A stretch of DNA of 64,000 bases from Candidatus Latescibacterota bacterium (GTDB lineage Bacteria; Latescibacterota; UBA2968; UBA8231), in assembly GCA_965248265.1 (NCBI GenBank), contig CBDFJF010000001.1, positions 2,176,001 to 2,240,000 of the forward strand, in the 5' to 3' direction. The position numbers were made by a program, and so were the translations under genes. Positions 1 through 64,000 of the stretch are shown piece by piece. The notes beneath the pieces are model-generated. The model had not been told where the DNA came from. It saw only the letters and a program-made list of their open reading frames with translations, and searched no databases. How positions within the stretch are numbered: the first letter of the stretch is position 1; every line of letters starts with the position of its first letter.

Positions 1-810
1 CTTCTCTCGTTCACCCATGCTTCCCGAGACATCCATCAAGCAGAACATGACGGCACGCGTCACCGGCACGCTCACGCGCTCGTGCCGGCGATAGCGCAGG
101 TCGACCTCGTCGAGGAATGGGATGGCCTTGATCTGTCGCTCCAACACCCTGATCTCCTCCTCGATCTGGGCAATGCGATCGCTTACCGGGCTGTTGAGTC
201 CGCTCTGCACCAACTCGTCGCGCTCTTCTTCGAGCCTTCTCTTGCGGCGTTGCTTTGGTATGCGGAAGGCAATCCGGCGCGCCCGCGAATGCCGCATCGT
301 GCGCAAGGGATCGAGGTTGCTCGGGGTGCCATCGCTGGCGTAGCCGGCCCGCTGCAGGCGGAACTGGTCTTCGCCCTCGAGCGCGCGCTTGACCATGTCG
401 GGGAGTTCGAGCCCTTCGAAGAAGTAATTGAGGAACTCGGCCTGGGAAACCTCGAAGACGAAGGAATCTTCGCCGTCACCATCAGGAGAGCCCTCGCTGC
501 CGCCGCTACCCTCACCACCGGCCTCACGTTTGATCTTATCGCCGCGTTGAAACTCTTTGTTTCCCGGGATTACGCGTTCGGTTACACCACCGTCCTGGTG
601 GCGGAAGGTCGGCTCGTCAGTACCGCGACTGCTGACTTTCAGCTTTTTCGGCGCATCGGAAGCAATGTCCTTGACATCCGCCTCAACGATCTTTTCACGC
701 ACGGCGGCCCGCACCTCCTGCCGGTGGCGCCGCAGAAAGCGCTGACGGTTTACCAGGCTCTTGTCTTTAGGGTTCTTACGCCGGTCGACGATGTCGAGGA
801 ACACAGCCAT
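1..810 (-). CDS. yeaH: YeaH/YhbH family protein (DUF444), partial; runs off the window edge
   Basis: Manual translation from ATG at 810: MAVFLDIVDRRKNPKDKSLVNRQRFLRRHRQEVR..., the typical DUF444 N-terminus; directly downstream of prkA/yeaG. Absent from the ORF track because it has no stop in the window. Confidence 0.88.
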   Translation of the reverse strand, partial: MAVFLDIVDRRKNPKDKSLVNRQRFLRRHRQEVRAAVREKIVEADVKDIASDAPKKLKVSSRGTDEPTFRHQDGGVTERVIPGNKEFQRGDKIKREAGGEGSGGSEGSPDGDGEDSFVFEVSQAEFLNYFFEGLELPDMVKRALEGEDQFRLQRAGYASDGTPSNLDPLRTMRHSRARRIAFRIPKQRRKRRLEEERDELVQSGLNSPVSDRIAQIEEEIRVLERQIKAIPFLDEVDLRYRRHERVSVPVTRAVMFCLMDVSGSMGEREK

Positions 811-861
811 GTGCACGACCTCTTGTCGGTGGAGCTCACTAAAAGGAGACGGGCGGTAGCT

Positions 862-2835
862 CTACGATGATCGCTGGACCCGCTGGTACCAATCGACGAC
901 GAGTCTCACCTGATTCTCGGTGTACCCGCGGTCCATCATGCGCTGTACAAAGTCCTCGTGTTTCTGCTGCTCTTCGGCAGAGCTCTTCTTCGTGAACGAA
1001 ATAACCGGCAGCAAATCCTCCGTGCTGGCGAACATCTTCTTCTCGATGACTTCACGCAGCTTCTCGTACCCAGTCCACTCCGGGTTGTCGCCGTTGTGTT
1101 CGGCGCGCCAGCGCAGGACGAAATTGACGATCTCGTTCCTGAAGTCCTTCGGATTGGCGATGCCTGCCGGCTTCTCGATTTTTTCCAATTCCTGGTTCAA
1201 CGCCGCGCGGTCGAACATCTCACCCGTATCCTGGTCGCGATAATCCTCATCGCGGGTCCAGAAATCGGCGTACTGCACGTAGCGGTCGAAGATGTTCTGA
1301 CCATAGCCCGAATAGGACTCGACGAAGGCCGTCTGTATCTCCTTGCTGATAAATTCCTTGTAGCGTTCGGCCAGGTACTCATTGATGAAGCCGAGGAATT
1401 CTTCTTCGCGCTCGTGCTGCAGGTGCAGGATCTCCTGGCGCAACACGTACATCAGATGCACTGGGTTTATGGCCACCTCGTTGGTGCTGTAGTTGAAGGT
1501 CTTCGACAGCACCTTGAAGGCGAAACGCGTCGACAGGCCATCCATGCCCTCGTCGACCCCCGCGTCATCCCGGTATTCCTGTATCGCCTTGGCCTTGGGA
1601 TCCACGTCCTTGAGGCTCTCGCCGTCGTACGCCCGCATCTTCGAGTGCAGGTTTGATTTCTCGCCTGGATCACGCAGTCGTGACAGCACGGAGAACTGCG
1701 CCATCATTCGCAGGGTCTGCGGCGCGCAAGGCGCCTCAGAGAGAGAGCTCTCCCGAATCAGCTTGCTATAGATCTCTTCCTCTTCATTCACGCGCAGGCA
1801 ATAGGGCACCTTGACGATGTTCACCCGGTCGATGAACGCCTCGTTGCGCTTGTTGGTACGGAAGTCCTGCCACTCCGACTCATTGGAGTGAGCCAGGATC
1901 AAGCCATTGAACGGAATCGCGCCCAGGCCTTCGGTACCCTTGTAGTTGCTTTCCTGCGTCGCCGTCAGCAGCGGATTCAGCGTCTTGATTGGCGCCTTGA
2001 ACATTTCAACAAACTCCAGAATTCCCTGATTTCCGCGCGCCAGACCACCAGAATAGCTGTAGGCATCCGGGTCATCTTGGGAATATTCTTCCAACTTCCG
2101 GATATCGACCTTACCAACCAGGGAAGAAATGTCCTGGTTGTTTTCATCACCGGGCTCGGTCTTTGAAATGGCGATTTGATTCAGAATCGAGGGGTAGAGT
2201 TTGACCACCTTGAACTGGGTGATGTCACCGCCGTACTCCTTCAAACGCTTCGCTGCCCAGGGAGACATGACCCGGGGAATGAAGCGGGACGGAATATCGT
2301 ACTTGTCCTCGAGTGCCTTGCGCTGGAACTGGTCCGCGAACAAGCCGAGCGGAGACTCGTTGATGGGGGAGTCCAGAATGGCGTAGAAAGGCTCCTGCTC
2401 CATCAACTCCTTTATGCGCTCTGCCAGAGAGGATTTGCCACCTCCCACCGGTCCGAGCAGGTACAGCACCTGCTTGAGTTCCTCGAGGCCCTGGGCCCCG
2501 TGACGCAGGAAGGAAACGATGTGATCGATCGTGTCCTCCATGCCGTAGAACTCGGCGAACGACGGATAGGTACGGATCACCCTGTTCGAGAAGATGCGGC
2601 TGAGGCGCTCGTCACCACTGGTGTCCAGGAGCACAGGGTCGCCGATGGCCTTGAGTAGCCTCTCGTGCGAAGAGGCGTACATGGTCGCATCGGCTTTGCA
2701 ATGCCCCAGGTACTCCAGCAGGTCCATCGACTCCTGCTGATGCTGGTCGAATAAGTCCTTGTACCAGTCGAGTTGATCAGATCGGTCACGAGAATGGTCT
2801 TGACCATTCTCCCTGGCCGTGGTGACGGTGGACAT
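862..2835 (-). CDS. prkA: PrkA/YeaG family AAA+ serine protein kinase
   Basis: Walker A GPVGGGKS, EPGDENNQDISSLVGKVDIRKL, GILEFVEMFKAPIK, AHSNESEW; start moved to ATG 2835 after a GGAGG RBS. Confidence 0.95.
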   Translation of the reverse strand: MSTVTTARENGQDHSRDRSDQLDWYKDLFDQHQQESMDLLEYLGHCKADATMYASSHERLLKAIGDPVLLDTSGDERLSRIFSNRVIRTYPSFAEFYGMEDTIDHIVSFLRHGAQGLEELKQVLYLLGPVGGGKSSLAERIKELMEQEPFYAILDSPINESPLGLFADQFQRKALEDKYDIPSRFIPRVMSPWAAKRLKEYGGDITQFKVVKLYPSILNQIAISKTEPGDENNQDISSLVGKVDIRKLEEYSQDDPDAYSYSGGLARGNQGILEFVEMFKAPIKTLNPLLTATQESNYKGTEGLGAIPFNGLILAHSNESEWQDFRTNKRNEAFIDRVNIVKVPYCLRVNEEEEIYSKLIRESSLSEAPCAPQTLRMMAQFSVLSRLRDPGEKSNLHSKMRAYDGESLKDVDPKAKAIQEYRDDAGVDEGMDGLSTRFAFKVLSKTFNYSTNEVAINPVHLMYVLRQEILHLQHEREEEFLGFINEYLAERYKEFISKEIQTAFVESYSGYGQNIFDRYVQYADFWTRDEDYRDQDTGEMFDRAALNQELEKIEKPAGIANPKDFRNEIVNFVLRWRAEHNGDNPEWTGYEKLREVIEKKMFASTEDLLPVISFTKKSSAEEQQKHEDFVQRMMDRGYTENQVRLVVDWYQRVQRSS

Positions 2836-2899
2836 GACTGAACCTCCTGCTCTGAGCGCGATCAACTGCTTCAATGCAAGCTTCGTTTGCCAAGAACCT

Positions 2900-2916
2900 T
2901 GCAAGATCGGTGCCGA
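2900..2916 (-). promoter_or_regulatory. Candidate sigma54 (-24/-12) promoter for prkA-yeaH
   Basis: Minus strand TCGGCAC-CGATC-TTGCA, one mismatch to TGGCAC-N5-TTGCA, ~65 nt upstream of the start; yeaGH is sigma54-linked in E. coli. Confidence 0.6.
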
Positions 2917-3032
2917 AGCAAGTAATGTTGTTGATATAGAGGCGTGCAGGAAGGTTAGTGGGGCAAATGCCCATTATCAGATCAACTACAGAGGCACTCG
3001 CGGGATTTCACAGGAGGATTGCCGGGTAATCT

Positions 3033-4067
3033 TCAGATCTCGAGGACGATTTTACCGAATTGATCTCCTCGCTCCATGAGGTCGTACGCCTCGCGCCCTT
3101 CACTCAAGGGCATCTGGCGGTCGATGACCGGACTGAGCTTGCCGGCCCAGACCAACCGCATCACGCGGTCGAACTCCATCGGGGTCCCCAGAGTCGAACC
3201 GATGATGCGAAGTTGCTTGAAGAAGATGAAGCGGATGTCGATCTCTGCTTTGGGGCCGGTGGTATTACCCACGGTCACCAGCCTGCCGCCGCGCTTGAGT
3301 GCCCCCAGGCTCTTTTGAAAGGTCGCCTGCCCCACATTGTCGACGACGATATCGACCCCCGACTTGTCCGTGAGCTTGTACACACTCTTGGGCCACTCTT
3401 CGTCACGATAGTCGAACACTTCATCGGCTCCCAGTTCGCGTGCCTGCTCCATCTTTTTCTCCGAACCACATAGAACGATTGCGTCGGCGCCGCACAACTT
3501 GACGATTTGCACCGCCGCCGTGTTGACGCCGCCACCGGAACCGACAATAAGGACGGTCTCGCCGGGACGTATTTCTGCCTGGGTTACCAGCATGCGCCAT
3601 GCGGTCAGGTAAGTAAGCTGCGCCGCTACGGTCTTCGTGTATTCAGCCTCGGCAGGCATCGGCACCAACGCCTGTGCGGGAACCGACACATACTCGGCAA
3701 AGGTGCCCGAGCGGTGCTCTCCCAGAATGCAGAACCGCGGGCTCAACGGATGCTGTCCCCGGCGCGTAAACTCGTCCACAGCCGTGGCGAAACCTGGACA
3801 GATGGCAACCCGTGTCCCCACGGTAATGCCGTCCACGTCAACACCTTCACCCAACTCGATCACCTCTCCGACGCCATCAGCACCGCCCACATGCGGCATC
3901 TCCAACTTCAGACCCGGCCAACCGCGCCGTATCCACAGATCCAGATGGTTGAGGGAGGCGGCGCGCAGGCGCACGACAACCTCCCCCGGACCTGGTGAGG
4001 GATCTGGCACCTGATCGTACTGCAGTACGTCAACATTGCCGTGCTCGTTGAATAGGAGAGCCTTCAT
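3033..4067 (-). CDS. MDR-family zinc-binding alcohol dehydrogenase / quinone oxidoreductase-like protein
   Basis: MKALLF start, SLNHLD, GTFAEY, LTAWRML, IVGSGGGV, GKIVL C-terminus; overlaps the upstream stop (ATGA). Confidence 0.88.
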   Translation of the reverse strand: MKALLFNEHGNVDVLQYDQVPDPSPGPGEVVVRLRAASLNHLDLWIRRGWPGLKLEMPHVGGADGVGEVIELGEGVDVDGITVGTRVAICPGFATAVDEFTRRGQHPLSPRFCILGEHRSGTFAEYVSVPAQALVPMPAEAEYTKTVAAQLTYLTAWRMLVTQAEIRPGETVLIVGSGGGVNTAAVQIVKLCGADAIVLCGSEKKMEQARELGADEVFDYRDEEWPKSVYKLTDKSGVDIVVDNVGQATFQKSLGALKRGGRLVTVGNTTGPKAEIDIRFIFFKQLRIIGSTLGTPMEFDRVMRLVWAGKLSPVIDRQMPLSEGREAYDLMERGDQFGKIVLEI

Positions 4068-5329
4068 ATAGATGATACCTCCATGCCAAGAGGGCCGTAG
4101 AGATGGTGAAAACCGGTGGTGACGACGACATCGACGTCCTCGCCACAGGTGGCGATTCCGTCGTTCAGGAGATCTGTCGCGATCCGCTTTGACACTCGAA
4201 AATAGTTTATCGCCATGTTCGTGCCGGCACCCGGATTGGCCATCAGCCACTCGAAATGGCTGCGCACCTGCTTGTCGACGTCCGGTTGCCCCCGCAGCTC
4301 CTTCCAGCTGCGACTTGGCTTTGCCAAGTCGCCCAGCTCTTCGTCCATCTCCGCAGCAATCGTCGCAAGCGGCTTGTATGTTCCACCCTCGATATCGTAG
4401 ACGTCAGTAATGCGGTAGCCATCGTAGCGGAAGAAGCCATCCTTCTGCGAGCCATCCCCATGCTGCCCCCCTTTGGCACCGGCGCTAAGCATGCGTTCCA
4501 CGGTGGCGGAAACGAAGCTCTCTTTGGTGATGTAGCGCTCCATGACCTCCATGATCGCCGCACAGATATCGACGCCGGCATAGTCCATCACCTGGAAGAT
4601 CCCCATCGGTCGCAACAGGCCAACTCGGCTGACCTTGTCAACCGCATAGACGACCTTTGAAAAGCCATCGCGTGCCTGTAGGTGTTCAATCTGATGAAGT
4701 CCGTAGAGACACTCTCTGATGAAGTGTCCGTTGCCAATGAAACCGGCCACATCGCGCGATGTGACGACGGTCTTGCCCAGGTCGACGGCGAGTTGGCGGG
4801 CAGCAGCCCCGAGCGCGGGCGCTGTGGATGCCGCCGGAATCACCTCCAGCAGCTTCTGCACTGGGGGTGGATTGTAGAAATGAAAACCGACAACCCTGCC
4901 TTCGAGGCGCGCCTGCCGGTCCAGCTCCGCGATTGGAATCGAGGATGTGTTTGAAAGAAACCATGTATCCGGTGAGCACGAATCCTGAAGTTGGCACAAA
5001 GCCTCTACCTTGAGCGCTTCGATTTCGGGCAAAGCCTCGAACACAAGGTGGGCCTCCGCTGCCCGCTGCGGATCCGTCGTCATTTGCACAATCGACGACA
5101 GATTGACCGGCTGGCCACTGCGTGCTGCCCTCTTGGCAACCTGAGTTTCCAGGTACTGCTCCAGGCCGCCAAGCGCCTGTTCCTGGGTGTCGATGAGGGT
5201 CAGGCGGGGCGGGGTTGCATGCCCCCCTCTACCGGCCATGTGTTCGGCCAGGAGCAATGCTATGCCGCGCCCCATCTTGCCGGCCGCGCCGATGACGGCG
5301 ACGTCACGCAGGCGATTCTCAAGTTCCAT
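4064..5329 (-). CDS. 3-hydroxyacyl-CoA dehydrogenase family protein
   Basis: GAAGKMGRGIA Rossmann motif, FEALPE, SNTSSIPI, GFHFYNPP, DVAGFIGN. Confidence 0.85.
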   Translation of the reverse strand: MELENRLRDVAVIGAAGKMGRGIALLLAEHMAGRGGHATPPRLTLIDTQEQALGGLEQYLETQVAKRAARSGQPVNLSSIVQMTTDPQRAAEAHLVFEALPEIEALKVEALCQLQDSCSPDTWFLSNTSSIPIAELDRQARLEGRVVGFHFYNPPPVQKLLEVIPAASTAPALGAAARQLAVDLGKTVVTSRDVAGFIGNGHFIRECLYGLHQIEHLQARDGFSKVVYAVDKVSRVGLLRPMGIFQVMDYAGVDICAAIMEVMERYITKESFVSATVERMLSAGAKGGQHGDGSQKDGFFRYDGYRITDVYDIEGGTYKPLATIAAEMDEELGDLAKPSRSWKELRGQPDVDKQVRSHFEWLMANPGAGTNMAINYFRVSKRIATDLLNDGIATCGEDVDVVVTTGFHHLYGPLGMEVSSI

Positions 5330-5433
5330 GCGTGCGGAAGGTAGGGTGAGCTGCGGAACCAGTCGAGGAAGACCCTCCAAGGGACAAAGCCCTCGGAGGG
5401 TCTTTTAAGCGTGGTGGTGAATCTCGAGGCTAA

Positions 5434-5895
5434 TCAGGAGTAGATCTTGGCGACTGTCGGTCTCACCAGTCTCTCGTAATCCTGATAGGCGATGCGGATC
5501 AATTCGCTGTGATTGCCGGCGTTGAAAGCGATCTCGGCGTCGTCGGCAAGCGGATCCGCCACGTAGACGGGCATGTCGTAGAGATTGCCGAAGGGAGGCA
5601 TGGCCCCGACTTCACACTCGGGAAACAGTTCGGCAAACTCGTTCTCCGACGCCAGTTCGACGTCGTCGGCACCAGCCGCTTCGCGAAGACAATCGAAATC
5701 CACTTTCAACGAGGCAGGCAGGACCGCCATCGCCATCTTACCGTCGATCTTCACCATCACCGTCTTGGCCATCTCTCTCCCGGGTATATGGGCGGAGGCG
5801 GCGATCTCCTGCGCCGTGTACGCGGGCGAGTGGCTGATCGTGATGTACTTCACATAGTGACTGTCGAGGAACTCCCTGGTCTTGTTTCCCGGCAT
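5434..5895 (-). CDS. YbaK/EbsC family aminoacyl-tRNA deacylase-like protein
   Basis: HSPAYTAQEIA, MAKTVMV, CEVGAMPPFGNLY, FNAGNH; GGAGG RBS before ATG 5895. Confidence 0.9.
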   Translation of the reverse strand: MPGNKTREFLDSHYVKYITISHSPAYTAQEIAASAHIPGREMAKTVMVKIDGKMAMAVLPASLKVDFDCLREAAGADDVELASENEFAELFPECEVGAMPPFGNLYDMPVYVADPLADDAEIAFNAGNHSELIRIAYQDYERLVRPTVAKIYS

Positions 5896-5977
5896 GGTGA
5901 ACCTCCCTCCACGAAAATCGCTGTCCCCCCAAACCTGTTCGCCCTTCGAACGTCTGTACGCACCCGATGCCGAATTG

Positions 5978-6670
5978 CTACGGGGCCGGTGGCGCGTTAA
6001 CTCCTTCTTGCAGCCGAACGGCGTCCGTGATGAGATCGACGGCGCCATCTATCCCGAGTCTCCCCGTGTTCAGGAGAAGGTGATAGAGCCCTGGATCAAC
6101 CCAGTCGATGCCGTGATGGCGTTTCAGATAGCGTTGCCTTTGCGTATCGATCGCGCGCAGCTGCTTACAAGCCTCTGCCCTGTTGAAGCCATCCCGCTCC
6201 ATCGCAGTAGTGATGCGAAATTCGCGTGGAGCGCTGATGCTCACATGTAGCGCGTTGGCCCCTGCCAGCACCGCCTGCCCACCCCGCCCGACGAACACTG
6301 CGTTCCCCTGATTCGCCATCTGCTCCATGACCTCGCGTATCATATCGACGCAACGGTCTTCATCCAGTGGCGGCGGTCCGTCCTCTTCAAGCATTTCTGG
6401 ATAAACTGGATATACGTGCCAACCCTCGTGCCAGCCGGCAAAAAGGGCCTCGCCACTCTCCGGCAGCAGGGCTTTTTTTAGAATGCGCTTTACCGACCCT
6501 TCCGGGTGTTCGTCCAAATCCTCCACCGTTGCCACCGGTACCTTGGCTTTGCGCGCGACGGCGACGATCAACGCGTGATCGACGAAGGCATACCCCAGTT
6601 TCCTGGCCACCTTGTAGCCAACGGTGCGACCGCCACTGCCGTACTCGCGTGAGATCGTTATCGCGTGCAT
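5978..6670 (-). CDS. Cytidylate kinase-like family protein
   Basis: ITISREYGSGG P-loop, VFVGRGG, YHLLLNTGRLG. Confidence 0.88.
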   Translation of the reverse strand: MHAITISREYGSGGRTVGYKVARKLGYAFVDHALIVAVARKAKVPVATVEDLDEHPEGSVKRILKKALLPESGEALFAGWHEGWHVYPVYPEMLEEDGPPPLDEDRCVDMIREVMEQMANQGNAVFVGRGGQAVLAGANALHVSISAPREFRITTAMERDGFNRAEACKQLRAIDTQRQRYLKRHHGIDWVDPGLYHLLLNTGRLGIDGAVDLITDAVRLQEGVNAPPAP

Positions 6671-6692
6671 GTCCGCCTCCTCTCTCCAGACT

Positions 6693-7118
6693 TTATGGCA
6701 CCCGGGCGAATTCCACCCCCGGATCCTCGGACGGCGCTGGACTTACAAAGGGGTCTCCAGCCAGCGCGTGTTCGATGGCGGGGTGCAGCGCTGTGAATGC
6801 ACTCCGCTTTATCACGAATCCGGACGCACCTGCTGACCGCATGGCCTCCACGAACACCTGGTCTCGATGGATGGACAGGCCGACCACCTTCGCTGCAGTC
6901 GTGCTCCGGATTCTACGCGTCGCCTCGATGCCGTTGACCCTAGGCAGGCCGACGTCCATGATGACGACATCTGGTTTGAGTTGCTCTGTGAGTCGAACGG
7001 CTGACTCCCCATCTTCGACCTCGGCGACGATGGCGATGTCGGGATCGCGCTCCAGTACTACCCGCAATCCATCTCGCACCATCGGGTGATCGTCCGCCAG
7101 AATGACCTCGATAGTCAC
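6693..7118 (-). CDS. Stand-alone NarL-type receiver domain protein (no HTH)
   Basis: VILADDHPMVRDGL, DVVIMDVGLP, GASGFVIK; ends before any LuxR HTH. Confidence 0.82.
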   Translation of the reverse strand: MTIEVILADDHPMVRDGLRVVLERDPDIAIVAEVEDGESAVRLTEQLKPDVVIMDVGLPRVNGIEATRRIRSTTAAKVVGLSIHRDQVFVEAMRSAGASGFVIKRSAFTALHPAIEHALAGDPFVSPAPSEDPGVEFARVP

Positions 7119-7119
7119 C

Positions 7120-7344
7120 TTACCCTCTCTCGTTTTCGCTGAGGACCTCCTGCAGATTCCACAGCCGCTCTGACTTCGAGACCAATTCTGAAATCAGCTG
7201 CGGATGAGCACGCACCGTGTGAGCATCAATACGCTTGTACGCGGGTTGCTCGATCCCGGCTCGGTCCCTGGTGACCACGGCTGGGTCCTCGATTACGTAG
7301 ACATCATCAGGGCGACCGGCGCCTTCATACATGTAAAGGGGCAT
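7120..7344 (-). CDS. Small hypothetical protein (74 aa)
   Basis: GAGGT RBS before ATG; stop abuts the receiver gene start; first gene of an apparent operon. Confidence 0.6.
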   Translation of the reverse strand: MPLYMYEGAGRPDDVYVIEDPAVVTRDRAGIEQPAYKRIDAHTVRAHPQLISELVSKSERLWNLQEVLSENERG

Positions 7345-7467
7345 TCAGACCTCACTATCTAATAAGTAAATCATTAATAAACAGGCGCTTACGACCCGTA
7401 TGCACCGTACAGACGTCCCTGCATAGTCCGTCTTGGATGAAAAATAGGGTTGTGGAAGAACCTCCCC

Positions 7468-7487
7468 AATACGCTAACGACCTGATT
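7468..7487. promoter_or_regulatory. Candidate operator (copy 1), AATACGCTAACGACCTGATT
   Basis: 17/20 identical to the motif at 9746-9765; intergenic, upstream of the 7344-5434 gene run. Confidence 0.5.
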
Positions 7488-7554
7488 TTGGGGTTCGGCC
7501 GGGAGGATTATTGGCTGAATCAGCGTGGCAGAGCAGGCTGTGCTCTGATTGGTT

Positions 7555-8214
7555 TCAGGATTCCAGGAAGGTGAGCCCTTCACGGATGGCGAACTTGGTC
7601 AACTCCGCCACATTGTGGATGTCTAGTTTCTCCATTATGTGCTGGCGATGCGTACCGATCGTCTTCTCGCTGACGTTGAGCGCCGCGGCAATGTCCGGTG
7701 TGGTTTTGCCTTCGACGATCAGCTGAAGCACCTCGCGCTCTCGGGCAGTCAGGGTGGCATTGCCGGCAGTGCTGGGGCTGGTGCCCAGATGCTGCACATA
7801 GTCCTCGATCACGGCGCCGGCCACTTTCGGACTCAGATAGATCTGGTTGTCCGCCACCTGACGGATGGCCTCGATCAGCTCTCGAGCAGCCCCCTTCTTC
7901 AATAGGTATCCGGACGCCCCGGCCTGAAACATCCCGGACACGAAGCGTTTGTCGGCGTGCATGGACAGGGCCACGACCTTGACGCCCTCACACCTGCGAA
8001 CGATCTGCCGGGCCGCATCGATGCCGTTGAGATCGGGCATGGCGATGTCCATGACGACGATGTCCGGTTGGGTTTTCGCCACCAGGTCAACGGCCTCCCG
8101 GCCGTTTCCGGCCTCACCCACCACCTTCAGGTCGGTCTGCTGCTCCAGCATGGCGCGCAGTCCCTCCCTGAACATTTCGTGGTCGTCGACGAGTACGACG
8201 CGCATGGACTTCAC
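7555..8214 (-). CDS. NarL/FixJ family response regulator (REC + LuxR HTH)
   Basis: VVLVDDHEMFREGL, DIVVMDIAMP, LTAREREVLQLIVEG...IAAALNVSEKTIGTHRQHIMEKL. Confidence 0.95.
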   Translation of the reverse strand: MKSMRVVLVDDHEMFREGLRAMLEQQTDLKVVGEAGNGREAVDLVAKTQPDIVVMDIAMPDLNGIDAARQIVRRCEGVKVVALSMHADKRFVSGMFQAGASGYLLKKGAARELIEAIRQVADNQIYLSPKVAGAVIEDYVQHLGTSPSTAGNATLTAREREVLQLIVEGKTTPDIAAALNVSEKTIGTHRQHIMEKLDIHNVAELTKFAIREGLTFLES

Positions 8215-8223
8215 TTCACCCCC

Positions 8224-9312
8224 TCACGCTCCTGGAGACGCGGAGGCTGAGTCTCCGGGGACCATCATGATGCAGCGAGTGCCGTCGCCGAGACGCGATT
8301 CGACGCGCAGCCCACCGCCGACAAAGCGCAGCCGCTCCCGTATGCTGAAGAGCCCAAACCCGGCGTGACCTCTTGGAGTTGCCAATTCTGATACGTCGAA
8401 ACCACAGCCATCGTCTTCCACCGTGATGCGAAGGCTATCTCCATCGACGTCGAGGCCGACGGTTGCGGTGTTGGCCTGGGCGTGCTTGGCCACGTTGAGC
8501 AACAACTCACGAACGCAACGGAACAACAGAGCTCGCCTGTCCTCCTGTAGCGGCTCTGCCTGTTCATCTTCCTCGACCCGCACTTCAAGGTCGTACTGAT
8601 GGTTCAGCTGTTCGGCGAACCATTCGATCGCCTGACGGATACCCAGGGCATACAACACGGGTGGGCTCAGGTCGAAGGTCAACGAACGCACGTCCACATC
8701 CATCTGATCGAGTGCCGCCAGCAACTGATCCATAAGTTCGGCACGCTCCTGATCGGATGTCGATACCCGCAGGGTTTCAAGCTTCAGATTGGCCAACGCA
8801 AGTGTCTGTCCAACCTGATCGTGGAGTCCTTCGGCAATTCGGCGCCGCTCGCGCTCTTCGGTCTCTCCCATTTGGGCAGCCAGGGAGCGCAGCTCCTCTT
8901 GGTAACTCAGCAGTTTGTTTTCCAGGGATTTGCGGTCTGTGACATCCCGTACGATTCCCTGGTAACCGAGGACGTTGCCATCGGCGTCTTTGCGGACAGA
9001 CGTCGTCAGCAGGCAGTCGAGTTCATCGCCATCCTTGGTGCGCAGTTTGACCTCATAGTCACGGACGAAGCCGTGTGTCTCGATCTCTTCCTTGAAACGC
9101 GCCCGGTCTGTCGGGTGAGCGTAGAGGCTGCGGACATCGATGCCGACAATTTCACCTCGTGAGTAACCGAACAGCCCGCATGCCGCCTGGTTGGCCTCGA
9201 TGATCCCGCCGTCCCGCTCGCTGATCAGGATGGCGTCACGGGAGTCCTCGAACAGCGATCGGTACCACTGCTCGCTCTGGAAAGCCGTCTCTGAGATTGT
9301 CTGATCAGTCAT
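8224..9312 (-). CDS. Cytoplasmic PAS-domain sensor histidine kinase (HisKA_3)
   Basis: PAS/PAC (YRSLFEDSRDAI...YQGIVRDVTDRK), ERRRIAEGLHDQVGQ H-box, NVAKHA, DDGCGF, GFGLFSIRER. Confidence 0.93.
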   Translation of the reverse strand: MTDQTISETAFQSEQWYRSLFEDSRDAILISERDGGIIEANQAACGLFGYSRGEIVGIDVRSLYAHPTDRARFKEEIETHGFVRDYEVKLRTKDGDELDCLLTTSVRKDADGNVLGYQGIVRDVTDRKSLENKLLSYQEELRSLAAQMGETEERERRRIAEGLHDQVGQTLALANLKLETLRVSTSDQERAELMDQLLAALDQMDVDVRSLTFDLSPPVLYALGIRQAIEWFAEQLNHQYDLEVRVEEDEQAEPLQEDRRALLFRCVRELLLNVAKHAQANTATVGLDVDGDSLRITVEDDGCGFDVSELATPRGHAGFGLFSIRERLRFVGGGLRVESRLGDGTRCIMMVPGDSASASPGA

Positions 9313-9375
9313 ACGAGCTATCGTAGTGATCGACCGTCACCAGATCAAGCAGCGTCAGCAGCCATCCTCTTTGGC

Positions 9376-9408
9376 AAAAAAAAAGAGGCCGAGATAAGTC
9401 TCGGCCTC
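9376..9408 (-). terminator. Rho-independent terminator
   Basis: Minus strand GAGGCCGAGA-CTTA-TCTCGGCCTC followed by nine T. Confidence 0.85.
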
Positions 9409-9640
9409 AACATTCCTGCTATGGGATCCGTCTCGCTCTGAGCGGAACGGCGGCAGCGTGGCCTCCCCTTCAATCAACCACCACTCGAGAAGCACAGCGC
9501 GACCGCCCAATACAGTCCGGCGGCATAGGCTACCCTCCTAACTGAATGAACGGTCCAGCATCCCCTTCGCTCGCAGCACCTCAGTCGACTCCTGCGGCCC
9601 TCTTCTGGGACGTTGATCCCGACTCAGAATCAAAACCTGA
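9376..9640 (-). ncRNA. Possible small RNA or leader transcript (GGA-rich, contains an 18-codon ORF); 5' end unknown
   Basis: Gene-free ~490 nt gap with operators upstream and a strong terminator downstream; nine GGA triplets on the minus strand between about 9414 and 9619. Confidence 0.3.
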
Positions 9641-9745
9641 GCACTTGGGGCGCCTCGGGCCAACTGCGACGTGCTGCCCGAACCATTGCTGCACAAACCC
9701 TCTTCATGTTGCGTTTGAAATTTAATGCCGTGCTCCACCTGAAGT

Positions 9746-9796
9746 AATAGGGTAATGACCTGATTCGAGTGGTCTGAAATCAGTATTTACCTGATT
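9746..9796. promoter_or_regulatory. Candidate operators (copies 2 and 3)
   Basis: AATAGGGTAATGACCTGATT (9746-9765) and palindromic AATCAG-TATTTAC-CTGATT (9778-9796); their ends are 31 nt apart. Confidence 0.55.
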
Positions 9797-9800
9797 CCCA

Positions 9801-10613
9801 TCATACGCCGCAGAAAGCGGAGAACCCGCCATCCACCGCGACTATGGACCCGGTGACGAAGGAGGCGTTGTCCGACAACAACCAGAGGGCGGCGCCTACG
9901 ATCTCCTCCGGTTTGCCAAAGCGCGACATGGGCACATTCTGCAGCACGGTTTCGCCTCGCGCCGTGAGATTACCCGTCTGCGCGTCCTCGAGCAGGAAAC
10001 GGTTCTGCTCCGTGATCATGAAACCTGGAGCGATCGCGTTGACCCGTATCTGAGGGGCGTAGGTCGTCGCCATGTGCACGGCCAACCAGCGAGTGAAGCT
10101 GTCGGCGGCCGCCTTGCCGTTGGAGTATCCCAGAGCACGGGACAGCGGCAGCCCACCAGCGATTGAGGTGATGTTGACGATGGCCCCGGCTTTCTTTTGT
10201 GCGAACACCCGACCGACCGCCTGACAGGGGACTATGGCCGTGATGTGGTTGAGATCCATCGCTTTCCTGATCGCCGCCGGGGCGATATCGAAGAACTCGA
10301 GATCCGGAGTTGTGGTCGTGTTTTTGTCGCCGCCGCCGGCCCCGTTGACGAGCAAGTCGACGGTCGAAAACGCGGCGATCGTGCCTTCGAGGGCCTTGCC
10401 GACACTCTCCTCGTCCGTGGCATCGCACGCGAATGCAGCTGCCTCGCCGTCCTGGGCGGCAATCTGGTCGGCCCTTGCCTTACCCGCATCGGCGTTGATA
10501 TCCCATATGGCGACCCGGGCGCCCTCGCCCGCCAGGCCACTGGCGATCTCGCCGCATATCGCCCCGCCCGCGGCGGTGACGACGACGGTCTTGCCCTCGA
10601 ACTGCCCACTCAT
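9801..10613 (-). CDS. SDR family oxidoreductase (D-mannonate oxidoreductase-like)
   Basis: TAAGGAICG, LVNGAGG, YSNGK catalytic YxxxK, IRVNAIAPGF, VDGGFSA. Confidence 0.88.
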   Translation of the reverse strand: MSGQFEGKTVVVTAAGGAICGEIASGLAGEGARVAIWDINADAGKARADQIAAQDGEAAAFACDATDEESVGKALEGTIAAFSTVDLLVNGAGGGDKNTTTTPDLEFFDIAPAAIRKAMDLNHITAIVPCQAVGRVFAQKKAGAIVNITSIAGGLPLSRALGYSNGKAAADSFTRWLAVHMATTYAPQIRVNAIAPGFMITEQNRFLLEDAQTGNLTARGETVLQNVPMSRFGKPEEIVGAALWLLSDNASFVTGSIVAVDGGFSAFCGV

Positions 10614-10694
10614 GAAAAACACCTGTCTGGTTGATCTGCTTGCTGTGGCAGTGAGAATTAAGGGCAACCGCGTCCCCACTGGCAAGCCTCCTCC

Positions 10695-12593
10695 TTACCG
10701 CAACACCCTCACATCGCCGTTGCGCTGGGTGGTGCCGTCGCTGTCGAACCGATTCAGCAAAGCCAGGGCATAGCGTCGATTGCTGCCGATGAGATCACGG
10801 AAGCCGGATACGGTGATCTCGGAATGGGCCTGCAGATGTTGCCGCAGCCGTTCGCGCACGTCGTCGATCGTCGTCGTGTGAAGGACCAGGGTGCCCTCCA
10901 GGAAGGTCACCTGCCCCAATCCCTCCAGTGCTCTCAAAATGACTTCGACGCTTGTGGCATCGGCTCCGGCTTGCTGCGCCAGCTCCTTTGTATCGGGAAC
11001 CTGATCCAAGGTCGCCTTTCTCAAGGCAGTCTCTATCTGCTGCTTGAGTTGTTCTTCAGCCCCCGAGAACTGGATGCGATGATCGGCCGCGCGTACCAGG
11101 GATCCCTCGATGGCAATGCGGCCGTCCACCATCAGAGACTCCAGGACTCGTTGAAACAGGGATGGAGGCACGTAGCGACCCAGCTGACGGCGCAGATCCT
11201 CGCGGTTGAGCCCCTTGGCCAGCGGGGTCTGTTCGTGGAAGGCAGCCAGCATCTCCTCGATCCCGGTTGCGATCTCGTTCCAGCGCTGCGCGTGCACCAG
11301 ACTGTCTTCTTGATCGACGATCAGGCGCAGGGCGCGGCCGTCGCTGACCAGCTGTCCGGCCAGCTCGTGAACTTGCTCACGCGTCAGTCCCATGTCGCTG
11401 CCCAGTTTCAGCAGACTGGCAAAGCCGCTGCTGGTCCCTGCCAACTTTGCTTCCACGACCTCGGCTCCGTCCCCCGACTCGATCGCCTTGAGGCGCTCGA
11501 CGAGGCCGCGTTCCGTCCGTCGATGCTTGATCGGATGTGCTTCGAGGATCAACCCGCCGCCGATCGTCAACGGCGGGGAGTAACGCCTGATCACGAAACG
11601 GTCACCCCATGCGGCCGCGACCGGAGACTCTAATCGCAACTGTACCAATCCGTCCTCTCCAGGCTGCAGGCGATCCTGCTCCAGCAGAACCACCCGGGCC
11701 ATGACCTCACACGTGCCCAGGTGCAAACGCACTCGCGTCCGGTGCTCGAGTTCCTTGGGACAGCTGGAAACCAGGCGCAGACGCGCGTCCAGCATGGAAC
11801 TGGGGGCCAGCGATCCGGGCTCGGCCAGCACGTCTCCACGCTGAATCGGCAAACGCTCCTGTCCGACGACGTTGACGGCGGCCCGATCGCCGGCGCTGAC
11901 GGCATCCACTTCCTCTCCGTGGCGCTGCAGGCTGCGTGTGCGGACCTCCTTGCCTGCCGGCAGTACCTCCAGCTCGTTCCCCTTCGACAGGTTTCCCGAC
12001 AACACCGTGCCCGTGCACACCAGTCCGAAGCCCTTGGCAGAGAACGCGCGGTCGACGCTGAGCCTGAAAGGCCCCTCGGATCGCTTTTCCTGGGTCTGCG
12101 CGATGGTCTGCTCCAGCTGCTGCTTGAGGTCGTCCATTCCCACCATCGAGATCGCCGAAACCCGAACGATTGGAGCCTCCTCCAGAAAGGTCCCCGATAC
12201 CAGCTCGCGGATGTCTTCCTCCACCAGGTCCAACCAGTCATCATCTGCCAGGTCGACCTTGTTGAGCGCGATGACGCCGCGCTCAACACCCAAAAGCTCG
12301 AGGACATCAAGATGCTCCCGCGATTGCGGCATGACGCTGTCGTCCGCGGCGATGACGAGGAGGGCAACGTCGATCGTACTGACGCCGGCCACCATGGTCT
12401 TGACGAAGCGCTCGTGTCCGGGGACATCGATGATGGTGGCGTGTTCGCCATAAAAGGCGAAGCCCAACTCGATCGTTATTCCCCGAGCCTTCTCTTCTGG
12501 CGTTCGGTCGGTATCGGTACCGGTCAATCCCTTGACCAGCAAGGTCTTGCCGTGATCGATGTGGCCGGCCGTGCCTATGATGGTATGCGCCAT
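10695..12593 (-). CDS. selB: Selenocysteine-specific translation elongation factor
   Basis: [40 protein letters not shown]-terminal winged helix ending [16 protein letters not shown]. Confidence 0.95.
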
Positions 12594-12705
12594 ATGACGG
12601 AATCTAATCGGCTGCCGTCTCGGCAACAAAAGTGCTGCAGCTTTGTCGTCCCCATGGCATCCCCTATATTCGCGACCGCATTCACTGAAAAATAGAGGAC
12701 GAGTC

Positions 12706-13329
12706 TTGGCGGAAGTACTACACATCGATCCCGAGCATATCAGGGGTCGCTCGATCGCCCGTGCGGCGGAAATCCTCAGGGAGGGCCGGGTTGTCATTTA
12801 CCCGACGGACACGATCTACGGCATGGGATGTGACATCACCGTCAAAGCGGGACTCGAGCGGATCAGAAGGATGAAGGGGACGGACGCGAAGAAGCCGATG
12901 TCATTCGTGTGCAGCGACCTCAACGACATCAGCAGGTACGCCAAGGTGTCGAATTTTGCCTACCGCATCCTGAAGCGGTGTCTGCCAGGCGCCTACACTT
13001 TCGTGCTACCGGCGACGAAGGAGACCCCTCGAATGGTCCAGAGCAAGCAGAAGACGGTCGGCATTCGCATACCGGATCATCCCGTCCCGTTGGCTCTCGT
13101 GTCCGAGCTTGGCAACCCTATCGTCAGCACCAGCGCCAACCGCACAACAGAAGAGGTGATAACGGACCCCATCGACCTGGAACGCCAGTTCGGTTCACAG
13201 GTCGGAGTGATTCTCGAATGCGGCCTGCTCCCGGTGCAGCCATCAACCGTCATCTCCCTGGTCGGAGATGAGGTAACCATCCTGCGTGAAGGTCAGGGGG
13301 ATGTCGAGCTGTTTCGCGAGCCGGTGTAA
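12706..13329 (+). CDS. YciO/TsaC (Sua5/YrdC) family threonylcarbamoyl-AMP synthase-like protein
   Basis: YPTDTIYGMGC, LPGAYTFVL, KTVGIRIPDH, STSAN, PSTVI; TTG start after GAGG. Confidence 0.9.
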   Translation: MAEVLHIDPEHIRGRSIARAAEILREGRVVIYPTDTIYGMGCDITVKAGLERIRRMKGTDAKKPMSFVCSDLNDISRYAKVSNFAYRILKRCLPGAYTFVLPATKETPRMVQSKQKTVGIRIPDHPVPLALVSELGNPIVSTSANRTTEEVITDPIDLERQFGSQVGVILECGLLPVQPSTVISLVGDEVTILREGQGDVELFREPV

Positions 13330-13333
13330 GCAC

Positions 13334-13603
13334 TCAACTGTCTTCCTCGCCATCGTCGTCGTCTTCGAAGTAATCTCCGTATAACTCTACCAGTTCAGGG
13401 GTGTCACGAACGTATTGGCGCCAGTCATCGAGTACGGACTTCGAGTCCACGCACTTGGGACACAAAACCAGCATATTGTGTTCATCCGTGCCCTGAAAAC
13501 CGCGGTCGTAACACACCTTGCATTTCGATGTACGACGGTGATGCAGCGCCAGGTCTTTGGCTTTGTCCAGATGGTTGTCCGGTAGTCTCGGTGTTTCGCT
13601 CAT
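13334..13603 (-). CDS. Small protein with two CxxC motifs and an acidic tail (putative metal-binding)
   Basis: CKVC and CPKC, C-terminal FEDDDDGEEDS; start set at MSETP. Confidence 0.7.
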   Translation of the reverse strand: MSETPRLPDNHLDKAKDLALHHRRTSKCKVCYDRGFQGTDEHNMLVLCPKCVDSKSVLDDWRQYVRDTPELVELYGDYFEDDDDGEEDS

Positions 13604-13668
13604 GAAGTTATTGCTCGACGGGGTCTCCCGGCCTGATGCCCCGGGGTTGTGATAGAAGGAATCGAAAG

Positions 13669-16167
13669 ATGAAAAGTGACCATCAGCAACACAAGAGTAG
13701 TCCTCTTCTTCTAACCGTTGTTGGGGTTGCCCTGGCATTCACCCTGGGCATGTACCCGGCTCCCAGTATCGCGGTAGATTTTACTCCGTTTGCGGCCCGT
13801 ACTGAATTCCTGCCCCAATCACCGGGTGGGGCACGTACCGGCCTGTACGGGTACGTGAACCCGGCCATGCTGACCTATGTCGACGAAATGGAAAGCGTGT
13901 TCACCTGGTCGGATGAAACGGCCATCGCCGGTGCTGCCAACGACTGGGGGTGGTACATGGGACTGCCCCACCTGGGATTTGGCGTGGCAGACCGCGCCGT
14001 TCCCGGAGGTGGGGAAGGGTACAGGGAATACCGACTCGCCCTCGCCGGCGGCGATCGCACTCACGGCGTAGGTCTGGCCTACGGGTGGGCCAATGGTGGC
14101 ACCTCACTTGTACGGCCGCCAAACGTTCTCGTCATTGGCTCGCTGATCAGACCGTCACCATCCTTGTCAGTCGGTCTGACATTGACCTCGACACCCTCTG
14201 CCTCTGCTCGCGAGGGTGCCGCTGATCTGTCGTTGCGGCCACTCGCCGACGACCGTCTCACTCTGTTCGGCGCCGCGGCGGCATCGAACGACCGTGCCGG
14301 AGGAGAACGCTTCTGGAGGACCGGCGCAACCCTGACTCCATTGCCGGGATTGAGTATCTCCGCCGGCTATCGCGACGATGGGACCGTGACTGCCGGCGTC
14401 CACGTGAATCTTGGCAGTTTGGATCTGTGGACGCAGACGCTACGCAATCGGTCCTCCTCTGTGCCTGGCGGCCCGGAGCGGACCCGTCAGACCTATGCGA
14501 TCCGCCTCGGAGGCCAACGCGCCAATCTGATGTCTCTGCTGATGCCCAGCCCGACACGCTATCTGGACATCGACCTCAACGGACCGCTGAACCATCGTCG
14601 ATTCCCCCTCTTCGATCAGTCACGCACCTTGGCAAAGCTGTTGGTGACCATCCGGCAGGCGCAAGACGACCCTGACATCAGCGGCATCGCCATCAACACT
14701 TCTGGTATGCGCATAAGCTGGGAAAAAGCCTGGGAGGTGCGTCGTGCCTTGAAGGAATTCCGTCAGACCGGCAAGCAGATCGTCGTCTTTGCGGACCGCC
14801 TGGACCTGCGGGGTTATCATTTCGCCTCGATCGCCGACCGCCTTGTCCTCGACCCGGCCGGAATGGTAACCCTGGAGGGCTTTGTAGCTGGGCAGACCTA
14901 CTACAGTAAGGCGCTGGAGAAGATCGGCGTCGGCGTGGAGGAATGGCGCTACTTCAAATACAAGTCAATGTTCGAACCCCTGACCCGTGAACAGATGTCA
15001 GAGGCCGACCGAGAACAATGGCAGGCGTTGCTGGACGACTTCTACACACTGGCCCGCGACGAGATTGTCGCTGAGCGACCGTTGACGGGTGCGCAGTATG
15101 ACGAGCTCATCAACCAGACCGTGGTATTGTTTCCCTCCGAGGCCGTCGCTCACGGTCTCGTCGATACGCTGGGTCGTCCCGAGGACCTCGAATCCATCAT
15201 TGAGGCCTCCGTTGGATCCAGTCCGTTGATGATCGCGGACCATTCGTACCGACCGCATGCCCGCGACGATTGGGGGGAGCCTCCCAGAATCGCCGTCGTC
15301 TATGCACTGGGCATGTGCGCGATGGACAGCGGCATTCGCGCCCGCACCCTCATCAAGGACATCGAGACAGCGGTGGAGGACCAGCATGTCAAGGCAGTCG
15401 TCCTGCGCGTCGATTCGCCCGGGGGTTACGTACTGGCCTCTGACCGAGTTGCTGAAGCGGTGCGTCAGGGGCGTGATCACAAGCCCTTTGTCGTGTCGCA
15501 GGGATCGGTTGCCGCTTCAGGCGGCTATTGGCTTTCCATGTACGGTGACGCCGTGGTCGCCGCGCCCAACACCATCACAGGCTCGATCGGCGTGATTAGC
15601 GGATGGATCTACAACCGGGGATTGAAGGAGAAGCTGGCATTGTCCACCGACCACGTTCAGGTAGGCCGCCACGCCGATGCCAGGTTCGGCATGAGCCTGC
15701 CCCTGATCGGTGTGAAGTTGCCCGACCGCAACCTCAACCAGGCCGAAATGGCACGGGTCGAGCATGTCATCCGGACCACGTATGATCAGTTCGTCGGCAA
15801 GGTCGCCGACGGTCGAAAACGCACGCTAGAGGATATTGGTGAGATAGCGCAGGGCCGTGTCTGGTCTGGAGTACAAGCCCTGGAGATCGGCCTGGTCGAT
15901 CAGTTGGGTGGATTGGATGTAGCGATCAATGTAGCCAAACAGAAGGCGGGAATAGACGGTGTCCCCACCAACATCGTGGAGTATCCCCGTCTCGGTCTGT
16001 TCGATGCTGAACTACTCAGGCCGCAGCTGTTGGGAATCGGCGCTGGGGTACCCGATCAGCTGGAAGCGACGAACTCGGCCTCCGATTATCTGCGCTTCAG
16101 GATCGAGCACAACGGCGAGCCGCTGTTGCTGATGCCGATGGATCAAGCGTTGCGCCTTGGGAACTGA
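13669..16167 (+). CDS. sppA: Signal peptide peptidase SppA (S49) with a long N-terminal beta-strand-rich extension
   Basis: Signal peptide, tandem S49 domains, YKS, VLRVDSPGG, VAASGGYW, ITGSIGV, IAQGRVWSG. Confidence 0.88.
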   Translation: MKSDHQQHKSSPLLLTVVGVALAFTLGMYPAPSIAVDFTPFAARTEFLPQSPGGARTGLYGYVNPAMLTYVDEMESVFTWSDETAIAGAANDWGWYMGLPHLGFGVADRAVPGGGEGYREYRLALAGGDRTHGVGLAYGWANGGTSLVRPPNVLVIGSLIRPSPSLSVGLTLTSTPSASAREGAADLSLRPLADDRLTLFGAAAASNDRAGGERFWRTGATLTPLPGLSISAGYRDDGTVTAGVHVNLGSLDLWTQTLRNRSSSVPGGPERTRQTYAIRLGGQRANLMSLLMPSPTRYLDIDLNGPLNHRRFPLFDQSRTLAKLLVTIRQAQDDPDISGIAINTSGMRISWEKAWEVRRALKEFRQTGKQIVVFADRLDLRGYHFASIADRLVLDPAGMVTLEGFVAGQTYYSKALEKIGVGVEEWRYFKYKSMFEPLTREQMSEADREQWQALLDDFYTLARDEIVAERPLTGAQYDELINQTVVLFPSEAVAHGLVDTLGRPEDLESIIEASVGSSPLMIADHSYRPHARDDWGEPPRIAVVYALGMCAMDSGIRARTLIKDIETAVEDQHVKAVVLRVDSPGGYVLASDRVAEAVRQGRDHKPFVVSQGSVAASGGYWLSMYGDAVVAAPNTITGSIGVISGWIYNRGLKEKLALSTDHVQVGRHADARFGMSLPLIGVKLPDRNLNQAEMARVEHVIRTTYDQFVGKVADGRKRTLEDIGEIAQGRVWSGVQALEIGLVDQLGGLDVAINVAKQKAGIDGVPTNIVEYPRLGLFDAELLRPQLLGIGAGVPDQLEATNSASDYLRFRIEHNGEPLLLMPMDQALRLGN

Positions 16168-16189
16168 ATCGCCACCACACTGCTTCCGG

Positions 16190-16486
16190 CTAATCGTCAT
16201 CATTGTCCTGGCTTGGTGGTGGTGGCGGCACCCGGCGATCATTCGGTGCTGGTGATATGCGTCGCCGTCCACGACCCCGTCCGCGACCCCGTCCGCGGCT
16301 CTGATTGCCACCGGACCCACCGCTGCCATACGCCGTTTCGCTGAGCAGGAATGTTTCGATCACCGGGGCCACGTAGGCTACCTTCTTGATGAATTCGCGG
16401 CGGCTTGCGCCTGGGCGTTCGCCTTCGTTCGCATCCTGGGCCTGCGAATCAGACTGTTGGGTTTTCTCTTCGTCGGAATCAGACAT
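16190..16486 (-). CDS. Small peptide with a twin-arginine-like motif, YxxP segment and RG/Pro-rich tail
   Basis: SRREFIKKVAYVAPVIETF followed by GSGGSGG, RGRGRGRGRGRRR and PPPPP. Confidence 0.65.
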   Translation of the reverse strand: MSDSDEEKTQQSDSQAQDANEGERPGASRREFIKKVAYVAPVIETFLLSETAYGSGGSGGNQSRGRGRGRGRGRRRISPAPNDRRVPPPPPSQDNDDD

Positions 16487-16584
16487 CGTTTACTCGTGGA
16501 ATGTGATTGCGACTGCTCGTCGCACGAATATACCTCTGGCCGGGGAATCTTCCAATGTTGCGAGTGTCCGCATCCGTTGGCTCC

Positions 16585-17355
16585 CTACTCTCCGCTCTCG
16601 TAGAGATCATCCGGATCAGCTTCCGCCAGCTCCACCAGAAACTCTCCGATCCGATCCCCAAGACCCTGCAGACAGCGTTCACCCTTCTCCGGCGTGGCTG
16701 CGTGCGGATTGCCGATTCCGGTGTCCGCCGTCGCCTGCACCCAGTCGCGTGGCGACCAGGCCATCCCCTCTCTCAGGGCCTCGATCTTGAACTTGCGCTC
16801 TGCGCCGTCCCCCGCCTCTGACAACGGCAGGGCCCAGTCAGGGCGAATATGCTGAATCAGGCTGGTTTCCATTTCATCGGCATGATCACCAGCCTCCTGA
16901 AACAGCGACTGGTCCACCCATTTGTACCAATCCAGCGTGCACATGAACAAGCGGTAGTGCGGCCACAGCTCTCGTAACATCTGACGAAAATCGTTTCCAC
17001 CGTGTCCATTCAGGATCACCAGTTTGGGGATCCTCTGATGCTCGAGCACGTCGACGATGTCGCGCAGAACGGCCAGCTGTGTCGACGGATTCAGATTGAT
17101 ATCCAGCTTGATTTCGATCTGTGAGGTGTTGACGCCGAAGGGCACCGTCGGCAACACCACCACACGCGCCCCTTTGTCCCAGGCCTTGCCGGCCGCGGCC
17201 GCAGCGATCGACTCCGACTCCAGCACGTCGGTCCCGTACGGCAGGTGATAGTTGTGCGCCTCCGTGGCTCCCCAGGGCAGGATGGCCACTTCGTAGTCCG
17301 TCTGCGCGACTGTCTTCCATGTCGTTTCAGCGAGTATGTATGGCCTTCCAGTCAT
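16585..17355 (-). CDS. Creatininase family protein
   Basis: LPWGATEAHNYHLPYGTD, NGHGGN, DHADEMETS, TGIGNP. Confidence 0.92.
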   Translation of the reverse strand: MTGRPYILAETTWKTVAQTDYEVAILPWGATEAHNYHLPYGTDVLESESIAAAAAGKAWDKGARVVVLPTVPFGVNTSQIEIKLDINLNPSTQLAVLRDIVDVLEHQRIPKLVILNGHGGNDFRQMLRELWPHYRLFMCTLDWYKWVDQSLFQEAGDHADEMETSLIQHIRPDWALPLSEAGDGAERKFKIEALREGMAWSPRDWVQATADTGIGNPHAATPEKGERCLQGLGDRIGEFLVELAEADPDDLYESGE

Positions 17356-17486
17356 GACAGATAGAGATCTCCCGATTTGGTGCGAGTGTAGTTAGCATGC
17401 GAACCAGTCGCGCGTCGGTGCAGTTGTTTTTCATACGAAGTAATAATAGTCGCATCAATTGGAGATAACCACCGAAGTCCGCTCCG

Positions 17487-17515
17487 AGTTGCGCTCAGCG
17501 CAGTTGCGCTCAGCG
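17487..17515 (+). repeat. 15-nt tandem duplication AGTTGCGCTCAGCGC
   Basis: Two adjacent copies in the divergent intergenic region. Confidence 0.7.
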
Positions 17516-17605
17516 ACAGGGACGGCTTTCTTGATTCGATCCGCCTCCACGTCTCGGCCGCGGGTGCCGTATGGGAAATCTTTCAGAAACGAGGTTTTGA
17601 CGACA

Positions 17606-18811
17606 TTGCGCTGGGCATCTGCCATCACGAATGACCTGGATGTGAGGTCCGCTGTGGCCGACCTCAAGGCACAGCTGTCCTCCACGCTGGAAGACGAGCC
17701 TCTGGATCTGGCGCTCGCCTTCGTGAGTCCTCACTACGGTGACAGCTTCGACCTCCTTGCCGAGTTGATCACCTCCCAGATCGGTCCCCGACATTGTATC
17801 GGCTGCACGGCGATGGGCGTCATCGGCGGCGGACGGGAGATCGAGCAACAGCCCGCTCTATCGCTTACCGTGGCCAGACTACCGGATGTGGAGATCGACA
17901 CCTTCCACCTGGAAGCCGATGCCCTCCCCGATCCTGACGTCGGACCCGAGGCCTGGATCGATACGCTCGGAGTCCCGGGCGATCCCGTGCCCCAGTTTCT
18001 TCTGCTGGCAAACCCGATGGGGACAAGCGCTTTCGATCCGAGGCCGCTGTTGATGGGATTGGACTTCGCCTACTCACGGTCGATGGTCGTCGGCGGTCTG
18101 GCCTCGGCTCTGCAGGGCAATACCCTCTTCATCGATGGCGTGGTCGTGCATTCGGGGTGTGTCGGCCTTGCCCTGCGCGGCAACATCAGCGTCGACCCGG
18201 TCGTGGCACAGGGTTGCCGAGCCGTCGGTCAGCCAATGGTGATTACCGGCTGCACCGGACACTACCTGGAGGGATTGGACGATCGCCCCTCGTTTGAGGT
18301 GCTGCTCGAGTTGTTCCAGAATCTTCCGGAGTCCGACCAGGAGTTGATGAAGTCCAACGGCCTCTTCCTCGGCATCGCCTCTACGGCGCTCAAGCAGGAG
18401 CTCAAGCACGGTGACTTTCTGATCCGCAATGTCATCCGGCTGGATTCGTCCAGCGGCATAATCGGGGTCGGCGACATGCTGCGCCCGGGCCAGACGGTCC
18501 AGTTTCACCTGCGTGATGCAGACACGGCCACGGAAGATCTCGAACTCATGCTGCGACAGTACTCTGAGGCCGCCTCGACCCGGGACACGATTGGCGGATC
18601 GCCTGCCGGCGCATTGCTGTTCACCTGCACCGGGCGCGGCGAGCACCTGTTCGAGCGGCCGAACCACGACTCTGACAAGTTCACCGCGGCCATGGGTGAC
18701 ATACCGCTGGGTGGATTCTTCTGTGGAGGTGAGATCGGACCTGTGGGTGGCGCCACCCACCTGCACGGCTACACCTGCTCGTTCGCCATCTTCAGACCCG
18801 CCCACGGTTGA
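17606..18811 (+). CDS. FIST N/C domain signal transduction protein
   Basis: RWASA N-terminus, FVSPH, VAQGCR, DFLIRNV, GQTVQFHLRD, LLFTCTGRG, GFFCGGEIGPVG, LHGYT; start TTG 17597 or 17606. Confidence 0.9.
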   Translation: MRWASAITNDLDVRSAVADLKAQLSSTLEDEPLDLALAFVSPHYGDSFDLLAELITSQIGPRHCIGCTAMGVIGGGREIEQQPALSLTVARLPDVEIDTFHLEADALPDPDVGPEAWIDTLGVPGDPVPQFLLLANPMGTSAFDPRPLLMGLDFAYSRSMVVGGLASALQGNTLFIDGVVVHSGCVGLALRGNISVDPVVAQGCRAVGQPMVITGCTGHYLEGLDDRPSFEVLLELFQNLPESDQELMKSNGLFLGIASTALKQELKHGDFLIRNVIRLDSSSGIIGVGDMLRPGQTVQFHLRDADTATEDLELMLRQYSEAASTRDTIGGSPAGALLFTCTGRGEHLFERPNHDSDKFTAAMGDIPLGGFFCGGEIGPVGGATHLHGYTCSFAIFRPAHG

Positions 18812-18828
18812 GTCCGCAGGGGCGAACC

Positions 18829-20022
18829 CTACCCACGGGTACTGGCGATGGCCCATCGTCCCAGGGCCGGCAAGCGACCGAGCGCCGTCAGCCCAAGGGT
18901 TCCGGCTATGTCGCTCAGCAGTAGAGCCTGTAGCTGATTCCCAAGTCGTATACGCAGACCGAATTCACGCCGCCATTGCCGTCTGTAGGAGTCCAGCATC
19001 CGGGCGCCAGAGATAGCCCCGTCCAGGTAGCGGTCGGCGAGTGGCGCCGCCAGTTGTGCGGCGCGCAACGCCATCGAAATCCCGTCCCCGCACAGGGGTG
19101 CTATGGCGCCGGCGCTGTCACCGACGCACAATCGCCCGGTGTGCGGTGCAGGGCCGAATTGCAGGTTGGCCACGGCCAGGGCCTGCGACCAATCAGGCTG
19201 CAGCTGCTCCAGCCTGGAGGCGAGACTTGCATTGGCCGCCATCACCTGGTCGGCTAGCCGTTGCGGATCCTTGCCAACCCGGCGCAAGGCTGAGGATTTC
19301 ACCATGGCGCACACGTTCACTCGCTCACCTTCCACGGCAGCCAGGCCGAGATAACCGCCGTCGAAACCGTGTAACTCGACGGTGCTGCCCAGCTGTTCCG
19401 CGCCTTGAGTATGCAGTTTCAACCCCAGCATGCCATCGTCAGTCCCCGTCCCCCGGGACCACCACCTGGAGGCCTTCTCTCGCACGTGTTCACCCTCAGG
19501 AGGATGGCGCAGCAGAGCGCTCTGGCGGCCGCAGGCGTATATGACCAGGCGACATGCCAGCCGTTCACCCGACGCAAGATGGACAGCAGTAGATGCGGGT
19601 ACCGAATCGGTAGAGACTCTCTGGTGCAGGCCGTCGTCGTCGACCCCGGCGACACGGACCCCCTCGCGTACATCGACACCCGCACTCACGCACTGCTTCA
19701 GCAGCTGATAGTCCAACGCCGCCCGAGTGCACCCCACGGCATTCTGCGGCAGGCGCTCCTGCCACACCGCACCGCGTCGGCTGGAGACCAGAACCTGGTC
19801 GATATCGGGGCTGGTTGTCGCCAACCATTCACCCAGACCGAGATCCGCCAGGGCTGCGACGCCCTCGGAGGAAATGAATTCGCCGCAAAGTTTGTCGCGG
19901 GGAAACCTGGCCCGCTCCAGCAGTGTTACCCGCCTGCCTGCCCGCATCAGTTGGATTGCCATCGCAGAGCCAGCCGGACCGGCACCGATGACGACGACAT
20001 CAATGCGTTCGATCCCTTCCAC
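18829..20022 (-). CDS. FAD-dependent oxidoreductase (hydroxylase / geranylgeranyl reductase-like)
   Basis: VVIGAGPAGS, FPRDKLCGEFIS, VGDSAGAIAPLCGDGISMAL. Confidence 0.88.
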   Translation of the reverse strand: MEGIERIDVVVIGAGPAGSAMAIQLMRAGRRVTLLERARFPRDKLCGEFISSEGVAALADLGLGEWLATTSPDIDQVLVSSRRGAVWQERLPQNAVGCTRAALDYQLLKQCVSAGVDVREGVRVAGVDDDGLHQRVSTDSVPASTAVHLASGERLACRLVIYACGRQSALLRHPPEGEHVREKASRWWSRGTGTDDGMLGLKLHTQGAEQLGSTVELHGFDGGYLGLAAVEGERVNVCAMVKSSALRRVGKDPQRLADQVMAANASLASRLEQLQPDWSQALAVANLQFGPAPHTGRLCVGDSAGAIAPLCGDGISMALRAAQLAAPLADRYLDGAISGARMLDSYRRQWRREFGLRIRLGNQLQALLLSDIAGTLGLTALGRLPALGRWAIASTRG

Positions 20023-20028
20023 CTTCGT

Positions 20029-20781
20029 TTACGCAGTCTCCGGTGGCAGGCACAGAGCCCAACGAAACCCCCAGCGCCAGCTCAACGACGATGGGCTGGC
20101 GCCTGCGGCACGCGAGAGTTCCTCAAGTTCGTGGCGGCGAAACCCGCGCAGAACGCTCAGCGGCCCGTCATGGCGGACAAACTTGCTGGCCGAGAACAGA
20201 GCCGATCCCAGACGGACGGACCAGTAAGCCAGCGGATGACGATGCAGGTCGTTGACGATTACGCCTACTCTGGCCAGCCCACGGAAGGTTCGCAGAATCA
20301 TGGCCGCTTCTTGGTCATCAAAGTGATGCAGAAACAGAGAGCTGTGAACGATGTCGAAGCTGGCCGGCCGAAACGGCACTCGGAAGACATCTCCGGCCAC
20401 GACGGCCGCTGCGACAACGGCCGGCGTTCCGGGGGGCAAATCCGTGTCGGCGACTCGCCTCAACAGGACCCGAGCACGGGCACAGGTGAAGGTGTTGATG
20501 TCCATGGATACTACCTGAAGAGACCGACCTGCCCGTCTCGACCAACGCTCCATCTCGACAGCGGTATCGGCTCCCCCGGCTCCGACATCCAGCACCGTCA
20601 ACTCCCGGCTCTTTGGTTCCGCGCGCAGCAGCTGCTCGATGCTGAGAATGCTGGCCCTGTGCCCCCCGAGGTGGCGGTTGATGATCTCGAGCTCTCGCAG
20701 AGCGTCATGGAGGACATCCCCGGCGATGTCCGGCTCATCCATGTACTCATGCCCGCGAGCGCGGGCGCCATAGCGGCTCAT
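20029..20781 (-). CDS. SAM-dependent methyltransferase associated with type III PKS
   Basis: EYMDEP, VLDVGAGGAD, SLFLHHF, VNDLHRH, HDGPLSVLRGF. Confidence 0.88.
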   Translation of the reverse strand: MSRYGARARGHEYMDEPDIAGDVLHDALRELEIINRHLGGHRASILSIEQLLRAEPKSRELTVLDVGAGGADTAVEMERWSRRAGRSLQVVSMDINTFTCARARVLLRRVADTDLPPGTPAVVAAAVVAGDVFRVPFRPASFDIVHSSLFLHHFDDQEAAMILRTFRGLARVGVIVNDLHRHPLAYWSVRLGSALFSASKFVRHDGPLSVLRGFRRHELEELSRAAGASPSSLSWRWGFRWALCLPPETA

Positions 20782-20782
20782 G

Positions 20783-21880
20783 TCAGCGCGTGAAGCGCAT
20801 GCCCTCGATGCTGAGTCCCGGTCCGAAGCTCAGCGCCGCGCCAGTGCCGCCCTGCTCCATAGCACGCAGCGTACGCTCCAGCACGAACAGAACCGTCGGC
20901 GACGACATGTTCCCGAAGTCACGCAGTACACTTCTTGAACCATCTACCATTGCTGCCGGCAATCGCAGCGCTTCCTGAGCCGCATCCAGAATCGCCGGCC
21001 CACCCGGGTGGATGGCCCAGTGGGGATTCTCCTCCCGCTCTGGCGCCAATAGCTGCTGGGCGAAAGCGGGCAAACTCTTGGCCAGCACCCTCGGCGTGCC
21101 AGAGTCCAGTCCCATGCTGAAGGCGGCGTTGTCGATGCGCCAGGTGAGAAAGTCAGCGCTGTCTTCGAGCACACACGATTCGAAGCCTCGAATGCGTGCA
21201 TGACTCCCGTCGATACAATCCGGATTGGAGCTCAGGATCGCGGCCGCGGCACCATCCGCGAACAGGCAGTTGGCCACCAGATCCTCATCCATGTCCGAGT
21301 TGCGAAAATGCAGGGAACACAACTCAGCACATACCAGCAGTACTCTTGCGGCCGGCTCGCTGCGGCAGAAGGCGTCGGCGACCTGCAGGCCGTGCAGTGC
21401 CGCCTGGCATCCCATGAAGCCGATTTGCAGTCGTCGCAGATCGGTGCGCAAACCGAGCGCCCGTGCCACCTGCTGATCCGGTCCCGGGGCAACAAAACCG
21501 GTACAGGTGGCGAAGACCAGGTGCGTGATCTGTGCGGCGGCCGTTGCCGTTCGCTCCAACGCGGACTCGCAAGCCCGCACGGCCAGCGGTACCACTTCAC
21601 GCTCGTAGCGCTGCATGCGTTCGGCCAGAGTCATGTGTGCCGCCGTTATAGCCGATCCGTCCGCGAACTCTGAACAACAACTGTAGCGGGATTCGATTCC
21701 CGAGCGTCTGTAGAGGTAGTCGATGCGGCGTTCGAGCAGGCGCTTTTGCTGTGGCGATCGCCGTTCGTCACCAGCACCTTCAAGATGAACTCGCTTCATG
21801 AAACGGGCGGCCTCGTCCTGAGCTATGCGGTATCGCGGCACTGCAGTTGCGATTCCCAGCAACAGGGTCTCCGGCTTCAC
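20783..21880 (-). CDS. Type III polyketide synthase
   Basis: Catalytic triad GFMGCQA / AIHPGG / FGNMSS; TCTG, ELCSLH, LFADGAAA, SFGPGL. Confidence 0.95.
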   Translation of the reverse strand: MKPETLLLGIATAVPRYRIAQDEAARFMKRVHLEGAGDERRSPQQKRLLERRIDYLYRRSGIESRYSCCSEFADGSAITAAHMTLAERMQRYEREVVPLAVRACESALERTATAAAQITHLVFATCTGFVAPGPDQQVARALGLRTDLRRLQIGFMGCQAALHGLQVADAFCRSEPAARVLLVCAELCSLHFRNSDMDEDLVANCLFADGAAAAILSSNPDCIDGSHARIRGFESCVLEDSADFLTWRIDNAAFSMGLDSGTPRVLAKSLPAFAQQLLAPEREENPHWAIHPGGPAILDAAQEALRLPAAMVDGSRSVLRDFGNMSSPTVLFVLERTLRAMEQGGTGAALSFGPGLSIEGMRFTR

Positions 21881-23265
21881 TGCTCGACCCCGATCCTTGT
21901 CTGTTTGCGTCGATCGAGCTCGGCTCCAATAGCAGGCAACATCCGGCGCAACTGACGTCGCACCACCACGGCTGCGATGAAAGACGGAACGAAAGCAGGT
22001 GGTTCGATGGCGGCGGCGTAGTCAACACGGGTCCCGCCGCGATCTGAGCTGAAATCCCAGGTACCGGAGAATCGGTCCACCGCCCCCTCGACCATGTGGA
22101 AGTGCAGTCGTTGCGGCAGCTGCTCCAGGAACTCCAGGGTCACGGCGAAACGAATCGGCACGACGAAGCGGCTGTTTACGCCTTGGCGCACCCTCGCAAC
22201 GCTGTCGCTGCGCGCCAGCACCACACTGCTCTCCACATTGGGCATGAAAGCGCTCAGACTTTCGTAGTCCGTCATCAACGCCCAGACCTCTCCGGGCGAG
22301 CAATCAAGCCACAGCGACGCCTGCACCGACACCACTCCGTCCTCCTGCGTCACCTTGAGCTCCGGTTCGGTGTGGGGTTGGTCCTGACTCGCCCCGGCGT
22401 ACTGGGCCAGGATAAGCAGCCAGAACACGGCGGCCATCAACGCACTCAGGCGAAACGACCAGTTGCCGTTTTCGTACACAGTGCGCTTGCCGAACCCGCG
22501 CTGCCATGATCTGAGGAGAACCAGGAAAGCGACCAGGAAAGCTGCCATGCCCGTTCCCCAGACCACTTCCACCCGTCCCGTCGCAATCGACAGCGCCAGA
22601 GCGAGGAGGCCGCAGGCAGTGAAGATGAAAGCGAGGCGGAAAACCGTGGCCGTGCCGAAACGCACCGCGAAGGTGATGTCGCCGCGCGCTCGATCCTCGT
22701 CTTGCTGGTACACCTGGGTCAGCGGATAAAGCGCCGTGATCACGGAGACACTGATCAGCCCCAGGGCAACCCGCTCCACCGAATTTAAATCGGGGCGCCA
22801 CCCCCCTCCTGCCATAACCCCCATGAAGAACGGCAGCAGCCCCTGCCCACAGGCCACGAGGACGAGCCCGAAAAGGGCGCGCGCCTTCCACCGCCAACGC
22901 GGGTGCGAGTACCCGACTCCCATCAGCAACATCACGAAGCCGAGCAGTCCCAGCTTCAGGTCCACGAAAAAACCCATGACCAGAACGGCAGCGCACTGCA
23001 AGCCGAGACCACCCCACAATTCCATTTGGCTTACCGCCGGCGGGTGTAGCAGGCCTCCCACCGGGCCCTCGTCGCGATCGTAGTAGCTGTTGTAGGCGGT
23101 AGCGCCGCCGTACAGCCCCACGTGCAACAGCAGGAATACCAGCACGAAGTGGCCATCCGGCTGTGCACCGGATGCCCAGTACCCGAGCAGGAAGACCGGG
23201 GCGAGCACCAACTGAAAGTGCAATCGCAGATGTTTGAGGAAGTCGAGCACGGAGCCGCGTCGCAA
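21877..23265 (-). CDS. UbiA family prenyltransferase fused to a C-terminal SRPBCC/START (polyketide cyclase-like) domain
   Basis: NSYYDRDEG and TQVYQQDEDRARGD acidic motifs within TM helices, then VWALMTDYESLSAFMPNV...FSGTW...GTRVDY. Confidence 0.85.
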   Translation of the reverse strand: MRRGSVLDFLKHLRLHFQLVLAPVFLLGYWASGAQPDGHFVLVFLLLHVGLYGGATAYNSYYDRDEGPVGGLLHPPAVSQMELWGGLGLQCAAVLVMGFFVDLKLGLLGFVMLLMGVGYSHPRWRWKARALFGLVLVACGQGLLPFFMGVMAGGGWRPDLNSVERVALGLISVSVITALYPLTQVYQQDEDRARGDITFAVRFGTATVFRLAFIFTACGLLALALSIATGRVEVVWGTGMAAFLVAFLVLLRSWQRGFGKRTVYENGNWSFRLSALMAAVFWLLILAQYAGASQDQPHTEPELKVTQEDGVVSVQASLWLDCSPGEVWALMTDYESLSAFMPNVESSVVLARSDSVARVRQGVNSRFVVPIRFAVTLEFLEQLPQRLHFHMVEGAVDRFSGTWDFSSDRGGTRVDYAAAIEPPAFVPSFIAAVVVRRQLRRMLPAIGAELDRRKQTRIGVEQ

Positions 23266-23267
23266 GG

Positions 23268-23870
23268 CTACGGGGTGTTGTATGCCGCGCCGAATTCGGC
23301 ACGGTGCAGGACATGGTACTCCGCGCCCGCCGGCGTCAGGTCGCTGTGCAACAGCGTCATTCCCGTTATTTGAAAGCGTTGCTCGGGTACCCTGGGTGGG
23401 CCGTTTTCGCCGAAACGGCCGCGTTGTCCACGACCGCGGACTCGCGCCAGCGTGATATGCGGCTTGAACACTTGCCGCTGGCGTTGCCAGCCCAACCGCC
23501 GGGCCAAACGCTCCACCTGTTTTTGCAGCGGCAGCAGCACCTGATCGTCTCCCTCTTCGCCCACACTGACCCAGATGGCCTGACCCCTGCGCAGTGTCGG
23601 AAATCCTCCGAGCTCTCCGGGGACCGCATCGAATGAAGCCTGCTGTTGGGCGATTCCGTCCATTCCGGAGATCAGCTCGGTCACGTTTCCCTGTTGGGTG
23701 TCACCCAGAAAACGCAGGGTCAAATGGAGGTTGTCTGCCTTCACCCATCGTAGAGCTCCTTCCGGCCAGAACGGCTGCAACTGTCTAGCCCAGTCCGACA
23801 GCTGCACTCGAACCGTTGTCGGCAGCTCGAGAGCGATGAATGTGCGGATCGTTTCCGGATCCTTATCGAT
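23268..23870 (-). CDS. thpR: RNA 2',3'-cyclic phosphodiesterase (2H family)
   Basis: HLTL and HITL 2H motifs, SDLTPAGAEY; the conserved IRTFIAL N-terminus lies upstream of the first canonical start, implying an ATC/ATT start near 23870. Confidence 0.88.
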   Translation of the reverse strand: MDKDPETIRTFIALELPTTVRVQLSDWARQLQPFWPEGALRWVKADNLHLTLRFLGDTQQGNVTELISGMDGIAQQQASFDAVPGELGGFPTLRRGQAIWVSVGEEGDDQVLLPLQKQVERLARRLGWQRQRQVFKPHITLARVRGRGQRGRFGENGPPRVPEQRFQITGMTLLHSDLTPAGAEYHVLHRAEFGAAYNTP

Positions 23871-24054
23871 AATAGTACCTCGTGCAACGATATTCTTGCG
23901 TCAGCCTATATCATTGTGGACGCGTTGGTTCAATAAGTAGGACGGACTCAGGATTAGGGTCAATCGCGTTAGCTCCATTCTGCTTGCTCCGGTCACACCC
24001 CCCAACTACATTGAAAGATTCTCCCAGCCGTTAATCCCGAATAGATACCTATCT

Positions 24055-27000
24055 ATGGACCCAGGCCACATCTGCGTCAGAGGCGCCCGAGTTCATAACC
24101 TCAAGGACGTCAGTCTCGAACTACCCAAGAACCAGCTGATCTGCTTCACCGGCGTCAGCGGGTCGGGCAAGTCTTCGATGGCGTTTGACACCCTCTATGC
24201 GGAGGGGCAGCGCCGGTACGTGGCGTCGCTGTCAGCCTACGCCCGTCAGTTCCTCGGCCAGATGGAAAAGCCGGATGTCGACCAGATCGAGGGCCTGGCA
24301 CCGACCATCTCCATCTCCCAGAAATCGGGTGGCCACAACCCGCGCTCCACCGTCGGCACGATCACGGAGGTCTACGACTATCTGCGGGTGTTGTTTGCCC
24401 GCTGCGGTACCCCTCACTGCGTGGAGTGTGACAGTGAGATTGGTGCCCAGACCAGGGACCAGATCGTCAGCCGCATCGCCGCCTTGCCGGCCAAGAGTCG
24501 CATCCACGTGATGGCCCCGGTCGTCCAGGAACGCAAGGGCGAATATCATGAACTCTTCGATGACCTGCTCAAGGACGGCTACCTGCGCGTGCGCGTCGAC
24601 GGACAGCAATTCAGTCTGGAGCAACCTCCCGACCTCGACCGCTACAGCCGTCATACGATAGAAGTCGTCATCGACCGCTTGGTCATCAAGCCATCCATCG
24701 GTCCCCGCCTTGAGGAGGCCGTCGATGGAGCCCTGCGCATGGGCGACGGTTCACTGATCGTCCAGGTGGATGAGTCGGCGCAAGACTGGCTGCTAAGCGC
24801 CAACTTCGATTGTCCCTCCTGCGGTATTTCCTACCAGGAACCGACACCGCAGATGTTCTCGTTCAACAATCCGCAGGGAATGTGTCCGGATTGCGGTGGC
24901 CTCGGCAGCAAGGTGGTGATGAGTGAACGCTTGATCGTTCCGGATGAAAGCAAATCCATCATGGCCGGCGCCGTGGAGCCCCTCGGTAACGTCACCAGCA
25001 ATCGGTGGCGTCTCCATCTCTACGAAGGCATTGCCGAGCACCTTGGATTCTCCCTCGACACCCCGTGGAAGAAGCTGTCCCGCGAGCACCGAGACCGTTT
25101 TCTGCATGGAATGGGCGCCGAGAAGATCGAGTTCACCTACACCAACCAGAACGGCTATTCCTGGAGTCACAACGACCGCTACGACGGGGCGTTGCAGTAC
25201 CTGGAGGAGCGTTTTCACTCCTCCAACGCGAGGGCGCGTCGCGAGCTTGCCGGCTACGCGCGTTCCGAAATTTGTCCCACCTGCACTGGCGGACGACTGA
25301 AGAAGCAGGCTCTGGCTGTCACCATCGATGGAGAGCCACTGCCACGGTTGACGGGACTGTCGATCGAGCGCTGCCGGCACTTTTTCGACCAGCTGGAGCT
25401 TGATGGCAACAAGGCCCTGATCGCCGAGGACGCCCTCAAGGAGATCCGCGGACGCCTTGCGCTGCTCGTCGACATCGGCCTCAGTTACCTGACCCTGGAC
25501 CGGGGCGCCCACACCCTCTCGGGTGGCGAGTCGCAACGGATCCGCCTGGCCAGCCAGATCGGCTCGGGTCTGGTCGGCGTGCTCTACGTACTGGACGAGC
25601 CTTCTATCGGATTACACAATCGAGATAATCAGAAGCTGCTCGGCACCTTGCGGCGGCTGCGCGACGTCGGCAACACCGTCGTCGTCGTCGAGCACGATGA
25701 AGACACCATGCGCCAGGCCGATCTCCTCGTCGATTTCGGGCCAGGGGCCGGGGATCGCGGCGGCCATCTGGTCACCAGCGGGACTCCGGAGGAGGTCACC
25801 CAATGCCGCGAGTCGCAAACCGCCAGCTACCTGACGGGCGAGTCGCGCATCGAGATCCCAAGCCAGCGCCGCACCCTGCAACCCGATCGCTTCCTCACCG
25901 TGGTCGGGGCTCGGCACAATAACCTCAAGGACCTCACCGTACGCCTGCCCCTGTCCGTTTTCACCTGTGTGACCGGAGTGTCTGGATCGGGAAAGAGTTC
26001 ACTCGTCAACGACATCCTCTTCAAAGCCCTCGATCGCGATCTCCACAACGCCTTGACCGAACCGGGCGACCACGACGATATCCAGAACGTGGAGCACCTC
26101 GACAAGGTAATCCGCATCGACCAGAAGCCGATCGGGCGCACACCCCGTTCCAACCCGGCGACCTACACCGATGCCCTGACACCGATTCGGCAGTTGTTCG
26201 CGCAGCTGCCCGATGCTCGCCTCCGGGGATACAAGCAAGGTCGCTTCAGCTTCAATGTCGCCGGGGGACGCTGCGAAGCCTGCGACGGCAATGGTGCCAA
26301 TCTGGTGCAAATGGAGTTCCTCGCGGATGTCTGGGTTACCTGCGAAATCTGTGAAGGCCGGCGCTTCAACCGCGAGACCCTGACCATCAAGTTCAGGGAT
26401 CACTCGATCGCCGACATCCTCAATCTTGAGGTCGAAGAGGCTACGACACTGTTCGAGAATGTCCCCCACGTGAAGCGCGTGCTGCAGACTCTGTGCGACG
26501 TCGGACTCGGCTACATCAAGCTCGGACAACCAGCCCCCACCCTCTCCGGAGGCGAAGCGCAACGAGTGAAGCTGGCCAAGGAGCTATGCCGTGCCAGCAC
26601 CGGCCGCACCCTCTACCTGCTGGACGAACCGACAACTGGTCTACACTTCTCCGACATCGAGAAACTGCTACGCATCTTGCACACCTTCGTCGACCAGGGG
26701 AATACCGTCGTCGTTATCGAGCATAACATGGAGGTGATCAAGACCGCCGATCACCTCATCGATATGGGACCCGAAGGAGGCGAGGAGGGAGGCCTGGTGC
26801 TGGCCTCGGGCACACCCGAAGAGATCGCCGCCGTCCCCGGGTCGCACACCGGCCAGGCTCTGGTCTCAGCACTCGCCCCCGCGACATCCCGCAAGGCCGC
26901 CGCCAGGAAAAAACGCACCGGGCACACCAACGAGAAACCAAAAGCAGGTGGCAACGGATCCAATGGGAGCAATGGCTGGATCCGTGAAATCGAGGTCGTG

Positions 27001-29796
27001 GGAGCTCGCATGCACAACCTGCGTGACGTCGACGTCCGCATTCCACGGGACCAGATGACGGTCGTTTCCGGGGTCAGCGGCTCGGGCAAATCATCCCTCG
27101 CTTTTGATACGATTTATGCCGAGGGCCAGCGGCGTTATGTCGAATCCCTGTCGGCCTATGCGCGTCAGTTCCTGGCCCAGATGCAGAAACCGAAGGTCGA
27201 ACGCATCACCGGTCTATCGCCGGCCGTGGCCATCGAGCAGAAGAGCCCCAGTAAGAATCCGCGATCCACTGTCGGTACCATCACCGAGGTCAGCGATTAC
27301 ATCCGCGCCCTGTACGCGACCATCGGCGTCCAGCATTGTCCTCGCTGCGCCGTGCCGGTGGGAGCCCAGACGGTCCAGCACATGGTGGATCGTATTCTGC
27401 ACGAACCGGAGCGCCGCGTCATGGTGCTGGCCCCACTGGAACCGGTGCGCAACGAGGGCTACGAGGCCCTGTTGGCGCGTGCGCGCCGCGACGGCTTCGG
27501 CCGCGTCCGCATCGACGGCGAACTGCACGAGTTGAGCGAAGAGGACGTACAACTGGAGCGCCGGCATCGCCATCGGGTCGAAGTCGTCGTCGACCGCATC
27601 ATCGTCCGCCGGCGCGAACGGGCTCGTATTGCCGAGGCCGTGGAGCGTGCCCTGGAGCTGTCTGGTGGCGAGATAGTCATTGCCTCGATGGATGATGATT
27701 CGCAAACCTCACGCGAGGCTTCACAAGTGGAACGCTTCAGCCGGCGCTTTTCCTGTCCTTCTTGCGGTACCGGATTCGATGCCCTGGTCCCCCAGAGTTT
27801 CTCCTTCAATCACCGCGAGGGGATGTGTGAGATCTGCGAGGGACTCGGAGTCGGCGAAGGGGTGGACCGCGAGCTGTTGCTGCCCAACCGCCGCGTCTCC
27901 GTCCGTGACGGCGCGATTTCGGTTTGGGGTCCGATCGAGTCCGGTCGTTTCGGCGACTACCTGGAGGCCTGCGGCAGCGCCTTGGGATTCGATCTGGATA
28001 CCCCCATTGCCGAGCTGTCCACCGAAGGACAGCAGGCACTCCTCTACGGGGCTCCGGATCACTCCATCGAGATCGGCGGCGGCCTGCACCTGCGCTTCGC
28101 CGGGGTTTTTCCGACCGTTGACGAGTGCGCCCGTCACCACGTGAACCTCAAGAGTATGATGCAGGATGTGGCGTGCTCGGCGTGCCAGGGCAGTCGCCTG
28201 AAACCGGAGAGCCGCGCCGTCCACCTGCGCGAGCACACGATCGTCCAGTTGTTGTCGCAGCCGATCAGCGAGTGCCAGGCGTTTTTCGACCGCCTCGAGC
28301 TCGACGCCAAGGAGCAGGAAACCTCAGGCGAATTGCTCGGTGAGATCCGCAGCCGCCTGCATTTCCTCAACCGCGTTGGCCTCGGTTACATCTCACTGGA
28401 TCGACGCGCCGCCACACTTTCAGGTGGAGAGGCCCAACGCATCCGCCTCGCTGGCCAAATCGGCTCGGGGCTTACCGGCGTCCTTTACCTGTTGGATGAG
28501 CCCACCATCGGGCTTCATCCGCGGGACAACCGGCGACTCCTCGACGCGCTCGAGGAGCTCAAACAGCTCGGTAACACCGTGGTCATGGTGGAACACGACA
28601 GGGAAACGCTGGAAGCTGCCGACCATCTCATAGACCTGGGCCCCGGCGCAGGCACGGAGGGCGGGCACGTCGTCGCCAGCGGTCCGCCCGCCAAGGTGGC
28701 GAAGGCTCGCACGCGCACGGGGCAGTCGCTTACCGTCGACTACCTGCGGGGCAAGCTGAGCATTCCTTTGCCCAAGTCGCGCCGGCGACTGACCCGCGAC
28801 CATGAGATCCGCGTCATCGGCGCACGCCAGAACAACCTCAAGAATATCGATGTCGCTTTCCCTCTCGGGTTGATGATATGCGTCACCGGCGTCTCGGGGT
28901 CGGGCAAGAGCTCTCTGGTCGAGGAGGTTCTTCACAAGGGGCTGGCGTCAGCGTTGCAGCGCTCAAAGGGAGGCACCGGCGGGGGCGAGTATGATGAGAT
29001 CCGGGGTTTGGACCTGGTCGACAAAGTCATAAACATCGATCAAGCTCCGATCGGTCACTCGCCGCGCAGCACCCCGGCCACCGTCATGGGTGTCTTCGAT
29101 CAGGTCCGACAGCTCTTCGCCCGTCTGCCGGAAGCGTTGGTGCGTGGTTTCAAACCGGGTCGCTTCAGCTTCAATCGGGCTGGCGGACGTTGTGAGTCGT
29201 GTGAAGGTCTGGGATCGCGATGCATCGAGATGCACTTTCTGCCGGATGTCTGGGTGCGATGCGAAGCCTGCATGGGCCAGCGTTACGCCAACGAAATTCT
29301 CCAGGTCCGCTTCAAAGGCCACTCCATTGCCGCCGTCCTGGAGATGACGGTGAGCTCAAACCTGAAACTGTTCGCCAACGTCAACGGCGTTCGTGAACGC
29401 CTGCAGGTGATGGAGGATGTCGGTCTCGGCTACATGTCACTGGGTCAGTCTTCGACCACGCTCTCGGGGGGTGAAGCGCAACGACTGAAGCTGGCGGCGG
29501 AGCTGGCGCGGCCGGACACCGGCAACACCTTCTACATCATGGACGAGCCTACGACGGGGTTGCATTTCGCCGACATCCAGAAACTATTGCTCGTCGTCGA
29601 GCGTCTCGTCCAGGGTGGCAACACCGTCGTCATCGTCGAGCACAACATCGATGTCATCAAAACAGCCGACCATGTCATCGACATGGGTCCCGAAGGCGGC
29701 GATGCCGGCGGCCGCATCGTCACCAGCGGCACGCCGGAAAAGGTCGCGCGCAGCAAGCGCTCGCACACCGGTAAGATCCTGAGTGAAATCCTGTGA
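24055..29796 (+). CDS. uvrA: Excinuclease ABC subunit A, tandem double UvrA (1913 aa)
   Basis: Four GVSGSGKSS Walker A motifs, four LSGGE signatures, DTLYAEGQRRY and DTIYAEGQRRY, multiple CxxC zinc fingers. Confidence 0.96.
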   Translation: MDPGHICVRGARVHNLKDVSLELPKNQLICFTGVSGSGKSSMAFDTLYAEGQRRYVASLSAYARQFLGQMEKPDVDQIEGLAPTISISQKSGGHNPRSTVGTITEVYDYLRVLFARCGTPHCVECDSEIGAQTRDQIVSRIAALPAKSRIHVMAPVVQERKGEYHELFDDLLKDGYLRVRVDGQQFSLEQPPDLDRYSRHTIEVVIDRLVIKPSIGPRLEEAVDGALRMGDGSLIVQVDESAQDWLLSANFDCPSCGISYQEPTPQMFSFNNPQGMCPDCGGLGSKVVMSERLIVPDESKSIMAGAVEPLGNVTSNRWRLHLYEGIAEHLGFSLDTPWKKLSREHRDRFLHGMGAEKIEFTYTNQNGYSWSHNDRYDGALQYLEERFHSSNARARRELAGYARSEICPTCTGGRLKKQALAVTIDGEPLPRLTGLSIERCRHFFDQLELDGNKALIAEDALKEIRGRLALLVDIGLSYLTLDRGAHTLSGGESQRIRLASQIGSGLVGVLYVLDEPSIGLHNRDNQKLLGTLRRLRDVGNTVVVVEHDEDTMRQADLLVDFGPGAGDRGGHLVTSGTPEEVTQCRESQTASYLTGESRIEIPSQRRTLQPDRFLTVVGARHNNLKDLTVRLPLSVFTCVTGVSGSGKSSLVNDILFKALDRDLHNALTEPGDHDDIQNVEHLDKVIRIDQKPIGRTPRSNPATYTDALTPIRQLFAQLPDARLRGYKQGRFSFNVAGGRCEACDGNGANLVQMEFLADVWVTCEICEGRRFNRETLTIKFRDHSIADILNLEVEEATTLFENVPHVKRVLQTLCDVGLGYIKLGQPAPTLSGGEAQRVKLAKELCRASTGRTLYLLDEPTTGLHFSDIEKLLRILHTFVDQGNTVVVIEHNMEVIKTADHLIDMGPEGGEEGGLVLASGTPEEIAAVPGSHTGQALVSALAPATSRKAAARKKRTGHTNEKPKAGGNGSNGSNGWIREIEVVGARMHNLRDVDVRIPRDQMTVVSGVSGSGKSSLAFDTIYAEGQRRYVESLSAYARQFLAQMQKPKVERITGLSPAVAIEQKSPSKNPRSTVGTITEVSDYIRALYATIGVQHCPRCAVPVGAQTVQHMVDRILHEPERRVMVLAPLEPVRNEGYEALLARARRDGFGRVRIDGELHELSEEDVQLERRHRHRVEVVVDRIIVRRRERARIAEAVERALELSGGEIVIASMDDDSQTSREASQVERFSRRFSCPSCGTGFDALVPQSFSFNHREGMCEICEGLGVGEGVDRELLLPNRRVSVRDGAISVWGPIESGRFGDYLEACGSALGFDLDTPIAELSTEGQQALLYGAPDHSIEIGGGLHLRFAGVFPTVDECARHHVNLKSMMQDVACSACQGSRLKPESRAVHLREHTIVQLLSQPISECQAFFDRLELDAKEQETSGELLGEIRSRLHFLNRVGLGYISLDRRAATLSGGEAQRIRLAGQIGSGLTGVLYLLDEPTIGLHPRDNRRLLDALEELKQLGNTVVMVEHDRETLEAADHLIDLGPGAGTEGGHVVASGPPAKVAKARTRTGQSLTVDYLRGKLSIPLPKSRRRLTRDHEIRVIGARQNNLKNIDVAFPLGLMICVTGVSGSGKSSLVEEVLHKGLASALQRSKGGTGGGEYDEIRGLDLVDKVINIDQAPIGHSPRSTPATVMGVFDQVRQLFARLPEALVRGFKPGRFSFNRAGGRCESCEGLGSRCIEMHFLPDVWVRCEACMGQRYANEILQVRFKGHSIAAVLEMTVSSNLKLFANVNGVRERLQVMEDVGLGYMSLGQSSTTLSGGEAQRLKLAAELARPDTGNTFYIMDEPTTGLHFADIQKLLLVVERLVQGGNTVVIVEHNIDVIKTADHVIDMGPEGGDAGGRIVTSGTPEKVARSKRSHTGKILSEIL

Positions 29797-30479
29797 ACCT
29801 GCCGTCTCTGTCGCATCGCGCGTTCTTCGGGTTTTCCTTTGACTGCCACTACCGGGAAGAAGCCCCCCGCATCGACGCTGACCTCAAGGATTGGGAGCCC
29901 GAGTTGCGCGTGCCCGAGCTCTCCGGCATCGATGGCGGTCCGGCTGCGTTCGGCGAGCTCAGCATGGCCTGGAATGACGATGGCCTGTATTTCGCCCTCG
30001 AGGTCAAGGGCGGCAAGCCGGGCGGCAAGACGGGGTACAAAATCGACCCACGCAAGTACTGGCAGGGAGATTGTCTTGAAATGTGGATCGACACCCGTGA
30101 TGTCAAGGATGCCCACAGGGCCAACCGGTTTTGCCATCACTTCATCTTTTTGCCGGGAGGACAGGGCCGTGACGGCAAGAGTCCTATCGGACGCCAGACC
30201 TCCATCGACAAAGCCCGCGAGCAGGCCCCACCCTGTCCCGAGGAACTCATCCAGGTCGCGCTCAAACGCCTCAAACGCAGCTATCGCATGGAAATGCACC
30301 TGCCGGCGCCCGGCCTCAACGGTTTTCAACCACGCGAGTTCCAGCGCCTCGGTTTCAACTACATCCTCCACGACAGCGACCTGGGTGCACAGTCATGGTC
30401 AGTCAGTCGCGGCGCCATTCCACTTGTCCATGATCCCAGCACCTGGGGCAGCGTCGAACTGCTTTCGATAAATCCGTAA
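29793..30479 (+). CDS. CBM9-like/DOMON sugar-binding fold protein, cytoplasmic
   Basis: IDADLKDW, AWNDDGLYFA, GDCLEMWIDTR, LGFNY, PSTWG; overlaps the uvrA stop (GTGA). Confidence 0.65.
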   Translation: MNLPSLSHRAFFGFSFDCHYREEAPRIDADLKDWEPELRVPELSGIDGGPAAFGELSMAWNDDGLYFALEVKGGKPGGKTGYKIDPRKYWQGDCLEMWIDTRDVKDAHRANRFCHHFIFLPGGQGRDGKSPIGRQTSIDKAREQAPPCPEELIQVALKRLKRSYRMEMHLPAPGLNGFQPREFQRLGFNYILHDSDLGAQSWSVSRGAIPLVHDPSTWGSVELLSINP

Positions 30480-30544
30480 CAGCCTTAGATTTGGAGCGCC
30501 CTCCCTGAGCCAGCATTACCATCCTCCGCATCTCGAATTCGACC

Positions 30545-33361
30545 TTGGAAACATACCGTAGCACGATGCTCCATCGCCTAATCGGGATAGGCGTATTCCT
30601 CCTGGTCCTCGTCCTGTTCATCAAGACGATGGCGCCGTCGGTCTCGTTCTGGGACACGGGGGAATTCATCGCCTGCTCCTACATCCTCGGCGTCCCGCAT
30701 CCACCCGGGGCCCCCCTCTACATACTACTGGGGCGCGTATTCACGCTGTTGCCTATCAGCGAAGTGGCGTGGCGCGTCGTGTTCATGTCCGTGCTCACCT
30801 CAGCCGGGGCCATCTGGTGCACCTATCTGAGTTCGGTCGTCCTGATCCGCCGGTCCCTGGGAGGCCATGCCCTCAAGCCGTTCGGCGATGATCGCGACAT
30901 CAGCGTCATCACCGGAGCTGTCGTGGCTTCCCTATCGCTCGCGTTCTCTTACACCTTCTGGTTCAATGCCACCGAGGCCGAGGTTTACGGTTATTCCATT
31001 CTGTTCGCCTGCCTGGGGTTCTGGCTCGTCCTCTACTGGGACGGCACCCAGCACGGCAGCTCCAACGACCGCTGGCTGTACTTTCTCGCCTACCTTTTCG
31101 GTCTGGGCGGCGGCATCCACCTGCTGTGCCTGCTGACCGTACCAGCCCTGTTGATCCTGGCCTGGTTTGCCGACAAGGAATTGCGCCGGCTGGTACTGAT
31201 CGGAGTGGGCGGCGGACTGGTCGGCCTGGCCTACATCTCCCTGTTCGCGCAATACCCTCCGTCGGCGAAGTTCATCGGTCTGCTCGCCCTGGCCGCCGCC
31301 GCCGTGCTCCTGGCATATGCCTGGCGCCTGCGGGAGGATTTGCGACCGACGGTGAAAATTCTGGCCGGCCTCGGCGTCGTCACCCTGTTTATGGGCTTGC
31401 TGTCGGTTGGGGTCCCTCAGTTCATCACGCTCAGCAAGATCATTCCCGTGGCGGGCGCTGTCCTCATCGTACGTGAACTCTACCTGCGCGATAGGCGTGC
31501 ACTCAATCTGTCCCTGGGCTTTGGTATCCTCTTCGCCATTGGCTACTCGACCTATCTCGCCCTGCTGATTCGTTCCGGCCTCGACCCGGCCATCGACGAG
31601 AACGACCCGGAAACCTGGGCCGCGTTCATGAGTTTCCTGAACCGCGAGCAGTACGGCACCGACAGCATGCTGTTGATGATCCTGGAGCCGCGTGCTTCTC
31701 GTGTCTATCAGTTGTGGGACCAGCAGTTCAAGTATTTCTTCCAGCAGTTTCCCTTCCAGCTGGGGACCTTCTGGGCGCAGTTCCGCTGGGCAACCGAGAA
31801 CCTGCCGCACCACATCTCCATATCGGTGTTCCCCTACCTGTTGGGTCTGTTTGGCCTGATCTGGCACGCTGTCCGCGACGTGCGCCGCTTCCTCGCCATC
31901 GCCGCCCTGTTCGTGGTGATGGGTTTCGGCCTGTCGCTGTACCTGAATATGCCCGACCCGCAACCGCGCGAGCGGCATTACGTGTTCGGCGGCATGTTCT
32001 TCGCGTTCGCCTTGTGGATGGGTCTGGGATGGGGTGGCGTGGTCGAGTTGATACGGGAACGCTTTGCCTCCCTGCGGGGTCCGGCCCTGGTCGGGGTCGC
32101 GTGCGTTGGCCTGTTGTTGCCACTCGGCATCGCCATTGAGGGCTACCACATCCAGGACCGTACCGACGACTACATCGCCTACGACTATGGTCACAACCTG
32201 CTCGAATCCTGCGAGCTGAATTCGATCCTGTTCACGAACGGCGACAACGATACCTTCCCGCTGTGGTTCCTGCAGGAGGTGGAAGGCGTTCGCCGCGACG
32301 TCCGCGTCGTCAACCTCAGTCTGTTGAACACCAACTGGTACATCAAGCAGCTGCGCGACCGCGAGCCCAGGATCCACATCCCGCTGCAGGACGATTACAT
32401 CGACTCGACCCTGACCGATGTCGAGACCGAGGACCTGCGGCACCGGCTATGGTTGGAACCCCGCACGCCAAAGGAATACGCCGACCTCGGGCTTGACGTC
32501 GAACTTTCTGCCGGACCGGGCAACCAGTTGTTGCGGGTGCAGGACCTGATGGTCGTCGCCATCATCGCCTTCAACGCCTTCGATCGCCCCATCCACTTCG
32601 CCATCACCGTAGCCGGATCGAATCGCACTGGACTGGACCCGTTCCTTAAAATGGTGGGCATGACGATGAAGCTGATGCCGGAGCGCATCACCTCCGGCGC
32701 GGTCGAGCCGCTGGCCACCAATCTGCTGGAGAAGTACCGCTTCCGCGGCGTCAACGATCCGACCATACACAAGGATGTCAACACCGCCCGACTGCTCGGC
32801 AATTATCGCGCCTGTGTCATGAGCCTGGCCGATGCCTACGAGGCTGAAGGCCGCAAGGAAGAGCTCGCCAGTCTGTTCGAATGGGCCATCAACACCATCC
32901 CGCTCAGCTGGGAGGGGTACTACTCGGCCAGCGATTATCACAGGGACATCGGCGAAATGGAAAAGGCCGCCGAATACCTTGAAACGGCTGGCACCGAGCT
33001 GGTTAAGGTCTATGGCCTGCACCCGTCGGCGAACTACGACAACGTCCTGGCGATCGCCAGCATGCTGCTCAATATCTACAGGGACTATGAGCGTGCCGAG
33101 CACATCTACCGGCTGGGCATCGCCGAGGAGCCGGATCGTTACGATGGCTACCACGAACTGGCCGCAACCATGCAGGCTGCCAATGACCCGCAGCGCGCCC
33201 TGGATTTGGTGGAGAAGTTCATGGCACGCTACGGCAATCTGGATACGGCCGAGGCCGACAAGATGATCCTCCTCAATGCGATCAGGAAGCGATCGGCTCT
33301 GCCGGCTGGCGATCTGCCGCAAGGCGATCCGCCCGCCGACTCAACCGGAACCCAGCCTTGA
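30545..33361 (+). CDS. DUF2723 membrane glycosyltransferase (TMEM260-like GT-C) with a C-terminal TPR-like region
   Basis: SVSFWDTGEFIA, VPHPPGAPLY, FNATEAEVY, LNREQYG, PRERHY, FTNGDNDTFPLW. Confidence 0.9.
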   Translation: METYRSTMLHRLIGIGVFLLVLVLFIKTMAPSVSFWDTGEFIACSYILGVPHPPGAPLYILLGRVFTLLPISEVAWRVVFMSVLTSAGAIWCTYLSSVVLIRRSLGGHALKPFGDDRDISVITGAVVASLSLAFSYTFWFNATEAEVYGYSILFACLGFWLVLYWDGTQHGSSNDRWLYFLAYLFGLGGGIHLLCLLTVPALLILAWFADKELRRLVLIGVGGGLVGLAYISLFAQYPPSAKFIGLLALAAAAVLLAYAWRLREDLRPTVKILAGLGVVTLFMGLLSVGVPQFITLSKIIPVAGAVLIVRELYLRDRRALNLSLGFGILFAIGYSTYLALLIRSGLDPAIDENDPETWAAFMSFLNREQYGTDSMLLMILEPRASRVYQLWDQQFKYFFQQFPFQLGTFWAQFRWATENLPHHISISVFPYLLGLFGLIWHAVRDVRRFLAIAALFVVMGFGLSLYLNMPDPQPRERHYVFGGMFFAFALWMGLGWGGVVELIRERFASLRGPALVGVACVGLLLPLGIAIEGYHIQDRTDDYIAYDYGHNLLESCELNSILFTNGDNDTFPLWFLQEVEGVRRDVRVVNLSLLNTNWYIKQLRDREPRIHIPLQDDYIDSTLTDVETEDLRHRLWLEPRTPKEYADLGLDVELSAGPGNQLLRVQDLMVVAIIAFNAFDRPIHFAITVAGSNRTGLDPFLKMVGMTMKLMPERITSGAVEPLATNLLEKYRFRGVNDPTIHKDVNTARLLGNYRACVMSLADAYEAEGRKEELASLFEWAINTIPLSWEGYYSASDYHRDIGEMEKAAEYLETAGTELVKVYGLHPSANYDNVLAIASMLLNIYRDYERAEHIYRLGIAEEPDRYDGYHELAATMQAANDPQRALDLVEKFMARYGNLDTAEADKMILLNAIRKRSALPAGDLPQGDPPADSTGTQP

Positions 33362-33368
33362 GTGCGGA

Positions 33369-34418
33369 GTGGATCCGGTTACCATCGTAATCCCGCACTT
33401 TGACGCCGATACCCTCGGCGACTGCCTGGCGGCACTGTTCGAACACAGCATCCCTTCACAGATCCATGTCGTCGTCGTCGATGATGGACCCGGCAGTGAT
33501 TCATTGCAGCAGGCACGGCAACGCTTTCCACAAATCGAAGTACTGACCAACCCCAGCAACCTCGGCTTCAGCCACTCCTGCAATCGCGGCCTGGAGCACA
33601 GCAAAACCCGTTACGCCTGCCTGCTCAACGACGACACCAAGGTTACCGCGGGGTGGTTAGCCCCTCTGATCGATATGTGCGAGGCTGATCCGCGAATCGC
33701 TGCCTGCCAGCCGAAGCTTCTCTCAGCCACACATCCCGACCGGTTCGACTACAGTGGCGCGGCCGGGGGCTATGTAGATGGTCTCGGATACACCTTCTGC
33801 CGCGGTCGCGTCCTCGACGAACTGGAACATGACCGTGGCCAGTATGATCAACCCGCTGCCCTGTCCTGGGGCTGTGGCTCTGCCCTGTTCGTCCGCGTGG
33901 ATGCCGTTCGCGAGGTCGGCCTGCTGGATGTCGATTTCTTCATGCACTTCGAGGAGATCGACCTGTGCTGGCGCCTGGGCCTTGCTGGGTACCGGGTGAT
34001 GGCTGTTCCCGCTTCGATCGTCCACCATCACGCCGGCTGGACCTTGCCGCCCGACAGCTTCCGCAAGAAGTACCTCAATCACCGCAATAATCTGGTGGCG
34101 CTGTTCAAGACCCTGCCATCGCGACGACTGGTGTGGTTACTGCCGGTGCGGTTTTTTCTTGAATGGCTGGCGGCGCTGAGCTATCTGGCCGGCGGCAAGG
34201 GATGGGCTGCATTGGCACCCCCACTGGCACTGGCCTGGATCGCCCTTCATCCCTTGAATCTGTGGCGACGGCGGCGGCGCAGTCGCAGGCTCGCTGGTTC
34301 CGGGGCTGTCACTACGGCTAACGGTGTCTACGGCGGCAGCATCCTCGTCGACTACTACCTGCGCCGGCGACGAATATCCAGTGAATTATTGCAAGAGAGC
34401 GGAGAGCAGAAGAGTTGA
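33369..34418 (+). CDS. Glycosyltransferase family 2 (WbbL-like)
   Basis: VVVDDG, NLGFSHSCN, LLNDDT, FDYSGAAGG, FFMHFEEIDLCWR. Confidence 0.9.
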   Translation: MDPVTIVIPHFDADTLGDCLAALFEHSIPSQIHVVVVDDGPGSDSLQQARQRFPQIEVLTNPSNLGFSHSCNRGLEHSKTRYACLLNDDTKVTAGWLAPLIDMCEADPRIAACQPKLLSATHPDRFDYSGAAGGYVDGLGYTFCRGRVLDELEHDRGQYDQPAALSWGCGSALFVRVDAVREVGLLDVDFFMHFEEIDLCWRLGLAGYRVMAVPASIVHHHAGWTLPPDSFRKKYLNHRNNLVALFKTLPSRRLVWLLPVRFFLEWLAALSYLAGGKGWAALAPPLALAWIALHPLNLWRRRRRSRRLAGSGAVTTANGVYGGSILVDYYLRRRRISSELLQESGEQKS

Positions 34419-35365
34419 AACGCGCGCTCAGTACGATTCTGAAACTCGCGGTCAGTGCCGGGTTGCTCTACTACCTGCTGGCGCGTTCAGACCTTGGGGA
34501 ATTTGCCGGTGTCGTCGCCGGCGCCTCCGGGACTTACCTGGTTGCTGCTGTCCTGTTCTTCGTCCTCAGCAACGTCCTGGGGGCGCTACAGTGGCACCTG
34601 CTGCTCAAAGCCCAACAACTGCCCATCCGCTTCCGCCAGTCGCTGATCTTTTACTGGATCGGCGTCTTCTTCAACAATGTCCTGCTGGGCAACATTGGCG
34701 GCGACGCCCTGCGCATCTACGACATCCGCCGCCTTACCGGAGAGGGAACAGGGGGCGCCGCAGCCACCTTCATGGACCGCTTCATCGGCCTGTTTTCTAC
34801 CTGCAGCCTGGCCCTCGTCGCCTATGTCATGGTGGCTGAAGTGCGCGCTGGGGGAAAGCTCGTCATGGTTCTGTTTCCAATATGGTTGGCCCTCGTCGTC
34901 CTGCTGTGCATGGGACTGAGCCGCCACGTCGGTTGGTTCCTGGAGCGCCTGGCCAAGCGAGTCCTGCCAGAGCGCGTGTCCGGACTACTCGGCGACCTGC
35001 GGCTGAGCATCGTCGTCTATCGGCACCGTCCGGGATTATTGTTGTGCGTATGGGTCGTTTCACTCAGCGTGCAGGCGTGCCGGATCCTCGTGTACTGGAT
35101 AGCCGGCCTGGCGGTCGGCATAGAAGTCAGCCTTGTTTTCTACGTCGCCTTTCAACCCGTGGCCGCCATCATTGCTGCACTGCCGATCTCTATCGGTGGT
35201 CTGGGCGTGCGCGAGAATGTCCTGGTAGAACTGTTCGGCAGTGTTGGCGCCCCCGAGAGCCTCGCCTTCGCCATGTCCCTGCTCGGGTATGCCGCCGGAA
35301 TCGTCGCCAGCCTGTTCGGCGGCGTCGCCTTCGTGCTGCGTCGCGTCGAACGCGCAACCGAATGA
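34415..35365 (+). CDS. Lysylphosphatidylglycerol synthase TM / UPF0104 flippase-like membrane protein
   Basis: FFNNVLLGNIGGDALR, DRFIGL, LPISIGGLGVRE. Confidence 0.85.
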   Translation: MKRALSTILKLAVSAGLLYYLLARSDLGEFAGVVAGASGTYLVAAVLFFVLSNVLGALQWHLLLKAQQLPIRFRQSLIFYWIGVFFNNVLLGNIGGDALRIYDIRRLTGEGTGGAAATFMDRFIGLFSTCSLALVAYVMVAEVRAGGKLVMVLFPIWLALVVLLCMGLSRHVGWFLERLAKRVLPERVSGLLGDLRLSIVVYRHRPGLLLCVWVVSLSVQACRILVYWIAGLAVGIEVSLVFYVAFQPVAAIIAALPISIGGLGVRENVLVELFGSVGAPESLAFAMSLLGYAAGIVASLFGGVAFVLRRVERATE

Positions 35366-36564
35366 CGTCTATCCGCCCCGCGATCCGCCCCGCGATCCGC
35401 CCGGCGTTCCGGCTTGGCAACGAGCGCTTGTTCGAAGACGCTTCATCAATGATCGAGGGCAAGCGGTTGGGGTTGATCACCAATCACTCCGGTGTCGACG
35501 GCCGCCTGAGACTGACGGCCGACCGCTTATCCGAGTGGCCGGACTGCGACCTGGTGGCCCTGTTTTCTCCGGAACATGGCATCCGTGGCGACCATCAGGA
35601 CGGAGTCGAAGTCTCCTCCACCACCGACGCGCGCACTGGAGTGACCGTGCACAGCCTGTACGGTAGCGGAGAGCGGCAGCCTGGTCCGGATATTCTCGGC
35701 GACATCGATGTTCTCCTGTTCGACATCCAGGACGTGGGGGTCCGGTTCTACACCTACCTGTACACGATGAGCCTGGCGATGGAAGCTTGTGGCTCGTGTG
35801 GCGTGCCTTTCATCGTCCTCGACCGGCCCAATCCGCTGGGAGGGGAAATTCTCGAGGGTAACGTGCTGGATCCGGCCTATGCTTCCTTCGTTGGTAAGTA
35901 CCCGATCCCAGTGCGTTACGCCATGACCATCGGTGAGTTGGCCCGCCTCATGAACGAGGAGTTCTCGCTAGGGGCCGAGCTGCACCTGGTAGAGATGGAC
36001 GGTTGGCGACGATCCTACTGGTGGGATGACACCGGGCTGCACTGGGTACCCCCATCGCCGAACATGCCCACGGCTGACACCGCAGTCGTGTACCCGGGCA
36101 CGTGCTTCATCGAGGGAACCAACCTTTCGGAGGGCCGCGGCACAACCCGGCCGTTCGAACAGATTGGGGCGCCCTACGTCGATGGGAGCTGGCTGGCTGA
36201 TGCTCTCAATGAGCGCAGCTTACCCGGCGTTCTGTTCCGGGACGTCCACTTTACTCCATGCAGTGGCAAGTACGCGAACGAGTCGTGTGCAGGCGTTCAA
36301 CTACATGTATGTGATCGCAACCTCTTCAGACCGGTAACCGCCGGTTTCGAGATGGTGTCTGCGATAAAACGCCAGTGGCCGCACGACTTCGACTGGCGCA
36401 TCCCCGAAACCGGCATTCATAACTTCGACAAGCTGGCCGGCACCGACACCATCCGCAAGGCCCTGGATGACGGGACCGAGGTCGAGCAGTTAACGCTCCA
36501 CTGGAATTCGGAGCGCGACGAATTTGCGCAAATCCGCCGCTCATACTTACTGTACGATGGTTGA
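35362..36564 (+). CDS. namZ: Exo-beta-N-acetylmuramidase NamZ (DUF1343)
   Basis: GLITNHSG, LFSPEHG, DIQDVGVRFYTY, LDRPNP, PPSPNMP, SEGRGTTRPFE. Confidence 0.92.
   Translation: MTSIRPAIRPAIRPAFRLGNERLFEDASSMIEGKRLGLITNHSGVDGRLRLTADRLSEWPDCDLVALFSPEHGIRGDHQDGVEVSSTTDARTGVTVHSLYGSGERQPGPDILGDIDVLLFDIQDVGVRFYTYLYTMSLAMEACGSCGVPFIVLDRPNPLGGEILEGNVLDPAYASFVGKYPIPVRYAMTIGELARLMNEEFSLGAELHLVEMDGWRRSYWWDDTGLHWVPPSPNMPTADTAVVYPGTCFIEGTNLSEGRGTTRPFEQIGAPYVDGSWLADALNERSLPGVLFRDVHFTPCSGKYANESCAGVQLHVCDRNLFRPVTAGFEMVSAIKRQWPHDFDWRIPETGIHNFDKLAGTDTIRKALDDGTEVEQLTLHWNSERDEFAQIRRSYLLYDG
35371..35406 (+). repeat. 12-nt tandem repeat (IRPA x3) at the namZ 5' end
   Basis: ATCCGCCCCGCG twice, then ATCCGCCCGGCG. 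Confidence 0.75.
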
Positions 36565-36585
36565 AAGCTTTAGGACCCTTGTTGA

Positions 36586-36630
36586 GACAATTGCGTAGCA
36601 ATTGTCAAAACGATTGCTTTAGCAATCGTT
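36586..36630. promoter_or_regulatory. Two adjacent perfect inverted repeats upstream of the YqgE-like gene
   Basis: GACAATTGC-GTA-GCAATTGTC and AACGATTGCT-TT-AGCAATCGTT. Confidence 0.5.
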
Positions 36631-36657
36631 CGTCGACCAAGGATTGTCACCGAAATC

Positions 36658-37248
36658 ATGCCCGCTCCCCTGGAACCTGGAACTCTGTTGATCGCGTCGC
36701 TGGCGCTGGAAGAACCGACTTTTTCGCGCACCGTCGTGGTCCTTCTGCAGTACGTACCCGACGAGCTGACGCTGGGCGTTGTCGTCAATCGCCCCCTCGG
36801 GGACCGTGCCAGACTCTACCCGAGTGATGAATTGAGCAATCTGACACAGGGCCTGACGAAGACCGCCAACCTGGGCGGCATGTTCTTCCAGGGAGGTCCG
36901 GTTGATCCCGGTTCGTTGATTTTCCTCCATCGCGTTGATGAACTCGGCGAGGAGACCACCCGCATCCGCGACGGCCTCTACGCCGGCGGTGACCTTGACG
37001 CCCTGCGCGCCCACACGGCTTCAGCGGGAACCGAGTCGCCGCTGCTCCGGTTTTTTCTCGGTTACGCCGAATGGGCCCCCGGGCAACTGGAGGATGAAAT
37101 CAATATGGGCGCTTGGATACTGGCGCCCTGCAATGTCGATCTCGTGTTCTCCGAAGAATCAGACCAGGTTTGGCAGCAATCCCTGCACGCACTCGGCGGC
37201 AAGTACGCACCGATGTCCTTCATGCCTGAAGACCCCACGCTGAATTGA
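36658..37248 (+). CDS. YqgE/AlgH family protein (UPF0301)
   Basis: FSRTVV, GVVVNRP, FQGGPV, RFFLGYAEWAPGQLEDEI, PEDPTLN. Confidence 0.9.
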   Translation: MPAPLEPGTLLIASLALEEPTFSRTVVVLLQYVPDELTLGVVVNRPLGDRARLYPSDELSNLTQGLTKTANLGGMFFQGGPVDPGSLIFLHRVDELGEETTRIRDGLYAGGDLDALRAHTASAGTESPLLRFFLGYAEWAPGQLEDEINMGAWILAPCNVDLVFSEESDQVWQQSLHALGGKYAPMSFMPEDPTLN

Positions 37249-38429
37249 TCTATTCTTCTATGGGTTCCTCTAGGGGTTCATCACAGCCCGCCCCTGCCGC
37301 TAGAGCCACGTTCGCCATCGTCGCCATCCTCTGCTTGACGAGCCCCCCATCTGTTGCCCAGTCACTGTCGATCCCGGATGATGCGCCGTTCGCGGCGGCC
37401 ATCCTTGTCGAAGCAGAGACGGGGACCATACTGCTGGACTACAACGCCCGTGCACCGCGTTCACCCGCGAGCACACAGAAGCTGTTGTTGCAGTTGGTCA
37501 TCCTTGACGCGGTTGCTGAGGGTCGCGTGAGCCTTTCGGACTCCGTCTACACGTCGGCTCGAGCCAGCGGGATGGGCGGGTCCCAGGTGTTTCTCAAGCA
37601 GGGCGAGGTGTTCACGCTGGGTGAGCTCATGGAGTCGATCGCCATCGCCTCTGCAAACGACGCCTGCGTGGCCGTGGCCGAGCACATTGCCGGCATCACC
37701 GATGAGTTTGTGCGCGCTATGAACGACAAGGCCGAGCAACTGGCTTGCAGCGCCACCCATTGCGTCAACGTGCACGGTTTGGACGATACCCCACGCGACG
37801 GAGGCAACCGGACCTCGGCCCTCGACCTGTCCACGATCGCCCGGGCCCTGTTGGCGCATCCACAGGTGCTCGAGTGGTCCTCCATTCGCTACAAGCCGTT
37901 CCGCAACGGCGAGTTCATGCTCTACACGACGAACAAGCTACTGGGGAAGGTGCCGGGGTTGGACGGCCTCAAGACCGGGCACACGGAACGAGCCGGCCAC
38001 TGCCTTGTGGCTACTGCCCAGCGGCGAGGCATGCGACTGATCTCCGTCATCCTGGGCGCGGATACTCAGCGCCAACGTGGAAGCGAAACCAAACGGCTGT
38101 TGAGTTGGGGGTTCAACAACTTCGACAAGGTGCCTGTCGCCAAGGCGGGCGAGCTTCTTGGCAAAGTCTCTCTGGATTGGGGTCTGCAGCCTCAGGTGAA
38201 GGCCGTCGTGGCTGATACGGTCGTTGCCGTCCTTTCGACTCGACAACGCCGACTCCTGAGCCAACAGGTGGAGTTGCCAGAGCTGTTGCCGGCACCAGTA
38301 GAAGCCGGTGACTCCTTGGGCACCGTCGATATCAGTCTTGGCGATAGCCTGATCGCGCAGGTAACGCTCGTCGCAGACCAGTCCGTGGACCGTATGAGTT
38401 ACTGGGAAAAACTGCTCAGTTACTTCTAG
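37245..38429 (+). CDS. D-alanyl-D-alanine carboxypeptidase (peptidase S11, PBP5/6-like)
   Basis: PASTQK (SxxK), SANDA (SxN), DGLKTGHT (KTG), PBP5_C domain; exact start uncertain. Confidence 0.92.
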   Translation: MIYSSMGSSRGSSQPAPAARATFAIVAILCLTSPPSVAQSLSIPDDAPFAAAILVEAETGTILLDYNARAPRSPASTQKLLLQLVILDAVAEGRVSLSDSVYTSARASGMGGSQVFLKQGEVFTLGELMESIAIASANDACVAVAEHIAGITDEFVRAMNDKAEQLACSATHCVNVHGLDDTPRDGGNRTSALDLSTIARALLAHPQVLEWSSIRYKPFRNGEFMLYTTNKLLGKVPGLDGLKTGHTERAGHCLVATAQRRGMRLISVILGADTQRQRGSETKRLLSWGFNNFDKVPVAKAGELLGKVSLDWGLQPQVKAVVADTVVAVLSTRQRRLLSQQVELPELLPAPVEAGDSLGTVDISLGDSLIAQVTLVADQSVDRMSYWEKLLSYF

Positions 38430-38515
38430 CGCTCGGGCGCCCAGGGGCATGACCGCCGGGGCGCACGACTTACCCGTTGACCGATCTTTGTGCTGGCTCG
38501 CCGCGTGACACGACG

Positions 38516-38950
38516 CTATTTATGGTACCTGCCGCCGTGAAGAATATCGAACGATCGGTACAGCGCCTCGAGCAGCACCAGGCGCGCCAGTGCATGAGAA
38601 AAGGTGAGCGTTGAGAGTGACCAGCGCTCCCGTACCTGAGAAGCGGCCTCACGCGGCATCCCCTCGGGACCTCCGATGACGAAAACAAGATCGGATTCAC
38701 CCCTGTTCATCATGGCCTGAAGCCGGTCCGCCATCTGCGGTGATGATAGCTTCTCGCCGTCGACGAACAGTCCGATCACTTTTCCACCCCGCTTCAACAA
38801 GCGTTGTGGTATTCCAGTCTTGTCATCCCATTTCTTGACCGCAACAAGCTCGACCTGTGCGTGGGATCGGATGCGTTTGCAGAACTCTGCCTCGGCCTCT
38901 TCGAACCCGGTTTGAGCACTGTTCAGGAAGGAAACGATCGACAACTTCAT
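38516..38950 (-). CDS. rlmH: 23S rRNA (pseudouridine1915-N3)-methyltransferase
   Basis: FVIGGPEG, SLSTLTFSHALARLVLLEALYR, YHK C-terminus. Confidence 0.93.
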   Translation of the reverse strand: MKLSIVSFLNSAQTGFEEAEAEFCKRIRSHAQVELVAVKKWDDKTGIPQRLLKRGGKVIGLFVDGEKLSSPQMADRLQAMMNRGESDLVFVIGGPEGMPREAASQVRERWSLSTLTFSHALARLVLLEALYRSFDILHGGRYHK

Positions 38951-39004
38951 GGATTCAACCAGATTGACCAGAACGAGAGTGGCAGATAGATTTATTCTCC
39001 TAGA

Positions 39005-39081
39005 GGGCGATTAGCTCAGATGGTTAGAGTGCCTGCTTGACATGCAGGAAGTCACTGGTTCAATTCCAGTATCGCCCACCA
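39005..39081 (+). tRNA. tRNA-Val(GAC)
   Basis: Acceptor stem GGGCGAT/ATCGCCC, D arm TAGCTCAGATGGTTAGAG, anticodon arm CCTGC-TTGACAT-GCAGG, GGTTCAATTCC T arm, encoded CCA. Confidence 0.97.
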
Positions 39082-39085
39082 TATT

Positions 39086-39125
39086 GAGAGGCGGTTCGGC
39101 GGTCATCGCAGAACCGCCTCTTTTC
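39086..39125 (+). terminator. Rho-independent terminator after the tRNA
   Basis: GAGGCGGTTC...GAACCGCCTC followed by TTTT. Confidence 0.75.
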
Positions 39126-39352
39126 TGTCTGATTCCTGTTACTTGCCACGGGTTCCAGAGTTGAAATGGATTTCCCATATTGCTGAGCACTCCTGAGGCG
39201 GTTGCCGCCTTCCATGCTACGAGGAGACGGTGCACCGACAGAAAAGCACTGTCAAGGCTCCTACCGATTGTCAGGCCATTTTGCAACCTCTGAACATCGA
39301 TAGTTCCTCCGCTGTTAAGGCGATAGCATGTTGGGTGGCCTGACTGGGCTCG

Positions 39353-40333
39353 ATGAGCACTGAACCACTGGTGAGCGTGCTGATGCCCACCTACCGGCGA
39401 GCGGCGTACATCGGTGAGGCGGTCGCGAGCATTCTTGGCCAGACCTTCAGCGACTGGGAACTGATCGTCATCGACGACGGCTCAGACGACGGCACCGAGG
39501 CCGTGGTGTGCGGTGTGACCGATCCGCGAGTCCGCCTGCTACGCCAGCAACACCGCGGTATCAGCGCAGCTCTCAACACGGGGCTGGCGGCTGCGCGGGG
39601 ACGTCTGGTGGCCCGGCTTGACTCGGACGACATCTGGCTGCCCGACATGCTCGAAACCCAGGTTGCTGCACTCGATCGGGTGCCAGAGGCCTGTCTGTCC
39701 TATGCCCGGGGCCAGGCCATGAGTACCACTGGCGCACTGCTCCAAGATGTGTGGGGCCTGCCCCTTCACTACCCTGGCGACGCCTTCCGCAGCATGGTGT
39801 TGGGTGACTCGACCTGTAACATCACTGTGGTAGTACGACGGGCCTGCCTGGACCGCGCCGGTTCCTTCGACGAGTCCATGCAGACCGGCGAGGATTGGGA
39901 TATGTGGCTGCGCGTTTCGCGACATGGCCAGTTCGTCTTCACCGACCGGGTGCTGGCGCGCTTCCGCCGGCACGGGGAGCAGATATCGGAAAGACCGACA
40001 CGCGACCGCGACCGCGCGGACCGGGTGCGGGTTCTCGACAAGCTGTTCCGAGACCCGAGCCTGCCGCCCGAAATCGGGGCGCTTCGCGGCCTGGCCTACA
40101 GCAACGTGGCGACCGGCAACGGACTGATGTGGCTGGTGGAAGGTAAATACGGCCTGGCGGCACGCGCTTTCGCACATGCGCTGCGCATTTCGCCCCAGCC
40201 GCTCCTGACAATAAGCCGCATCACCTGGTTCGGCCTGCGCTGGCGAGTGCTCGACCGAAACCGGTGGGGCCGTTGTCTGGCCAGTGGCTTTACACGCCTG
40301 CTACACCGCACACGCCAGCGAGGGGAGAGATGA
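39353..40333 (+). CDS. Glycosyltransferase family 2
   Basis: LVSVLMPTY, IDDGSDDGT, LDSDD, EDWDMWLR. Confidence 0.92.
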   Translation: MSTEPLVSVLMPTYRRAAYIGEAVASILGQTFSDWELIVIDDGSDDGTEAVVCGVTDPRVRLLRQQHRGISAALNTGLAAARGRLVARLDSDDIWLPDMLETQVAALDRVPEACLSYARGQAMSTTGALLQDVWGLPLHYPGDAFRSMVLGDSTCNITVVVRRACLDRAGSFDESMQTGEDWDMWLRVSRHGQFVFTDRVLARFRRHGEQISERPTRDRDRADRVRVLDKLFRDPSLPPEIGALRGLAYSNVATGNGLMWLVEGKYGLAARAFAHALRISPQPLLTISRITWFGLRWRVLDRNRWGRCLASGFTRLLHRTRQRGER

Positions 40334-42852
40334 CGTTCGACATGACGACGCCCCAGGATCCACAGCCTGGCTGGTCGGTCAGCCCTCGCTTGGCCATCGC
40401 CGTCCTGCTCCTGCTGTCGACGGCGGCGCTGGCAGCGCGCGTCATGCCCATCTGGTCCCAGATTTTCCCCGCACCGGGGCACGTCCGCCTTCTGGGTGTG
40501 GACCCGTATTACCACCTTCGGCACGCCCGCTTCGTTGCCGACAACATCCCGCACCTGCAGCGCTGGGACGTCGGCACACACTACCCGGACGGGCAGTGGT
40601 CTGACGCTGCGGGTCTGTTCGATCTCGCGATGGGCTCCGCCGCGTGGTTGATCGGCCTGGGCGACCCCACGAACGACCTCGTCGACCGCGTGGTCGCCTG
40701 GACGCCGCCGCTACTTGCCGCGCTGTCGATCTGGCTGTTGTACCTGCTTGCCCGCACAATGCTCGATCGGCGGACGGCTCTGCTAGCCGCCGCGATCTTT
40801 TTGATCTACCCGGGCTCTTCGTTACATCGGTCTCTACTCGGTTTTGCCGATCACCACGTCGCCGAAATCGTCCTGGCCCTGCTGACCGCCTGGGGGTTGA
40901 TGCGCTGTCTGCAGACTGGCGAATCCTCAAAGCCGGTGCCGCCATGGTGGCGACCGGCGTGCGAGTACGCCTGGCCTTTGGCCATCTTCCTGTTTACGTG
41001 GGTCGGCGCGCCGATATACGTGTTGCTCGTGTTTGTGGTGCTGCTAATCGTCGCCACAGTGGAGATCGCCCACGGCGGAGATTCCAACGCTGCGGCACAC
41101 GGCGGACTGCGCTACGGCAGTGCCCTGCTGCTTATGGTAGGGGTGTCCTCCGTCCTGTGGCCGGACCTGGTGATGTCCCCGAAACGTTTCTCCCCCGCGC
41201 TGCTGGGATGCGCGGCAGTGGCACTCGTACCGGCCGCTTACGTGTTCGCCGCACGCCGGCTCCTGCGCCGGCTGAATCGACCACGCCTCATCGCCTTCTT
41301 CGCGGCGGCTGTCGTCGTCGTTCTCGCTGCCCTCTTCATGGCGCACGCGGACCAGGCCCGCCATCTCGCCGCGCTGCTGCTGACGCCCAAACGCTCGGCA
41401 CTTACCGAGCACCTCGTCATCGACTGGCGCCTTTACGGAAAGCTGCTGGGAGCACCGGGGCTCCTGGCCCTGGCTGCCTTGCCCCTGGGACTGTGGCGGG
41501 CTGTTCGGCGTCCCGGCGACCGCTTCTGCCTGGTACCGCTCCTCTTCGGGGTGCTGCTCATAGGGCTCTGGCTCAGAACGCACGATTATGACTATGCCCC
41601 TCCTGTTTTCGTAGCCCTGATGGCCGCTTTCGTGACGGCGGAGGTGGCCGGCCGCATCCCGGCGCGGCACGTCGCGTGGATGCGCTGGGTGGGTTCCACG
41701 ACGCTCGCGGCGCTCTTGCTGTGCCCGATCTGGCCGTTACGGCTGGTGGCGATGCCCATGGCAACGGCCCGGATGGCCACCAACCACTCAATGACCACGC
41801 AGGCCTGGGAGCAGGCCATGACGTGGATGCGTCAAAACACACCGAAGCCTTCGCTACCGGTCGATACCCGGGTGGAGCCGTTTGGAGCCGGATTCGACTA
41901 CCCGCCTGGCACCTACGGGGTCTTCACTGCCTGGGATTTTGGCAACATCGTGAACACCTTGGGAGAACGGGTACCGGTGTGGAGCCGGTGGCCGTCCGCT
42001 CGCACAGCCATGTGGATTGTGAGCGAGGACGAGGAGGAATCGCTCGGCTTGTTGTGCCCTGGCTGCGAGGAAGGCGAGGAGGTCCGCTATGTCGTTCTGG
42101 AGGCCCGCACCATCGCCCAGCATTTCCTGGGCAAGGTCCTGGCAGCCGGCCGTCAGCTCAGGGACTATGACACTGGGAGAGAGAACTGGCAGTCACTCGA
42201 AGAGGACGAGAAGATCCTGAATCGCACATACGGTCACAAGTACGAGCGGTCGATGGCGGTCCGTCTGTTCCGGGATGACGCCCGCCACCTCGGACACTAC
42301 CGGCTCGTGTACGAGTCTCCCCGCGAGAGCTACATTACGTACCAGCTGAAGTTGGGGACCAACACCCTCAGGCGGCTCGCCTACGATATCAAATCCGACA
42401 GGCAGCGCGAGGTCGTCACCGGTCGCGCCCGAACAGGACAGGTGACCCGCTTCGGAAACCACTATCAGTACGATGGCATCGTGACGCCTTCGGTCAAGAT
42501 CTTCGAGGTCGTACAGGGCGCGCGCCTGACGGGTGAGGCACGCGCCGGAACGGCAGTGGAGGCTCGCCTGGAACTGCGCTGCGGGTCCGGCGGACGCAGG
42601 GTGGATTACGTCAGATCCGTCGTAGCCGGATCAGACGGCCACTTCGACCTCGTGGTCGCGCACTCCTCCGAACCGGTGACAGACAACGCGACCTGCGAGG
42701 CCATCGGACCCTATTCCCTGTTCGTACGCAACACCCTTGAGAGTGAGATGGTGCCGGCAGGAACCGTCGCCATCTCGGTTCGGCAGGTCCGCGATGGTGC
42801 CCACGTCGATTTAGGTAGATTTTTGGAAGAATGGAAGAGACCCCCGAAATAG
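40330..42852 (+). CDS. STT3-family oligosaccharyltransferase, archaeal AglB-like
   Basis: About 13 hydrophobic segments; DPYYHLR, GFADHHVAE, WMRQNTP, YGVFTAWDFGN (WWDYG variant), LGHYRLVYES, VKIFEVVQGA. Confidence 0.85.
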   Translation: MTFDMTTPQDPQPGWSVSPRLAIAVLLLLSTAALAARVMPIWSQIFPAPGHVRLLGVDPYYHLRHARFVADNIPHLQRWDVGTHYPDGQWSDAAGLFDLAMGSAAWLIGLGDPTNDLVDRVVAWTPPLLAALSIWLLYLLARTMLDRRTALLAAAIFLIYPGSSLHRSLLGFADHHVAEIVLALLTAWGLMRCLQTGESSKPVPPWWRPACEYAWPLAIFLFTWVGAPIYVLLVFVVLLIVATVEIAHGGDSNAAAHGGLRYGSALLLMVGVSSVLWPDLVMSPKRFSPALLGCAAVALVPAAYVFAARRLLRRLNRPRLIAFFAAAVVVVLAALFMAHADQARHLAALLLTPKRSALTEHLVIDWRLYGKLLGAPGLLALAALPLGLWRAVRRPGDRFCLVPLLFGVLLIGLWLRTHDYDYAPPVFVALMAAFVTAEVAGRIPARHVAWMRWVGSTTLAALLLCPIWPLRLVAMPMATARMATNHSMTTQAWEQAMTWMRQNTPKPSLPVDTRVEPFGAGFDYPPGTYGVFTAWDFGNIVNTLGERVPVWSRWPSARTAMWIVSEDEEESLGLLCPGCEEGEEVRYVVLEARTIAQHFLGKVLAAGRQLRDYDTGRENWQSLEEDEKILNRTYGHKYERSMAVRLFRDDARHLGHYRLVYESPRESYITYQLKLGTNTLRRLAYDIKSDRQREVVTGRARTGQVTRFGNHYQYDGIVTPSVKIFEVVQGARLTGEARAGTAVEARLELRCGSGGRRVDYVRSVVAGSDGHFDLVVAHSSEPVTDNATCEAIGPYSLFVRNTLESEMVPAGTVAISVRQVRDGAHVDLGRFLEEWKRPPK

Positions 42853-42874
42853 CAATTGGCAAGGGAATGGTGAG

Positions 42875-44683
42875 ATGCTAACGCATCTCAAGAAATGCGC
42901 CGCGATGGTGCCCCGCGAGATGCGGCTCCAATGGGGGTCGGTGGTCCCGTTGATTTTGCTGACGGCGGCTACCGAGTCTGCTGGCGCAGCGGTCGTCTAT
43001 GCGCTGGTGAAGATTGTCGCGGACCCGTCCCGCGTGGCTGAAATTCCGGTAGCTGCGACCATCGCCGCGTGGCTGCCGTGGCAGGACCGGGCGTCGGTCG
43101 TCGCTGCATTCGCGACCGTGGCTGCGTTGTTCTACGTAACGAAGAACGCGGTCCTGATCTGGGTGGGCACCACGCGTACCAGAATTGAGGTCAAATCGGT
43201 GGCCTTGCTGGCCAGCCGCATGTTCAGAGGGTACCTGATGACACCGTACCCCTTCCACTTCCGTCGCAACTCCGCCGACCTGATCCGCCAGACCAATCAG
43301 TCGGTGAATATGATGTTCAGCGTGCTCTCGTCCAGCGCCACAGTGGCCTCCGAAATGCTCGTCACTCTGGGGTTCGTCGTAGTTCTGATGTTTGCGGCCC
43401 CGGGAAACACGCTCATCGCCGGCGCACTCCTGGCAGGGTTGCTGGCCCTTTTGCTCAAACTCGTACGGCACCGCACGATCCAGCTGGGCACGCGGGGGCA
43501 TCACCTTCGTATGGCCCTCGTGCAGAGCGTCCAGCAAGGACTGGGTGCCATCAAGGAAATCAAAGTACTCGGCCGCGAGCGGCACTTTGACGACGCGCAT
43601 GCGAACGGCCAGGCGGAGCTCTCACATGTACTGGTGTCGAGGGCGCGGCTGGATGCCATGCCGCGCCTGGTAACCGAATCCGCCTTCGCCGTTGGTGCAT
43701 TGATCGTGGTCGTGCTGATGACCTGGAACGGCGGCCCCGCGTCGGACGTCACCCCTCTGTTAGGCTTGTACGGCTATGCCGCGCTGCGGTTGCTGCCGTC
43801 CGCCAACCGCATGCAGTGGTTGCTTAACGAGATCCGCTACCACAGCACTGTCGTGGACCAGTTGTACGCAGACTTCCTGTTCGTCAACCGCCAACCAAAC
43901 GTGGATCGCGATGCTCCCCCGGAGGGCGACCCGGGGTTCAGCGCACTGGTGCTCGATCGGGTTGGCTACGTATACGATGGCACCGAGACGCGGGTTTTGG
44001 ATGATGTCCACCTCACCATCCCGGCCGGCGAGTCAATCGGCGTGGTCGGCCCGACGGGCGCTGGCAAGAGCACCCTCGTCGACGTGATCGTCGGCCTGTT
44101 GAGTCCATCTACCGGACGAATCACTGTCGATGGCGTCGATCTTTCTCGGCGGTTGTCGTGGTGGCAGCGACGAATCGGCTATGTGCCGCAAGAAACCTAT
44201 CTCGTCGATGACAGTCTCCGCCACAACATCGCTCTGGGCATTTCCGATGAAGAGGTAGACGACGACAGTATCCGTGCCGCTGCTCGGATGGCGCAGCTGG
44301 ACGAGTTCGTGGCCTCGCTGCCCGAAGGATTGGGTACCTTCGTCGGGGAGCGCGGCATCAGACTCTCCGGCGGGCAGCGGCAGCGCGTAGGGATTGCCCG
44401 CGCACTCTATCATCAGCCAGATGTGCTGATCTTCGACGAAGCCACCTCGTCGTTGGACAACGCCACGGAGGCCGAGGTCACGAAGGCCATTGAAGCGCTG
44501 TACGGCGTGAAGACGTTGGTGGTGATCGCACATCGTCTGACCACGGTTCAGCGTTGCGACCGGTTGGTGCTTCTCGAAGGCGGACGCGTCGCCGCGAGCG
44601 GCACGTTTGATGAACTCATGCACAGTTGCGCCGCGTTCCGCCGCCTTGCCGTGCCCGACGAGCAGTCTCAACATCCTGCTTGA
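42875..44683 (+). CDS. ABC transporter permease/ATPase, PglK/WlaB-like lipid-linked glycan flippase
   Basis: PYPFHFRRNSADL, GAIKEIK, RLLPSANR, GPTGAGKST, LSGGQRQR, FDEATSSLD. Confidence 0.85.
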   Translation: MLTHLKKCAAMVPREMRLQWGSVVPLILLTAATESAGAAVVYALVKIVADPSRVAEIPVAATIAAWLPWQDRASVVAAFATVAALFYVTKNAVLIWVGTTRTRIEVKSVALLASRMFRGYLMTPYPFHFRRNSADLIRQTNQSVNMMFSVLSSSATVASEMLVTLGFVVVLMFAAPGNTLIAGALLAGLLALLLKLVRHRTIQLGTRGHHLRMALVQSVQQGLGAIKEIKVLGRERHFDDAHANGQAELSHVLVSRARLDAMPRLVTESAFAVGALIVVVLMTWNGGPASDVTPLLGLYGYAALRLLPSANRMQWLLNEIRYHSTVVDQLYADFLFVNRQPNVDRDAPPEGDPGFSALVLDRVGYVYDGTETRVLDDVHLTIPAGESIGVVGPTGAGKSTLVDVIVGLLSPSTGRITVDGVDLSRRLSWWQRRIGYVPQETYLVDDSLRHNIALGISDEEVDDDSIRAAARMAQLDEFVASLPEGLGTFVGERGIRLSGGQRQRVGIARALYHQPDVLIFDEATSSLDNATEAEVTKAIEALYGVKTLVVIAHRLTTVQRCDRLVLLEGGRVAASGTFDELMHSCAAFRRLAVPDEQSQHPA

Positions 44684-44758
44684 CTAACCTCACCTACCTC
44701 TGCGAGGTACGGTGATCTAGGAGAGAGCGAGGAAGATGAATACTATCTTGCGGACTAA

Positions 44759-45658
44759 TTGACACTGCCACTCGAACCCATGCTGCGGAAGCTCAGAGCT
44801 GCCGTCGGTTACGGAGCGCCTCTCTTGCGGGCGCGACGATCCGGAACACGTCGTGTTGGCGTGATGACCTGCACCCTCGACGAAGCGGCGTGCGCGGCCT
44901 TCACCGTAGGGGCGTTCGCCGATCTCGTCGACACCTACGTGCTCATCGACACGGGGTCGACCGATGGGACCCTGCCGTTGATCGAGAACATGTATGCTCA
45001 GCAGATTTCCGATGGCCGGCTGATCGTTGAGCAACTCGGGCGCCTTCCGGACTTCAGCATGGCGCAGGCGCGGGCGCGGGCGCTGGAGATTCTCCGTGCC
45101 CAGGAGATTGACTACTTCCTCAAGATTGACGCCGACGAAGTGTTCTACGACGCCGGCGCACACAGACTCGTGCAGATTGCCCGCCGGCTTCCGTCACCCG
45201 TCACCTACGTATCATGCTCGCTCCGGGAGCTCTACCAGTGGGAGCTGCAAACCACGAGCGATTGGCTACAGGCGCTCGACGAGCAACGCGATGTCTTCTG
45301 GGAGATGTCGTTCGTTCCCCACAAAGATCTTGTCTTCCGCGTGACGGGAGCGTACACTCACGGCCGGTGGACGGACGAAGCCCAGGGCCTCCCCGCAGAG
45401 GGCATCGCCCATCACGGCCCCATGGTTCGAGAGCGGGCAATAGGGGTCCTGGCCGCGCACTACGGCTGGGCGCGCCCCGTCGAGTGCAAGCGCGCCAAGA
45501 GCCTCGCTTGGCATGGCGATCCCGCGGCAGATCCCCGCGTCGATCGCCTCCACCACCTCACCGACGATCGGCGGCGACCCCGCCGTCGGTTTCGCCGCCA
45601 CCCGGAGGTTATTCGCAGAAAGCTGGGTGCGGTGCGGGAATGGCTTCACGCCCGCTGA
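44759..45658 (+). CDS. Glycosyltransferase family 2-like protein
   Basis: IDTGSTDGT, KIDADE, HYGWA; start uncertain. Confidence 0.75.
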   Translation: MTLPLEPMLRKLRAAVGYGAPLLRARRSGTRRVGVMTCTLDEAACAAFTVGAFADLVDTYVLIDTGSTDGTLPLIENMYAQQISDGRLIVEQLGRLPDFSMAQARARALEILRAQEIDYFLKIDADEVFYDAGAHRLVQIARRLPSPVTYVSCSLRELYQWELQTTSDWLQALDEQRDVFWEMSFVPHKDLVFRVTGAYTHGRWTDEAQGLPAEGIAHHGPMVRERAIGVLAAHYGWARPVECKRAKSLAWHGDPAADPRVDRLHHLTDDRRRPRRRFRRHPEVIRRKLGAVREWLHAR

Positions 45659-45674
45659 CCAAATGAGTGATTCT

Positions 45675-46000
45675 TCAACGCAACAGCGATATCATCTGCT
45701 CCACTGCTTCCGGCTCAAGATCTAATGTTCGGGAAATTTCGCGGCTGGGTGTATCGTGCTCCATATAGTACAGACAGAGAAGCCAATTACGCACTGCAGC
45801 AGGTTGCTTCGAAAACACGGTCCCGGTCAAGTCATCGAACGAGCGCACACAGTTGTGGCAGTAGTAACGGCGCAGATGCGGTAGAGCATCATCCGAGCCA
45901 CTCTGGCTAAACTCGTCGCCGCCACATTCCGGACAGAATATGCCCTTATCCCATCGGACACGGCGAAGCGTTTCAAAACAGCTGGCGTCGTCCGCGAGGT
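45675..46000 (-). mobile_element. IS1595-family transposase N-terminal zinc-ribbon/HTH remnant
   Basis: DDASCFETLRRVRWDKGIFCPECG...RYYCHNC...FDDLTGTVF...WLLCLYYM...SREISRTL; no DDE domain. Confidence 0.7.
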
Positions 46001-46841
46001 CGCCGGTCTCGAGTTTTCCTGAAAATGCGACGCTCGGCGTTGGCAAGACCCTGGCGATTTCTTTTTCAATGCCATTCAATTGCCACGCAGCATCGGAAAA
46101 GGAGCTGCCGAAACTGCCGATCACTTTGCGACATCTCGACAGGCAGTACAGATCAACCACAGCGTCTTAAATCGCTATCGGATCATTCCGATCGTAGGAT
46201 CTCTTCCGGTGTGTGCTTATTCGCTTAGGAAAGGCCTCTCGCAGCCGTTTCTCCTCCGCTGCAGAGTCGGAGGCGACATAAAATACAGTATCGCTATTCG
46301 CTCCTATTTCCTCTTCCATCAAACGAATGAATTCCTCGGTCGGGCTATATCTAATTGGCCACTCCCCATCCGCGCGCCTCAAGTGAACTCCAACCATTTG
46401 ACCAGATTCACCGAACCGAGAATCGATGAGCCGCTGAAGCGGCTGAATCGGCACGAAATCGCCGAAGCGAGAGGTTCCTTCGTGAAATCGTTTGCAGGCG
46501 ATGATATCGGTTTTCTTGCCTCTGACTATGCCCTCGAGATCACAGCCTCGCTCATGTAAATCCTGCATGTTGGCATCTGTCAAATGCAGGTTGAAAAACA
46601 TTCGGAATACTAGGCGAATCAGCCGCAGAACGATTTTACCCGTAAGACTATTTCCGTTAACGTGGTATAGCCTTTTGACACTGGCAGGCAAAATGAAGAG
46701 GTCGTCAAACCTGCAATTCAATTCTGGACTTAGATACCAGACGACGTACAGCTCTTCTTGTGTTGCCTTGCAGAGAGAGATAGCGGAGTCCAAGCTCCGC
46801 ATGCGATTGCTCAAACCGGCCAGAGGTACGATCGCTATCAT
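45675..46841 (-). pseudogene. Fucosyltransferase-like glycosyltransferase interrupted by an in-frame TAA, with an IS1595-like zinc-ribbon at the C-terminus
   Basis: AGLSNRMR, GVHLRRAD, FYVASD, then ...DPIAI*DAVVDLYCLSRC...GSFGSSFS in one frame; TAA at 46167-46169. Confidence 0.75.
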
Positions 46842-46852
46842 CGCAGACCCAT

Positions 46853-47806
46853 CTAGAGCCGCGGCAACCGTCTGCGCACTTCACTCACGACGACCCTGCC
46901 CAATCGTTTCGCCGTGGACCCTATCTGATACGTTATAAACTCTCGAGCCTTCGCCCCCGCGCGCGACCCGATTGGCCTTTGAGTCCTCGCGAGGACCTCC
47001 TCAATAGCATTGAGAATTCGATCTGGATGATTCGCTTGAGGGGCGTGACCCTGGGGATAGCAGGGCTGCTGCAGATAGTCCATGTATTTACTGTCGTCAC
47101 TATCAACGTCGATCACGTGCTGAACCAAATCCTCCATCGAAGAAAAATCGTGGAAATTGATGAATCGGCGCGTATTGAAATCGCGACCCACCCAGTCGTT
47201 CCCCCAATAGATTGGTAGAGACTCGGCTAACAGGGCATCTGTGAGTTTTTCGGTCGTGTAACCACGGTAGGAAACATTCTCGAAAGAGATAACGAATTTG
47301 CACTCCCGGTAGAACTCAAGCTTGTCTTCGACACGCCCCCCTACGTTATTGAATAGCTTTCCACCAGCGCGAACGGGCCTGTAACTCGACAACATCCTGA
47401 ACAACTGATTTCTCTGATCACACCGGTGATTCGAGTACAGGAAAGCGCAGAAGTGTTTCTTTTGATCGAGAATTCGATGCGGATCTTGCGGGGGGTCGCC
47501 TTCGAGTGACTCGATGGCGCCCAGTGCGTAGAGAGGGAGACGGTACTGTCGGTCCTCATACGGCATGTGGTCGAAAGAAAATGCGAAGTCGCACTCTTGG
47601 AAACGAGGGGGCCGTGCTTCTCCGGTATAGAAAATTCGCGAGCAGCTGAATCGTGTGAATCTGTGGCCAAACGTTGCGTAAATCAACAGCTCGGGCCGCG
47701 GACTCACTTCAACTTCGAACCTCCGGCGAAGCAGTCGCGAAAAGTAATTGTCCTCGACGTCAAAGCCGGGCCAAAAATCAGAGTAGTTTACTAAGAGTCT
47801 GCGCAT
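46853..47806 (-). CDS. Glycosyltransferase family 10 (alpha-1,3-fucosyltransferase-like)
   Basis: RIFYTGE, YRLPLY, KKHFCAFLYSN, KFVISFEN, GYTTEKL, PIYWG, FINFHDF. Confidence 0.92.
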   Translation of the reverse strand: MRRLLVNYSDFWPGFDVEDNYFSRLLRRRFEVEVSPRPELLIYATFGHRFTRFSCSRIFYTGEARPPRFQECDFAFSFDHMPYEDRQYRLPLYALGAIESLEGDPPQDPHRILDQKKHFCAFLYSNHRCDQRNQLFRMLSSYRPVRAGGKLFNNVGGRVEDKLEFYRECKFVISFENVSYRGYTTEKLTDALLAESLPIYWGNDWVGRDFNTRRFINFHDFSSMEDLVQHVIDVDSDDSKYMDYLQQPCYPQGHAPQANHPDRILNAIEEVLARTQRPIGSRAGAKAREFITYQIGSTAKRLGRVVVSEVRRRLPRL

Positions 47807-47833
47807 ATAGGGTGGGCACTGGGAGACAATCAC

Positions 47834-47905
47834 ATGACGTTCTATAGTCAGTCCGGTCAAGATCGGTTTCTTGATTCGAAAATCTTCCACAAACTCTCCG
47901 GACGC
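47834..47905 (+). pseudogene. Truncated 5' remnant of an FkbM-type methyltransferase
   Basis: GGAG RBS then MTFYSQSGQDRFLDSKIF, the typical YSQxGQD FkbM start; similarity lost after ~22 aa. Confidence 0.5.
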
Positions 47906-48130
47906 CGCAGACGGTCAACCCTCGAAACCTGCAAACGGTTCACGTGCGGGTGTGTGGGTGGGGCTGCAGGAAATATCCGCTCGCGCGAGGGGAACAAAAT
48001 CACGCATCCTCAAAGCGCTCGGCAATCGCTCCCCGTCTGTCACGCTCCTCCCTCCCTCGCAAGTTAACCACGGGCAACTGTCAGGCGGAATCGAGCTTGT
48101 CGGGGTGCAGGCCATTCGCCTCACAGCCGC

Positions 48131-48919
48131 TCAACCCAGGTACCGACGAAGGCCTTTGAGACTTCTCAGCTTTTCACCAAAACTATCTCTTCTTGCTATG
48201 ACGACCGAACCTCTCTTGCGCCCCGTCTCATCCGCGGAGGGCTGGCTAGGAAAGAAGACCTGTAAATCCTGTTTCTCTAGAAAGGCACCAATGTGATCCA
48301 GAGTCAAGCTCAAACCCGATGCATAATGATCATAACCATATCCCTCGTCACCGGGTACTCGGAAATCGTCAACCATAATCGCAAATTCTTTCACACTACC
48401 TGATATCAACTCTATCTCTCCAAGCAGCGGAGAATCATCGTACGAGTGTGCATCCAGATAGAAGAAAACAGCCTTTGCACCAATGACATCTCGTTGGAGT
48501 ACACGGCGCAGAAACTCTCGAGAGTCATGGTTGTACAGGGCGACATTCTCCATATCGCTAAGGTGCATCTTCGCGATCTTATGAAATCGAGCTTGAATCT
48601 CCGCAGAATAGACGGGGAGCCCCGTGCGGTGCGCCATGAAACCAGTTGTACTGCCAATCCAAGTACCGGTTTCAACGATAACCCTGAAGGGTAGCGATTG
48701 CATCAACTCAAAGAAAATCCCCTTGCGCCCATTCTGGCCATTGAACGCAAGCTCACTTTCCGGGTCGAACCTCGGATGCTCGATCAAGATATCCACGACG
48801 AAATCCAGCTCTTCCACCCGCCTCTCAAGGCCACCGATGCGTTGATTGATCTTGTGAAAATACCTTCTTACACATTTTGGCGTCAGGGCTCTTAACGCTT
48901 GTTTCACAACATTTGGCAT
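48131..48919 (-). CDS. Class I SAM-methyltransferase-like protein of glycan loci
   Basis: IVETGTWIGSTT, YSAEI, FYLDAH, MVDDFRVP. Confidence 0.7.
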   Translation of the reverse strand: MPNVVKQALRALTPKCVRRYFHKINQRIGGLERRVEELDFVVDILIEHPRFDPESELAFNGQNGRKGIFFELMQSLPFRVIVETGTWIGSTTGFMAHRTGLPVYSAEIQARFHKIAKMHLSDMENVALYNHDSREFLRRVLQRDVIGAKAVFFYLDAHSYDDSPLLGEIELISGSVKEFAIMVDDFRVPGDEGYGYDHYASGLSLTLDHIGAFLEKQDLQVFFPSQPSADETGRKRGSVVIARRDSFGEKLRSLKGLRRYLG

Positions 48920-49013
48920 TTGTCGGATTCCTATATATACAAGATCACGGTCGGATGTCCATGGAGGGTCATGGCCGGCTTCTCTGGGTGGCCGACATTG
49001 TTCTCCACGACGT

Positions 49014-49763
49014 TCAATGCGGGGATTCCAAGAGGCGGCGAAACGATTCACGGATAAATCTGGCGGTACGCCTGACCTTCACTCTTAGAGTAAAGCGATG
49101 AAAGAACACATCACCCAAGAAGGACTCGATGATGTTGCTCCACGACTGACGATCGGACATCCCTCCGGCTCTCATGACAACGGTGACTTCATCAGAGAGG
49201 TGATATCGTGCCTTGGGATAATGTTGGATTCCAAACAATGCATCGGAAATGATCCGAAAGCGCTCGTTGTAGAGCCCGACTCGATCGTAAAACGCTCGTC
49301 TGATGAACGTTCCCGGATGGGGGAAGTTGTAGTGCCGTTGCTCAGAAATGTACCTCGGCACCCATGTGTGACCTGCACCGATCTCAGGCGTCTCGATCCT
49401 GATCGCGGTCGCGATCAAGTCGTACCCGGGGCGCGTGATTCTTGCCACGTGATACAACACGGACGCGTCGGCGTAGCGATCGTCAGAGTTGAGGATGTGG
49501 ATCCACTCACCCGATGCCAGGGCAATCCCCTTGTTCATCGCGTGATACGCCCCTCGATCTGGCTCGGAGATCCACTTCATTCTGCCCTCGAATCGGGGTC
49601 CGTGTTGTCTCAGTATTTCTACCGTTTGGTCGGCTGAATCACCATCGACGACGAGGTATTCATAGTCATCGAATTCCTGATCGAGGACGGATTCCAGTGT
49701 GTCGCGGATCGTGTCAGCACTGTTCATCGATACAGTGATTATGGTGAAGAGCGGCTGGCTCAT
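49014..49763 (-). CDS. Glycosyltransferase family 2 (WcaE-like)
   Basis: FTIITVSMN, VDGDSADQT, SEPDRGAYHAMNKGI, LNSDD, HPGTF. Confidence 0.9.
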   Translation of the reverse strand: MSQPLFTIITVSMNSADTIRDTLESVLDQEFDDYEYLVVDGDSADQTVEILRQHGPRFEGRMKWISEPDRGAYHAMNKGIALASGEWIHILNSDDRYADASVLYHVARITRPGYDLIATAIRIETPEIGAGHTWVPRYISEQRHYNFPHPGTFIRRAFYDRVGLYNERFRIISDALFGIQHYPKARYHLSDEVTVVMRAGGMSDRQSWSNIIESFLGDVFFHRFTLRVKVRRTARFIRESFRRLLESPH

Positions 49764-49964
49764 CTCACTGCCGTCGTGCCGGGATGGGTCGGGCCTCGTG
49801 GGAGCTGCTGCACTCGAGGCAAGGGGTTTACTGTTTGTGGGCCCCAGCAGCAAAATAGGCCGGTCGGCGTTGAGCAGACCTCTCTCAACCAGTCTGAAAA
49901 ACTCTGCGTTCTCCCCATCCAATCACCACCTGAGACAAGAGGTCACGCCACTCGCCGGCTTTCG

Positions 49965-50762
49965 TCATCTCGATTTCACGAACACGAAGTTAGCACCGTA
50001 ACGATCCACCTCGGTGAATCCACGAGCCTTGATCAGCTCTCCGAGGGCCGGCACATCGTATCGGGTTGCCCTGAACGTCGTGGGGTGCAACTCGATGATC
50101 ATCCAGCTGCAAAGCGCTAGACTGTCCTCGTCCGCCAGAAAGAGCCCGGCCTCGGCGCCTTCGATGTCCGATACAAGACAGAACTCACCGAAGTCGTACC
50201 GCTCGAGCAAGCTCTTCAGGGTAACGCACCGCACCTCGTCCGAATCACTGTCAGGCTGATCGGGCGAAGCCAGCCGACCTCCCAGATGATAGGCATTCTT
50301 GACAAACCGCACCCGCTGATCGATGACTTGGTCGTACGCAATCGCTGCGTTCACCACGTCCACGTGCCCTCCGCAATTTTCAGCGGCGGTTCGTTCGAGT
50401 AGCCTGAAGAGGTCCTGATCCGCCTCGACGCTAATCACTCTCCGCGCGTTCCTACACACCTGAGTCGTGATCACTCCGATGCCGGCGCCGAGCTCGATCA
50501 CGTTCGCCTCAGAAGGAAGGTAGCGCCGCACGAAAGTCGCTTCAGCGCGCTCGTAAAGGCGAAAGAAAATTGAAGCCTTCGTCCCCGGAGACATCCTCGC
50601 GTGCCCAACGTCTATGGCACATCCGTAGAATGGAATCCGGTCCCCGAAGAGCCGACCGACCAGGCGCCCGACCCACGGCAACGTCAGGCATGTCGTGACG
50701 ATCTTCTTGAGCCTCGGGGGCACGAACCTCCGCACCCAGTTTCCCACGATCACGCGTCTCAT
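49965..50762 (-). CDS. FkbM family methyltransferase
   Basis: YERAE, VIELGAGIG, SDIEGAE, IIELHP. Confidence 0.85.
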   Translation of the reverse strand: MRRVIVGNWVRRFVPPRLKKIVTTCLTLPWVGRLVGRLFGDRIPFYGCAIDVGHARMSPGTKASIFFRLYERAEATFVRRYLPSEANVIELGAGIGVITTQVCRNARRVISVEADQDLFRLLERTAAENCGGHVDVVNAAIAYDQVIDQRVRFVKNAYHLGGRLASPDQPDSDSDEVRCVTLKSLLERYDFGEFCLVSDIEGAEAGLFLADEDSLALCSWMIIELHPTTFRATRYDVPALGELIKARGFTEVDRYGANFVFVKSR

Positions 50763-51035
50763 GCTCTACCGAGGCGCCGGAGTGTGAATGCACGCGCCGC
50801 ATCGTTGCGACTGCGGGGTTCCTGATTGTTCTCGTCCAAAGAGAAGCTCCTTAGATAGCTGGGGTCAAACCTCAACCTGCCTCGACATCACACCCCAAGC
50901 GATATAGACTACTGCTATTGACCGTGTGAACTGTGAATCAATTCTCACAAGCTGGGGCGTGATAGTCCTGCGTGTCACGTCAACGAGTGCTCCTGAGGCA
51001 ATACTCCCTACATTGCCCGTCCTCTCTCTTGTGCA

Positions 51036-51812
51036 ATGCTAATTAGTCTAAGATCGCTATGTACCAAACATGGTATTGAAAGCTTCGGAGTGCTTCATAT
51101 CGGTGCCCACAAGGCTGAGGAGCGAGACGAGTATAAGAAGTGCGGAGCATCCAAAGTTATTTGGATCGAAGCAGATCCTGATCTCGCGAATCAACTGAAG
51201 GCCAAGATTTGCGAGAGTGAATCAATCTTCGATGAGGAGAGAGTTTTCAACCACGCAATCTTCGATGTGAACGGCAAGACGATGGACTTCAACGTGACCA
51301 ATAATACCGAGGCTTCTTCGCTACTGGACCTGGGTACACACAGGAAATCGTATCCGGAAATAGTGGTTGATAGGACCGTCAGTGTGGTTGTGAGACGAAT
51401 TGATTCGCTCGATAAGGAATACCCGGATTTATTGGACTCTCTAGACTTCCTCAATTTGGACATACAAGGGGCGGAATTTCCAGCCCTGGTCGGATTTGGA
51501 GACTCCATAAAGCAGTTCAAATGGATCTACACCGAAGTAAACAGGAAGAATGTCTATTTAGGAAATGGCATGATCTGGGATATTGACAATCTGCTTTTGC
51601 AATATGGCTTTTTCCGGAAAGATACCGTCTTTACTTATCAGTACTGGGGCGATGCTTTCTATGAAAAGCGAACCGATTTAGCTGATGTTCGCCGTTTCAT
51701 ATACAAGGCGAGGATTCGTTTTCAGTACCTATGGTGGGCTATAGCAGATTTGCCAGTACCAAAACTCATGATCAGGGCCCTGAACAAGACCAAGCGCCTG
51801 ATCGTGAATTGA
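51036..51812 (+). CDS. FkbM family methyltransferase (visibly AT-richer gene)
   Basis: VLHIGAH, WIEADP, SSLL, LNLDIQGAE, IYTEVN, WGDAFY. Confidence 0.88.
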   Translation: MLISLRSLCTKHGIESFGVLHIGAHKAEERDEYKKCGASKVIWIEADPDLANQLKAKICESESIFDEERVFNHAIFDVNGKTMDFNVTNNTEASSLLDLGTHRKSYPEIVVDRTVSVVVRRIDSLDKEYPDLLDSLDFLNLDIQGAEFPALVGFGDSIKQFKWIYTEVNRKNVYLGNGMIWDIDNLLLQYGFFRKDTVFTYQYWGDAFYEKRTDLADVRRFIYKARIRFQYLWWAIADLPVPKLMIRALNKTKRLIVN

Positions 51813-51831
51813 AAATGGCGCCAGTGACCGT

Positions 51832-52764
51832 ATGCGACTAACCGTTGCGATATGTACTTGGAACCGGGCAAGCTTGCTTGATCGGACTCTGGCACGGATC
51901 GCGCAAGATGAGACGACTGGACTAGAATGGGAAGTACTGGTCGTCAACAACAACTGTACAGATGACACAGATGCTGTGATCGCACGACATCAGCGGCACC
52001 TGCCGGTGCGCCGGATACTGGAGCGCAGGCAGGGCCTCTCCAACGCCCGCAACGCTGCCGCGATGGCGGCGCGCGGAGATCTTATCGTATGGACTGACGA
52101 CGATGTCCTTGTCGGCGACGGCTGGTTGCGTGCGTACGAACGGGCCGCCCGCCTGTACAGTGAGAGTTCCTTCTTCGGGGGACCGATAGTCCCGGAGTTC
52201 GAAGGCGCGGCACCGAAGTGGCTCATGGCTGCTCTGCCACACGTAGGGGGTGTGTACGGTACGCTCGATCTGGGTGTGGAAACTCACGAGCTCACCCCTT
52301 CCGCCCTGCCCTTCGGTGGGAACTTCGCGGTTCGGACTGCAATTCAGCGATCGTACTTGTATGACCCGGATGTTGGCCGCATTGGGAAGGGCATGTTGAG
52401 CGGGGAAGAAACGACGGTCATGCTCCGGATGCTTGGCGACGGGTACAGTGGACAGTGGCTCCCCGACGCCACACTCCAACACTTCGTACCACGAGAGAGA
52501 CAGACCGCAAGACACATTCGGAGATACCACAGCGGCAGCGCGGAGACACAGGAGCGACGTCGGCCTTGCGGCAAGGGACCGTTGATTTTCGGGAGACCCA
52601 GGGGTCGCCTTTGCAGGCTCGTCATCGCAGAGTTGTGGTACCGCATCCGACGGCTGTCCTCACCTCCTGAGGTTTGGATCAAGGACCTGATCAGAGTAGG
52701 CTGCCTGGAGGGGGAGTGGCGTGGTTTGACGCCGCCGAGCGCAAGACCGTGCGCTGGGGCCTGA
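51832..52764 (+). CDS. Glycosyltransferase family 2
   Basis: TVAICTWNRA, VVNNNCTDDT, GLSNARN, WTDDD, SGEET. Confidence 0.9.
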   Translation: MRLTVAICTWNRASLLDRTLARIAQDETTGLEWEVLVVNNNCTDDTDAVIARHQRHLPVRRILERRQGLSNARNAAAMAARGDLIVWTDDDVLVGDGWLRAYERAARLYSESSFFGGPIVPEFEGAAPKWLMAALPHVGGVYGTLDLGVETHELTPSALPFGGNFAVRTAIQRSYLYDPDVGRIGKGMLSGEETTVMLRMLGDGYSGQWLPDATLQHFVPRERQTARHIRRYHSGSAETQERRRPCGKGPLIFGRPRGRLCRLVIAELWYRIRRLSSPPEVWIKDLIRVGCLEGEWRGLTPPSARPCAGA

Positions 52765-52805
52765 TCGTTCGCTTACGCGCAGTGCATGGTCCTGGCCTCA
52801 GAGCG

Positions 52806-54062
52806 ATGTGCGGTGAGAGAATCAAGTCGTTTTTGCGTCATCTTCGCGTAGGGCTGCTAAAGTGCACGAGCCTGGGCAGGCGACTGGTCGATTGGAGGCT
52901 TCAACGCCGGATCCGCTCGGTACCTCTTGAGCGACTGTTGATGGGCCAAGAGGCAGGTATTCCAGCGGCAGTCTACTCGCGATACGTTGACGATCCGATG
53001 CGCCCTTCGACGCCAGTTGCGCATTCGCCCCATGTGAAATTGCTCGAACAGTACGTGGCAGACGGTGCGAATCTGTTCCAGCGGGACGTGTTTCACAAGA
53101 CCGACTACTATCGGTCTGCGTGCAAGACAATTGATATTGCCGGGAACTACTTCGAGGCTCGCTCAGAAGACCAGATAGTTGATGTCGCACGACGCTTTGT
53201 GGCTTGGTTCAGAGGTGTTGCGGGCACGGCAACAGGGACCCAACCAGGACGCTCAGCTCCCGGTTCTCCGGTAATCGTACAACCCGTGCGATTCTCAAAC
53301 TGCTACCAGGTTGTTGACGGCCACCACCGGTTGGCAATCCAGTGCGCACGGGGCGCATCCGAAGCAAGTGTACTCCCGGTACGTTCCGAGGTTTTGACAC
53401 CAATCCAGTCAACCGTTTTGGACGTAGTTTGGACGGCTGGGCGGCGCGAGCTGTATCAACCCATTGACGCCCCTGAGCTTCAAACCTGGCCGTTAGTAAG
53501 GCGTTGCTCAGATCGCCTGGAGAAAATGCGCGAGTTCCTTCGAGATGAGGGAATTCAGGCGAGCTCCGGCAGCAGCTATCTGGATGTCGGATCGAGCTAC
53601 GGCTGGTTCGTCAGCCAAATGCTGAGGCTCGGATTCGACGCCTGCGGGGTGGAGATGGACCCGGTCTCGGCTTCGATTGGTCCGATGGCGTACGGGTTAG
53701 ACCCTGCGAGAGTCCACGTCATGGATAGCATCAGCTTTCTCCGGTCGAATTCAAAGCAGTTCACCGTCACGTCGTGTTTCAGCGTCATTCATGTCTTTGC
53801 GACTGGGAAGAAGTCGATCTCAGCCGAGGAGTTCATTCGACTCGTCGACTTGAGCACTGAGAAAGCTATGTTCATCGACACGGGACAGAACCACGAGACT
53901 TGGTACCGCGAATCACTTGCCCAATGGGACGAGGACTTCATTCATGACTGGCTCTTAAGGAACACTTCCTTCCATCGCATCGAACGCCTGGGCGTTGACC
54001 AAGATGCGGTTCCTCCGTTTGAGGACTCCTACTCGCGAATGCTGTTTGCATGCACCAGATGA
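52806..54062 (+). CDS. ParB/Srx-like domain fused to a class I SAM methyltransferase
   Basis: YQVVDGHHRLA motif, then YLDVGSSYGWF and CFSVIH; start uncertain. Confidence 0.65.
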   Translation: MCGERIKSFLRHLRVGLLKCTSLGRRLVDWRLQRRIRSVPLERLLMGQEAGIPAAVYSRYVDDPMRPSTPVAHSPHVKLLEQYVADGANLFQRDVFHKTDYYRSACKTIDIAGNYFEARSEDQIVDVARRFVAWFRGVAGTATGTQPGRSAPGSPVIVQPVRFSNCYQVVDGHHRLAIQCARGASEASVLPVRSEVLTPIQSTVLDVVWTAGRRELYQPIDAPELQTWPLVRRCSDRLEKMREFLRDEGIQASSGSSYLDVGSSYGWFVSQMLRLGFDACGVEMDPVSASIGPMAYGLDPARVHVMDSISFLRSNSKQFTVTSCFSVIHVFATGKKSISAEEFIRLVDLSTEKAMFIDTGQNHETWYRESLAQWDEDFIHDWLLRNTSFHRIERLGVDQDAVPPFEDSYSRMLFACTR

Positions 54063-54086
54063 CCAAGCGCCAGCGGCGGGGGCACC

Positions 54087-55058
54087 TCATTGGTGCTCGG
54101 TGGAGACCTTCCTCACTTGCTCCTCGATCCACGGATAGGTCTCGCCGATTCCGTCCCGCACAGTGTACTTCGCCGACCATCCCTGCGACATGATCTTGTC
54201 GACCTTGTGATACCTTGCCTGTACGCCGACCGGCCCTTCGACGTACTTGATGCCGATCTGCTTGCCGGCTACCTCGGCCACGGTATCCACCAGTTCCTGG
54301 ACTGTCGTCAGCTCGGTGCTGCCAATGTTGGTCGGTTCAGTAACATCTGATTGCATCAGTGTGTATATGCCAGTGCACATGTCTGCGACGTAGGTGTATA
54401 CTCGCAGCGCGCTCCCATCTCCCCACACCTCGATCTCGTCGCCATCGCTGGCCATCGCGACCTTCCGACACAGGGCGGCAGGTGCCTTCTCGCGCCCGCC
54501 TCGCCATGTGCCTTCCGGCCCGTAGCAATTCTGGAAACGGGCGATACGGACATCCAAACCTCGGTTTCGCGAAAACGCCAAAGCCACACGTTCTGCGTAC
54601 AGCTTCTCCCAGCCGTACTCATTGTCGGGCAGGGCCGGATACGCATCTTCCTCTGCGATGTACGATTCACCCTGCTGCTGGTCGCGATACACACAGGCTG
54701 ATGAAGAAAGGAAGTAGCGACCAACTCCTGCGTTGCAGGCTTCACTCACCATGTGAAGGTTGGCCAGCCCGCTGTTGATCATGATCTCGCATTCGGCCGA
54801 ATGGATGAAACCCATCCCTCCCATGTCGGCGGCGAGCTGGTAGACTTCGTCAAAATCGTCACGGCCATCAAACGCCACCGCCCGTTCGCAGTTACCGCGA
54901 TCCCGCAGGTCGAGCAGCTGGAAATCATCGGCACTCGACGCGGAGAACTCCGGCTCTTTCAGGTCTACGCCTCTGACCCAGTAGTCTCGAGCTTTCAGGA
55001 ACCGGACGAGATGATGGCCAATGAAGCCACCGGCGCCGCAGACAAGTGCCTTTTTCAT
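54087..55058 (-). CDS. NAD-dependent epimerase, GDP-mannose 3,5-epimerase-like
   Basis: GAGGFIGHH, LAADMGGMGFI, SSSACVY, YGWEK, GREKAPAALCRK, VWGDG. Confidence 0.88.
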   Translation of the reverse strand: MKKALVCGAGGFIGHHLVRFLKARDYWVRGVDLKEPEFSASSADDFQLLDLRDRGNCERAVAFDGRDDFDEVYQLAADMGGMGFIHSAECEIMINSGLANLHMVSEACNAGVGRYFLSSSACVYRDQQQGESYIAEEDAYPALPDNEYGWEKLYAERVALAFSRNRGLDVRIARFQNCYGPEGTWRGGREKAPAALCRKVAMASDGDEIEVWGDGSALRVYTYVADMCTGIYTLMQSDVTEPTNIGSTELTTVQELVDTVAEVAGKQIGIKYVEGPVGVQARYHKVDKIMSQGWSAKYTVRDGIGETYPWIEEQVRKVSTEHQ

Positions 55059-55284
55059 GAGTAAGACCTTTCGTGCGCTACCTCGAAAACGGTGGAGTGT
55101 GACCGGTGCTCTCAAACATGGCGGATTGAAGCGAAATCCCCAAAGCTTCAAGCGTGTCCCCACGTGGCATAGACAGCTCTACGGATTTCAGCATAGATTC
55201 TCTCCTTCCATGCCCGGCGTCCACCGTTGCGCCTTTCCAACACCTTAGTGGTAGCTCCCCATAGGGGTTGACGCTCCGACTCAC

Positions 55285-56757
55285 ATGACCACCTGCATAG
55301 TCGCCTTTCTAATCGCGTTTTTCGTGTCAATTGTCATTACTCGGTCGATTATCCGCGTTGCCGTCCGTCTCGACTTCGTGGATAAACCTGACTACGTACG
55401 AAAGTTTCACCAAAACGCCGTGCCGTGTGTAGGTGGCGTAGGCATCTTCATCGCGTTCTTTGTGCCCGTCGCAGCACTGTTCTTCTTCTACAAGAATTTC
55501 ATCTCCGAGCAGCTACTGCACCTTCCCATAGAACTTCTGGGTCTGACGGCAGGAGCGACCATCGGGTTGGGACTGGGATTTTTTGACGACGTCCGCGGCT
55601 TGCGCATGCGCTGGAAGCTTCTGCTTCAGGCTGTTGCAGCGACTGCGGCCTTCGCCACCGGTTATGCGATCGCTGAGATCAGTATACCGTTTGTTGGTGT
55701 GATTGAAGTAGGGGTCATCAGCTATCCTCTCACTCTGTTTTGGTTCTTGGGCTGTATGAACGCTCTGAATTTTCTTGACGGACTGGACGGGCTGGCAGCC
55801 GGTGTGAGTTTGCTGGTGTCGATTACGCTGTTTTTGGTCAGTCTCATTTTTGAAAACCGGGTCGGCATGGTGCTGTCGATCAGTCTGGCTGGAGCTATCC
55901 TGGGTTTCCTGCTCTACAATTTCCACCCTGCACGCATTTTCCTTGGTGACTCGGGCAGCATGCTCCTCGGATTCCTGATCGGGGCCCTGTCGATTCTGGC
56001 AGGTAGAAGCACCGAGAACACGACGACCGTCTCACTTTTCATTCCCCTTATCGCCCTCGGTTTGCCGATCCTGGATACTTGTCTCGTGATTGCCCGACGC
56101 TGGTTTCGCAGGGTTCCTATCGCCGAGGCTGACCGCCGTCACATCCACTACGCTCTGATCTCGATGGGCCTGAGTCACAAGCGCACGGTCCTCATTCTCT
56201 ACCTGGCCAGTGTTGTATTCGGTGTTTGCGCCCTGTTGATCACATTTGAGCGAGGCGAGGTGGTCATCCTGGTTCTTGGAGCAATGTGTATTATCGGCTT
56301 TGTTTGTGTGCGCGTGTTTGCTGGAGTGACGATGGCTGCTCTTTTCAGCAGAGGGTTTGACGCCGGTGCCAGATCCGCACTGGAGAGGGCGCTGCTGGAA
56401 ATGCACGTTGAAGACACCCCAGAGCGTGTCTGGCGTTGCTGTCACCCAGTGTTGGCAGCGGTCGGGTTAGACCGGGCCGAACTGCATCTGCTTGACGAGG
56501 TCTCAGCACAGATGACGATATTGCGATGGACCCGAACGGATGATGCCGAGCCAAGTGATCCTGTACCCGGCAGTGGCGATCATTGGTCCGCCAATCTCAC
56601 GATCTATTCGCCGACTTCCGACATCAAGGGAGAATTGGTCGTGGCCAAGACGTCGCGACTCGGACATCGGGCAAGCCTGGCTTCAGAAGTCCTCGACACG
56701 TTACGCCTGGCCCTAGGCGCAAACCTGGAACGCCTCAAAACACCCCCTGAGTCATAA
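55285..56757 (+). CDS. wecA: WecA/TagO-type undecaprenyl-phosphate GlcNAc-1-phosphate transferase with a C-terminal soluble extension
   Basis: DKPDYVRKFH, GFFDD, NALNFLDGLDGLA, YNFHPARIFLGDSGS, ADRRHIHY. Confidence 0.88.
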   Translation: MTTCIVAFLIAFFVSIVITRSIIRVAVRLDFVDKPDYVRKFHQNAVPCVGGVGIFIAFFVPVAALFFFYKNFISEQLLHLPIELLGLTAGATIGLGLGFFDDVRGLRMRWKLLLQAVAATAAFATGYAIAEISIPFVGVIEVGVISYPLTLFWFLGCMNALNFLDGLDGLAAGVSLLVSITLFLVSLIFENRVGMVLSISLAGAILGFLLYNFHPARIFLGDSGSMLLGFLIGALSILAGRSTENTTTVSLFIPLIALGLPILDTCLVIARRWFRRVPIAEADRRHIHYALISMGLSHKRTVLILYLASVVFGVCALLITFERGEVVILVLGAMCIIGFVCVRVFAGVTMAALFSRGFDAGARSALERALLEMHVEDTPERVWRCCHPVLAAVGLDRAELHLLDEVSAQMTILRWTRTDDAEPSDPVPGSGDHWSANLTIYSPTSDIKGELVVAKTSRLGHRASLASEVLDTLRLALGANLERLKTPPES

Positions 56758-56787
56758 CCCAAGCAAAGAGGAAGAAAGAGCATCGGA

Positions 56788-57963
56788 CTATCTCGAGAAA
56801 TCCCTTACGACTGTCCGCAGCTGATCCACGAACCGATCTGCCGAGAACAACTCCTTCCGGCTCAACACATACTCGCTGAGAGAAATTTGTAGTTCTGAAT
56901 CTGAAAGAACCCGGTCGATCCTGTGAACTGCCTGTTGCACATTTCCGTAAAGTAGCCGTTCATCTCCACCGACGATCTCTACGGGCCCCCCCTCGTCTGG
57001 CACGAACACGATGCACCCGGCCCGCTGCAGCTCCGCCACCACAATTCCGAAGTGCTCGCCTGCCATGCCGTGAATTCCATATCTGTTGTTTGCCATCAGG
57101 TCGACGAGTTCGCCGCGCGGCAAATCTATATGAATGTTCACCCAGGTTTGATGGCGTGCAGCCAGTTCAAAAACGGCACGTGTATAGGGTTTACTATCGG
57201 GGGTTCCGACCAGGTGAAAGTTAATATCGTGTCCTCGCTCACGCACCTGAGCGAGGATTTCAATCAGCTTGAGCTGATCCTTTTCTGGGGAAATACGGCC
57301 GACGCAGACGAAGCCATTGTCGCGCTCTATCCAGGGCACTTCGGGGAAGAACCCTGGAACTGGCGGATACAACGTCGTCGAATCAACACAGTACGCCTCG
57401 TGCATCTTGCCGGCGATGTAGTCAGAATTCACCAGCGACAGGTTTTTCCGCATGCCATCAACATCGAACCCACCGATAGCCAACTTGCACGTTGCCCTAT
57501 AGCCTTCCAGCAGTGCAGCGGGGGCGTGATACCAGCGTAGATCCACCTCGGGGCGCGGCAAGTAACCCCACGGGAAGTGAATGTACTGAATACCTCGCTG
57601 TCCGAAATCGACCTCGTTGGCGGTACTGATGACCGCATCGTAGTGGTGGGTCTTCAGGTGCGCTTTTGTGGCTCGGAAGAAGAGGCACATGTGCAGCAAG
57701 CTCAGTGGTGTGGGCGCCACATCCAACAGGGCATGTAGGCCAGTATTGGTGAGGTGTAGTCTGAAATCGGAAGGCTTCAATGACGTGCCGAAGAATCTGT
57801 TGACTGCGTTACAGTCGCATGGCTTCGTGGTCAACAGGGAGACATCGTAGCAACCCCGCAGGGCCTGCAATACCCACGAGGCGACCGCGTTGCTGCCTCC
57901 AGGCGGTTGCAGGGACGGCTGAGTGACAAGCACTTTTTTTCTGGTACGAGTGCTTTCACTCAT
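56788..57963 (-). CDS. GT4 glycosyltransferase, ALG11-like mannosyltransferase
   Basis: PPGGSNAV, YIHFP, VNSDY, LYPP, VGRISPEK, GIHGMAGEHFGIVVAE parallel the ALG11 motifs GGGGERV, YVHYP, VNSSW, VYPP, GQFRPEK, GLHTMWNEHFGIGVVE (recalled). Confidence 0.75.
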   Translation of the reverse strand: MSESTRTRKKVLVTQPSLQPPGGSNAVASWVLQALRGCYDVSLLTTKPCDCNAVNRFFGTSLKPSDFRLHLTNTGLHALLDVAPTPLSLLHMCLFFRATKAHLKTHHYDAVISTANEVDFGQRGIQYIHFPWGYLPRPEVDLRWYHAPAALLEGYRATCKLAIGGFDVDGMRKNLSLVNSDYIAGKMHEAYCVDSTTLYPPVPGFFPEVPWIERDNGFVCVGRISPEKDQLKLIEILAQVRERGHDINFHLVGTPDSKPYTRAVFELAARHQTWVNIHIDLPRGELVDLMANNRYGIHGMAGEHFGIVVAELQRAGCIVFVPDEGGPVEIVGGDERLLYGNVQQAVHRIDRVLSDSELQISLSEYVLSRKELFSADRFVDQLRTVVRDFSR

Positions 57964-57965
57964 TG

Positions 57966-59288
57966 TCAATACCCCAGCAACCCTGCTCGTGCGTGTTTCC
58001 GCCAACTCTCATCCCAGCTTTGTTGCCGGCAACCGGCAACTCCGAGGCGCAACTCGTCCAGTAGCGGGGTGTCGGTTGGGAAGCCACTGAACAACTCGCG
58101 CAACTGCTCTTTCAATTCGGCCGGACCATCGAAAACCAGTCCGTTCACTCGATGTTGGACCTGCTCTGCCAGACACGGTCCGTAGTTCAAGGCGGACACG
58201 GGTAATCCGGCGCCAAACATGTCCATGATTTTCATCGGCAGGTCTACCTTGGACGACGACCGGTGGAGGCATAAGCCCAGATGCACAGCTCCAAGCAAGC
58301 GTTGGTACTCGCGGTACGGCAACCACAGCGTGCGCAGATGGACCCGTGACGGAGGCAGTCGCATGGCCTCACGTTCGAAAGCCATCTGCCCAGGACCCTT
58401 TCCCGTGATTAGAATCACGAAATCGGGCATCGCCTGGTCATATTCTTGTGCTGCTATTTCCAACAGTAACGAGACCTCTTCATCATAGGTCCAACTCGTT
58501 GGACAGACGATCCACACCGGTGGCCGTGGCGTTATCGGCAATTCGAGCTCCTGACGAAGCCGCCCGAGCAACTCGCGGGCCGGCTCTGGTGCGGTTGGCT
58601 CGAATCCCTGCGCGGGTCGATCATAGAGCAGAACAGGATCGGCAAACCCCCACCGCTGGGTCAGTTGAGCTTGCATCGCGGCTGAAACACACAGGTGATG
58701 ATCCGCCCTGCCGCCGCATGTTCGTTCCAACCATTGGTGGAGGAATACCAGCGGGCTTCGCCGTCCCAGCCGGAGGGCGACCATCGAATAACCGTAATTG
58801 TGCCAATCGATGACGTACCTGGCCGAGCGCAGACGCGCGACAACGAATGCTACCAGCAGAGTCGGTATTGATGGTGGATTCTGCACGAACACAGTATCGG
58901 GACTTCTGAGGCCGAACAGCAGGGCCCGCGTAAGTTGGATCGTATCCTGCAGTACTCTTACAACTGAGTGCATGACGAACAGCAGTCGGTTCCTACGCAT
59001 GAAGTCACTGGCCGAGGTCCGACGGAGCGCGTGGACCCTGATCATGGGATGATTCTCAACTGCATCAAACAAGTCGGTTTCCGCATAACCTACGAGGTCG
59101 ACCGCCGCCCCGGCATCGGCCAGAGATCGGGCGTGGTACTGCATTCGCGGGCTGCGGCCCAAGTCGCCCAGAACCACGATCGCCACCCGGTGTGCTGGAA
59201 CGGACTGTAGGTGATCCGGTATCAATTTCTGAGTCGTCAGTATCCCGAGTACCCTCACGCGAACCCCAGGCAGTTCCCGGGGACGCAA
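57966..59288 (-). CDS. ALG1-like chitobiosyl-PP-lipid beta-1,4-mannosyltransferase (GT33)
   Basis: VVLGDLGRSPRMQYHA, QNPPSIP, IDWHNYGYS, TSWTYDE, ITGKGP, LGLCLHRSSSKVDLPMKIMDMFG, NGLVF, WDESW: the ALG1 motifs in order; start uncertain. Confidence 0.9.
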   Translation of the reverse strand: MRPRELPGVRVRVLGILTTQKLIPDHLQSVPAHRVAIVVLGDLGRSPRMQYHARSLADAGAAVDLVGYAETDLFDAVENHPMIRVHALRRTSASDFMRRNRLLFVMHSVVRVLQDTIQLTRALLFGLRSPDTVFVQNPPSIPTLLVAFVVARLRSARYVIDWHNYGYSMVALRLGRRSPLVFLHQWLERTCGGRADHHLCVSAAMQAQLTQRWGFADPVLLYDRPAQGFEPTAPEPARELLGRLRQELELPITPRPPVWIVCPTSWTYDEEVSLLLEIAAQEYDQAMPDFVILITGKGPGQMAFEREAMRLPPSRVHLRTLWLPYREYQRLLGAVHLGLCLHRSSSKVDLPMKIMDMFGAGLPVSALNYGPCLAEQVQHRVNGLVFDGPAELKEQLRELFSGFPTDTPLLDELRLGVAGCRQQSWDESWRKHARAGLLGY

Positions 59289-59410
59289 GTGGTGACGTCA
59301 GGCCTGGAAGCAAGATACGTCCCCTCTGGTTCGGCGCCATATAGCCGCCGGCTGTTTCGATATAGACGTGGGCTCCGACGCCCGGCTGATTGTTTATTAT
59401 TGATGCACGG

Positions 59411-59434
59411 CTGCTTGACATGCAGAAGGTCGCC
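59411..59434 (+). repeat. Direct repeat of the tRNA-Val anticodon arm (att-like remnant)
   Basis: CTGCTTGACATGCAG is identical to 39033-39047, followed by AAGGTCGCC versus tRNA GAAGTCACT. Confidence 0.6.
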
Positions 59435-59460
59435 ACCCGTTGCCAATCATTGGATGCCGC

Positions 59461-60648
59461 ATGAACAGCGATGATCATCTCAACGCCTTCTGCACGGATT
59501 CAGACGCCTATCTCCCAGGCGCCGCATCAGGCCCGCTGAGTGGTCTCCGCTTCGCTGCCAAGGACATTTTCGATGTGGCCGGCCACTTAACTGGCGGCGG
59601 CAATCCAGATTGGAAAGCAACCCACGACAGAGCCGAGCACACAGCATGGGCGGTGCAGGTCCTCGTCAATGCCGGCGCGACCATGGTCGGCAAGACCCAC
59701 ACGGACGAGCTCACTCGCGGACTGTTTGGAGAAAACGCCCACTACGGAACGCCGGTCAATCCGCGTGCCCCCGGACGTGTCCCGGGCGGCTCCTCCAGTG
59801 GGTCTGCCGCGGCCGTCGCCGGCGGCCTGGTCGACTTCGCCCTGGGCTCGGACACTGGAGGATCGGTGCGGGTACCGGCCAGCTTTTGCGGACTCTTCGG
59901 CATGCGCCCGACGCACGGACGCATCTCGCTGGATGGTGTGCTGATCAGTGCCCCCGACTACGATACGGTAGGCTGGTTCGCCCGTGATGCCGCCTTGTTT
60001 TCACGCGTTGGAGAAATCCTGCTGCAGACCAGCATCGGTGCCCCATTTCGCCCCGAACGCGTCGTCATCGCCGATGACGCTTTCGAAGCAGTGGACGATG
60101 AGGTCGCAAGCGTGTTGCGGCCGTTGGCCGACACCGTGGCTGGAATGGTCGCGAACCCCACGCACGTACGACTCTCACCGTCGGGAACCGCCGACTGGCC
60201 CTGGCAGCAAGGCGTGCTGGCTGGACGACAGTCACTGGCGTCCGTGCAGGAATGGATAGATCGCGTCAACCCGCGATTCGGATTTGAAGTAGCCCAGCGA
60301 TACACCGGCGCCATGGCTTGGAGCGATGCCGATGTCCACAAAGCAGAAACAGCGCGCCACGCAATTCTCACCCGCATGAGCGAGGTACTCACGGACGGCG
60401 CAGTCCTTTGCCTGCCAACCTGTCCCGCCCCGGCACCTGAAATGGGCCAGAGCCTGGGTGAGCGACGGACTTGCCGAGAGCGCATACTCGCTCTCACCTG
60501 CATCGCCGGCACCACAGGCTCGCCCCAGATCAGCCTGCCCCTGGCCGAGGTCAACGGACTCCCGGTAGGGTTGTCCCTCATCGGTGGCCGCGGCGCGGAC
60601 GAGTTGCTTATTGGATTCGCCGAAGAGATTGCGCAGCAGTTGTTATAG
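59461..60648 (+). CDS. Amidase signature family protein
   Basis: AAKDIFD, GKTHTDE, PGGSSSGSAAAV, GSDTGGSVRVPASFCG. Confidence 0.93.
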   Translation: MNSDDHLNAFCTDSDAYLPGAASGPLSGLRFAAKDIFDVAGHLTGGGNPDWKATHDRAEHTAWAVQVLVNAGATMVGKTHTDELTRGLFGENAHYGTPVNPRAPGRVPGGSSSGSAAAVAGGLVDFALGSDTGGSVRVPASFCGLFGMRPTHGRISLDGVLISAPDYDTVGWFARDAALFSRVGEILLQTSIGAPFRPERVVIADDAFEAVDDEVASVLRPLADTVAGMVANPTHVRLSPSGTADWPWQQGVLAGRQSLASVQEWIDRVNPRFGFEVAQRYTGAMAWSDADVHKAETARHAILTRMSEVLTDGAVLCLPTCPAPAPEMGQSLGERRTCRERILALTCIAGTTGSPQISLPLAEVNGLPVGLSLIGGRGADELLIGFAEEIAQQLL

Positions 60649-60675
60649 CTACTGCAATTTCGTCAACCTAACCAG

Positions 60676-61515
60676 TTAGTTTTCGCAAAACTCACTGAGG
60701 GAATCTCCACAGGCCGTCCGTATTTTCTCCAGCGCTGTGTTGCGAATCTGTCTGGTTCTTTCCCTGGTCACCCCGAGGAGGACACCGATCTTCTCCAGAT
60801 TCATTGGCCTGTCACCTTCGAGCCCGTAATGGAGCCGAAGGATGCGGGCTTCGCGTTCATCGAGCGTTCGCAGAGAGCCGTGAACCTCATCCATCATGGC
60901 CTTTCGATCGTAGTCGGCGTCCACGTCATCCGTGGACGCGAGCATGGAGACCCAGCTGACGTCGCTGCTGCGTTCATCCACAGGGGCATCCAAGGAGACC
61001 TCCGGCCGGGACGCGCCAAGTGCATGCGCGGCCCTGTCCGGAGTGAAACCCAGCTCTTCAGACACAGACTCAAACGTCGAGCCTTGCGTAGGCAGTTCCG
61101 CCTGTTCGTCAGCTTTGTTGCGGATCTTCTTGAAATCCTCCCATTGCTTCGCCGAAAAACCAGTTACACGTCGCCGTCGCCGCAAGGCGTTGTGGATCGC
61201 CTGCCTGATCCACCAAACGGCGTAGGTGATGAACTTGTATCCTCGATTTTCGTCGAAACGTTCGGCCGCCTTGAACAGCCCTTCGTTGCCCTCCGACACC
61301 AATTCAGGGAGAGAAAGACCGCGACCCACGTATTTTCTGGCCACGGACACGACGAATTTCAGATTCGCTTGAATCAGTTCATTGCGCGCCTCATTGTCGC
61401 CACTGCGGATCCGAGCCGCCAGTTCAGCCTCACGTCTCTTGGTAAGCGGCTCATACTTTTCGATGCTGTTCCGATAAGAATGTAGTAGAGTGTGCTCCAA
61501 TATCGCGCCGCTCAT
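60676..61515 (-). CDS. RNA polymerase sigma70 factor, RpoD/RpoS-like without region 1.1 (alternative sigma)
   Basis: LIQANLKFVVSVARKY, EGNEGLFKAAERFD, KFITYAVWWIRQAI, SLDAPV, GVTRERTRQI. Confidence 0.92.
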   Translation of the reverse strand: MSGAILEHTLLHSYRNSIEKYEPLTKRREAELAARIRSGDNEARNELIQANLKFVVSVARKYVGRGLSLPELVSEGNEGLFKAAERFDENRGYKFITYAVWWIRQAIHNALRRRRRVTGFSAKQWEDFKKIRNKADEQAELPTQGSTFESVSEELGFTPDRAAHALGASRPEVSLDAPVDERSSDVSWVSMLASTDDVDADYDRKAMMDEVHGSLRTLDEREARILRLHYGLEGDRPMNLEKIGVLLGVTRERTRQIRNTALEKIRTACGDSLSEFCEN

Positions 61516-61603
61516 TCTCCGTCTCCTTTAAAGCGCATGTTGGAATAGTCAGGACTGCGACCATCTATTTTCGATTGCCCCTACGAGTTATGTCGCTGAA
61601 ATT

Positions 61604-61620
61604 CGCAATTGCCGTGCCAC
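61604..61620 (-). promoter_or_regulatory. sigma54 promoter upstream of the sigma70 gene
   Basis: Minus strand TGGCAC-GGCAA-TTGCG. Confidence 0.7.
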
Positions 61621-61865
61621 TTTCTCATGATGATCCTTTACTTATTGTTTATACCACGCTTACGGGATTCACGATGAGCTACAGTGCACTCGGCCGCAGT
61701 CTTATACAGCCAATAGTGACACCCTTTACCCAGTTCGACTGCCAATATGGCACAGCAAGCGACGTGCGGGAGGATCACAGACCTCGGGCCCGTTTTTGAC
61801 ACCGACTTGTAGCGCCGCTCAGGACTCCCAGCTCAAAGCTTGCGGCGTGTATCGAACACAGTACA

Positions 61866-62297
61866 TTGACGGCGTGTAAGTGCGAAGATCGCACTCCCCC
61901 TCTCCCCTCAAGCGGATTCAAGGCATTGGAAATCGTCGCAACCATAGGCGCGTTGGTCATGATCGTCGCGGTCGTAGTCGCGAAGGTGGCCACCCACGGA
62001 ATCGTCGAGCGTATGAAACGTGGCATTGCCAATGTCGACTCGGAGAAGAGCAGGATTCTGAACGAACTCAAGGTCGCCCGTTCCAAGAAGAACATCGGCG
62101 CCGCCAACCAAAAGAAGCTTGAATTGAAGAAGACGAAGGTCCAGGGCAAGATCAGCCGCCTGAAGCAGGAGCTTCAATCAAAAAAGGGAGAAGCCGAACA
62201 GCGCCAGCAGGTTCGCGACGCCGCCCGCGGCAAGCTGATCCGGCCCACGCGCGCAGGTCCCATTGAAGAAGCGGGAGCCGTCGAAGAAGGGGAATAG
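61866..62297 (+). CDS. Hypothetical membrane-anchored, Lys-rich coiled-coil protein
   Basis: One TM segment (IVATIGALVMIVAVVV) then a basic helical region; true start probably near 61927. Confidence 0.6.
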   Translation: MTACKCEDRTPPLPSSGFKALEIVATIGALVMIVAVVVAKVATHGIVERMKRGIANVDSEKSRILNELKVARSKKNIGAANQKKLELKKTKVQGKISRLKQELQSKKGEAEQRQQVRDAARGKLIRPTRAGPIEEAGAVEEGE

Positions 62298-62486
62298 AGC
62301 GACCTCGACACGGTAGCTTCGCGGACTTGCGCAACAGCGCCGCATGTTGACGCTCCTGCTCCTCTCCCACTGGAGCAGTGTCAGATTCGCATTCAGACGT
62401 GCCGACCTCGCACCGTTTATGCCCCAGCTGAGCCATACTGGCAGCCGGCGGCGGAATTCCATTGCCGCCAGTCAGAGAATCCGCGT

Positions 62487-62523
62487 TGGCACAGCCTTTG
62501 CAATGTCACTGAGCGATTGCTAA
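62487..62523 (+). promoter_or_regulatory. sigma54 promoter overlapped by a CIRCE-like inverted repeat
   Basis: TGGCAC-AGCCT-TTGCA (62487-62502); TTTGCAATG-N9-GATTGCTAA (62497-62523). Confidence 0.65.
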
Positions 62524-62556
62524 AAACTCGTCAACCATCATCAAGGAGAAATGACA

Positions 62557-62994
62557 ATGGCACTCGTTCGATGGCAACCCAGCAGATCCTTCGGTTTCGG
62601 CCGCGAGGTCGACCGGCTCTTCGACCACTTTTGGGGTGGCGTCCCGACCGGCGACGGCACGGAGCCAACCTGGTCTCCGTCCGTCGATGTTGCGGAAGGT
62701 GATGACTCCATCGTCGTCACCGCCGAACTACCCGGAGTAAAATCAGAGGACGTAAAAGTAACAGTCGAGGACAACGTCCTGACGATTGAAGGCGAAAAGA
62801 AGAAGGAGAGTGAGTCCGGAGAGGGAAGGACTCACAGAGTGGAGCGCTCCTACGGACGGTTCGTGCGCTCCTTCAGGCTACCCGCGGTGGACGCGGACAG
62901 TATCTCGGCTTCCTACAGCGAGGGCATCCTGAAGGTCTCGCTACCCAAACCTGAGACTGCCAAGCCGAAGCAGATCAGCGTCAGCGTGAACTAA
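62557..62994 (+). CDS. Hsp20/alpha-crystallin small heat shock protein
   Basis: MALVRW, PSVDVAE, AELPGV, VLTIEGEK, ERSYGRFVRSFRLP, GILKVSLPK; AGGAG RBS. Confidence 0.95.
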   Translation: MALVRWQPSRSFGFGREVDRLFDHFWGGVPTGDGTEPTWSPSVDVAEGDDSIVVTAELPGVKSEDVKVTVEDNVLTIEGEKKKESESGEGRTHRVERSYGRFVRSFRLPAVDADSISASYSEGILKVSLPKPETAKPKQISVSVN

Positions 62995-63037
62995 ACTCAG
63001 GGCCACGGATTCCACTACCCCGGTTCTGACAAATGAG

Positions 63038-63081
63038 AAAAAAGGGGCTGAGCGTCCAACGGACGCTTGGCCCTTTCGTTT
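63038..63081. terminator. Probably bidirectional terminator between convergent genes
   Basis: A-run, GGGGCTGAGCGTCC-AAC-GGACGCTTGGCCCT, then TTCGTTT. Confidence 0.7.
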
Positions 63082-63087
63082 GCGCTA

Positions 63088-63909
63088 CTAGCCTTGGCCC
63101 TCGCGCATGAGGACCTCTTCAGCGCTGTCCCTTGGGATATACCCCAGCGCAAGCCGCGCATGTTCCAGATCGACCCAACGCCAACGGTTATTGGATACTC
63201 CGTAGAAAATATCAAACCGCATGTCCGCGGGCGCTTCGATCGAACGCTCGATGAGTTGTACCACGTCCCTTTGACTGCACCAGACAGCCCCGCTTTCCGG
63301 CTTTTGGGGAGTGTCTTCGGCGTTGACCCATCCAATGCGCAGGCAGATGACGGACATGCCATGCACATCCGATGCGTAGCGAGCCAGTGCCTCACCCCAG
63401 ATTTTCGTGGCCGGATAAAGACCCGTTGGCCGGTGCGGCCACTCATGGGTCACGGTGTGAATCTCCTCCCCTTTCAGCTCCTCGAAACGCCCCTCTGACA
63501 GGGCCTTGTATGGCTCATCGAGTTGGTATCCCCACGAAACCATGATCGAACTCGCGTACACGACCCGCGGCACGCCCGCTCTCACGGACGCCTCGAAGAC
63601 GTTGCGGACGCCGATGATGTTGCTGTTCAGTAAGCTCTCCCAGGACGCTTCGGGCCTCGGGTCGGCTGCCATCTGAACGACGACATCCATTCCCTGCACG
63701 GCTTTCTCGACGGCCGCGAGATCTGACAGGTCAGCCAGCACCAGACGCTCAGAAGGGATATCCAACTGCAATGCCTGTGGCGCACGCTCCGACGGAACCT
63801 GCCTTCTGGCAAGGGCGTACACCTCGTACTCACTCCGAGCCCCAAGCTCGCGGTAGGCGGCACCCCCGATCAGTCCATAGACACCCGTAACCAGAACCTT
63901 CTTGGCCAT
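63088..63909 (-). CDS. NAD(P)-dependent epimerase/dehydrogenase (uronate dehydrogenase-like)
   Basis: VLVTGVYGLIG, VVYASS, YPATKIWGE, CLRIG, WCSQRD, YGVSNN. Confidence 0.85.
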   Translation of the reverse strand: MAKKVLVTGVYGLIGGAAYRELGARSEYEVYALARRQVPSERAPQALQLDIPSERLVLADLSDLAAVEKAVQGMDVVVQMAADPRPEASWESLLNSNIIGVRNVFEASVRAGVPRVVYASSIMVSWGYQLDEPYKALSEGRFEELKGEEIHTVTHEWPHRPTGLYPATKIWGEALARYASDVHGMSVICLRIGWVNAEDTPQKPESGAVWCSQRDVVQLIERSIEAPADMRFDIFYGVSNNRWRWVDLEHARLALGYIPRDSAEEVLMREGQG

Positions 63910-64000
63910 CACGTTCCTTCCATGCTCACCGCTGTGTGCTGGAACCATCGGCGGATGCGGCTCACAAAGCTCATCCGTCTCCAGTCGATATTCCCCCATC

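What the first reader, a model, noticed from the sequence alone, without database searches (positions are those of the whole stretch)
39353..59288. Candidate eukaryote/archaea-like protein N-glycosylation pathway in a bacterial island (STT3 + flippase + WecA + ALG1 + ALG11-like)
Seen: one ~20 kb locus encodes an STT3-type oligosaccharyltransferase (40330-42852), an adjacent PglK-like ABC exporter, a GlcNAc-1-P-to-polyprenyl-P transferase (55285-56757) and adjacent ALG1-like and ALG11-like genes. Established: in eukaryotes ALG7, ALG13/14, ALG1, ALG2 and ALG11 build Man5GlcNAc2-PP-dolichol for STT3, whereas the Campylobacter pgl system uses bacillosamine and GalNAc with no ALG1. Inference: this bacterium may build a Man-beta-1,4-HexNAc-type lipid-linked core, decorate it (GT10, GT2s, methyltransferases), flip it and transfer it to protein. 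No ALG13/14 or ALG2 is visible here, so the pathway is incomplete in this window or uses substitutes.
Basis: partly seen in the sequence, partly recalled or inferred. Interest (0 to 1): 0.93.

Follow-up and report, generated by a model that had tools for sequence, protein, structure and literature searches.

The report
Eukaryote-like N-glycosylation island in bacterium
This bacterium carries a horizontally acquired gene island that pairs an archaeal-type oligosaccharyltransferase with a relative of the eukaryotic ALG1 mannosyltransferase. The same pairing recurs as a compact gene cluster in several other bacterial phyla, so it probably builds and transfers a eukaryote-like glycan, although no experiment has shown this.

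Summary

Of 80 bacterial genome loci encoding an ALG1 relative, 47 hold an STT3 gene within the held flanks. Of 7 metagenome loci of the window's own STT3 subtype with at least 3 kb held on both sides, 7 hold ALG1; for other STT3 types the count is 0 of 22. Fuller clusters elsewhere (Methylomirabilota/Rokubacteria, Vicinamibacteria) add a MurG-like GT28 and a GT4 with both published ALG2 signatures.

The window's island is a reduced version. It has no dedicated MurG-like or ALG2-type gene anywhere in the genome. It is also unique to this genome among 168 genomes of its phylum.

Three cautions apply. The 'ALG11-like' label is not supported. The STT3 has AWDFG in place of the WWDYG sequon-binding motif. 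Nothing biochemical has been tested.

A 2025 preprint showed that some bacterial ALG1/ALG2 homologues are active but does not mention STT3 or gene context. I found no paper describing the linkage.

The parts
39353..40333 (+). GT2 glycosyltransferase, first gene of the GT2-STT3-ABC-GT2 operon-like block
   Evidence: Pfam Glycos_transf_2 111.8 bits. Only generic NCBIfam GT2 matches, all below cut-off. Its stop overlaps the STT3 start as ATGA.
40330..42852 (+). STT3/AglB-L-like oligosaccharyltransferase. The longest ORF starts at GTG 40264; the database model of 840 aa starts at ATG 40330.
   Evidence: Pfam STT3, AglB_L1 and AglB_core-like. TIGR04154 315.7 bits, full length, below cut-off. PDB 3waj E 2.1e-25. 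AF2 model pLDDT 89.6; Foldseek best match is AfAglB, TM 0.75. Catalytic D/DHH/E are conserved, but WWDYG reads AWDFG.
42875..44683 (+). ABC half-transporter (transmembrane domain plus nucleotide-binding domain), candidate flippase for the lipid-linked oligosaccharide
   Evidence: Pfam ABC_tran and ABC_membrane. HepA 266, PglK 261.6 and MsbA 260.1 bits, all below cut-off. The same family lies in 47 of 80 ALG1 loci. The window copy scores 788 bits on the HMM built from those loci, against 375 or less for the genome's other ABC genes.
44759..45658 (+). Weak GT2-like ORF
   Evidence: Pfam Glycos_transf_2 20.5 bits, below the 23.3 cut-off. No NCBIfam match.
45675..46160 (-). ORF with an IS1595-type transposase zinc ribbon, at the left edge of the low-GC block
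   Evidence: Pfam Zn_ribbon_IS1595 31.2 bits. GC falls from 0.62 to 0.52 at about 46 kb.
46167..46841 (-). ORF of unknown family (224 aa)
   Evidence: No Pfam or NCBIfam match.
46853..47890 (-). GT10 alpha-1,3-fucosyltransferase-like gene
   Evidence: Pfam FucT_N 91.9 bits and Glyco_transf_10 74.9 bits.
48131..49051 (-). ORF of unknown family (306 aa)
   Evidence: No Pfam or NCBIfam match.
49014..49922 (-). GT2 glycosyltransferase
   Evidence: Pfam Glycos_transf_2 84.2 bits.
49965..50762 (-). FkbM-family methyltransferase
   Evidence: Pfam Methyltransf_21. TIGR01444 49.2 bits, above its cut-off.
51036..51812 (+). FkbM-family methyltransferase
   Evidence: Pfam Methyltransf_21 50 bits. TIGR01444 54.1 bits.
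51832..52764 (+). GT2 glycosyltransferase
   Evidence: Pfam Glycos_transf_2 72.2 bits.
52674..54062 (+). ORF with a weak methyltransferase-like match (462 aa)
   Evidence: Pfam Methyltransf_23 21 bits, below cut-off.
54087..55163 (-). NAD-dependent sugar-nucleotide epimerase/dehydratase
   Evidence: Pfam Epimerase 124.4 bits. The best NCBIfam match is GDP-L-fucose synthase at 90.7 bits, far below its 500-bit cut-off.
55285..56757 (+). Polyprenyl-phosphate sugar-1-phosphate transferase (GPT) of the MraY/WecA/ALG7 family, with a C-terminal extension of about 150 aa
   Evidence: PF00953 139.4 bits. WecA model 116 bits, below cut-off. PDB matches to MraY (E 3e-16) and human DPAGT1 (E 2e-13) are similar in strength. 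It is the best genome hit of the HMM built from cluster-associated GPT genes, 284 bits.
56788..58005 (-). GT4-family glycosyltransferase, here called 'GT4b'. It overlaps the ALG1-like gene by 40 nt.
   Evidence: Pfam Glycos_transf_1 64.5 bits. No ALG11_N match at E<=10. It has the EX7E motif EHFGIVVAE and a PPGGSNAVASW loop. The same subfamily lies in 31 of 80 ALG1 loci.
57966..59177 (-). ALG1-like (GT33-type) candidate beta-1,4-mannosyltransferase. The longest ORF extends to 59288.
   Evidence: Atlas neighbours include eukaryotic ALG1 clusters, cosine 0.98-0.99. 2062 homologues were found; JGI names relatives of about 50% identity 'beta-1,4-mannosyltransferase'. It shares all 75 invariant columns of a 17-sequence family alignment.

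Best explanation
The 20-kb region is a horizontally acquired, compositionally mosaic island. It most likely encodes an oligosaccharyltransferase-dependent, en-bloc glycosylation pathway of the ALG/Agl type, not the Campylobacter pgl type.

Inferred steps:
1. The MraY/WecA/ALG7-family transferase (55285-56757) puts a HexNAc-1-phosphate on undecaprenyl phosphate.
2. The ALG1-family enzyme (57966-59177) adds a beta-mannose from GDP-mannose. The overlapping GT4 (56788-58005) adds further hexose.
3. The variable low-GC block (GT10, GT2s, two FkbM methyltransferases, an epimerase/dehydratase) decorates the glycan on the cytoplasmic side.
4. The MsbA/PglK-type ABC half-transporter (42875-44683) flips it.
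5. The AglB-L-like STT3 (40330-42852), and perhaps its orphan paralogue elsewhere in the genome, transfers it to periplasmic or surface protein.

Shown here: the gene families, their integrity, conservation of the catalytic residues in STT3, and the recurrent physical linkage of these families in other bacteria.

Inferred only: every chemical step, the sugar identities and the protein acceptor.

The island is a reduced member of a wider bacterial cluster type. In its fullest form that cluster holds a MurG-like GT28 (the ALG13/14 equivalent), the phosphotransferase, ALG1, an ALG2-type GT4, the GT4b, the ABC exporter and STT3.
For: Family assignments. STT3 fold: AF2 pLDDT 89.6; Foldseek top hits are A. 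fulgidus AglB (TM 0.75, E 3e-34), then eukaryotic STT3, then PglB.

The catalytic residues D58, D174, H176 and E360 (P0125 numbering) are invariant in 29 subfamily members.

Forward co-occurrence, from 80 genome loci found through ALG1 (200 relatives found, best 80 kept):
- STT3 of any type in 47 of 80; 21 of the 39 loci with both 10-kb flanks complete.
- MurG-like 51 of 80, ABC 47 of 80, GPT 28 of 80.
- ALG2-type 34 of 80, GT4b 31 of 80.
- MurG-like + GPT + ALG1 + ALG2-type + STT3 together in 12 of 80; all seven families in 6 of 80. One of these, L073, was confirmed by Pfam.

Reverse co-occurrence, from 80 metagenome loci found through the window's STT3 subfamily:
- Of 32 loci of the window's subtype, 13 hold ALG1. 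Of the 7 with at least 3 kb held on both sides, 7 do.
- Of 48 loci of other subtypes, 0 hold ALG1; 0 of the 22 with such flanks.

The usual layout, MurG-like-GPT-ALG1 convergent on STT3, is seen in L047 and in many metagenome loci.

Published biochemistry (bioRxiv 10.1101/2025.10.15.682550, sections 5 and 7-10 read): bacterial ALG1 homologues from Binatia, Polyangia and Gammaproteobacteria complement yeast alg1 and make Man-GlcNAc2-PP-phytanyl. The window's ALG1-like protein is 46-54% identical to the more distant members of alignment A1, including Binatia relatives.

Acquisition: ALG1-like is in 1 of 168 genomes of the phylum and in 0 of 40 relatives. The window's STT3 is in 0 of 40 relatives. 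GC is 0.66 at 40-42 kb and 0.52 at 46-52 kb, against about 0.60 around the island. There is an IS1595-type ORF.
Against: - The WWDYG motif, which in solved OSTs reads the +2 Ser/Thr (recalled knowledge), is AWDFG here and PWDFG in the paralogue. Across the 29-member subfamily the first Trp is never present, and the Asp is Glu or Gly in some members.
- No MurG-like or ALG2-type gene lies in the island. The genome's only GT28 gene is a MurG-HEAT fusion next to an MraY-family gene. It is conserved in 9 of 9 family relatives that lack the island, so it is housekeeping. No Alg14 was found. No ALG2-type was found: best score 86 bits against 200 or more for members. The chitobiose acceptor used by the tested ALG1 homologues is therefore unaccounted for.
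- In the window, STT3-ABC and GPT-GT4b-ALG1 are about 10-12 kb apart (44.7 kb to 55.3-56.8 kb), with mostly lower-GC DNA between them. Their coupling is inferred from other genomes.
- 33 of 80 ALG1 loci show no STT3 in the held flanks, 18 of them with complete flanks. ALG1-like genes are therefore not always STT3-linked.
- In a quick tree the window's ALG1 groups, weakly (SH-aLRT 81-83, long branch), with Binatia-type loci. It does not group with the ALG1 genes that accompany its own STT3 subtype. The island may be a mosaic.
- Two of the five bacterial ALG1 homologues tested in the preprint (a deltaproteobacterial and a Methylomirabilota one) were inactive.
- No protein-level data of any kind were obtained.
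Confidence: 0.6

Rival explanations
1. The pathway is as above up to the flipping step, but this STT3 subfamily does not recognise the N-X-S/T sequon. It would then transfer the glycan to Asn in a different context, to another residue, or to a non-protein acceptor.
For: The WWDYG equivalent in all 29 subfamily members is x-W-[D/E/G]-[F/Y/S/L]-G, while the metal- and carboxamide-binding acidic residues stay invariant. STT3s that accompany ALG1 in Rokubacteria, Vicinamibacteria and Bryobacterales keep canonical WWDYG. The change is therefore specific to this subfamily and conserved, not decay.
Against: Every characterised STT3/AglB/PglB enzyme N-glycosylates Asn (established knowledge, recalled). 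The second Trp and the Gly are invariant, and the Asp is kept in the window's two copies. The overall fold and the C-terminal domain match AglB-L.
Confidence: 0.2
2. The region is an ordinary surface-polysaccharide locus (O-antigen, capsule or EPS). On this reading the GPT-ALG1-GT4b genes and the decorating enzymes make a polymer or LPS glycan, and the STT3-ABC operon is merely adjacent or irrelevant.
For: GT2s, GT10, FkbM methyltransferases, an epimerase and a WecA-family initiator are typical of polysaccharide loci. The two modules are separated by about 10-12 kb. 33 of 80 ALG1 loci have no STT3 in the held flanks.
Against: No Wzy, Wzx, Wzz, Wza or ligase family appeared among the Pfam matches of the island's ORFs. 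The exporter is a single MsbA/PglK-type half-transporter, and the same exporter family travels with ALG1 and STT3 in other phyla. All 7 well-flanked loci of this STT3 subtype carry ALG1, against 0 of 22 for other subtypes.
Confidence: 0.13
3. The island is a decaying remnant that no longer makes a transferable glycan, having lost the MurG-like and ALG2-type genes and been interrupted by foreign DNA.
For: Two core genes of the fuller clusters are missing. There is an IS-type ORF and a low-GC insert.
Against: All 17 ORFs are intact, with no internal stops. Genes overlap as in translationally coupled operons. ALG1-like keeps all 75 invariant family columns. STT3 keeps its catalytic residues and a second paralogue is maintained.
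Confidence: 0.05

Closest known systems
Eukaryotic dolichol (ALG) pathway, cytosolic half, plus STT3
   Same: The order of families is the same: a PNPT-family initiator (ALG7 family), an ALG1-family mannosyltransferase, a GT4 with an EHFG-type EX7E motif, flipping, then an STT3-family transferase. Fuller bacterial clusters also hold a GT28 (ALG13/14 equivalent) and a GT4 carrying both ALG2 signatures, GIGGAER and EHFGIVPLE (signatures from the preprint).
   Different: This is a single-subunit OST closest to archaeal AglB-L. It has an ABC flippase. No lumenal GT-C mannosyl- or glucosyltransferases were seen. The carrier is presumably undecaprenol. This window lacks the ALG13/14 and ALG2 equivalents, and its STT3 lacks WWDYG.
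Archaeal Agl pathways with AglB-L (Archaeoglobus fulgidus AglB, PDB 3waj/7e9s) and the crenarchaeal chitobiose-core pathway (AglH, Agl24)
   Same: AfAglB is the best sequence and fold match of the STT3. The long peripheral domain AglB_L1 is present. Related clusters hold a MurG-like fused GT28, as Agl24 is described (eLife PMC8993221: abstract from the search listing and two passages seen).
   Different: According to the preprint, reliable ALG1 homologues are absent from archaea. The host here is bacterial. The TIGR04154 cut-off is not reached. WWDYG is degenerate.
Campylobacter jejuni pgl system and Desulfovibrio PglB
   Same: A bacterial, OST-dependent, en-bloc pathway with an ABC (PglK-like) flippase and a single-subunit STT3 homologue.
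   Different: No pgl-type family (a PglC-type initiator or bacillosamine-synthesis enzymes) appeared among the Pfam matches of the island's ORFs. PglB is a poorer structural match than AglB or eukaryotic STT3: TM 0.47 against 0.75. An ALG1-family enzyme is present. The host lies outside the 'Delta- and Epsilon-Proteobacteria', to which an eLife 2022 introduction says such systems seem restricted.
Bacterial ALG1 and ALG2 homologues of Xu et al., bioRxiv 10.1101/2025.10.15.682550
   Same: The same ALG1 family. The preprint names Binatia, Polyangia, Gammaproteobacteria, Deltaproteobacteria and Methylomirabilota as sources, the same lineages recovered here. Activity on GlcNAc2-PP-lipid was shown for three of the five tested.
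   Different: The preprint treats the enzymes singly. Its text has 0 occurrences of STT3, PglB, 'gene cluster', 'operon' or 'neighbo'. The linkage to STT3, a GT28, a phosphotransferase and an ABC exporter is what this work adds. The accession tables are in supplements that I could not see.

Membership tests
STT3/AglB/PglB oligosaccharyltransferase (GT66) | STT3 N-terminal transmembrane domain above the Pfam gathering score | tested here: met
   PF02516 70.6 bits against a cut-off of 24.5; also AglB_L1 44.8 and AglB_core-like 27.0.
STT3/AglB/PglB oligosaccharyltransferase (GT66) | GT-C multi-pass fold with a C-terminal globular domain, superposable on solved OSTs | tested here: met
   AF2 pLDDT 89.6, pTM 0.89. 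Foldseek: AfAglB 7e9s TM 0.75/0.73, E 3.4e-34; yeast and human STT3 TM 0.5-0.67; PglB 0.47-0.56.
STT3/AglB/PglB oligosaccharyltransferase (GT66) | Catalytic acidic residues in external loops 1, 2 and 5 (D, DxH, E) | tested here: met
   They align with the GNDPWYYYR and GFNDHHIWE stretches of AfAglB. D58, D174, H176, E179 and E360 are invariant in 29 sequences. The roles of these residues are recalled from the literature.
STT3/AglB/PglB oligosaccharyltransferase (GT66) | WWDYG motif | tested here: not met
   AWDFG in the window's gene and PWDFG in the paralogue. The subfamily consensus is x-W-[D/E/G]-x-G. I still file it in the family on fold and catalytic residues, but as an atypical subfamily.
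STT3/AglB/PglB oligosaccharyltransferase (GT66) | DK or MI motif downstream of WWDYG | tested here: inconclusive
   A conserved RYVV-[L/I/V]-[D/E]-A-R-T...G-K stretch exists in most members. Its equivalence to the DK motif rests on recall and was not aligned by any tool.
TIGR04154 archaeosortase-A-associated STT3 (NCBIfam subfamily) | Score above the curated cut-off | tested here: not met
   315.7 bits against 450, although aligned over 1-821 of 831 profile positions.
ALG1 (GT33) beta-1,4-mannosyltransferase | Specific sequence kinship with eukaryotic ALG1 rather than generic GT4 | tested here: met
   The listed Atlas neighbour clusters include eukaryotic clusters named beta-1,4-mannosyltransferase or chitobiosyldiphosphodolichol beta-mannosyltransferase at cosine 0.98-0.99 (a lead, not an alignment). 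JGI names relatives of about 50% identity 'beta-1,4-mannosyltransferase'. An HMM of the family scores 677 bits here, against 37 or less for every other GT in the genome. No eukaryotic sequence was available for a direct alignment.
ALG1 (GT33) beta-1,4-mannosyltransferase | GDP-Man:GlcNAc2-PP-lipid beta-1,4-mannosyltransferase activity | not testable with these tools
   Shown for three bacterial homologues in the preprint. Whether any of them is a close relative of this protein is in supplements I could not see.
ALG11 alpha-1,2-mannosyltransferase | ALG11_N domain (PF15924) | tested here: not met
   No match for the 56788-58005 product at E<=10 (HMMER filters may hide very weak hits). Only Glycos_transf_1 and Glyco_trans_1_4 match. 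It is not filed as ALG11.
ALG2 alpha-1,3/1,6-mannosyltransferase | G-rich loop GIGGAER together with the EX7E motif EHFGIVPLE (signatures given in the preprint) | tested here: not met
   The window's GT4 has PPGGSNAVASW and EHFGIVVAE. It scores 27.9 bits on the ALG2-type HMM and 571.9 on the GT4b-type HMM. No other gene in the genome exceeds 86.5 bits on the ALG2-type HMM.
ALG7/WecA/MraY polyprenyl-phosphate N-acetylhexosamine-1-phosphate transferases | PF00953 domain; equivalog-level score for GlcNAc-1-P specificity | tested here: inconclusive
   PF00953 139.4 bits is met. The WecA model scores 116 against 326 and archaeal MraY 103 against 450. PDB matches to MraY and DPAGT1 are of similar strength. 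Superfamily membership holds; the sugar is undetermined.
ALG13/ALG14 or MurG-like (GT28) second-GlcNAc transferase | A GT28 gene in the island, or a dedicated paralogue elsewhere in the genome | tested here: not met
   None in the island. The genome has one GT28 gene, a MurG-HEAT fusion conserved in 9 of 9 family relatives. PF08660 Alg14: 0 hits (genome completeness 92%).
PglK-type lipid-linked-oligosaccharide flippase | Score above the NF050066 equivalog cut-off | tested here: not met
   261.6 bits against 1000. HepA and MsbA score the same. It works like a PglK/MsbA-type exporter by architecture and by conserved clustering with STT3. It is not an equivalog.
Campylobacter pgl system | PglC-type initiating transferase and bacillosamine-synthesis genes | tested here: not met
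   No such family appears among the Pfam matches of the island's ORFs. The only NCBIfam pgl-type matches are weak GT2 hits to PglI, 58 bits or less against a cut-off of 500.

The most novel reading that the evidence does not exclude
Bacteria of several phyla carry a transferable operon-sized cluster. These include Methylomirabilota/Rokubacteria, Acidobacteriota, Binatia, Myxococcota and, by transfer, this genome's phylum. The cluster encodes equivalents of ALG7, ALG13/14, ALG1, ALG2 and a further GT4, together with a flippase and STT3. On this reading it natively builds a Man(n)GlcNAc2-type lipid-linked glycan and N-glycosylates proteins. [quoted passage not shown] Such a module could have moved between domains as a unit, in either direction.
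Probability: 0.35. Interest if true: 0.92.

Novelty: new variant of a known kind. Interest (0 to 1): 0.8.

Why it matters
OST-dependent N-glycosylation in bacteria is usually described as confined to Campylobacterota and Desulfobacterota, with bacillosamine-type glycans (eLife PMC8993221 introduction).

The origin of eukaryotic ALG1 was called unknown in 2016 (PMC4973528). A 2025 preprint proposed a bacterial origin from isolated enzymes.

Here ALG1 and ALG2 relatives sit in one cluster with an STT3, a MurG-like GT28, a phosphotransferase and a flippase in several phyla. This gives those enzymes a physiological context. It also makes the question of where the eukaryotic pathway came from testable, by joint phylogeny and by biochemistry.

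Such clusters also offer native bacterial routes to eukaryote-type core glycans for glycoengineering.

The window's own STT3 subfamily, with a conserved non-WWDYG motif, is a natural experiment in acceptor recognition.

Tried and rejected
- Island boundaries by flank synteny. The PBP5-like left-flank gene is conserved in 15 of 15 family relatives searched. An orthologue of the right-flank amidase (72% identity) was found whole in only two relatives, plus one contig-end fragment, and in those two it lies far from the PBP5 gene. No empty-site comparison was possible.
- Promoter and terminator scans gave no more sites than shuffles and were ignored.
- Second STT3 paralogue locus (C1:1202920-1205391). 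No glycan cluster lies around it, only one GT4 about 6 kb upstream, so it adds no pathway information.
- PDB sequence searches gave nothing useful for ALG1-like (0 hits at E<=0.1) or for GT4b (only a 'predicted glycosyltransferases' entry, 3c4q, at E 0.012).
- The first phmmer and tblastn screens with single window proteins under-counted STT3: 8 of 80 and then 24 of 80. The Binatia-type STT3 is too divergent for them. Clustering and Pfam found it, and HMM counts replaced the earlier numbers.
- The HMMs were built from the same 80 loci they were then counted on. Family identity was checked by Pfam only on examples.
- The taxonomic name of the genome could not be obtained.
- Sequencing runs: 4 runs of one study hold the stretch, and no RNA holder is listed.
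- Literature. Seven searches found no paper linking bacterial ALG1/ALG2 homologues to STT3 clusters. Subscription journals and the preprint's supplementary tables (EV1-EV4) were not visible and may bear on this.
- Not used: the search of protein representatives, complex prediction, read laying, the listing of cluster members, and the second structure job. I judged that none would change the reading.
- The look-up of encoding contigs is marked closed and was not called, so the contigs of the closest relatives could not be read. These are 83-85% identical for ALG1 and 67-68% for STT3.

Full report
**What is there.** The region 39353-59288 holds 17 intact ORFs.

On the plus strand four genes form a tight block:
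- a GT2 (39353-40333);
- an STT3 homologue (ATG 40330, overlapping the GT2 stop as ATGA; ends 42852);
- an ABC half-transporter (42875-44683);
- a weak GT2-like ORF (44759-45658).

Next comes an ORF with an IS1595-type zinc ribbon (45675-46160). After it lies a block of lower GC (0.52-0.53 at 46-52 kb, against about 0.60 around it and 0.66 at 40-42 kb). That block carries a GT10 fucosyltransferase-like gene, two ORFs of unknown family, two GT2s and two FkbM methyltransferases.

The right-hand part holds:
- a weak methyltransferase-like ORF;
- an NAD epimerase/dehydratase;
- a PF00953 phosphotransferase (GPT, 55285-56757);
- on the minus strand, an ALG1-like gene (57966-59177/59288) overlapping a GT4 gene (56788-58005) by 40 nt.

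**The STT3 homologue.** Pfam gives STT3 N-terminal (70.6 bits), AglB_L1 and AglB_core-like. TIGR04154 aligns over nearly its whole length at 315.7 bits, below its 450-bit cut-off. The best solved relative is A. fulgidus AglB-L (E 2.1e-25).

An AlphaFold2 model built on a 29-sequence alignment has mean pLDDT 89.6. It matches AfAglB best (TM 0.75), then eukaryotic STT3 (TM about 0.5-0.67), then PglB (0.47-0.56).

The acidic and His residues that align with the catalytic positions of AfAglB are invariant in the subfamily: D58, D174, H176 and E360 in the 840-aa numbering.

The WWDYG motif is not conserved. The window's gene has AWDFG and the genome's second copy has PWDFG. All 29 subfamily members lack the first Trp, and some have Glu or Gly in place of Asp.

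The second copy is 50% identical and lies at C1:1202920-1205391. It sits without a glycan cluster.

**The ALG1-like gene.** Its nearest Atlas clusters are eukaryotic 'beta-1,4-mannosyltransferase / chitobiosyldiphosphodolichol beta-mannosyltransferase' clusters and Acidobacteriota GTs, at cosine 0.98-0.99.

A word-indexed search found 2062 homologues at E<=1e-3 among 8000 scored. The closest named ones come from Binatia and 'Deltaproteobacteria' MAGs at about 50% identity. JGI labels many of them beta-1,4-mannosyltransferase.

The window's protein shares all 75 invariant columns of a 17-member alignment. A family HMM scores it at 677 bits, and no other gene in the genome exceeds 37 bits.

Forward test. 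A scan of one genome per species found 200 loci encoding ALG1 relatives, of which the best 80 were kept. By record title they come from Binatia, Vicinamibacterales and other Acidobacteriota, Methylomirabilota/Rokubacteria, Bryobacterales, Myxococcota, and single Phycisphaeraceae, Verrucomicrobiia, proteobacterial and cyanobacterial MAGs.

Clustering their ORFs and checking examples by Pfam revealed two things that searches with the window's own proteins had missed:
- a MurG-like GT28 gene next to ALG1;
- a second, divergent STT3 type in Binatia.

With HMMs built from these loci the counts are:

| Family | Loci of 80 |
|---|---|
| STT3, any type | 47 (21 of the 39 with both 10-kb flanks complete) |
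| MurG-like GT28 | 51 |
| ABC exporter | 47 |
| GPT | 28 |
| ALG2-type GT4 | 34 |
| GT4b-type | 31 |
| ALG2-type and GT4b-type together | 17 |
| MurG-like + GPT + ALG1 + ALG2-type + STT3 | 12 |
| All seven families | 6 |

The GT4 neighbours split into two subfamilies. One carries exactly the two signatures the preprint gives for ALG2: GIGGAER and EHFGIVPLE-like. The other is the window's type ('GT4b': PPGGGNxVAAW and EHFGxxxAE).

Of the six all-seven loci, the Rokubacteria ones pack the genes into about 10 kb. One, L073, was verified gene by gene with Pfam.

Against the link: 33 of 80 loci show no STT3 in the held flanks. These include two Acidobacteriota clades with complete flanks.

Reverse test. 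A metagenome scan with the window's STT3 subfamily returned 80 loci.
- Of 32 whose STT3 scores higher on the window-type HMM than on the Rokubacteria-type HMM, 13 hold ALG1-like.
- Of the 7 with at least 3 kb held on both sides of STT3, all 7 do.
- Of the 48 other loci, none holds ALG1-like; 0 of the 22 with such flanks.

The usual layout is MurG-like, GPT, ALG1 convergent on STT3. It is also seen in the Myxococcales MAG locus L047. L110 adds an ALG2-type GT4 and the ABC exporter.

**What the window lacks.** No GT28 and no ALG2-type GT4 lie in the island.

The genome (7.32 Mb, 2 contigs, completeness 92%) has a single GT28 gene. It is a MurG-HEAT fusion beside an MraY-family gene. It is conserved over its full length at 51-56% identity in 9 of 9 family relatives that lack the island. 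I therefore read it as the housekeeping MurG.

Alg14 (PF08660) gave no hit. The best ALG2-type HMM score outside the island is 86.5 bits, against 200 or more for members.

Its resemblance to ALG11's glycine loop is only my recollection. I do not file it as ALG11.

**Origin.** ALG1-like is found in 1 of 168 genomes held for the phylum, namely this one. PF02516 is found in 6 of 168, several of those matches weak. Neither the window's ALG1 nor its STT3 is found in 40 relatives.

With the GC mosaic and the IS-type ORF, this supports horizontal acquisition. The exact boundaries could not be fixed.

A quick maximum-likelihood tree of 94 ALG1 sequences shows that ALG1 clades track the STT3 type of their locus: 19 label changes against a shuffled mean of 50. 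It places the window's ALG1 weakly (SH-aLRT 81-83, long branch) with Binatia-type loci. It does not place it in the main clade that accompanies its own STT3 type. The island may therefore be assembled from more than one source. I hold this loosely.

**Literature.**
- Lombard 2016 (PMC4973528; abstract and passages) could not place ALG1 and considered it a possible eukaryotic innovation. It saw only a few bacterial STT3 sequences, nested among euryarchaeal ones.
- Meyer et al. [quoted passage not shown]
- Xu et al. 2025 (bioRxiv 10.1101/2025.10.15.682550; outline, sections 5 and 7-10, and a term search) report 204 bacterial ALG1 homologues. Those from Gammaproteobacteria, Polyangia and Binatia complement yeast alg1 and make Man-GlcNAc2-PP-phytanyl. 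Those from a deltaproteobacterium and from Methylomirabilota did not. Bacterial ALG2 homologues made Man3GlcNAc2. The text never mentions STT3, PglB, operons or gene clusters.
- Seven full-text searches found no description of the cluster.
- The preprint's supplementary tables were not visible to me.

**Reading.** The most likely account (0.6) is an ALG/Agl-type, OST-dependent glycosylation pathway, acquired as an island. In it a polyprenyl-PP-HexNAc primer is extended by the ALG1-like enzyme and the GT4b. It is then decorated by the variable block, flipped by the ABC exporter, and transferred by the AglB-L-like STT3.

Two features of this copy remain unexplained:
- the missing second-GlcNAc step, for which a GT2 of the island or the housekeeping MurG are the candidates;
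- the conserved non-WWDYG motif, which may mean an altered acceptor rule (rival, 0.2).

A plain polysaccharide locus with an unrelated STT3 next door (0.13) is hard to square with the 7 of 7 against 0 of 22 contrast. A dead remnant (0.05) is hard to square with 17 intact, overlapping ORFs.

Noticed in passing
window 30545-35365: A second glycosylation module lies just upstream. It holds a 938-aa TMEM260-like GT-C protein (PF11028, 174.7 bits), a GT2 (33276-34418) and a flippase-like LPG_synthase_TM protein (34415-35365; TIGR00374 83 bits). It could be a protein O-mannosylation-type system.
   Followed up: partly
window 24055-29796: A 1913-aa ORF with two sets of UvrA interaction and DNA-binding domains and several ABC ATPase domains. 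It looks like a tandem-fused double UvrA.
   Followed up: no
G000 C2:3185171-3188470 (L168:9171-12470): The genome's only MurG-family gene is fused to C-terminal HEAT repeats and is followed by an MraY-family gene. It lies beside a BatA/BatD-type operon, not in a classical dcw cluster. The fusion is conserved in 9 of 9 family relatives.
   Followed up: partly
G000 C1:1202920-1205391 (L086:12807-15395): An orphan second STT3 paralogue, 50% identical and with PWDFG, with no glycan genes adjacent. Database relatives split into two groups that match the two paralogues, so the duplication looks old.
   Followed up: partly
L044:14938-20304 and four other Rokubacteria loci: A conserved protein of about 1789 aa with eight Flg_new_2 repeats and Big_2 domains lies about 1.5 kb downstream of STT3 in 5 loci. 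It is a candidate surface glycoprotein acceptor.
   Followed up: no
L047:13897-17895: In the Myxococcales MAG, the STT3 of the window's subtype is flanked by GH8 and GH12 glycoside hydrolase genes.
   Followed up: no
L003-L026 (Binatia and 'delta proteobacterium' MAG loci), e.g. L008:4396-7317: A third, divergent bacterial STT3 type (ORF of about 970 aa; GSDDDVW in place of DHH; mostly WWDYG) accompanies ALG1 in 24 loci. phmmer with the window's STT3 does not detect it.
   Followed up: partly
L027, L031, L032, L035, L036, L038, L040, L042, L043, L045, L046, L053, L054 and L066, L070, L077, L078, L080-L082: Two clades of ALG1-like genes, mostly Acidobacteriota, have no STT3 within the held flanks. 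They sit instead among metabolic genes such as molybdopterin dehydrogenase subunits and aldehyde dehydrogenase. Their role is unexplained.
   Followed up: no
L073:5002-5865: In this otherwise complete Rokubacteria cluster the phosphotransferase ORF is only 288 aa and covers profile positions 64-158. It may be a frameshift or an assembly error.
   Followed up: no

What the first reader, a model, noticed from the sequence alone, without database searches (positions are those of the whole stretch)
57966..59288. Bacterial gene carrying the full set of eukaryotic ALG1 (GT33) motifs
Seen: VVLGDLGRSPRMQYHA, QNPP, IDWHNYGYS, TSWTxDE, ITGKGP, LCLHxSSSxxDLPMKxxDMFG and WDESW in order, with no introns and bacterial neighbours. 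Established: ALG1 is the ER beta-1,4-mannosyltransferase and is regarded as mainly eukaryotic. Inference: either eukaryote-to-bacterium transfer or a bacterial lineage relevant to the origin of ALG1. I cannot tell how many bacterial homologues are already deposited.
Basis: partly seen in the sequence, partly recalled or inferred. Interest (0 to 1): 0.85.

Follow-up and report, generated by a model that had tools for sequence, protein, structure and literature searches.

The report
ALG1-type mannosyltransferase in bacterial glycosylation island
A bacterial gene that closely resembles the enzyme adding the first mannose to eukaryotic N-glycans is real, but it belongs to a bacterial family reported in 2025; here it ends a gene island that also encodes an archaeal-type enzyme for attaching sugar chains to proteins.

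Summary
ORF 57966-59288(-) carries all seven motifs. It aligns end to end with named eukaryotic ALG1 at 36-43% identity (BLASTP E 2e-94), with 78 invariant columns that include every motif core.

The gene is not new as a kind. A 2025 preprint (Xu et al.) lists 204 bacterial ALG1 homologues and shows beta-1,4-mannosyltransferase activity for 3 of the 5 it tested. I found relatives in 270 species-level bacterial genomes.

In my tree, all named eukaryotes and all named bacteria fall on opposite sides of one branch, and the window's gene lies deep in the bacterial side. This excludes a recent eukaryote-to-bacterium transfer or contamination. The root, and so the direction of any ancient transfer, is unresolved.

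The context may be new. The gene is the last one of a ~20-kb island (39.2-59.3 kb) that encodes:
- an AglB/STT3-type oligosaccharyltransferase (OST)
- a PglK/MsbA-like ABC exporter
- a WecA/ALG7-type initiating transferase
- further glycosyltransferases and methyltransferases

None of 40 relatives has the ALG1 or OST genes, and the island is deleted en bloc in a close metagenomic relative. In 32 of 42 non-acidobacterial loci an STT3-family OST lies within 10 kb of the ALG1 homologue, often with MurG-like and ALG2-type genes. None of 38 Acidobacteriota loci has an OST there.

The parts
57966..59288 (-). ALG1 (GT33)-type beta-1,4-mannosyltransferase homologue, maximal ORF of 440 aa. Likely starts are 59288, 59258 or 59225. 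The database call starts at 59177.
   Evidence: AlphaFold model with GT-B fold, pLDDT 87
56788..58005 (-). GT4/GT1-family glycosyltransferase with an EX7E motif (EHFGIVVAE). The public call starts at ATG 57963, 2 nt after the ALG1-type stop, so the two genes are probably co-transcribed.
   Evidence: Pfam PF00534 64.5 bits; homologues carry only generic names; an orthologue at >=40% identity lies near the ALG1 homologue in 16 of 80 loci
55285..56757 (+). Polyprenyl-phosphate HexNAc-1-phosphate transferase (WecA/MraY/ALG7 family) with a C-terminal extension of about 150 aa.
   Evidence: PF00953 139.4 bits; WecA model 116 bits, below its cut-off of 326; PDB hits MraY at 3.4e-16 and human DPAGT1 at 1.6e-13
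54087..55163 (-). NAD-dependent sugar-nucleotide epimerase/reductase. The best model is GDP-L-fucose synthase, far below its cut-off.
52674..54062 (+). Protein with a weak methyltransferase-like match, below the Pfam cut-off.
51832..52764 (+). GT2 glycosyltransferase.
51036..51812 (+). FkbM-family methyltransferase.
49965..50762 (-). FkbM-family methyltransferase.
49014..49922 (-). GT2 glycosyltransferase.
48131..49051 (-). ORF of 306 aa with no family match.
46853..47890 (-). GT10 alpha-1,3-fucosyltransferase-like protein.
   Evidence: PF18025 91.9 bits and PF00852 74.9 bits
46167..46841 (-). ORF of 224 aa with no family match.
45675..46160 (-). ORF with an IS1595-type transposase zinc ribbon, probably an IS remnant. 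It lies at the edge of the low-GC (0.52-0.53) stretch at 46-52 kb.
44759..45658 (+). ORF with a weak GT2 match (20.5 bits, below the cut-off).
42875..44683 (+). ABC half-transporter, candidate flippase for the lipid-linked oligosaccharide.
   Evidence: PF00005; HepA 266, PglK 261.6 and MsbA 260.1 bits, all below their cut-offs; best half-size PDB match is C. jejuni PglK/WlaB at 1.5e-64; a homologue lies near the ALG1 homologue in 34 of 80 loci
40264..42852 (+). AglB/STT3-family oligosaccharyltransferase, 862 aa. The WWDYG motif reads AWDFG.
   Evidence: PF02516 70.6, PF18079 44.8 and PF22627 27.0 bits; TIGR04154 archaeo_STT3 315.7 bits over the full length, cut-off 450; A. fulgidus AglB-L 3waj at E 2.1e-25
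39353..40333 (+). GT2 glycosyltransferase, first gene of the island.
39154..58701 (.). 19,548-bp segment that is missing en bloc from a collinear metagenome contig of a close relative (L113). It runs from just upstream of the first GT2 gene to the middle of the ALG1-type gene.
   Evidence: blastn

Best explanation
ORF 57966-59288(-) is a true bacterial member of the ALG1/GT33 family. It is an inverting GT-B enzyme. It most likely transfers mannose from GDP-mannose in beta-1,4 linkage onto the reducing-end N-acetylhexosamine, or chitobiose, of a polyprenyl-diphosphate-linked primer at the cytoplasmic face of the membrane.

It is the terminal gene of an accessory island of about 20 kb (window 39.2-59.3 kb). 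I read this island as an N-glycosylation-type assembly line:
1. The WecA/ALG7-type transferase primes the lipid.
2. The ALG1-type enzyme and the translationally adjacent GT4 enzyme extend it.
3. GT2 enzymes, a GT10 fucosyltransferase and FkbM methyltransferases decorate it.
4. The ABC half-transporter flips it.
5. The AglB/STT3-type oligosaccharyltransferase (OST) transfers it to asparagine of exported proteins.

Shown here: family membership, the gene content of the island, its accessory nature, and the recurrent linkage of ALG1 homologues to STT3-family genes in other bacteria.

Inferred: donor, acceptor and linkage (by homology to enzymes assayed by Xu et al. 2025), the order of steps, flipping, and protein N-glycosylation as the end point.

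The island was probably acquired horizontally from other bacteria.
For: Family:
- 36-43% identity to 12 named eukaryotic ALG1, with 78 invariant columns covering all motif cores.
- BLASTP E 2e-94.
- phmmer gives 277 bits and 42% identity to P0288. P0288 is a EukProt protein whose 119 other listed relatives are ALG1 of animals and fungi wherever they carry a name.
- The nearest named Atlas clusters are eukaryotic chitobiosyldiphosphodolichol beta-mannosyltransferases, at 0.98-0.99.
- JGI names 36 of the 120 listed homologues beta-1,4-mannosyltransferase, by my count.
- The model has a GT-B fold, pLDDT 87, pTM 0.86.

Activity of the family: 3 of 5 bacterial homologues (Gammaproteobacteria, Polyangia, Binatia) complement yeast alg1-delta and make Man-GlcNAc2-PP-phytanyl, which human ALG2 then extends.

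Island: Pfam, NCBIfam and PDB assignments.

Linkage elsewhere (80 loci from named genomes):
- An STT3-family ORF lies within 10 kb of the ALG1 homologue in 32 of 80 loci, which is 32 of the 42 non-Acidobacteriota loci.
- ABC 34, fused MurG-like GT28 36, ALG2-type 28, GPT 14, orthologue of the window's GT4 16. OST, GT28, ALG2-type and ABC occur together in 14.
- 8 of 8 sampled OST ORFs pass Pfam STT3.
- 26 of 29 OST sequences keep an xWD[YFH]G motif.
- 19 of 28 ALG2-type hits keep both signature motifs of Xu et al..

Accessory module:
- ALG1-type orthologue in 0 of 40 relatives.
- OST in 0 of 40 relatives.
- GT4 partner in 1 of 40 relatives.
- En-bloc absence of window 39154-58701 in L113.
Against: - The acceptor is uncertain. 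The genome has no Alg14 match. Its only GT28 match is elsewhere, on contig 2, and is probably murG. It has no ALG2-type orthologue; the best match is E 2.7e-14 at 28% identity. A chitobiose primer and a trimannosyl core are therefore not supported for this genome.
- The ALG1-type gene lies 15 kb from the OST, with an IS remnant and a low-GC cassette in between.
- The family is not bound to an OST. None of 38 Acidobacteriota loci has one within 10 kb. None of 5 such genomes has an STT3 match over the cut-off. In L088 the gene sits among purine-catabolism genes.
- Two of the 5 bacterial homologues assayed by Xu et al. were inactive.
- In the closest metagenomic relatives the gene stands in other contexts, beside a Mutator-family transposase in L110, or is frameshifted in L112 and L114.
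- The OST scores below the NCBIfam cut-off (315.7 against 450) and has AWDFG in place of WWDYG.
- The ABC transporter scores equally well as HepA, PglK or MsbA.
Confidence: 0.65

Rival explanations
1. The enzyme is a real ALG1-type mannosyltransferase, but it works in a surface polysaccharide, LPS/O-antigen-like or glycolipid pathway primed by the WecA-type enzyme. The OST 15 kb away would then be functionally unrelated or serve another glycan.
For: - The Acidobacteriota homologues have no OST nearby (0 of 38 loci) or in the genome (0 of 5).
- An IS remnant and a low-GC variable cassette of fucosyltransferase, GT2 and methyltransferase genes resemble O-antigen-type clusters.
- The ABC transporter is as close to HepA and MsbA as to PglK.
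- The genome has a second AglB paralogue outside any glycan cluster.
Against: - An STT3-family gene lies within 10 kb in 32 of the 42 non-acidobacterial loci.
- A relative lacks exactly the block from the first GT2 gene through the OST to the ALG1-type gene.
- ALG1-type and OST genes are both missing from all 40 relatives searched.
- Among the ORFs scanned in the island, I saw no Wzy-type polymerase, O-antigen ligase or Wzx. Two ORFs remain unassigned.
Confidence: 0.2
2. The protein belongs to the ALG1 clade by descent but has a different specificity in this genome, that is, another donor, acceptor or linkage. It would then be ALG1-like in sequence only.
For: - No GT28/ALG13-14-type or ALG2-type partner is found in this genome, unlike 36 and 28 of the 80 loci.
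- Two of 5 assayed bacterial homologues showed no activity on GlcNAc2-PP-phytanyl.
- The window's clade is separated from its nearest named bacterial relatives by path lengths of about 1.3 changes per column.
Against: All motif cores that are invariant in 12 eukaryotic ALG1 are kept. Identity to eukaryotic ALG1 (36-43%) is about the same as to the Acidobacteriota homologues (41-46%).
Confidence: 0.1
3. The gene is a recent acquisition from a eukaryote, eukaryotic contamination, or a chimeric assembly.
For: Only the high similarity to eukaryotic ALG1.
Against: - The gene nests within bacterial sequences. All 12 named eukaryotes lie across a branch with support 100.
- It has no N-terminal membrane anchor and none of the low-complexity inserts seen in the eukaryotic sequences.
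- GC of 0.60 matches the surrounding window.
- The window lies in a 3.18-Mb contig.
- Logan contigs of three runs match with 0 differences. They carry both ends of the gene into the neighbouring bacterial genes, at 54936-58190 and 58817-63000. These runs are of one sample and may be the source of the assembly.
Confidence: 0.02

Closest known systems
Eukaryotic ALG1 (chitobiosyldiphosphodolichol beta-1,4-mannosyltransferase, CAZy GT33; the family number is recalled)
   Same: End-to-end homology at 36-43% identity, all seven motifs, predicted GT-B fold.
   Different: It has no N-terminal transmembrane anchor and no inter-domain inserts. It is encoded in a bacterial gene island. Its lipid carrier is presumably undecaprenol rather than dolichol (inferred). 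This genome has no ALG13/14-type or ALG2-type partner.
Bacterial ALG1 homologues of Xu et al. 2025 (bioRxiv 10.1101/2025.10.15.682550): GaALG1, PoALG1 and BiALG1 active; DeALG1 and MeALG1 inactive
   Same: It belongs to the same bacterial clade as judged by taxa. Binatia, 'Deltaproteobacteria' and Methylomirabilota sequences are 44-51% identical to the window's protein.
   Different: I could not see the accession tables (EV2), so I do not know whether this protein or its 70-85% relatives are among their 204. That paper does not mention PglB, STT3, operons or gene clusters (0 occurrences each). The gene context described here is not in the text I searched.
Campylobacter pgl locus (PglC/A/J/H/I, flippase PglK, OST PglB)
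   Same: The logic is the same: an initiating phosphoglycosyl transferase, cytoplasmic GTs, an ABC flippase (PglK is the best half-size PDB match, E 1.5e-64) and a single-subunit STT3-family OST in one locus.
   Different: The OST here is AglB-like (archaeo_STT3 model, AglB_L1 domain; A. fulgidus AglB at 2e-25), and PglB is not among the PDB hits at E <= 0.01. The initiating enzyme is of the WecA/MraY family rather than the PglC type. The ALG1-type enzyme has no counterpart in the pgl locus (recalled).
Archaeal Agl pathways with AglB (A. fulgidus AglB-L, PDB 3waj/5gmy)
   Same: The OST has the same architecture: STT3 N-terminal domain, AglB core and AglB_L1 peripheral domain. The aligned Asp of the first motif and the D-H-H..E of the second are conserved.
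   Different: The host is a bacterium. WWDYG reads AWDFG. According to Xu et al., archaea lack reliable ALG1 homologues.
WcaI / generic GT4 glycosyltransferases
   Same: GT-B fold. The Pfam GT4-like N-domain and GT1 C-domain match. The nearest solved structures are GT4 enzymes (MshA, BshA, PglA, WaaG) at 10-16% identity.
   Different: The WcaI model scores 23.6 bits against a cut-off of 276. Similarity to ALG1 is tens of orders of magnitude stronger.

Membership tests
ALG1 / GT33 beta-1,4-mannosyltransferase | Full-length sequence homology to characterised or named eukaryotic ALG1 | tested here: met
   37% identity and E 2e-94 over residues 28-432; 36-43% identity to 12 named ALG1; 277 bits to P0288
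ALG1 / GT33 beta-1,4-mannosyltransferase | Conserved family motifs (VLGDxGRSPRM..H, QNPP, DWHN, TSWTxDE, TGKGP, HxSSSxxDLPMKxxDMFG, WxxxW) | tested here: met
   All cores are invariant across the window's protein and 12 named eukaryotic ALG1. They are also invariant in 23 bacterial homologues.
ALG1 / GT33 beta-1,4-mannosyltransferase | Groups with ALG1 sequences and not with other GT-B families in a tree | tested here: met
   The ingroup of 71 rows is separated from 5 generic GT4 outgroups by a branch with support 100, and the window's gene lies in the bacterial ALG1-like part. The root inside the ingroup is unresolved.
ALG1 / GT33 beta-1,4-mannosyltransferase | GT-B fold | tested here: met
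   AlphaFold2 model with pLDDT 87 and pTM 0.86, two Rossmann-like domains. All Foldseek hits are GT-B enzymes. The copy of the PDB holds no GT33 structure detectable by sequence.
ALG1 / GT33 beta-1,4-mannosyltransferase | Transfers Man from GDP-Man in beta-1,4 linkage to GlcNAc2-PP-polyprenol | not testable with these tools
   Shown for 3 of 5 other bacterial homologues by Xu et al., not for this protein.
ALG1 / GT33 beta-1,4-mannosyltransferase | N-terminal transmembrane anchor (eukaryotic members) | tested here: not met
   The N-terminus has no hydrophobic segment before VVLGD. The eukaryotic sequences have one. This separates bacterial from eukaryotic members. It does not define catalysis.
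ALG1 / GT33 beta-1,4-mannosyltransferase | Works with ALG13/14-type and ALG2-type partners | tested here: not met
   This genome has no Alg14 match, its only GT28 match is probably murG, and it has no ALG2-type orthologue. Such partners lie beside the homologue in 36 and 28 of the 80 other loci.
STT3/AglB/PglB oligosaccharyltransferase (gene 40264-42852) | STT3 N-terminal membrane domain plus core and peripheral domains | tested here: met
   PF02516 70.6 bits (cut-off 24.5), PF18079 44.8 bits (23.6), PF22627 27.0 bits (27).
STT3/AglB/PglB oligosaccharyltransferase (gene 40264-42852) | WWDYG motif and acidic residues of the first two loops | tested here: inconclusive
   The motif reads AWDFG. 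The Asp of 'VDPYY' and the 'DHHVAE' stretch align with AfAglB 'NDPWY' and 'DHHIWE'. The roles of these residues are recalled, not tested.
STT3/AglB/PglB oligosaccharyltransferase (gene 40264-42852) | Passes the curated NCBIfam archaeo_STT3 model | tested here: not met
   315.7 bits against a cut-off of 450, although aligned over 821 of 831 model positions.
WcaI-type GT4 | Passes the NF007640 cut-off | tested here: not met
   23.6 bits against 276.

The most novel reading that the evidence does not exclude
Bacteria of at least seven phylum-level labels carry a native, physically linked assembly line of eukaryotic type. The labels are Binatota, Methylomirabilota, Rokuibacteriota, Myxococcota, Pseudomonadota, Verrucomicrobiota and Planctomycetota.

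The typical line holds a WecA/ALG7-type primer enzyme, a fused MurG-like GT28 (the ALG13/14 equivalent) divergent from an ALG1-type gene, then an ALG2-type gene with both ALG2 signature motifs, then an ABC exporter, with an STT3-family OST a few kb away. On this reading these bacteria N-glycosylate proteins with a Man(1-3)GlcNAc2-like core.

The window's island would be a remodelled variant. It keeps the ALG1-type and primer enzymes, has an AglB-type OST, and has fucose and methyl decoration in place of the GT28 and ALG2-type steps.

The unit exchanged between bacteria and the eukaryotic stem lineage may then have been a whole module, not single mannosyltransferase genes. I found no paper that describes this linkage in five searches of the held library.
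Probability: 0.45. Interest if true: 0.8.

Novelty: new member of a known kind. Interest (0 to 1): 0.55.

Why it matters
The gene alone adds one more member to a bacterial ALG1 family that is already reported and partly assayed.

The context matters more. Xu et al. argue for a bacterial origin of ALG1 and ALG2 but say nothing about what these enzymes do in bacteria. Here the homologues sit repeatedly next to STT3-family oligosaccharyltransferases, MurG-like and ALG2-type enzymes and an ABC exporter. That gives a concrete, testable native role: bacterial N-glycosylation with a eukaryote-like core.

It also bears on whether eukaryotes inherited single enzymes or a module, which is relevant to the origin of the ER pathway.

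In practice, such compact loci could supply parts for making eukaryote-type N-glycan cores in E. coli.

The Acidobacteriota copies without any OST, and the decaying copies in the window's closest relatives, show that the family also has other roles or none.

Tried and rejected
Searches and scans that gave nothing useful:
- A single-protein scan of genome contigs found no relative, because the peptide patterns were too specific. The alignment-based scan worked.
- PDB sequence searches gave 0 hits for the ALG1-type protein and for the GT4 partner.
- The OST of locus L010 hit only the C-terminal domain of a Pyrococcus AglB, weakly.
- Pfam and NCBIfam hold no ALG1-specific model, so they gave only generic GT4/GT1 domains.
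- I tried to place the genome in a phylum through the DUF1559 family (PF07596). There was no match, and the control rang in no genome, so the result is uninformative.
- The promoter and terminator scan of 54-60 kb found no more sites than shuffled sequence.

Rooting: five distant GT4 proteins were used as outgroup. The outgroup branch was saturated (length 10), and the supports next to the root were 9-11. The direction of transfer is therefore not resolved. Eukaryotes nest among bacteria only with supports of 80-92.

Literature:
- The 'GT33' search matched unrelated words.
- The environmental-plasmid preprint mentions AglB only for a Methanosarcina plasmid.
- Broader searches with phylum names returned only eukaryotic STT3 papers.

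Reads:
- No RNA holder was listed, so nothing can be said about expression.
- Runs X5/X6, from another sample, hold only short conserved pieces.
- One joint (52952 to 55980) had only 21 letters on its shorter side, and I disregard it.
- The three Logan contigs across the gene overlap by only 20-30 letters at 58165-58190 and 58817-58836. No single contig spans the whole gene. All three match with 0 differences.

Not done:
- Supplementary tables of Xu et al. (EV1-EV4) were not available. They may list this protein's relatives.
Full report
THE OBSERVATION

The ORF listing shows an uninterrupted ORF at 57966..59288 on the minus strand, 440 aa from a TTG. The public gene call for the same locus (P0001, 403 aa, on a contig of 3,178,793 bases) starts at GTG 59177. 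That start removes the Arg-Val before VVLGD, which is conserved in bacterial and eukaryotic homologues. Reading the DNA gives three in-frame starts further upstream: TTG 59288, GTG 59258 and TTG 59225. None has a clear ribosome-binding site, so the start is left open. GC content around the gene (0.56-0.60) matches the window.

FAMILY

Pfam and NCBIfam see only generic GT4-like and GT1 domains, plus a WcaI match of 23.6 bits against a cut-off of 276. Neither library has an ALG1 model. The PDB copy has no sequence relative. Direct comparisons settle the question:
- A search of 1.84 billion cluster representatives found 3119 clusters at E <= 0.001, 1887 at <= 1e-10 and 844 at <= 1e-30.
- Among the best 150 were proteins of 440-540 aa matched in two stretches. 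One of them, P0288 (277 bits, 42% identity), is a EukProt protein. Its own best relatives are ALG1 of animals and fungi wherever a name is given.
- BLASTP of the window's protein against the Branchiostoma protein gives 37% identity over 437 columns, E 2e-94.
- An alignment with 12 named eukaryotic ALG1 proteins gives 36-43% identity and 78 invariant columns, which include the cores of all seven motifs.
- The protein-language-model Atlas puts eukaryotic 'chitobiosyldiphosphodolichol beta-mannosyltransferase' clusters among the nearest named clusters, at 0.98-0.99.
- An AlphaFold2 model built on 23 bacterial homologues is confident (pLDDT 87, pTM 0.86) and has a GT-B fold. Its nearest solved structures are GT4 enzymes at 10-16% identity. 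This fits the fold but does not discriminate between families.

HOW MANY BACTERIAL HOMOLOGUES, AND WHAT IS KNOWN

- The first protein search found 2074 proteins at E <= 0.001 among 8000 scored candidates. Six clusters are 70-85% identical and come from metagenomes. Then follow many at about 50%, named Binatia, Binatus or 'Deltaproteobacteria' by NCBI. JGI names 36 of the 120 listed 'beta-1,4-mannosyltransferase', by my count.
- An alignment-based scan of one genome per GTDB species confirmed 270 of 305 pattern matches as relatives. The 80 best are all MAGs, labelled Binatota, 'delta proteobacterium', Pseudomonadota, Myxococcota, Methylomirabilota, Rokuibacteriota, Verrucomicrobiota, Planctomycetota and, for 38 of them, Acidobacteriota.
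- The literature search turned up Xu et al., bioRxiv 10.1101/2025.10.15.682550. I read the abstract and sections 5, 7, 8, 9 and 10. With human ALG1 as BLAST query they found 204 bacterial sequences and one doubtful archaeal sequence. Homologues from a gammaproteobacterium, a Polyangia and a Binatia member complement yeast alg1-delta and make Man-GlcNAc2-PP-phytanyl, which human ALG2 extends. A deltaproteobacterial and a Methylomirabilota homologue did not.
- Lombard 2016 (PMC4973528; passages and section 14) had still found no prokaryotic relatives and called the origin of Alg1 unknown.

As a kind, the finding is therefore already known.

PHYLOGENY

A maximum-likelihood tree had 71 rows: the window's protein, 3 close metagenomic relatives, 29 named bacterial loci, 12 named eukaryotes and 26 unnamed representatives. 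One row, L009, was dropped as too short.
- A single branch with SH-aLRT 100 puts all 12 named eukaryotes plus 18 unnamed rows on one side. All 29 named bacteria, the window's group and 8 unnamed rows lie on the other.
- The window's protein groups with its three close relatives (support 100). Beyond that it groups only weakly (84) with a Phycisphaeraceae sequence and unnamed rows.
- This rules out a recent transfer from a eukaryote into this genome.
- With five distant GT4 proteins as outgroup and a site-heterogeneous model, the eukaryotic clade stays intact (99). The outgroup branch is saturated (length 10) and the nodes next to the root have supports of 9-11. I cannot say whether eukaryotes are nested in the bacteria or are sister to them.

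THE SURROUNDINGS

The gene is not isolated. These genes lie in the island:

| Coordinates | Assignment |
|---|---|
| 39353-40333(+) | GT2 |
| 40264-42852(+) | OST of 862 aa |
| 42875-44683(+) | ABC half-transporter |
| 44759-45658(+) | weak GT2-like ORF |
| 45675-46160(-) | IS1595 zinc-ribbon remnant |
| 46167-46841(-) | unassigned ORF |
| 46853-47890(-) | GT10 fucosyltransferase |
| 48131-49051(-) | unassigned ORF |
| 49014-49922(-) | GT2 |
| 49965-50762(-) | FkbM methyltransferase |
| 51036-51812(+) | FkbM methyltransferase |
| 51832-52764(+) | GT2 |
| 52674-54062(+) | methyltransferase-like ORF |
| 54087-55163(-) | sugar-nucleotide epimerase/reductase |
| 55285-56757(+) | WecA/MraY/ALG7-family transferase |
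| 56788-58005(-) | GT4 enzyme |
| 57966-59288(-) | ALG1-type gene |

- The OST has an STT3 N-terminal domain, an AglB core and an AglB_L1 peripheral domain. The archaeo_STT3 model scores 315.7 bits over its full length, and A. fulgidus AglB-L is the best PDB match at 2e-25.
- For the ABC half-transporter, HepA, PglK and MsbA score alike, and PglK is the best half-size PDB match.
- The public start of the GT4 gene lies 2 nt after the ALG1-type stop codon.
- The stretch 46-52 kb has a GC content of 0.52-0.53, against about 0.60 elsewhere.

WHAT THE GENOME LACKS

There is no Alg14 match. The only GT28 match is on the other contig and is probably murG. No ALG2-type orthologue is present. A second AglB-type paralogue, 49% identical, lies at C1:1202920-1205391 outside any glycan cluster.

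IS THE LINKAGE MORE THAN LOCAL COINCIDENCE?

I translated all ORFs of the 80 named loci (ALG1 homologue +-10 kb, less where contigs end) and searched them with the window's proteins, iterated HMMs and proteins of locus L010.

| Gene within 10 kb of the ALG1 homologue | Loci, of 80 |
|---|---|
| STT3-family ORF | 32 |
| ABC transporter | 34 |
| fused MurG-like GT28 | 36 |
| ALG2-type GT4 | 28 |
| WecA-type transferase | 14 |
| orthologue of the window's GT4 | 16 |
| OST, GT28, ALG2-type and ABC together | 14 |

- All 32 loci with an OST are among the 42 non-Acidobacteriota loci. Several of the other 10 have short flanks.
- None of the 38 Acidobacteriota loci has an OST or a GT28.
- 8 of 8 sampled OST ORFs pass Pfam STT3.
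- 26 of 29 OST sequences keep an xWD[YFH]G motif, and 17 of them have WWDYG itself.
- 19 of 28 ALG2-type hits carry both motifs that Xu et al. give as ALG2 signatures, G-x-G-G-A-E-R and E-H-F-G-x-x-P-x-E.
- In L010 the order is OST, GT28 (divergent), GT2, ALG1-type, ALG2-type, ABC.
- The preprint's text contains no mention of PglB, STT3, operon or gene cluster. Five literature searches found no description of this linkage. Papers outside the held library and the preprint's supplements could not be checked.

AGAINST A UNIVERSAL LINK

None of five Acidobacteriota genomes with the homologue has an STT3 match over the cut-off. In L088 the gene sits among xanthine dehydrogenase, allantoicase and uricase genes.

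THE ISLAND IS ACCESSORY

- Among 40 genomes of the same family (24) and class (16), none has an ALG1-type orthologue. The best other match is E 8e-7, a generic GT.
- None of the 40 has the OST.
- One has an orthologue of the GT4 partner, at 40% identity.
- A metagenome scan found five close relatives, 81-90% identical in protein.
- Contig L113 is collinear with the window on both sides but lacks window 39154-58701. That block of 19,548 bp runs from 200 bp upstream of the first GT2 gene to codon ~196 of the ALG1-type gene. The junction shows no long repeat. Since the ALG1-type gene is truncated there, I read this as a deletion of the whole island in that lineage.
- In L110 and L111 the gene is intact, but homology to the window stops at its stop codon. 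L110 has a Mutator-family transposase just upstream and DsbA/DsbB-like genes downstream.
- L112 and L114 carry the same frameshifted copy.

In this lineage the gene is therefore mobile and dispensable.

ASSEMBLY

Four runs of one sample hold 98-99% of the sampled words of 53-62 kb. I laid three of them, X1-X3. Their Logan contigs match with 0 differences and carry the gene's 3' end into the GT4 and WecA-type genes (54936-58190). They carry its 5' end into the amidase and sigma-factor genes (58817-63000). A middle contig (58165-58836) overlaps its neighbours by only 20-30 letters. These runs may be the source of the assembly, so this is consistency and not independent proof. No RNA run was listed.

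MECHANISM

I commit to the reading given under Best explanation: a beta-1,4-mannosyltransferase acting on a PP-lipid-linked HexNAc or chitobiose primer, within an OST-dependent N-glycosylation island.
- Family membership and island content are shown.
- Donor, acceptor, linkage, flipping and transfer to protein are inferred from homology and gene linkage.
- The weakest step is the acceptor, because this genome lacks the GT28 enzyme that accompanies the homologue in 36 of 80 other loci.

VERDICT

The gene is a new member of a known kind. The most interesting part is the recurrent linkage of bacterial ALG1 homologues to STT3-family oligosaccharyltransferases and to ALG13/14-like and ALG2-type genes.

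Noticed in passing
G000 contig C1:1202920-1205391 (L101:14807-17395, L105): A second AglB/STT3-type oligosaccharyltransferase, 862 aa and 49% identical to the one in the window, also with a WDFG motif. Its neighbours are PhyH, metallophosphoesterase, MFS and aldo-keto reductase genes. The only glycosyltransferase nearby is a GT4 gene about 6 kb upstream.
   Followed up: partly
window 30545-35365: A TMEM260-like GT-C protein (938 aa, PF11028 174.7 bits) is followed by a GT2 and an LPG_synthase_TM protein. This looks like a separate lipid-linked sugar / protein O-glycosylation-type trio just upstream of the island. It is conserved at 79-85% identity in contig L113, which lacks the island.
   Followed up: partly
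L113:10575 against window 39153/58702: A related metagenome contig lacks exactly 19,548 bp (window 39154-58701). It also does not match window 59360-61925, which holds the amidase and sigma-70 genes. The junction has no long repeat.
   Followed up: yes
L110:715-1926; L112 and L114: In the closest relatives the ALG1-type gene sits next to a Mutator-family transposase (L110). In L112 and L114, two contigs from different records, it is split over three reading frames in the same way. This suggests a circulating pseudogene allele.
   Followed up: partly
window 45675-46160 and 46000-52000: An IS1595-type zinc-ribbon ORF borders a 6-kb stretch with GC 0.52-0.53 (about 0.60 elsewhere). The stretch carries the fucosyltransferase, a GT2, two FkbM methyltransferases and two unassigned ORFs. 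It looks like a separately acquired decoration cassette.
   Followed up: partly
L078 and L039: A contig labelled Bifidobacterium breve (L078) and one labelled Betaproteobacteria (L039) carry ALG1 homologues that nest inside the Vicinamibacterales/Acidobacteriota clade with very short branches. The contigs are probably mis-binned or mislabelled.
   Followed up: no
L088:9986-11239 and 37 other Acidobacteriota loci: In Acidobacteriota the ALG1 homologue has no OST or GT28 gene within 10 kb; 6 loci have an ABC gene and 2 an ALG2-type gene. In L088 it lies between xanthine dehydrogenase subunits, aldehyde dehydrogenase, amidohydrolases, allantoicase and uricase. None of the 5 genomes searched has an STT3 match over the cut-off. 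Its role there is unexplained.
   Followed up: partly
window 55285-56757: The WecA/ALG7-type transferase has a C-terminal extension of about 150 aa (residues ~340-490) with no family match.
   Followed up: no
window 59177 against 59288: The public gene call for the ALG1-type gene (403 aa) starts inside the first conserved beta-strand region. It is probably 13-37 codons too short.
   Followed up: yes
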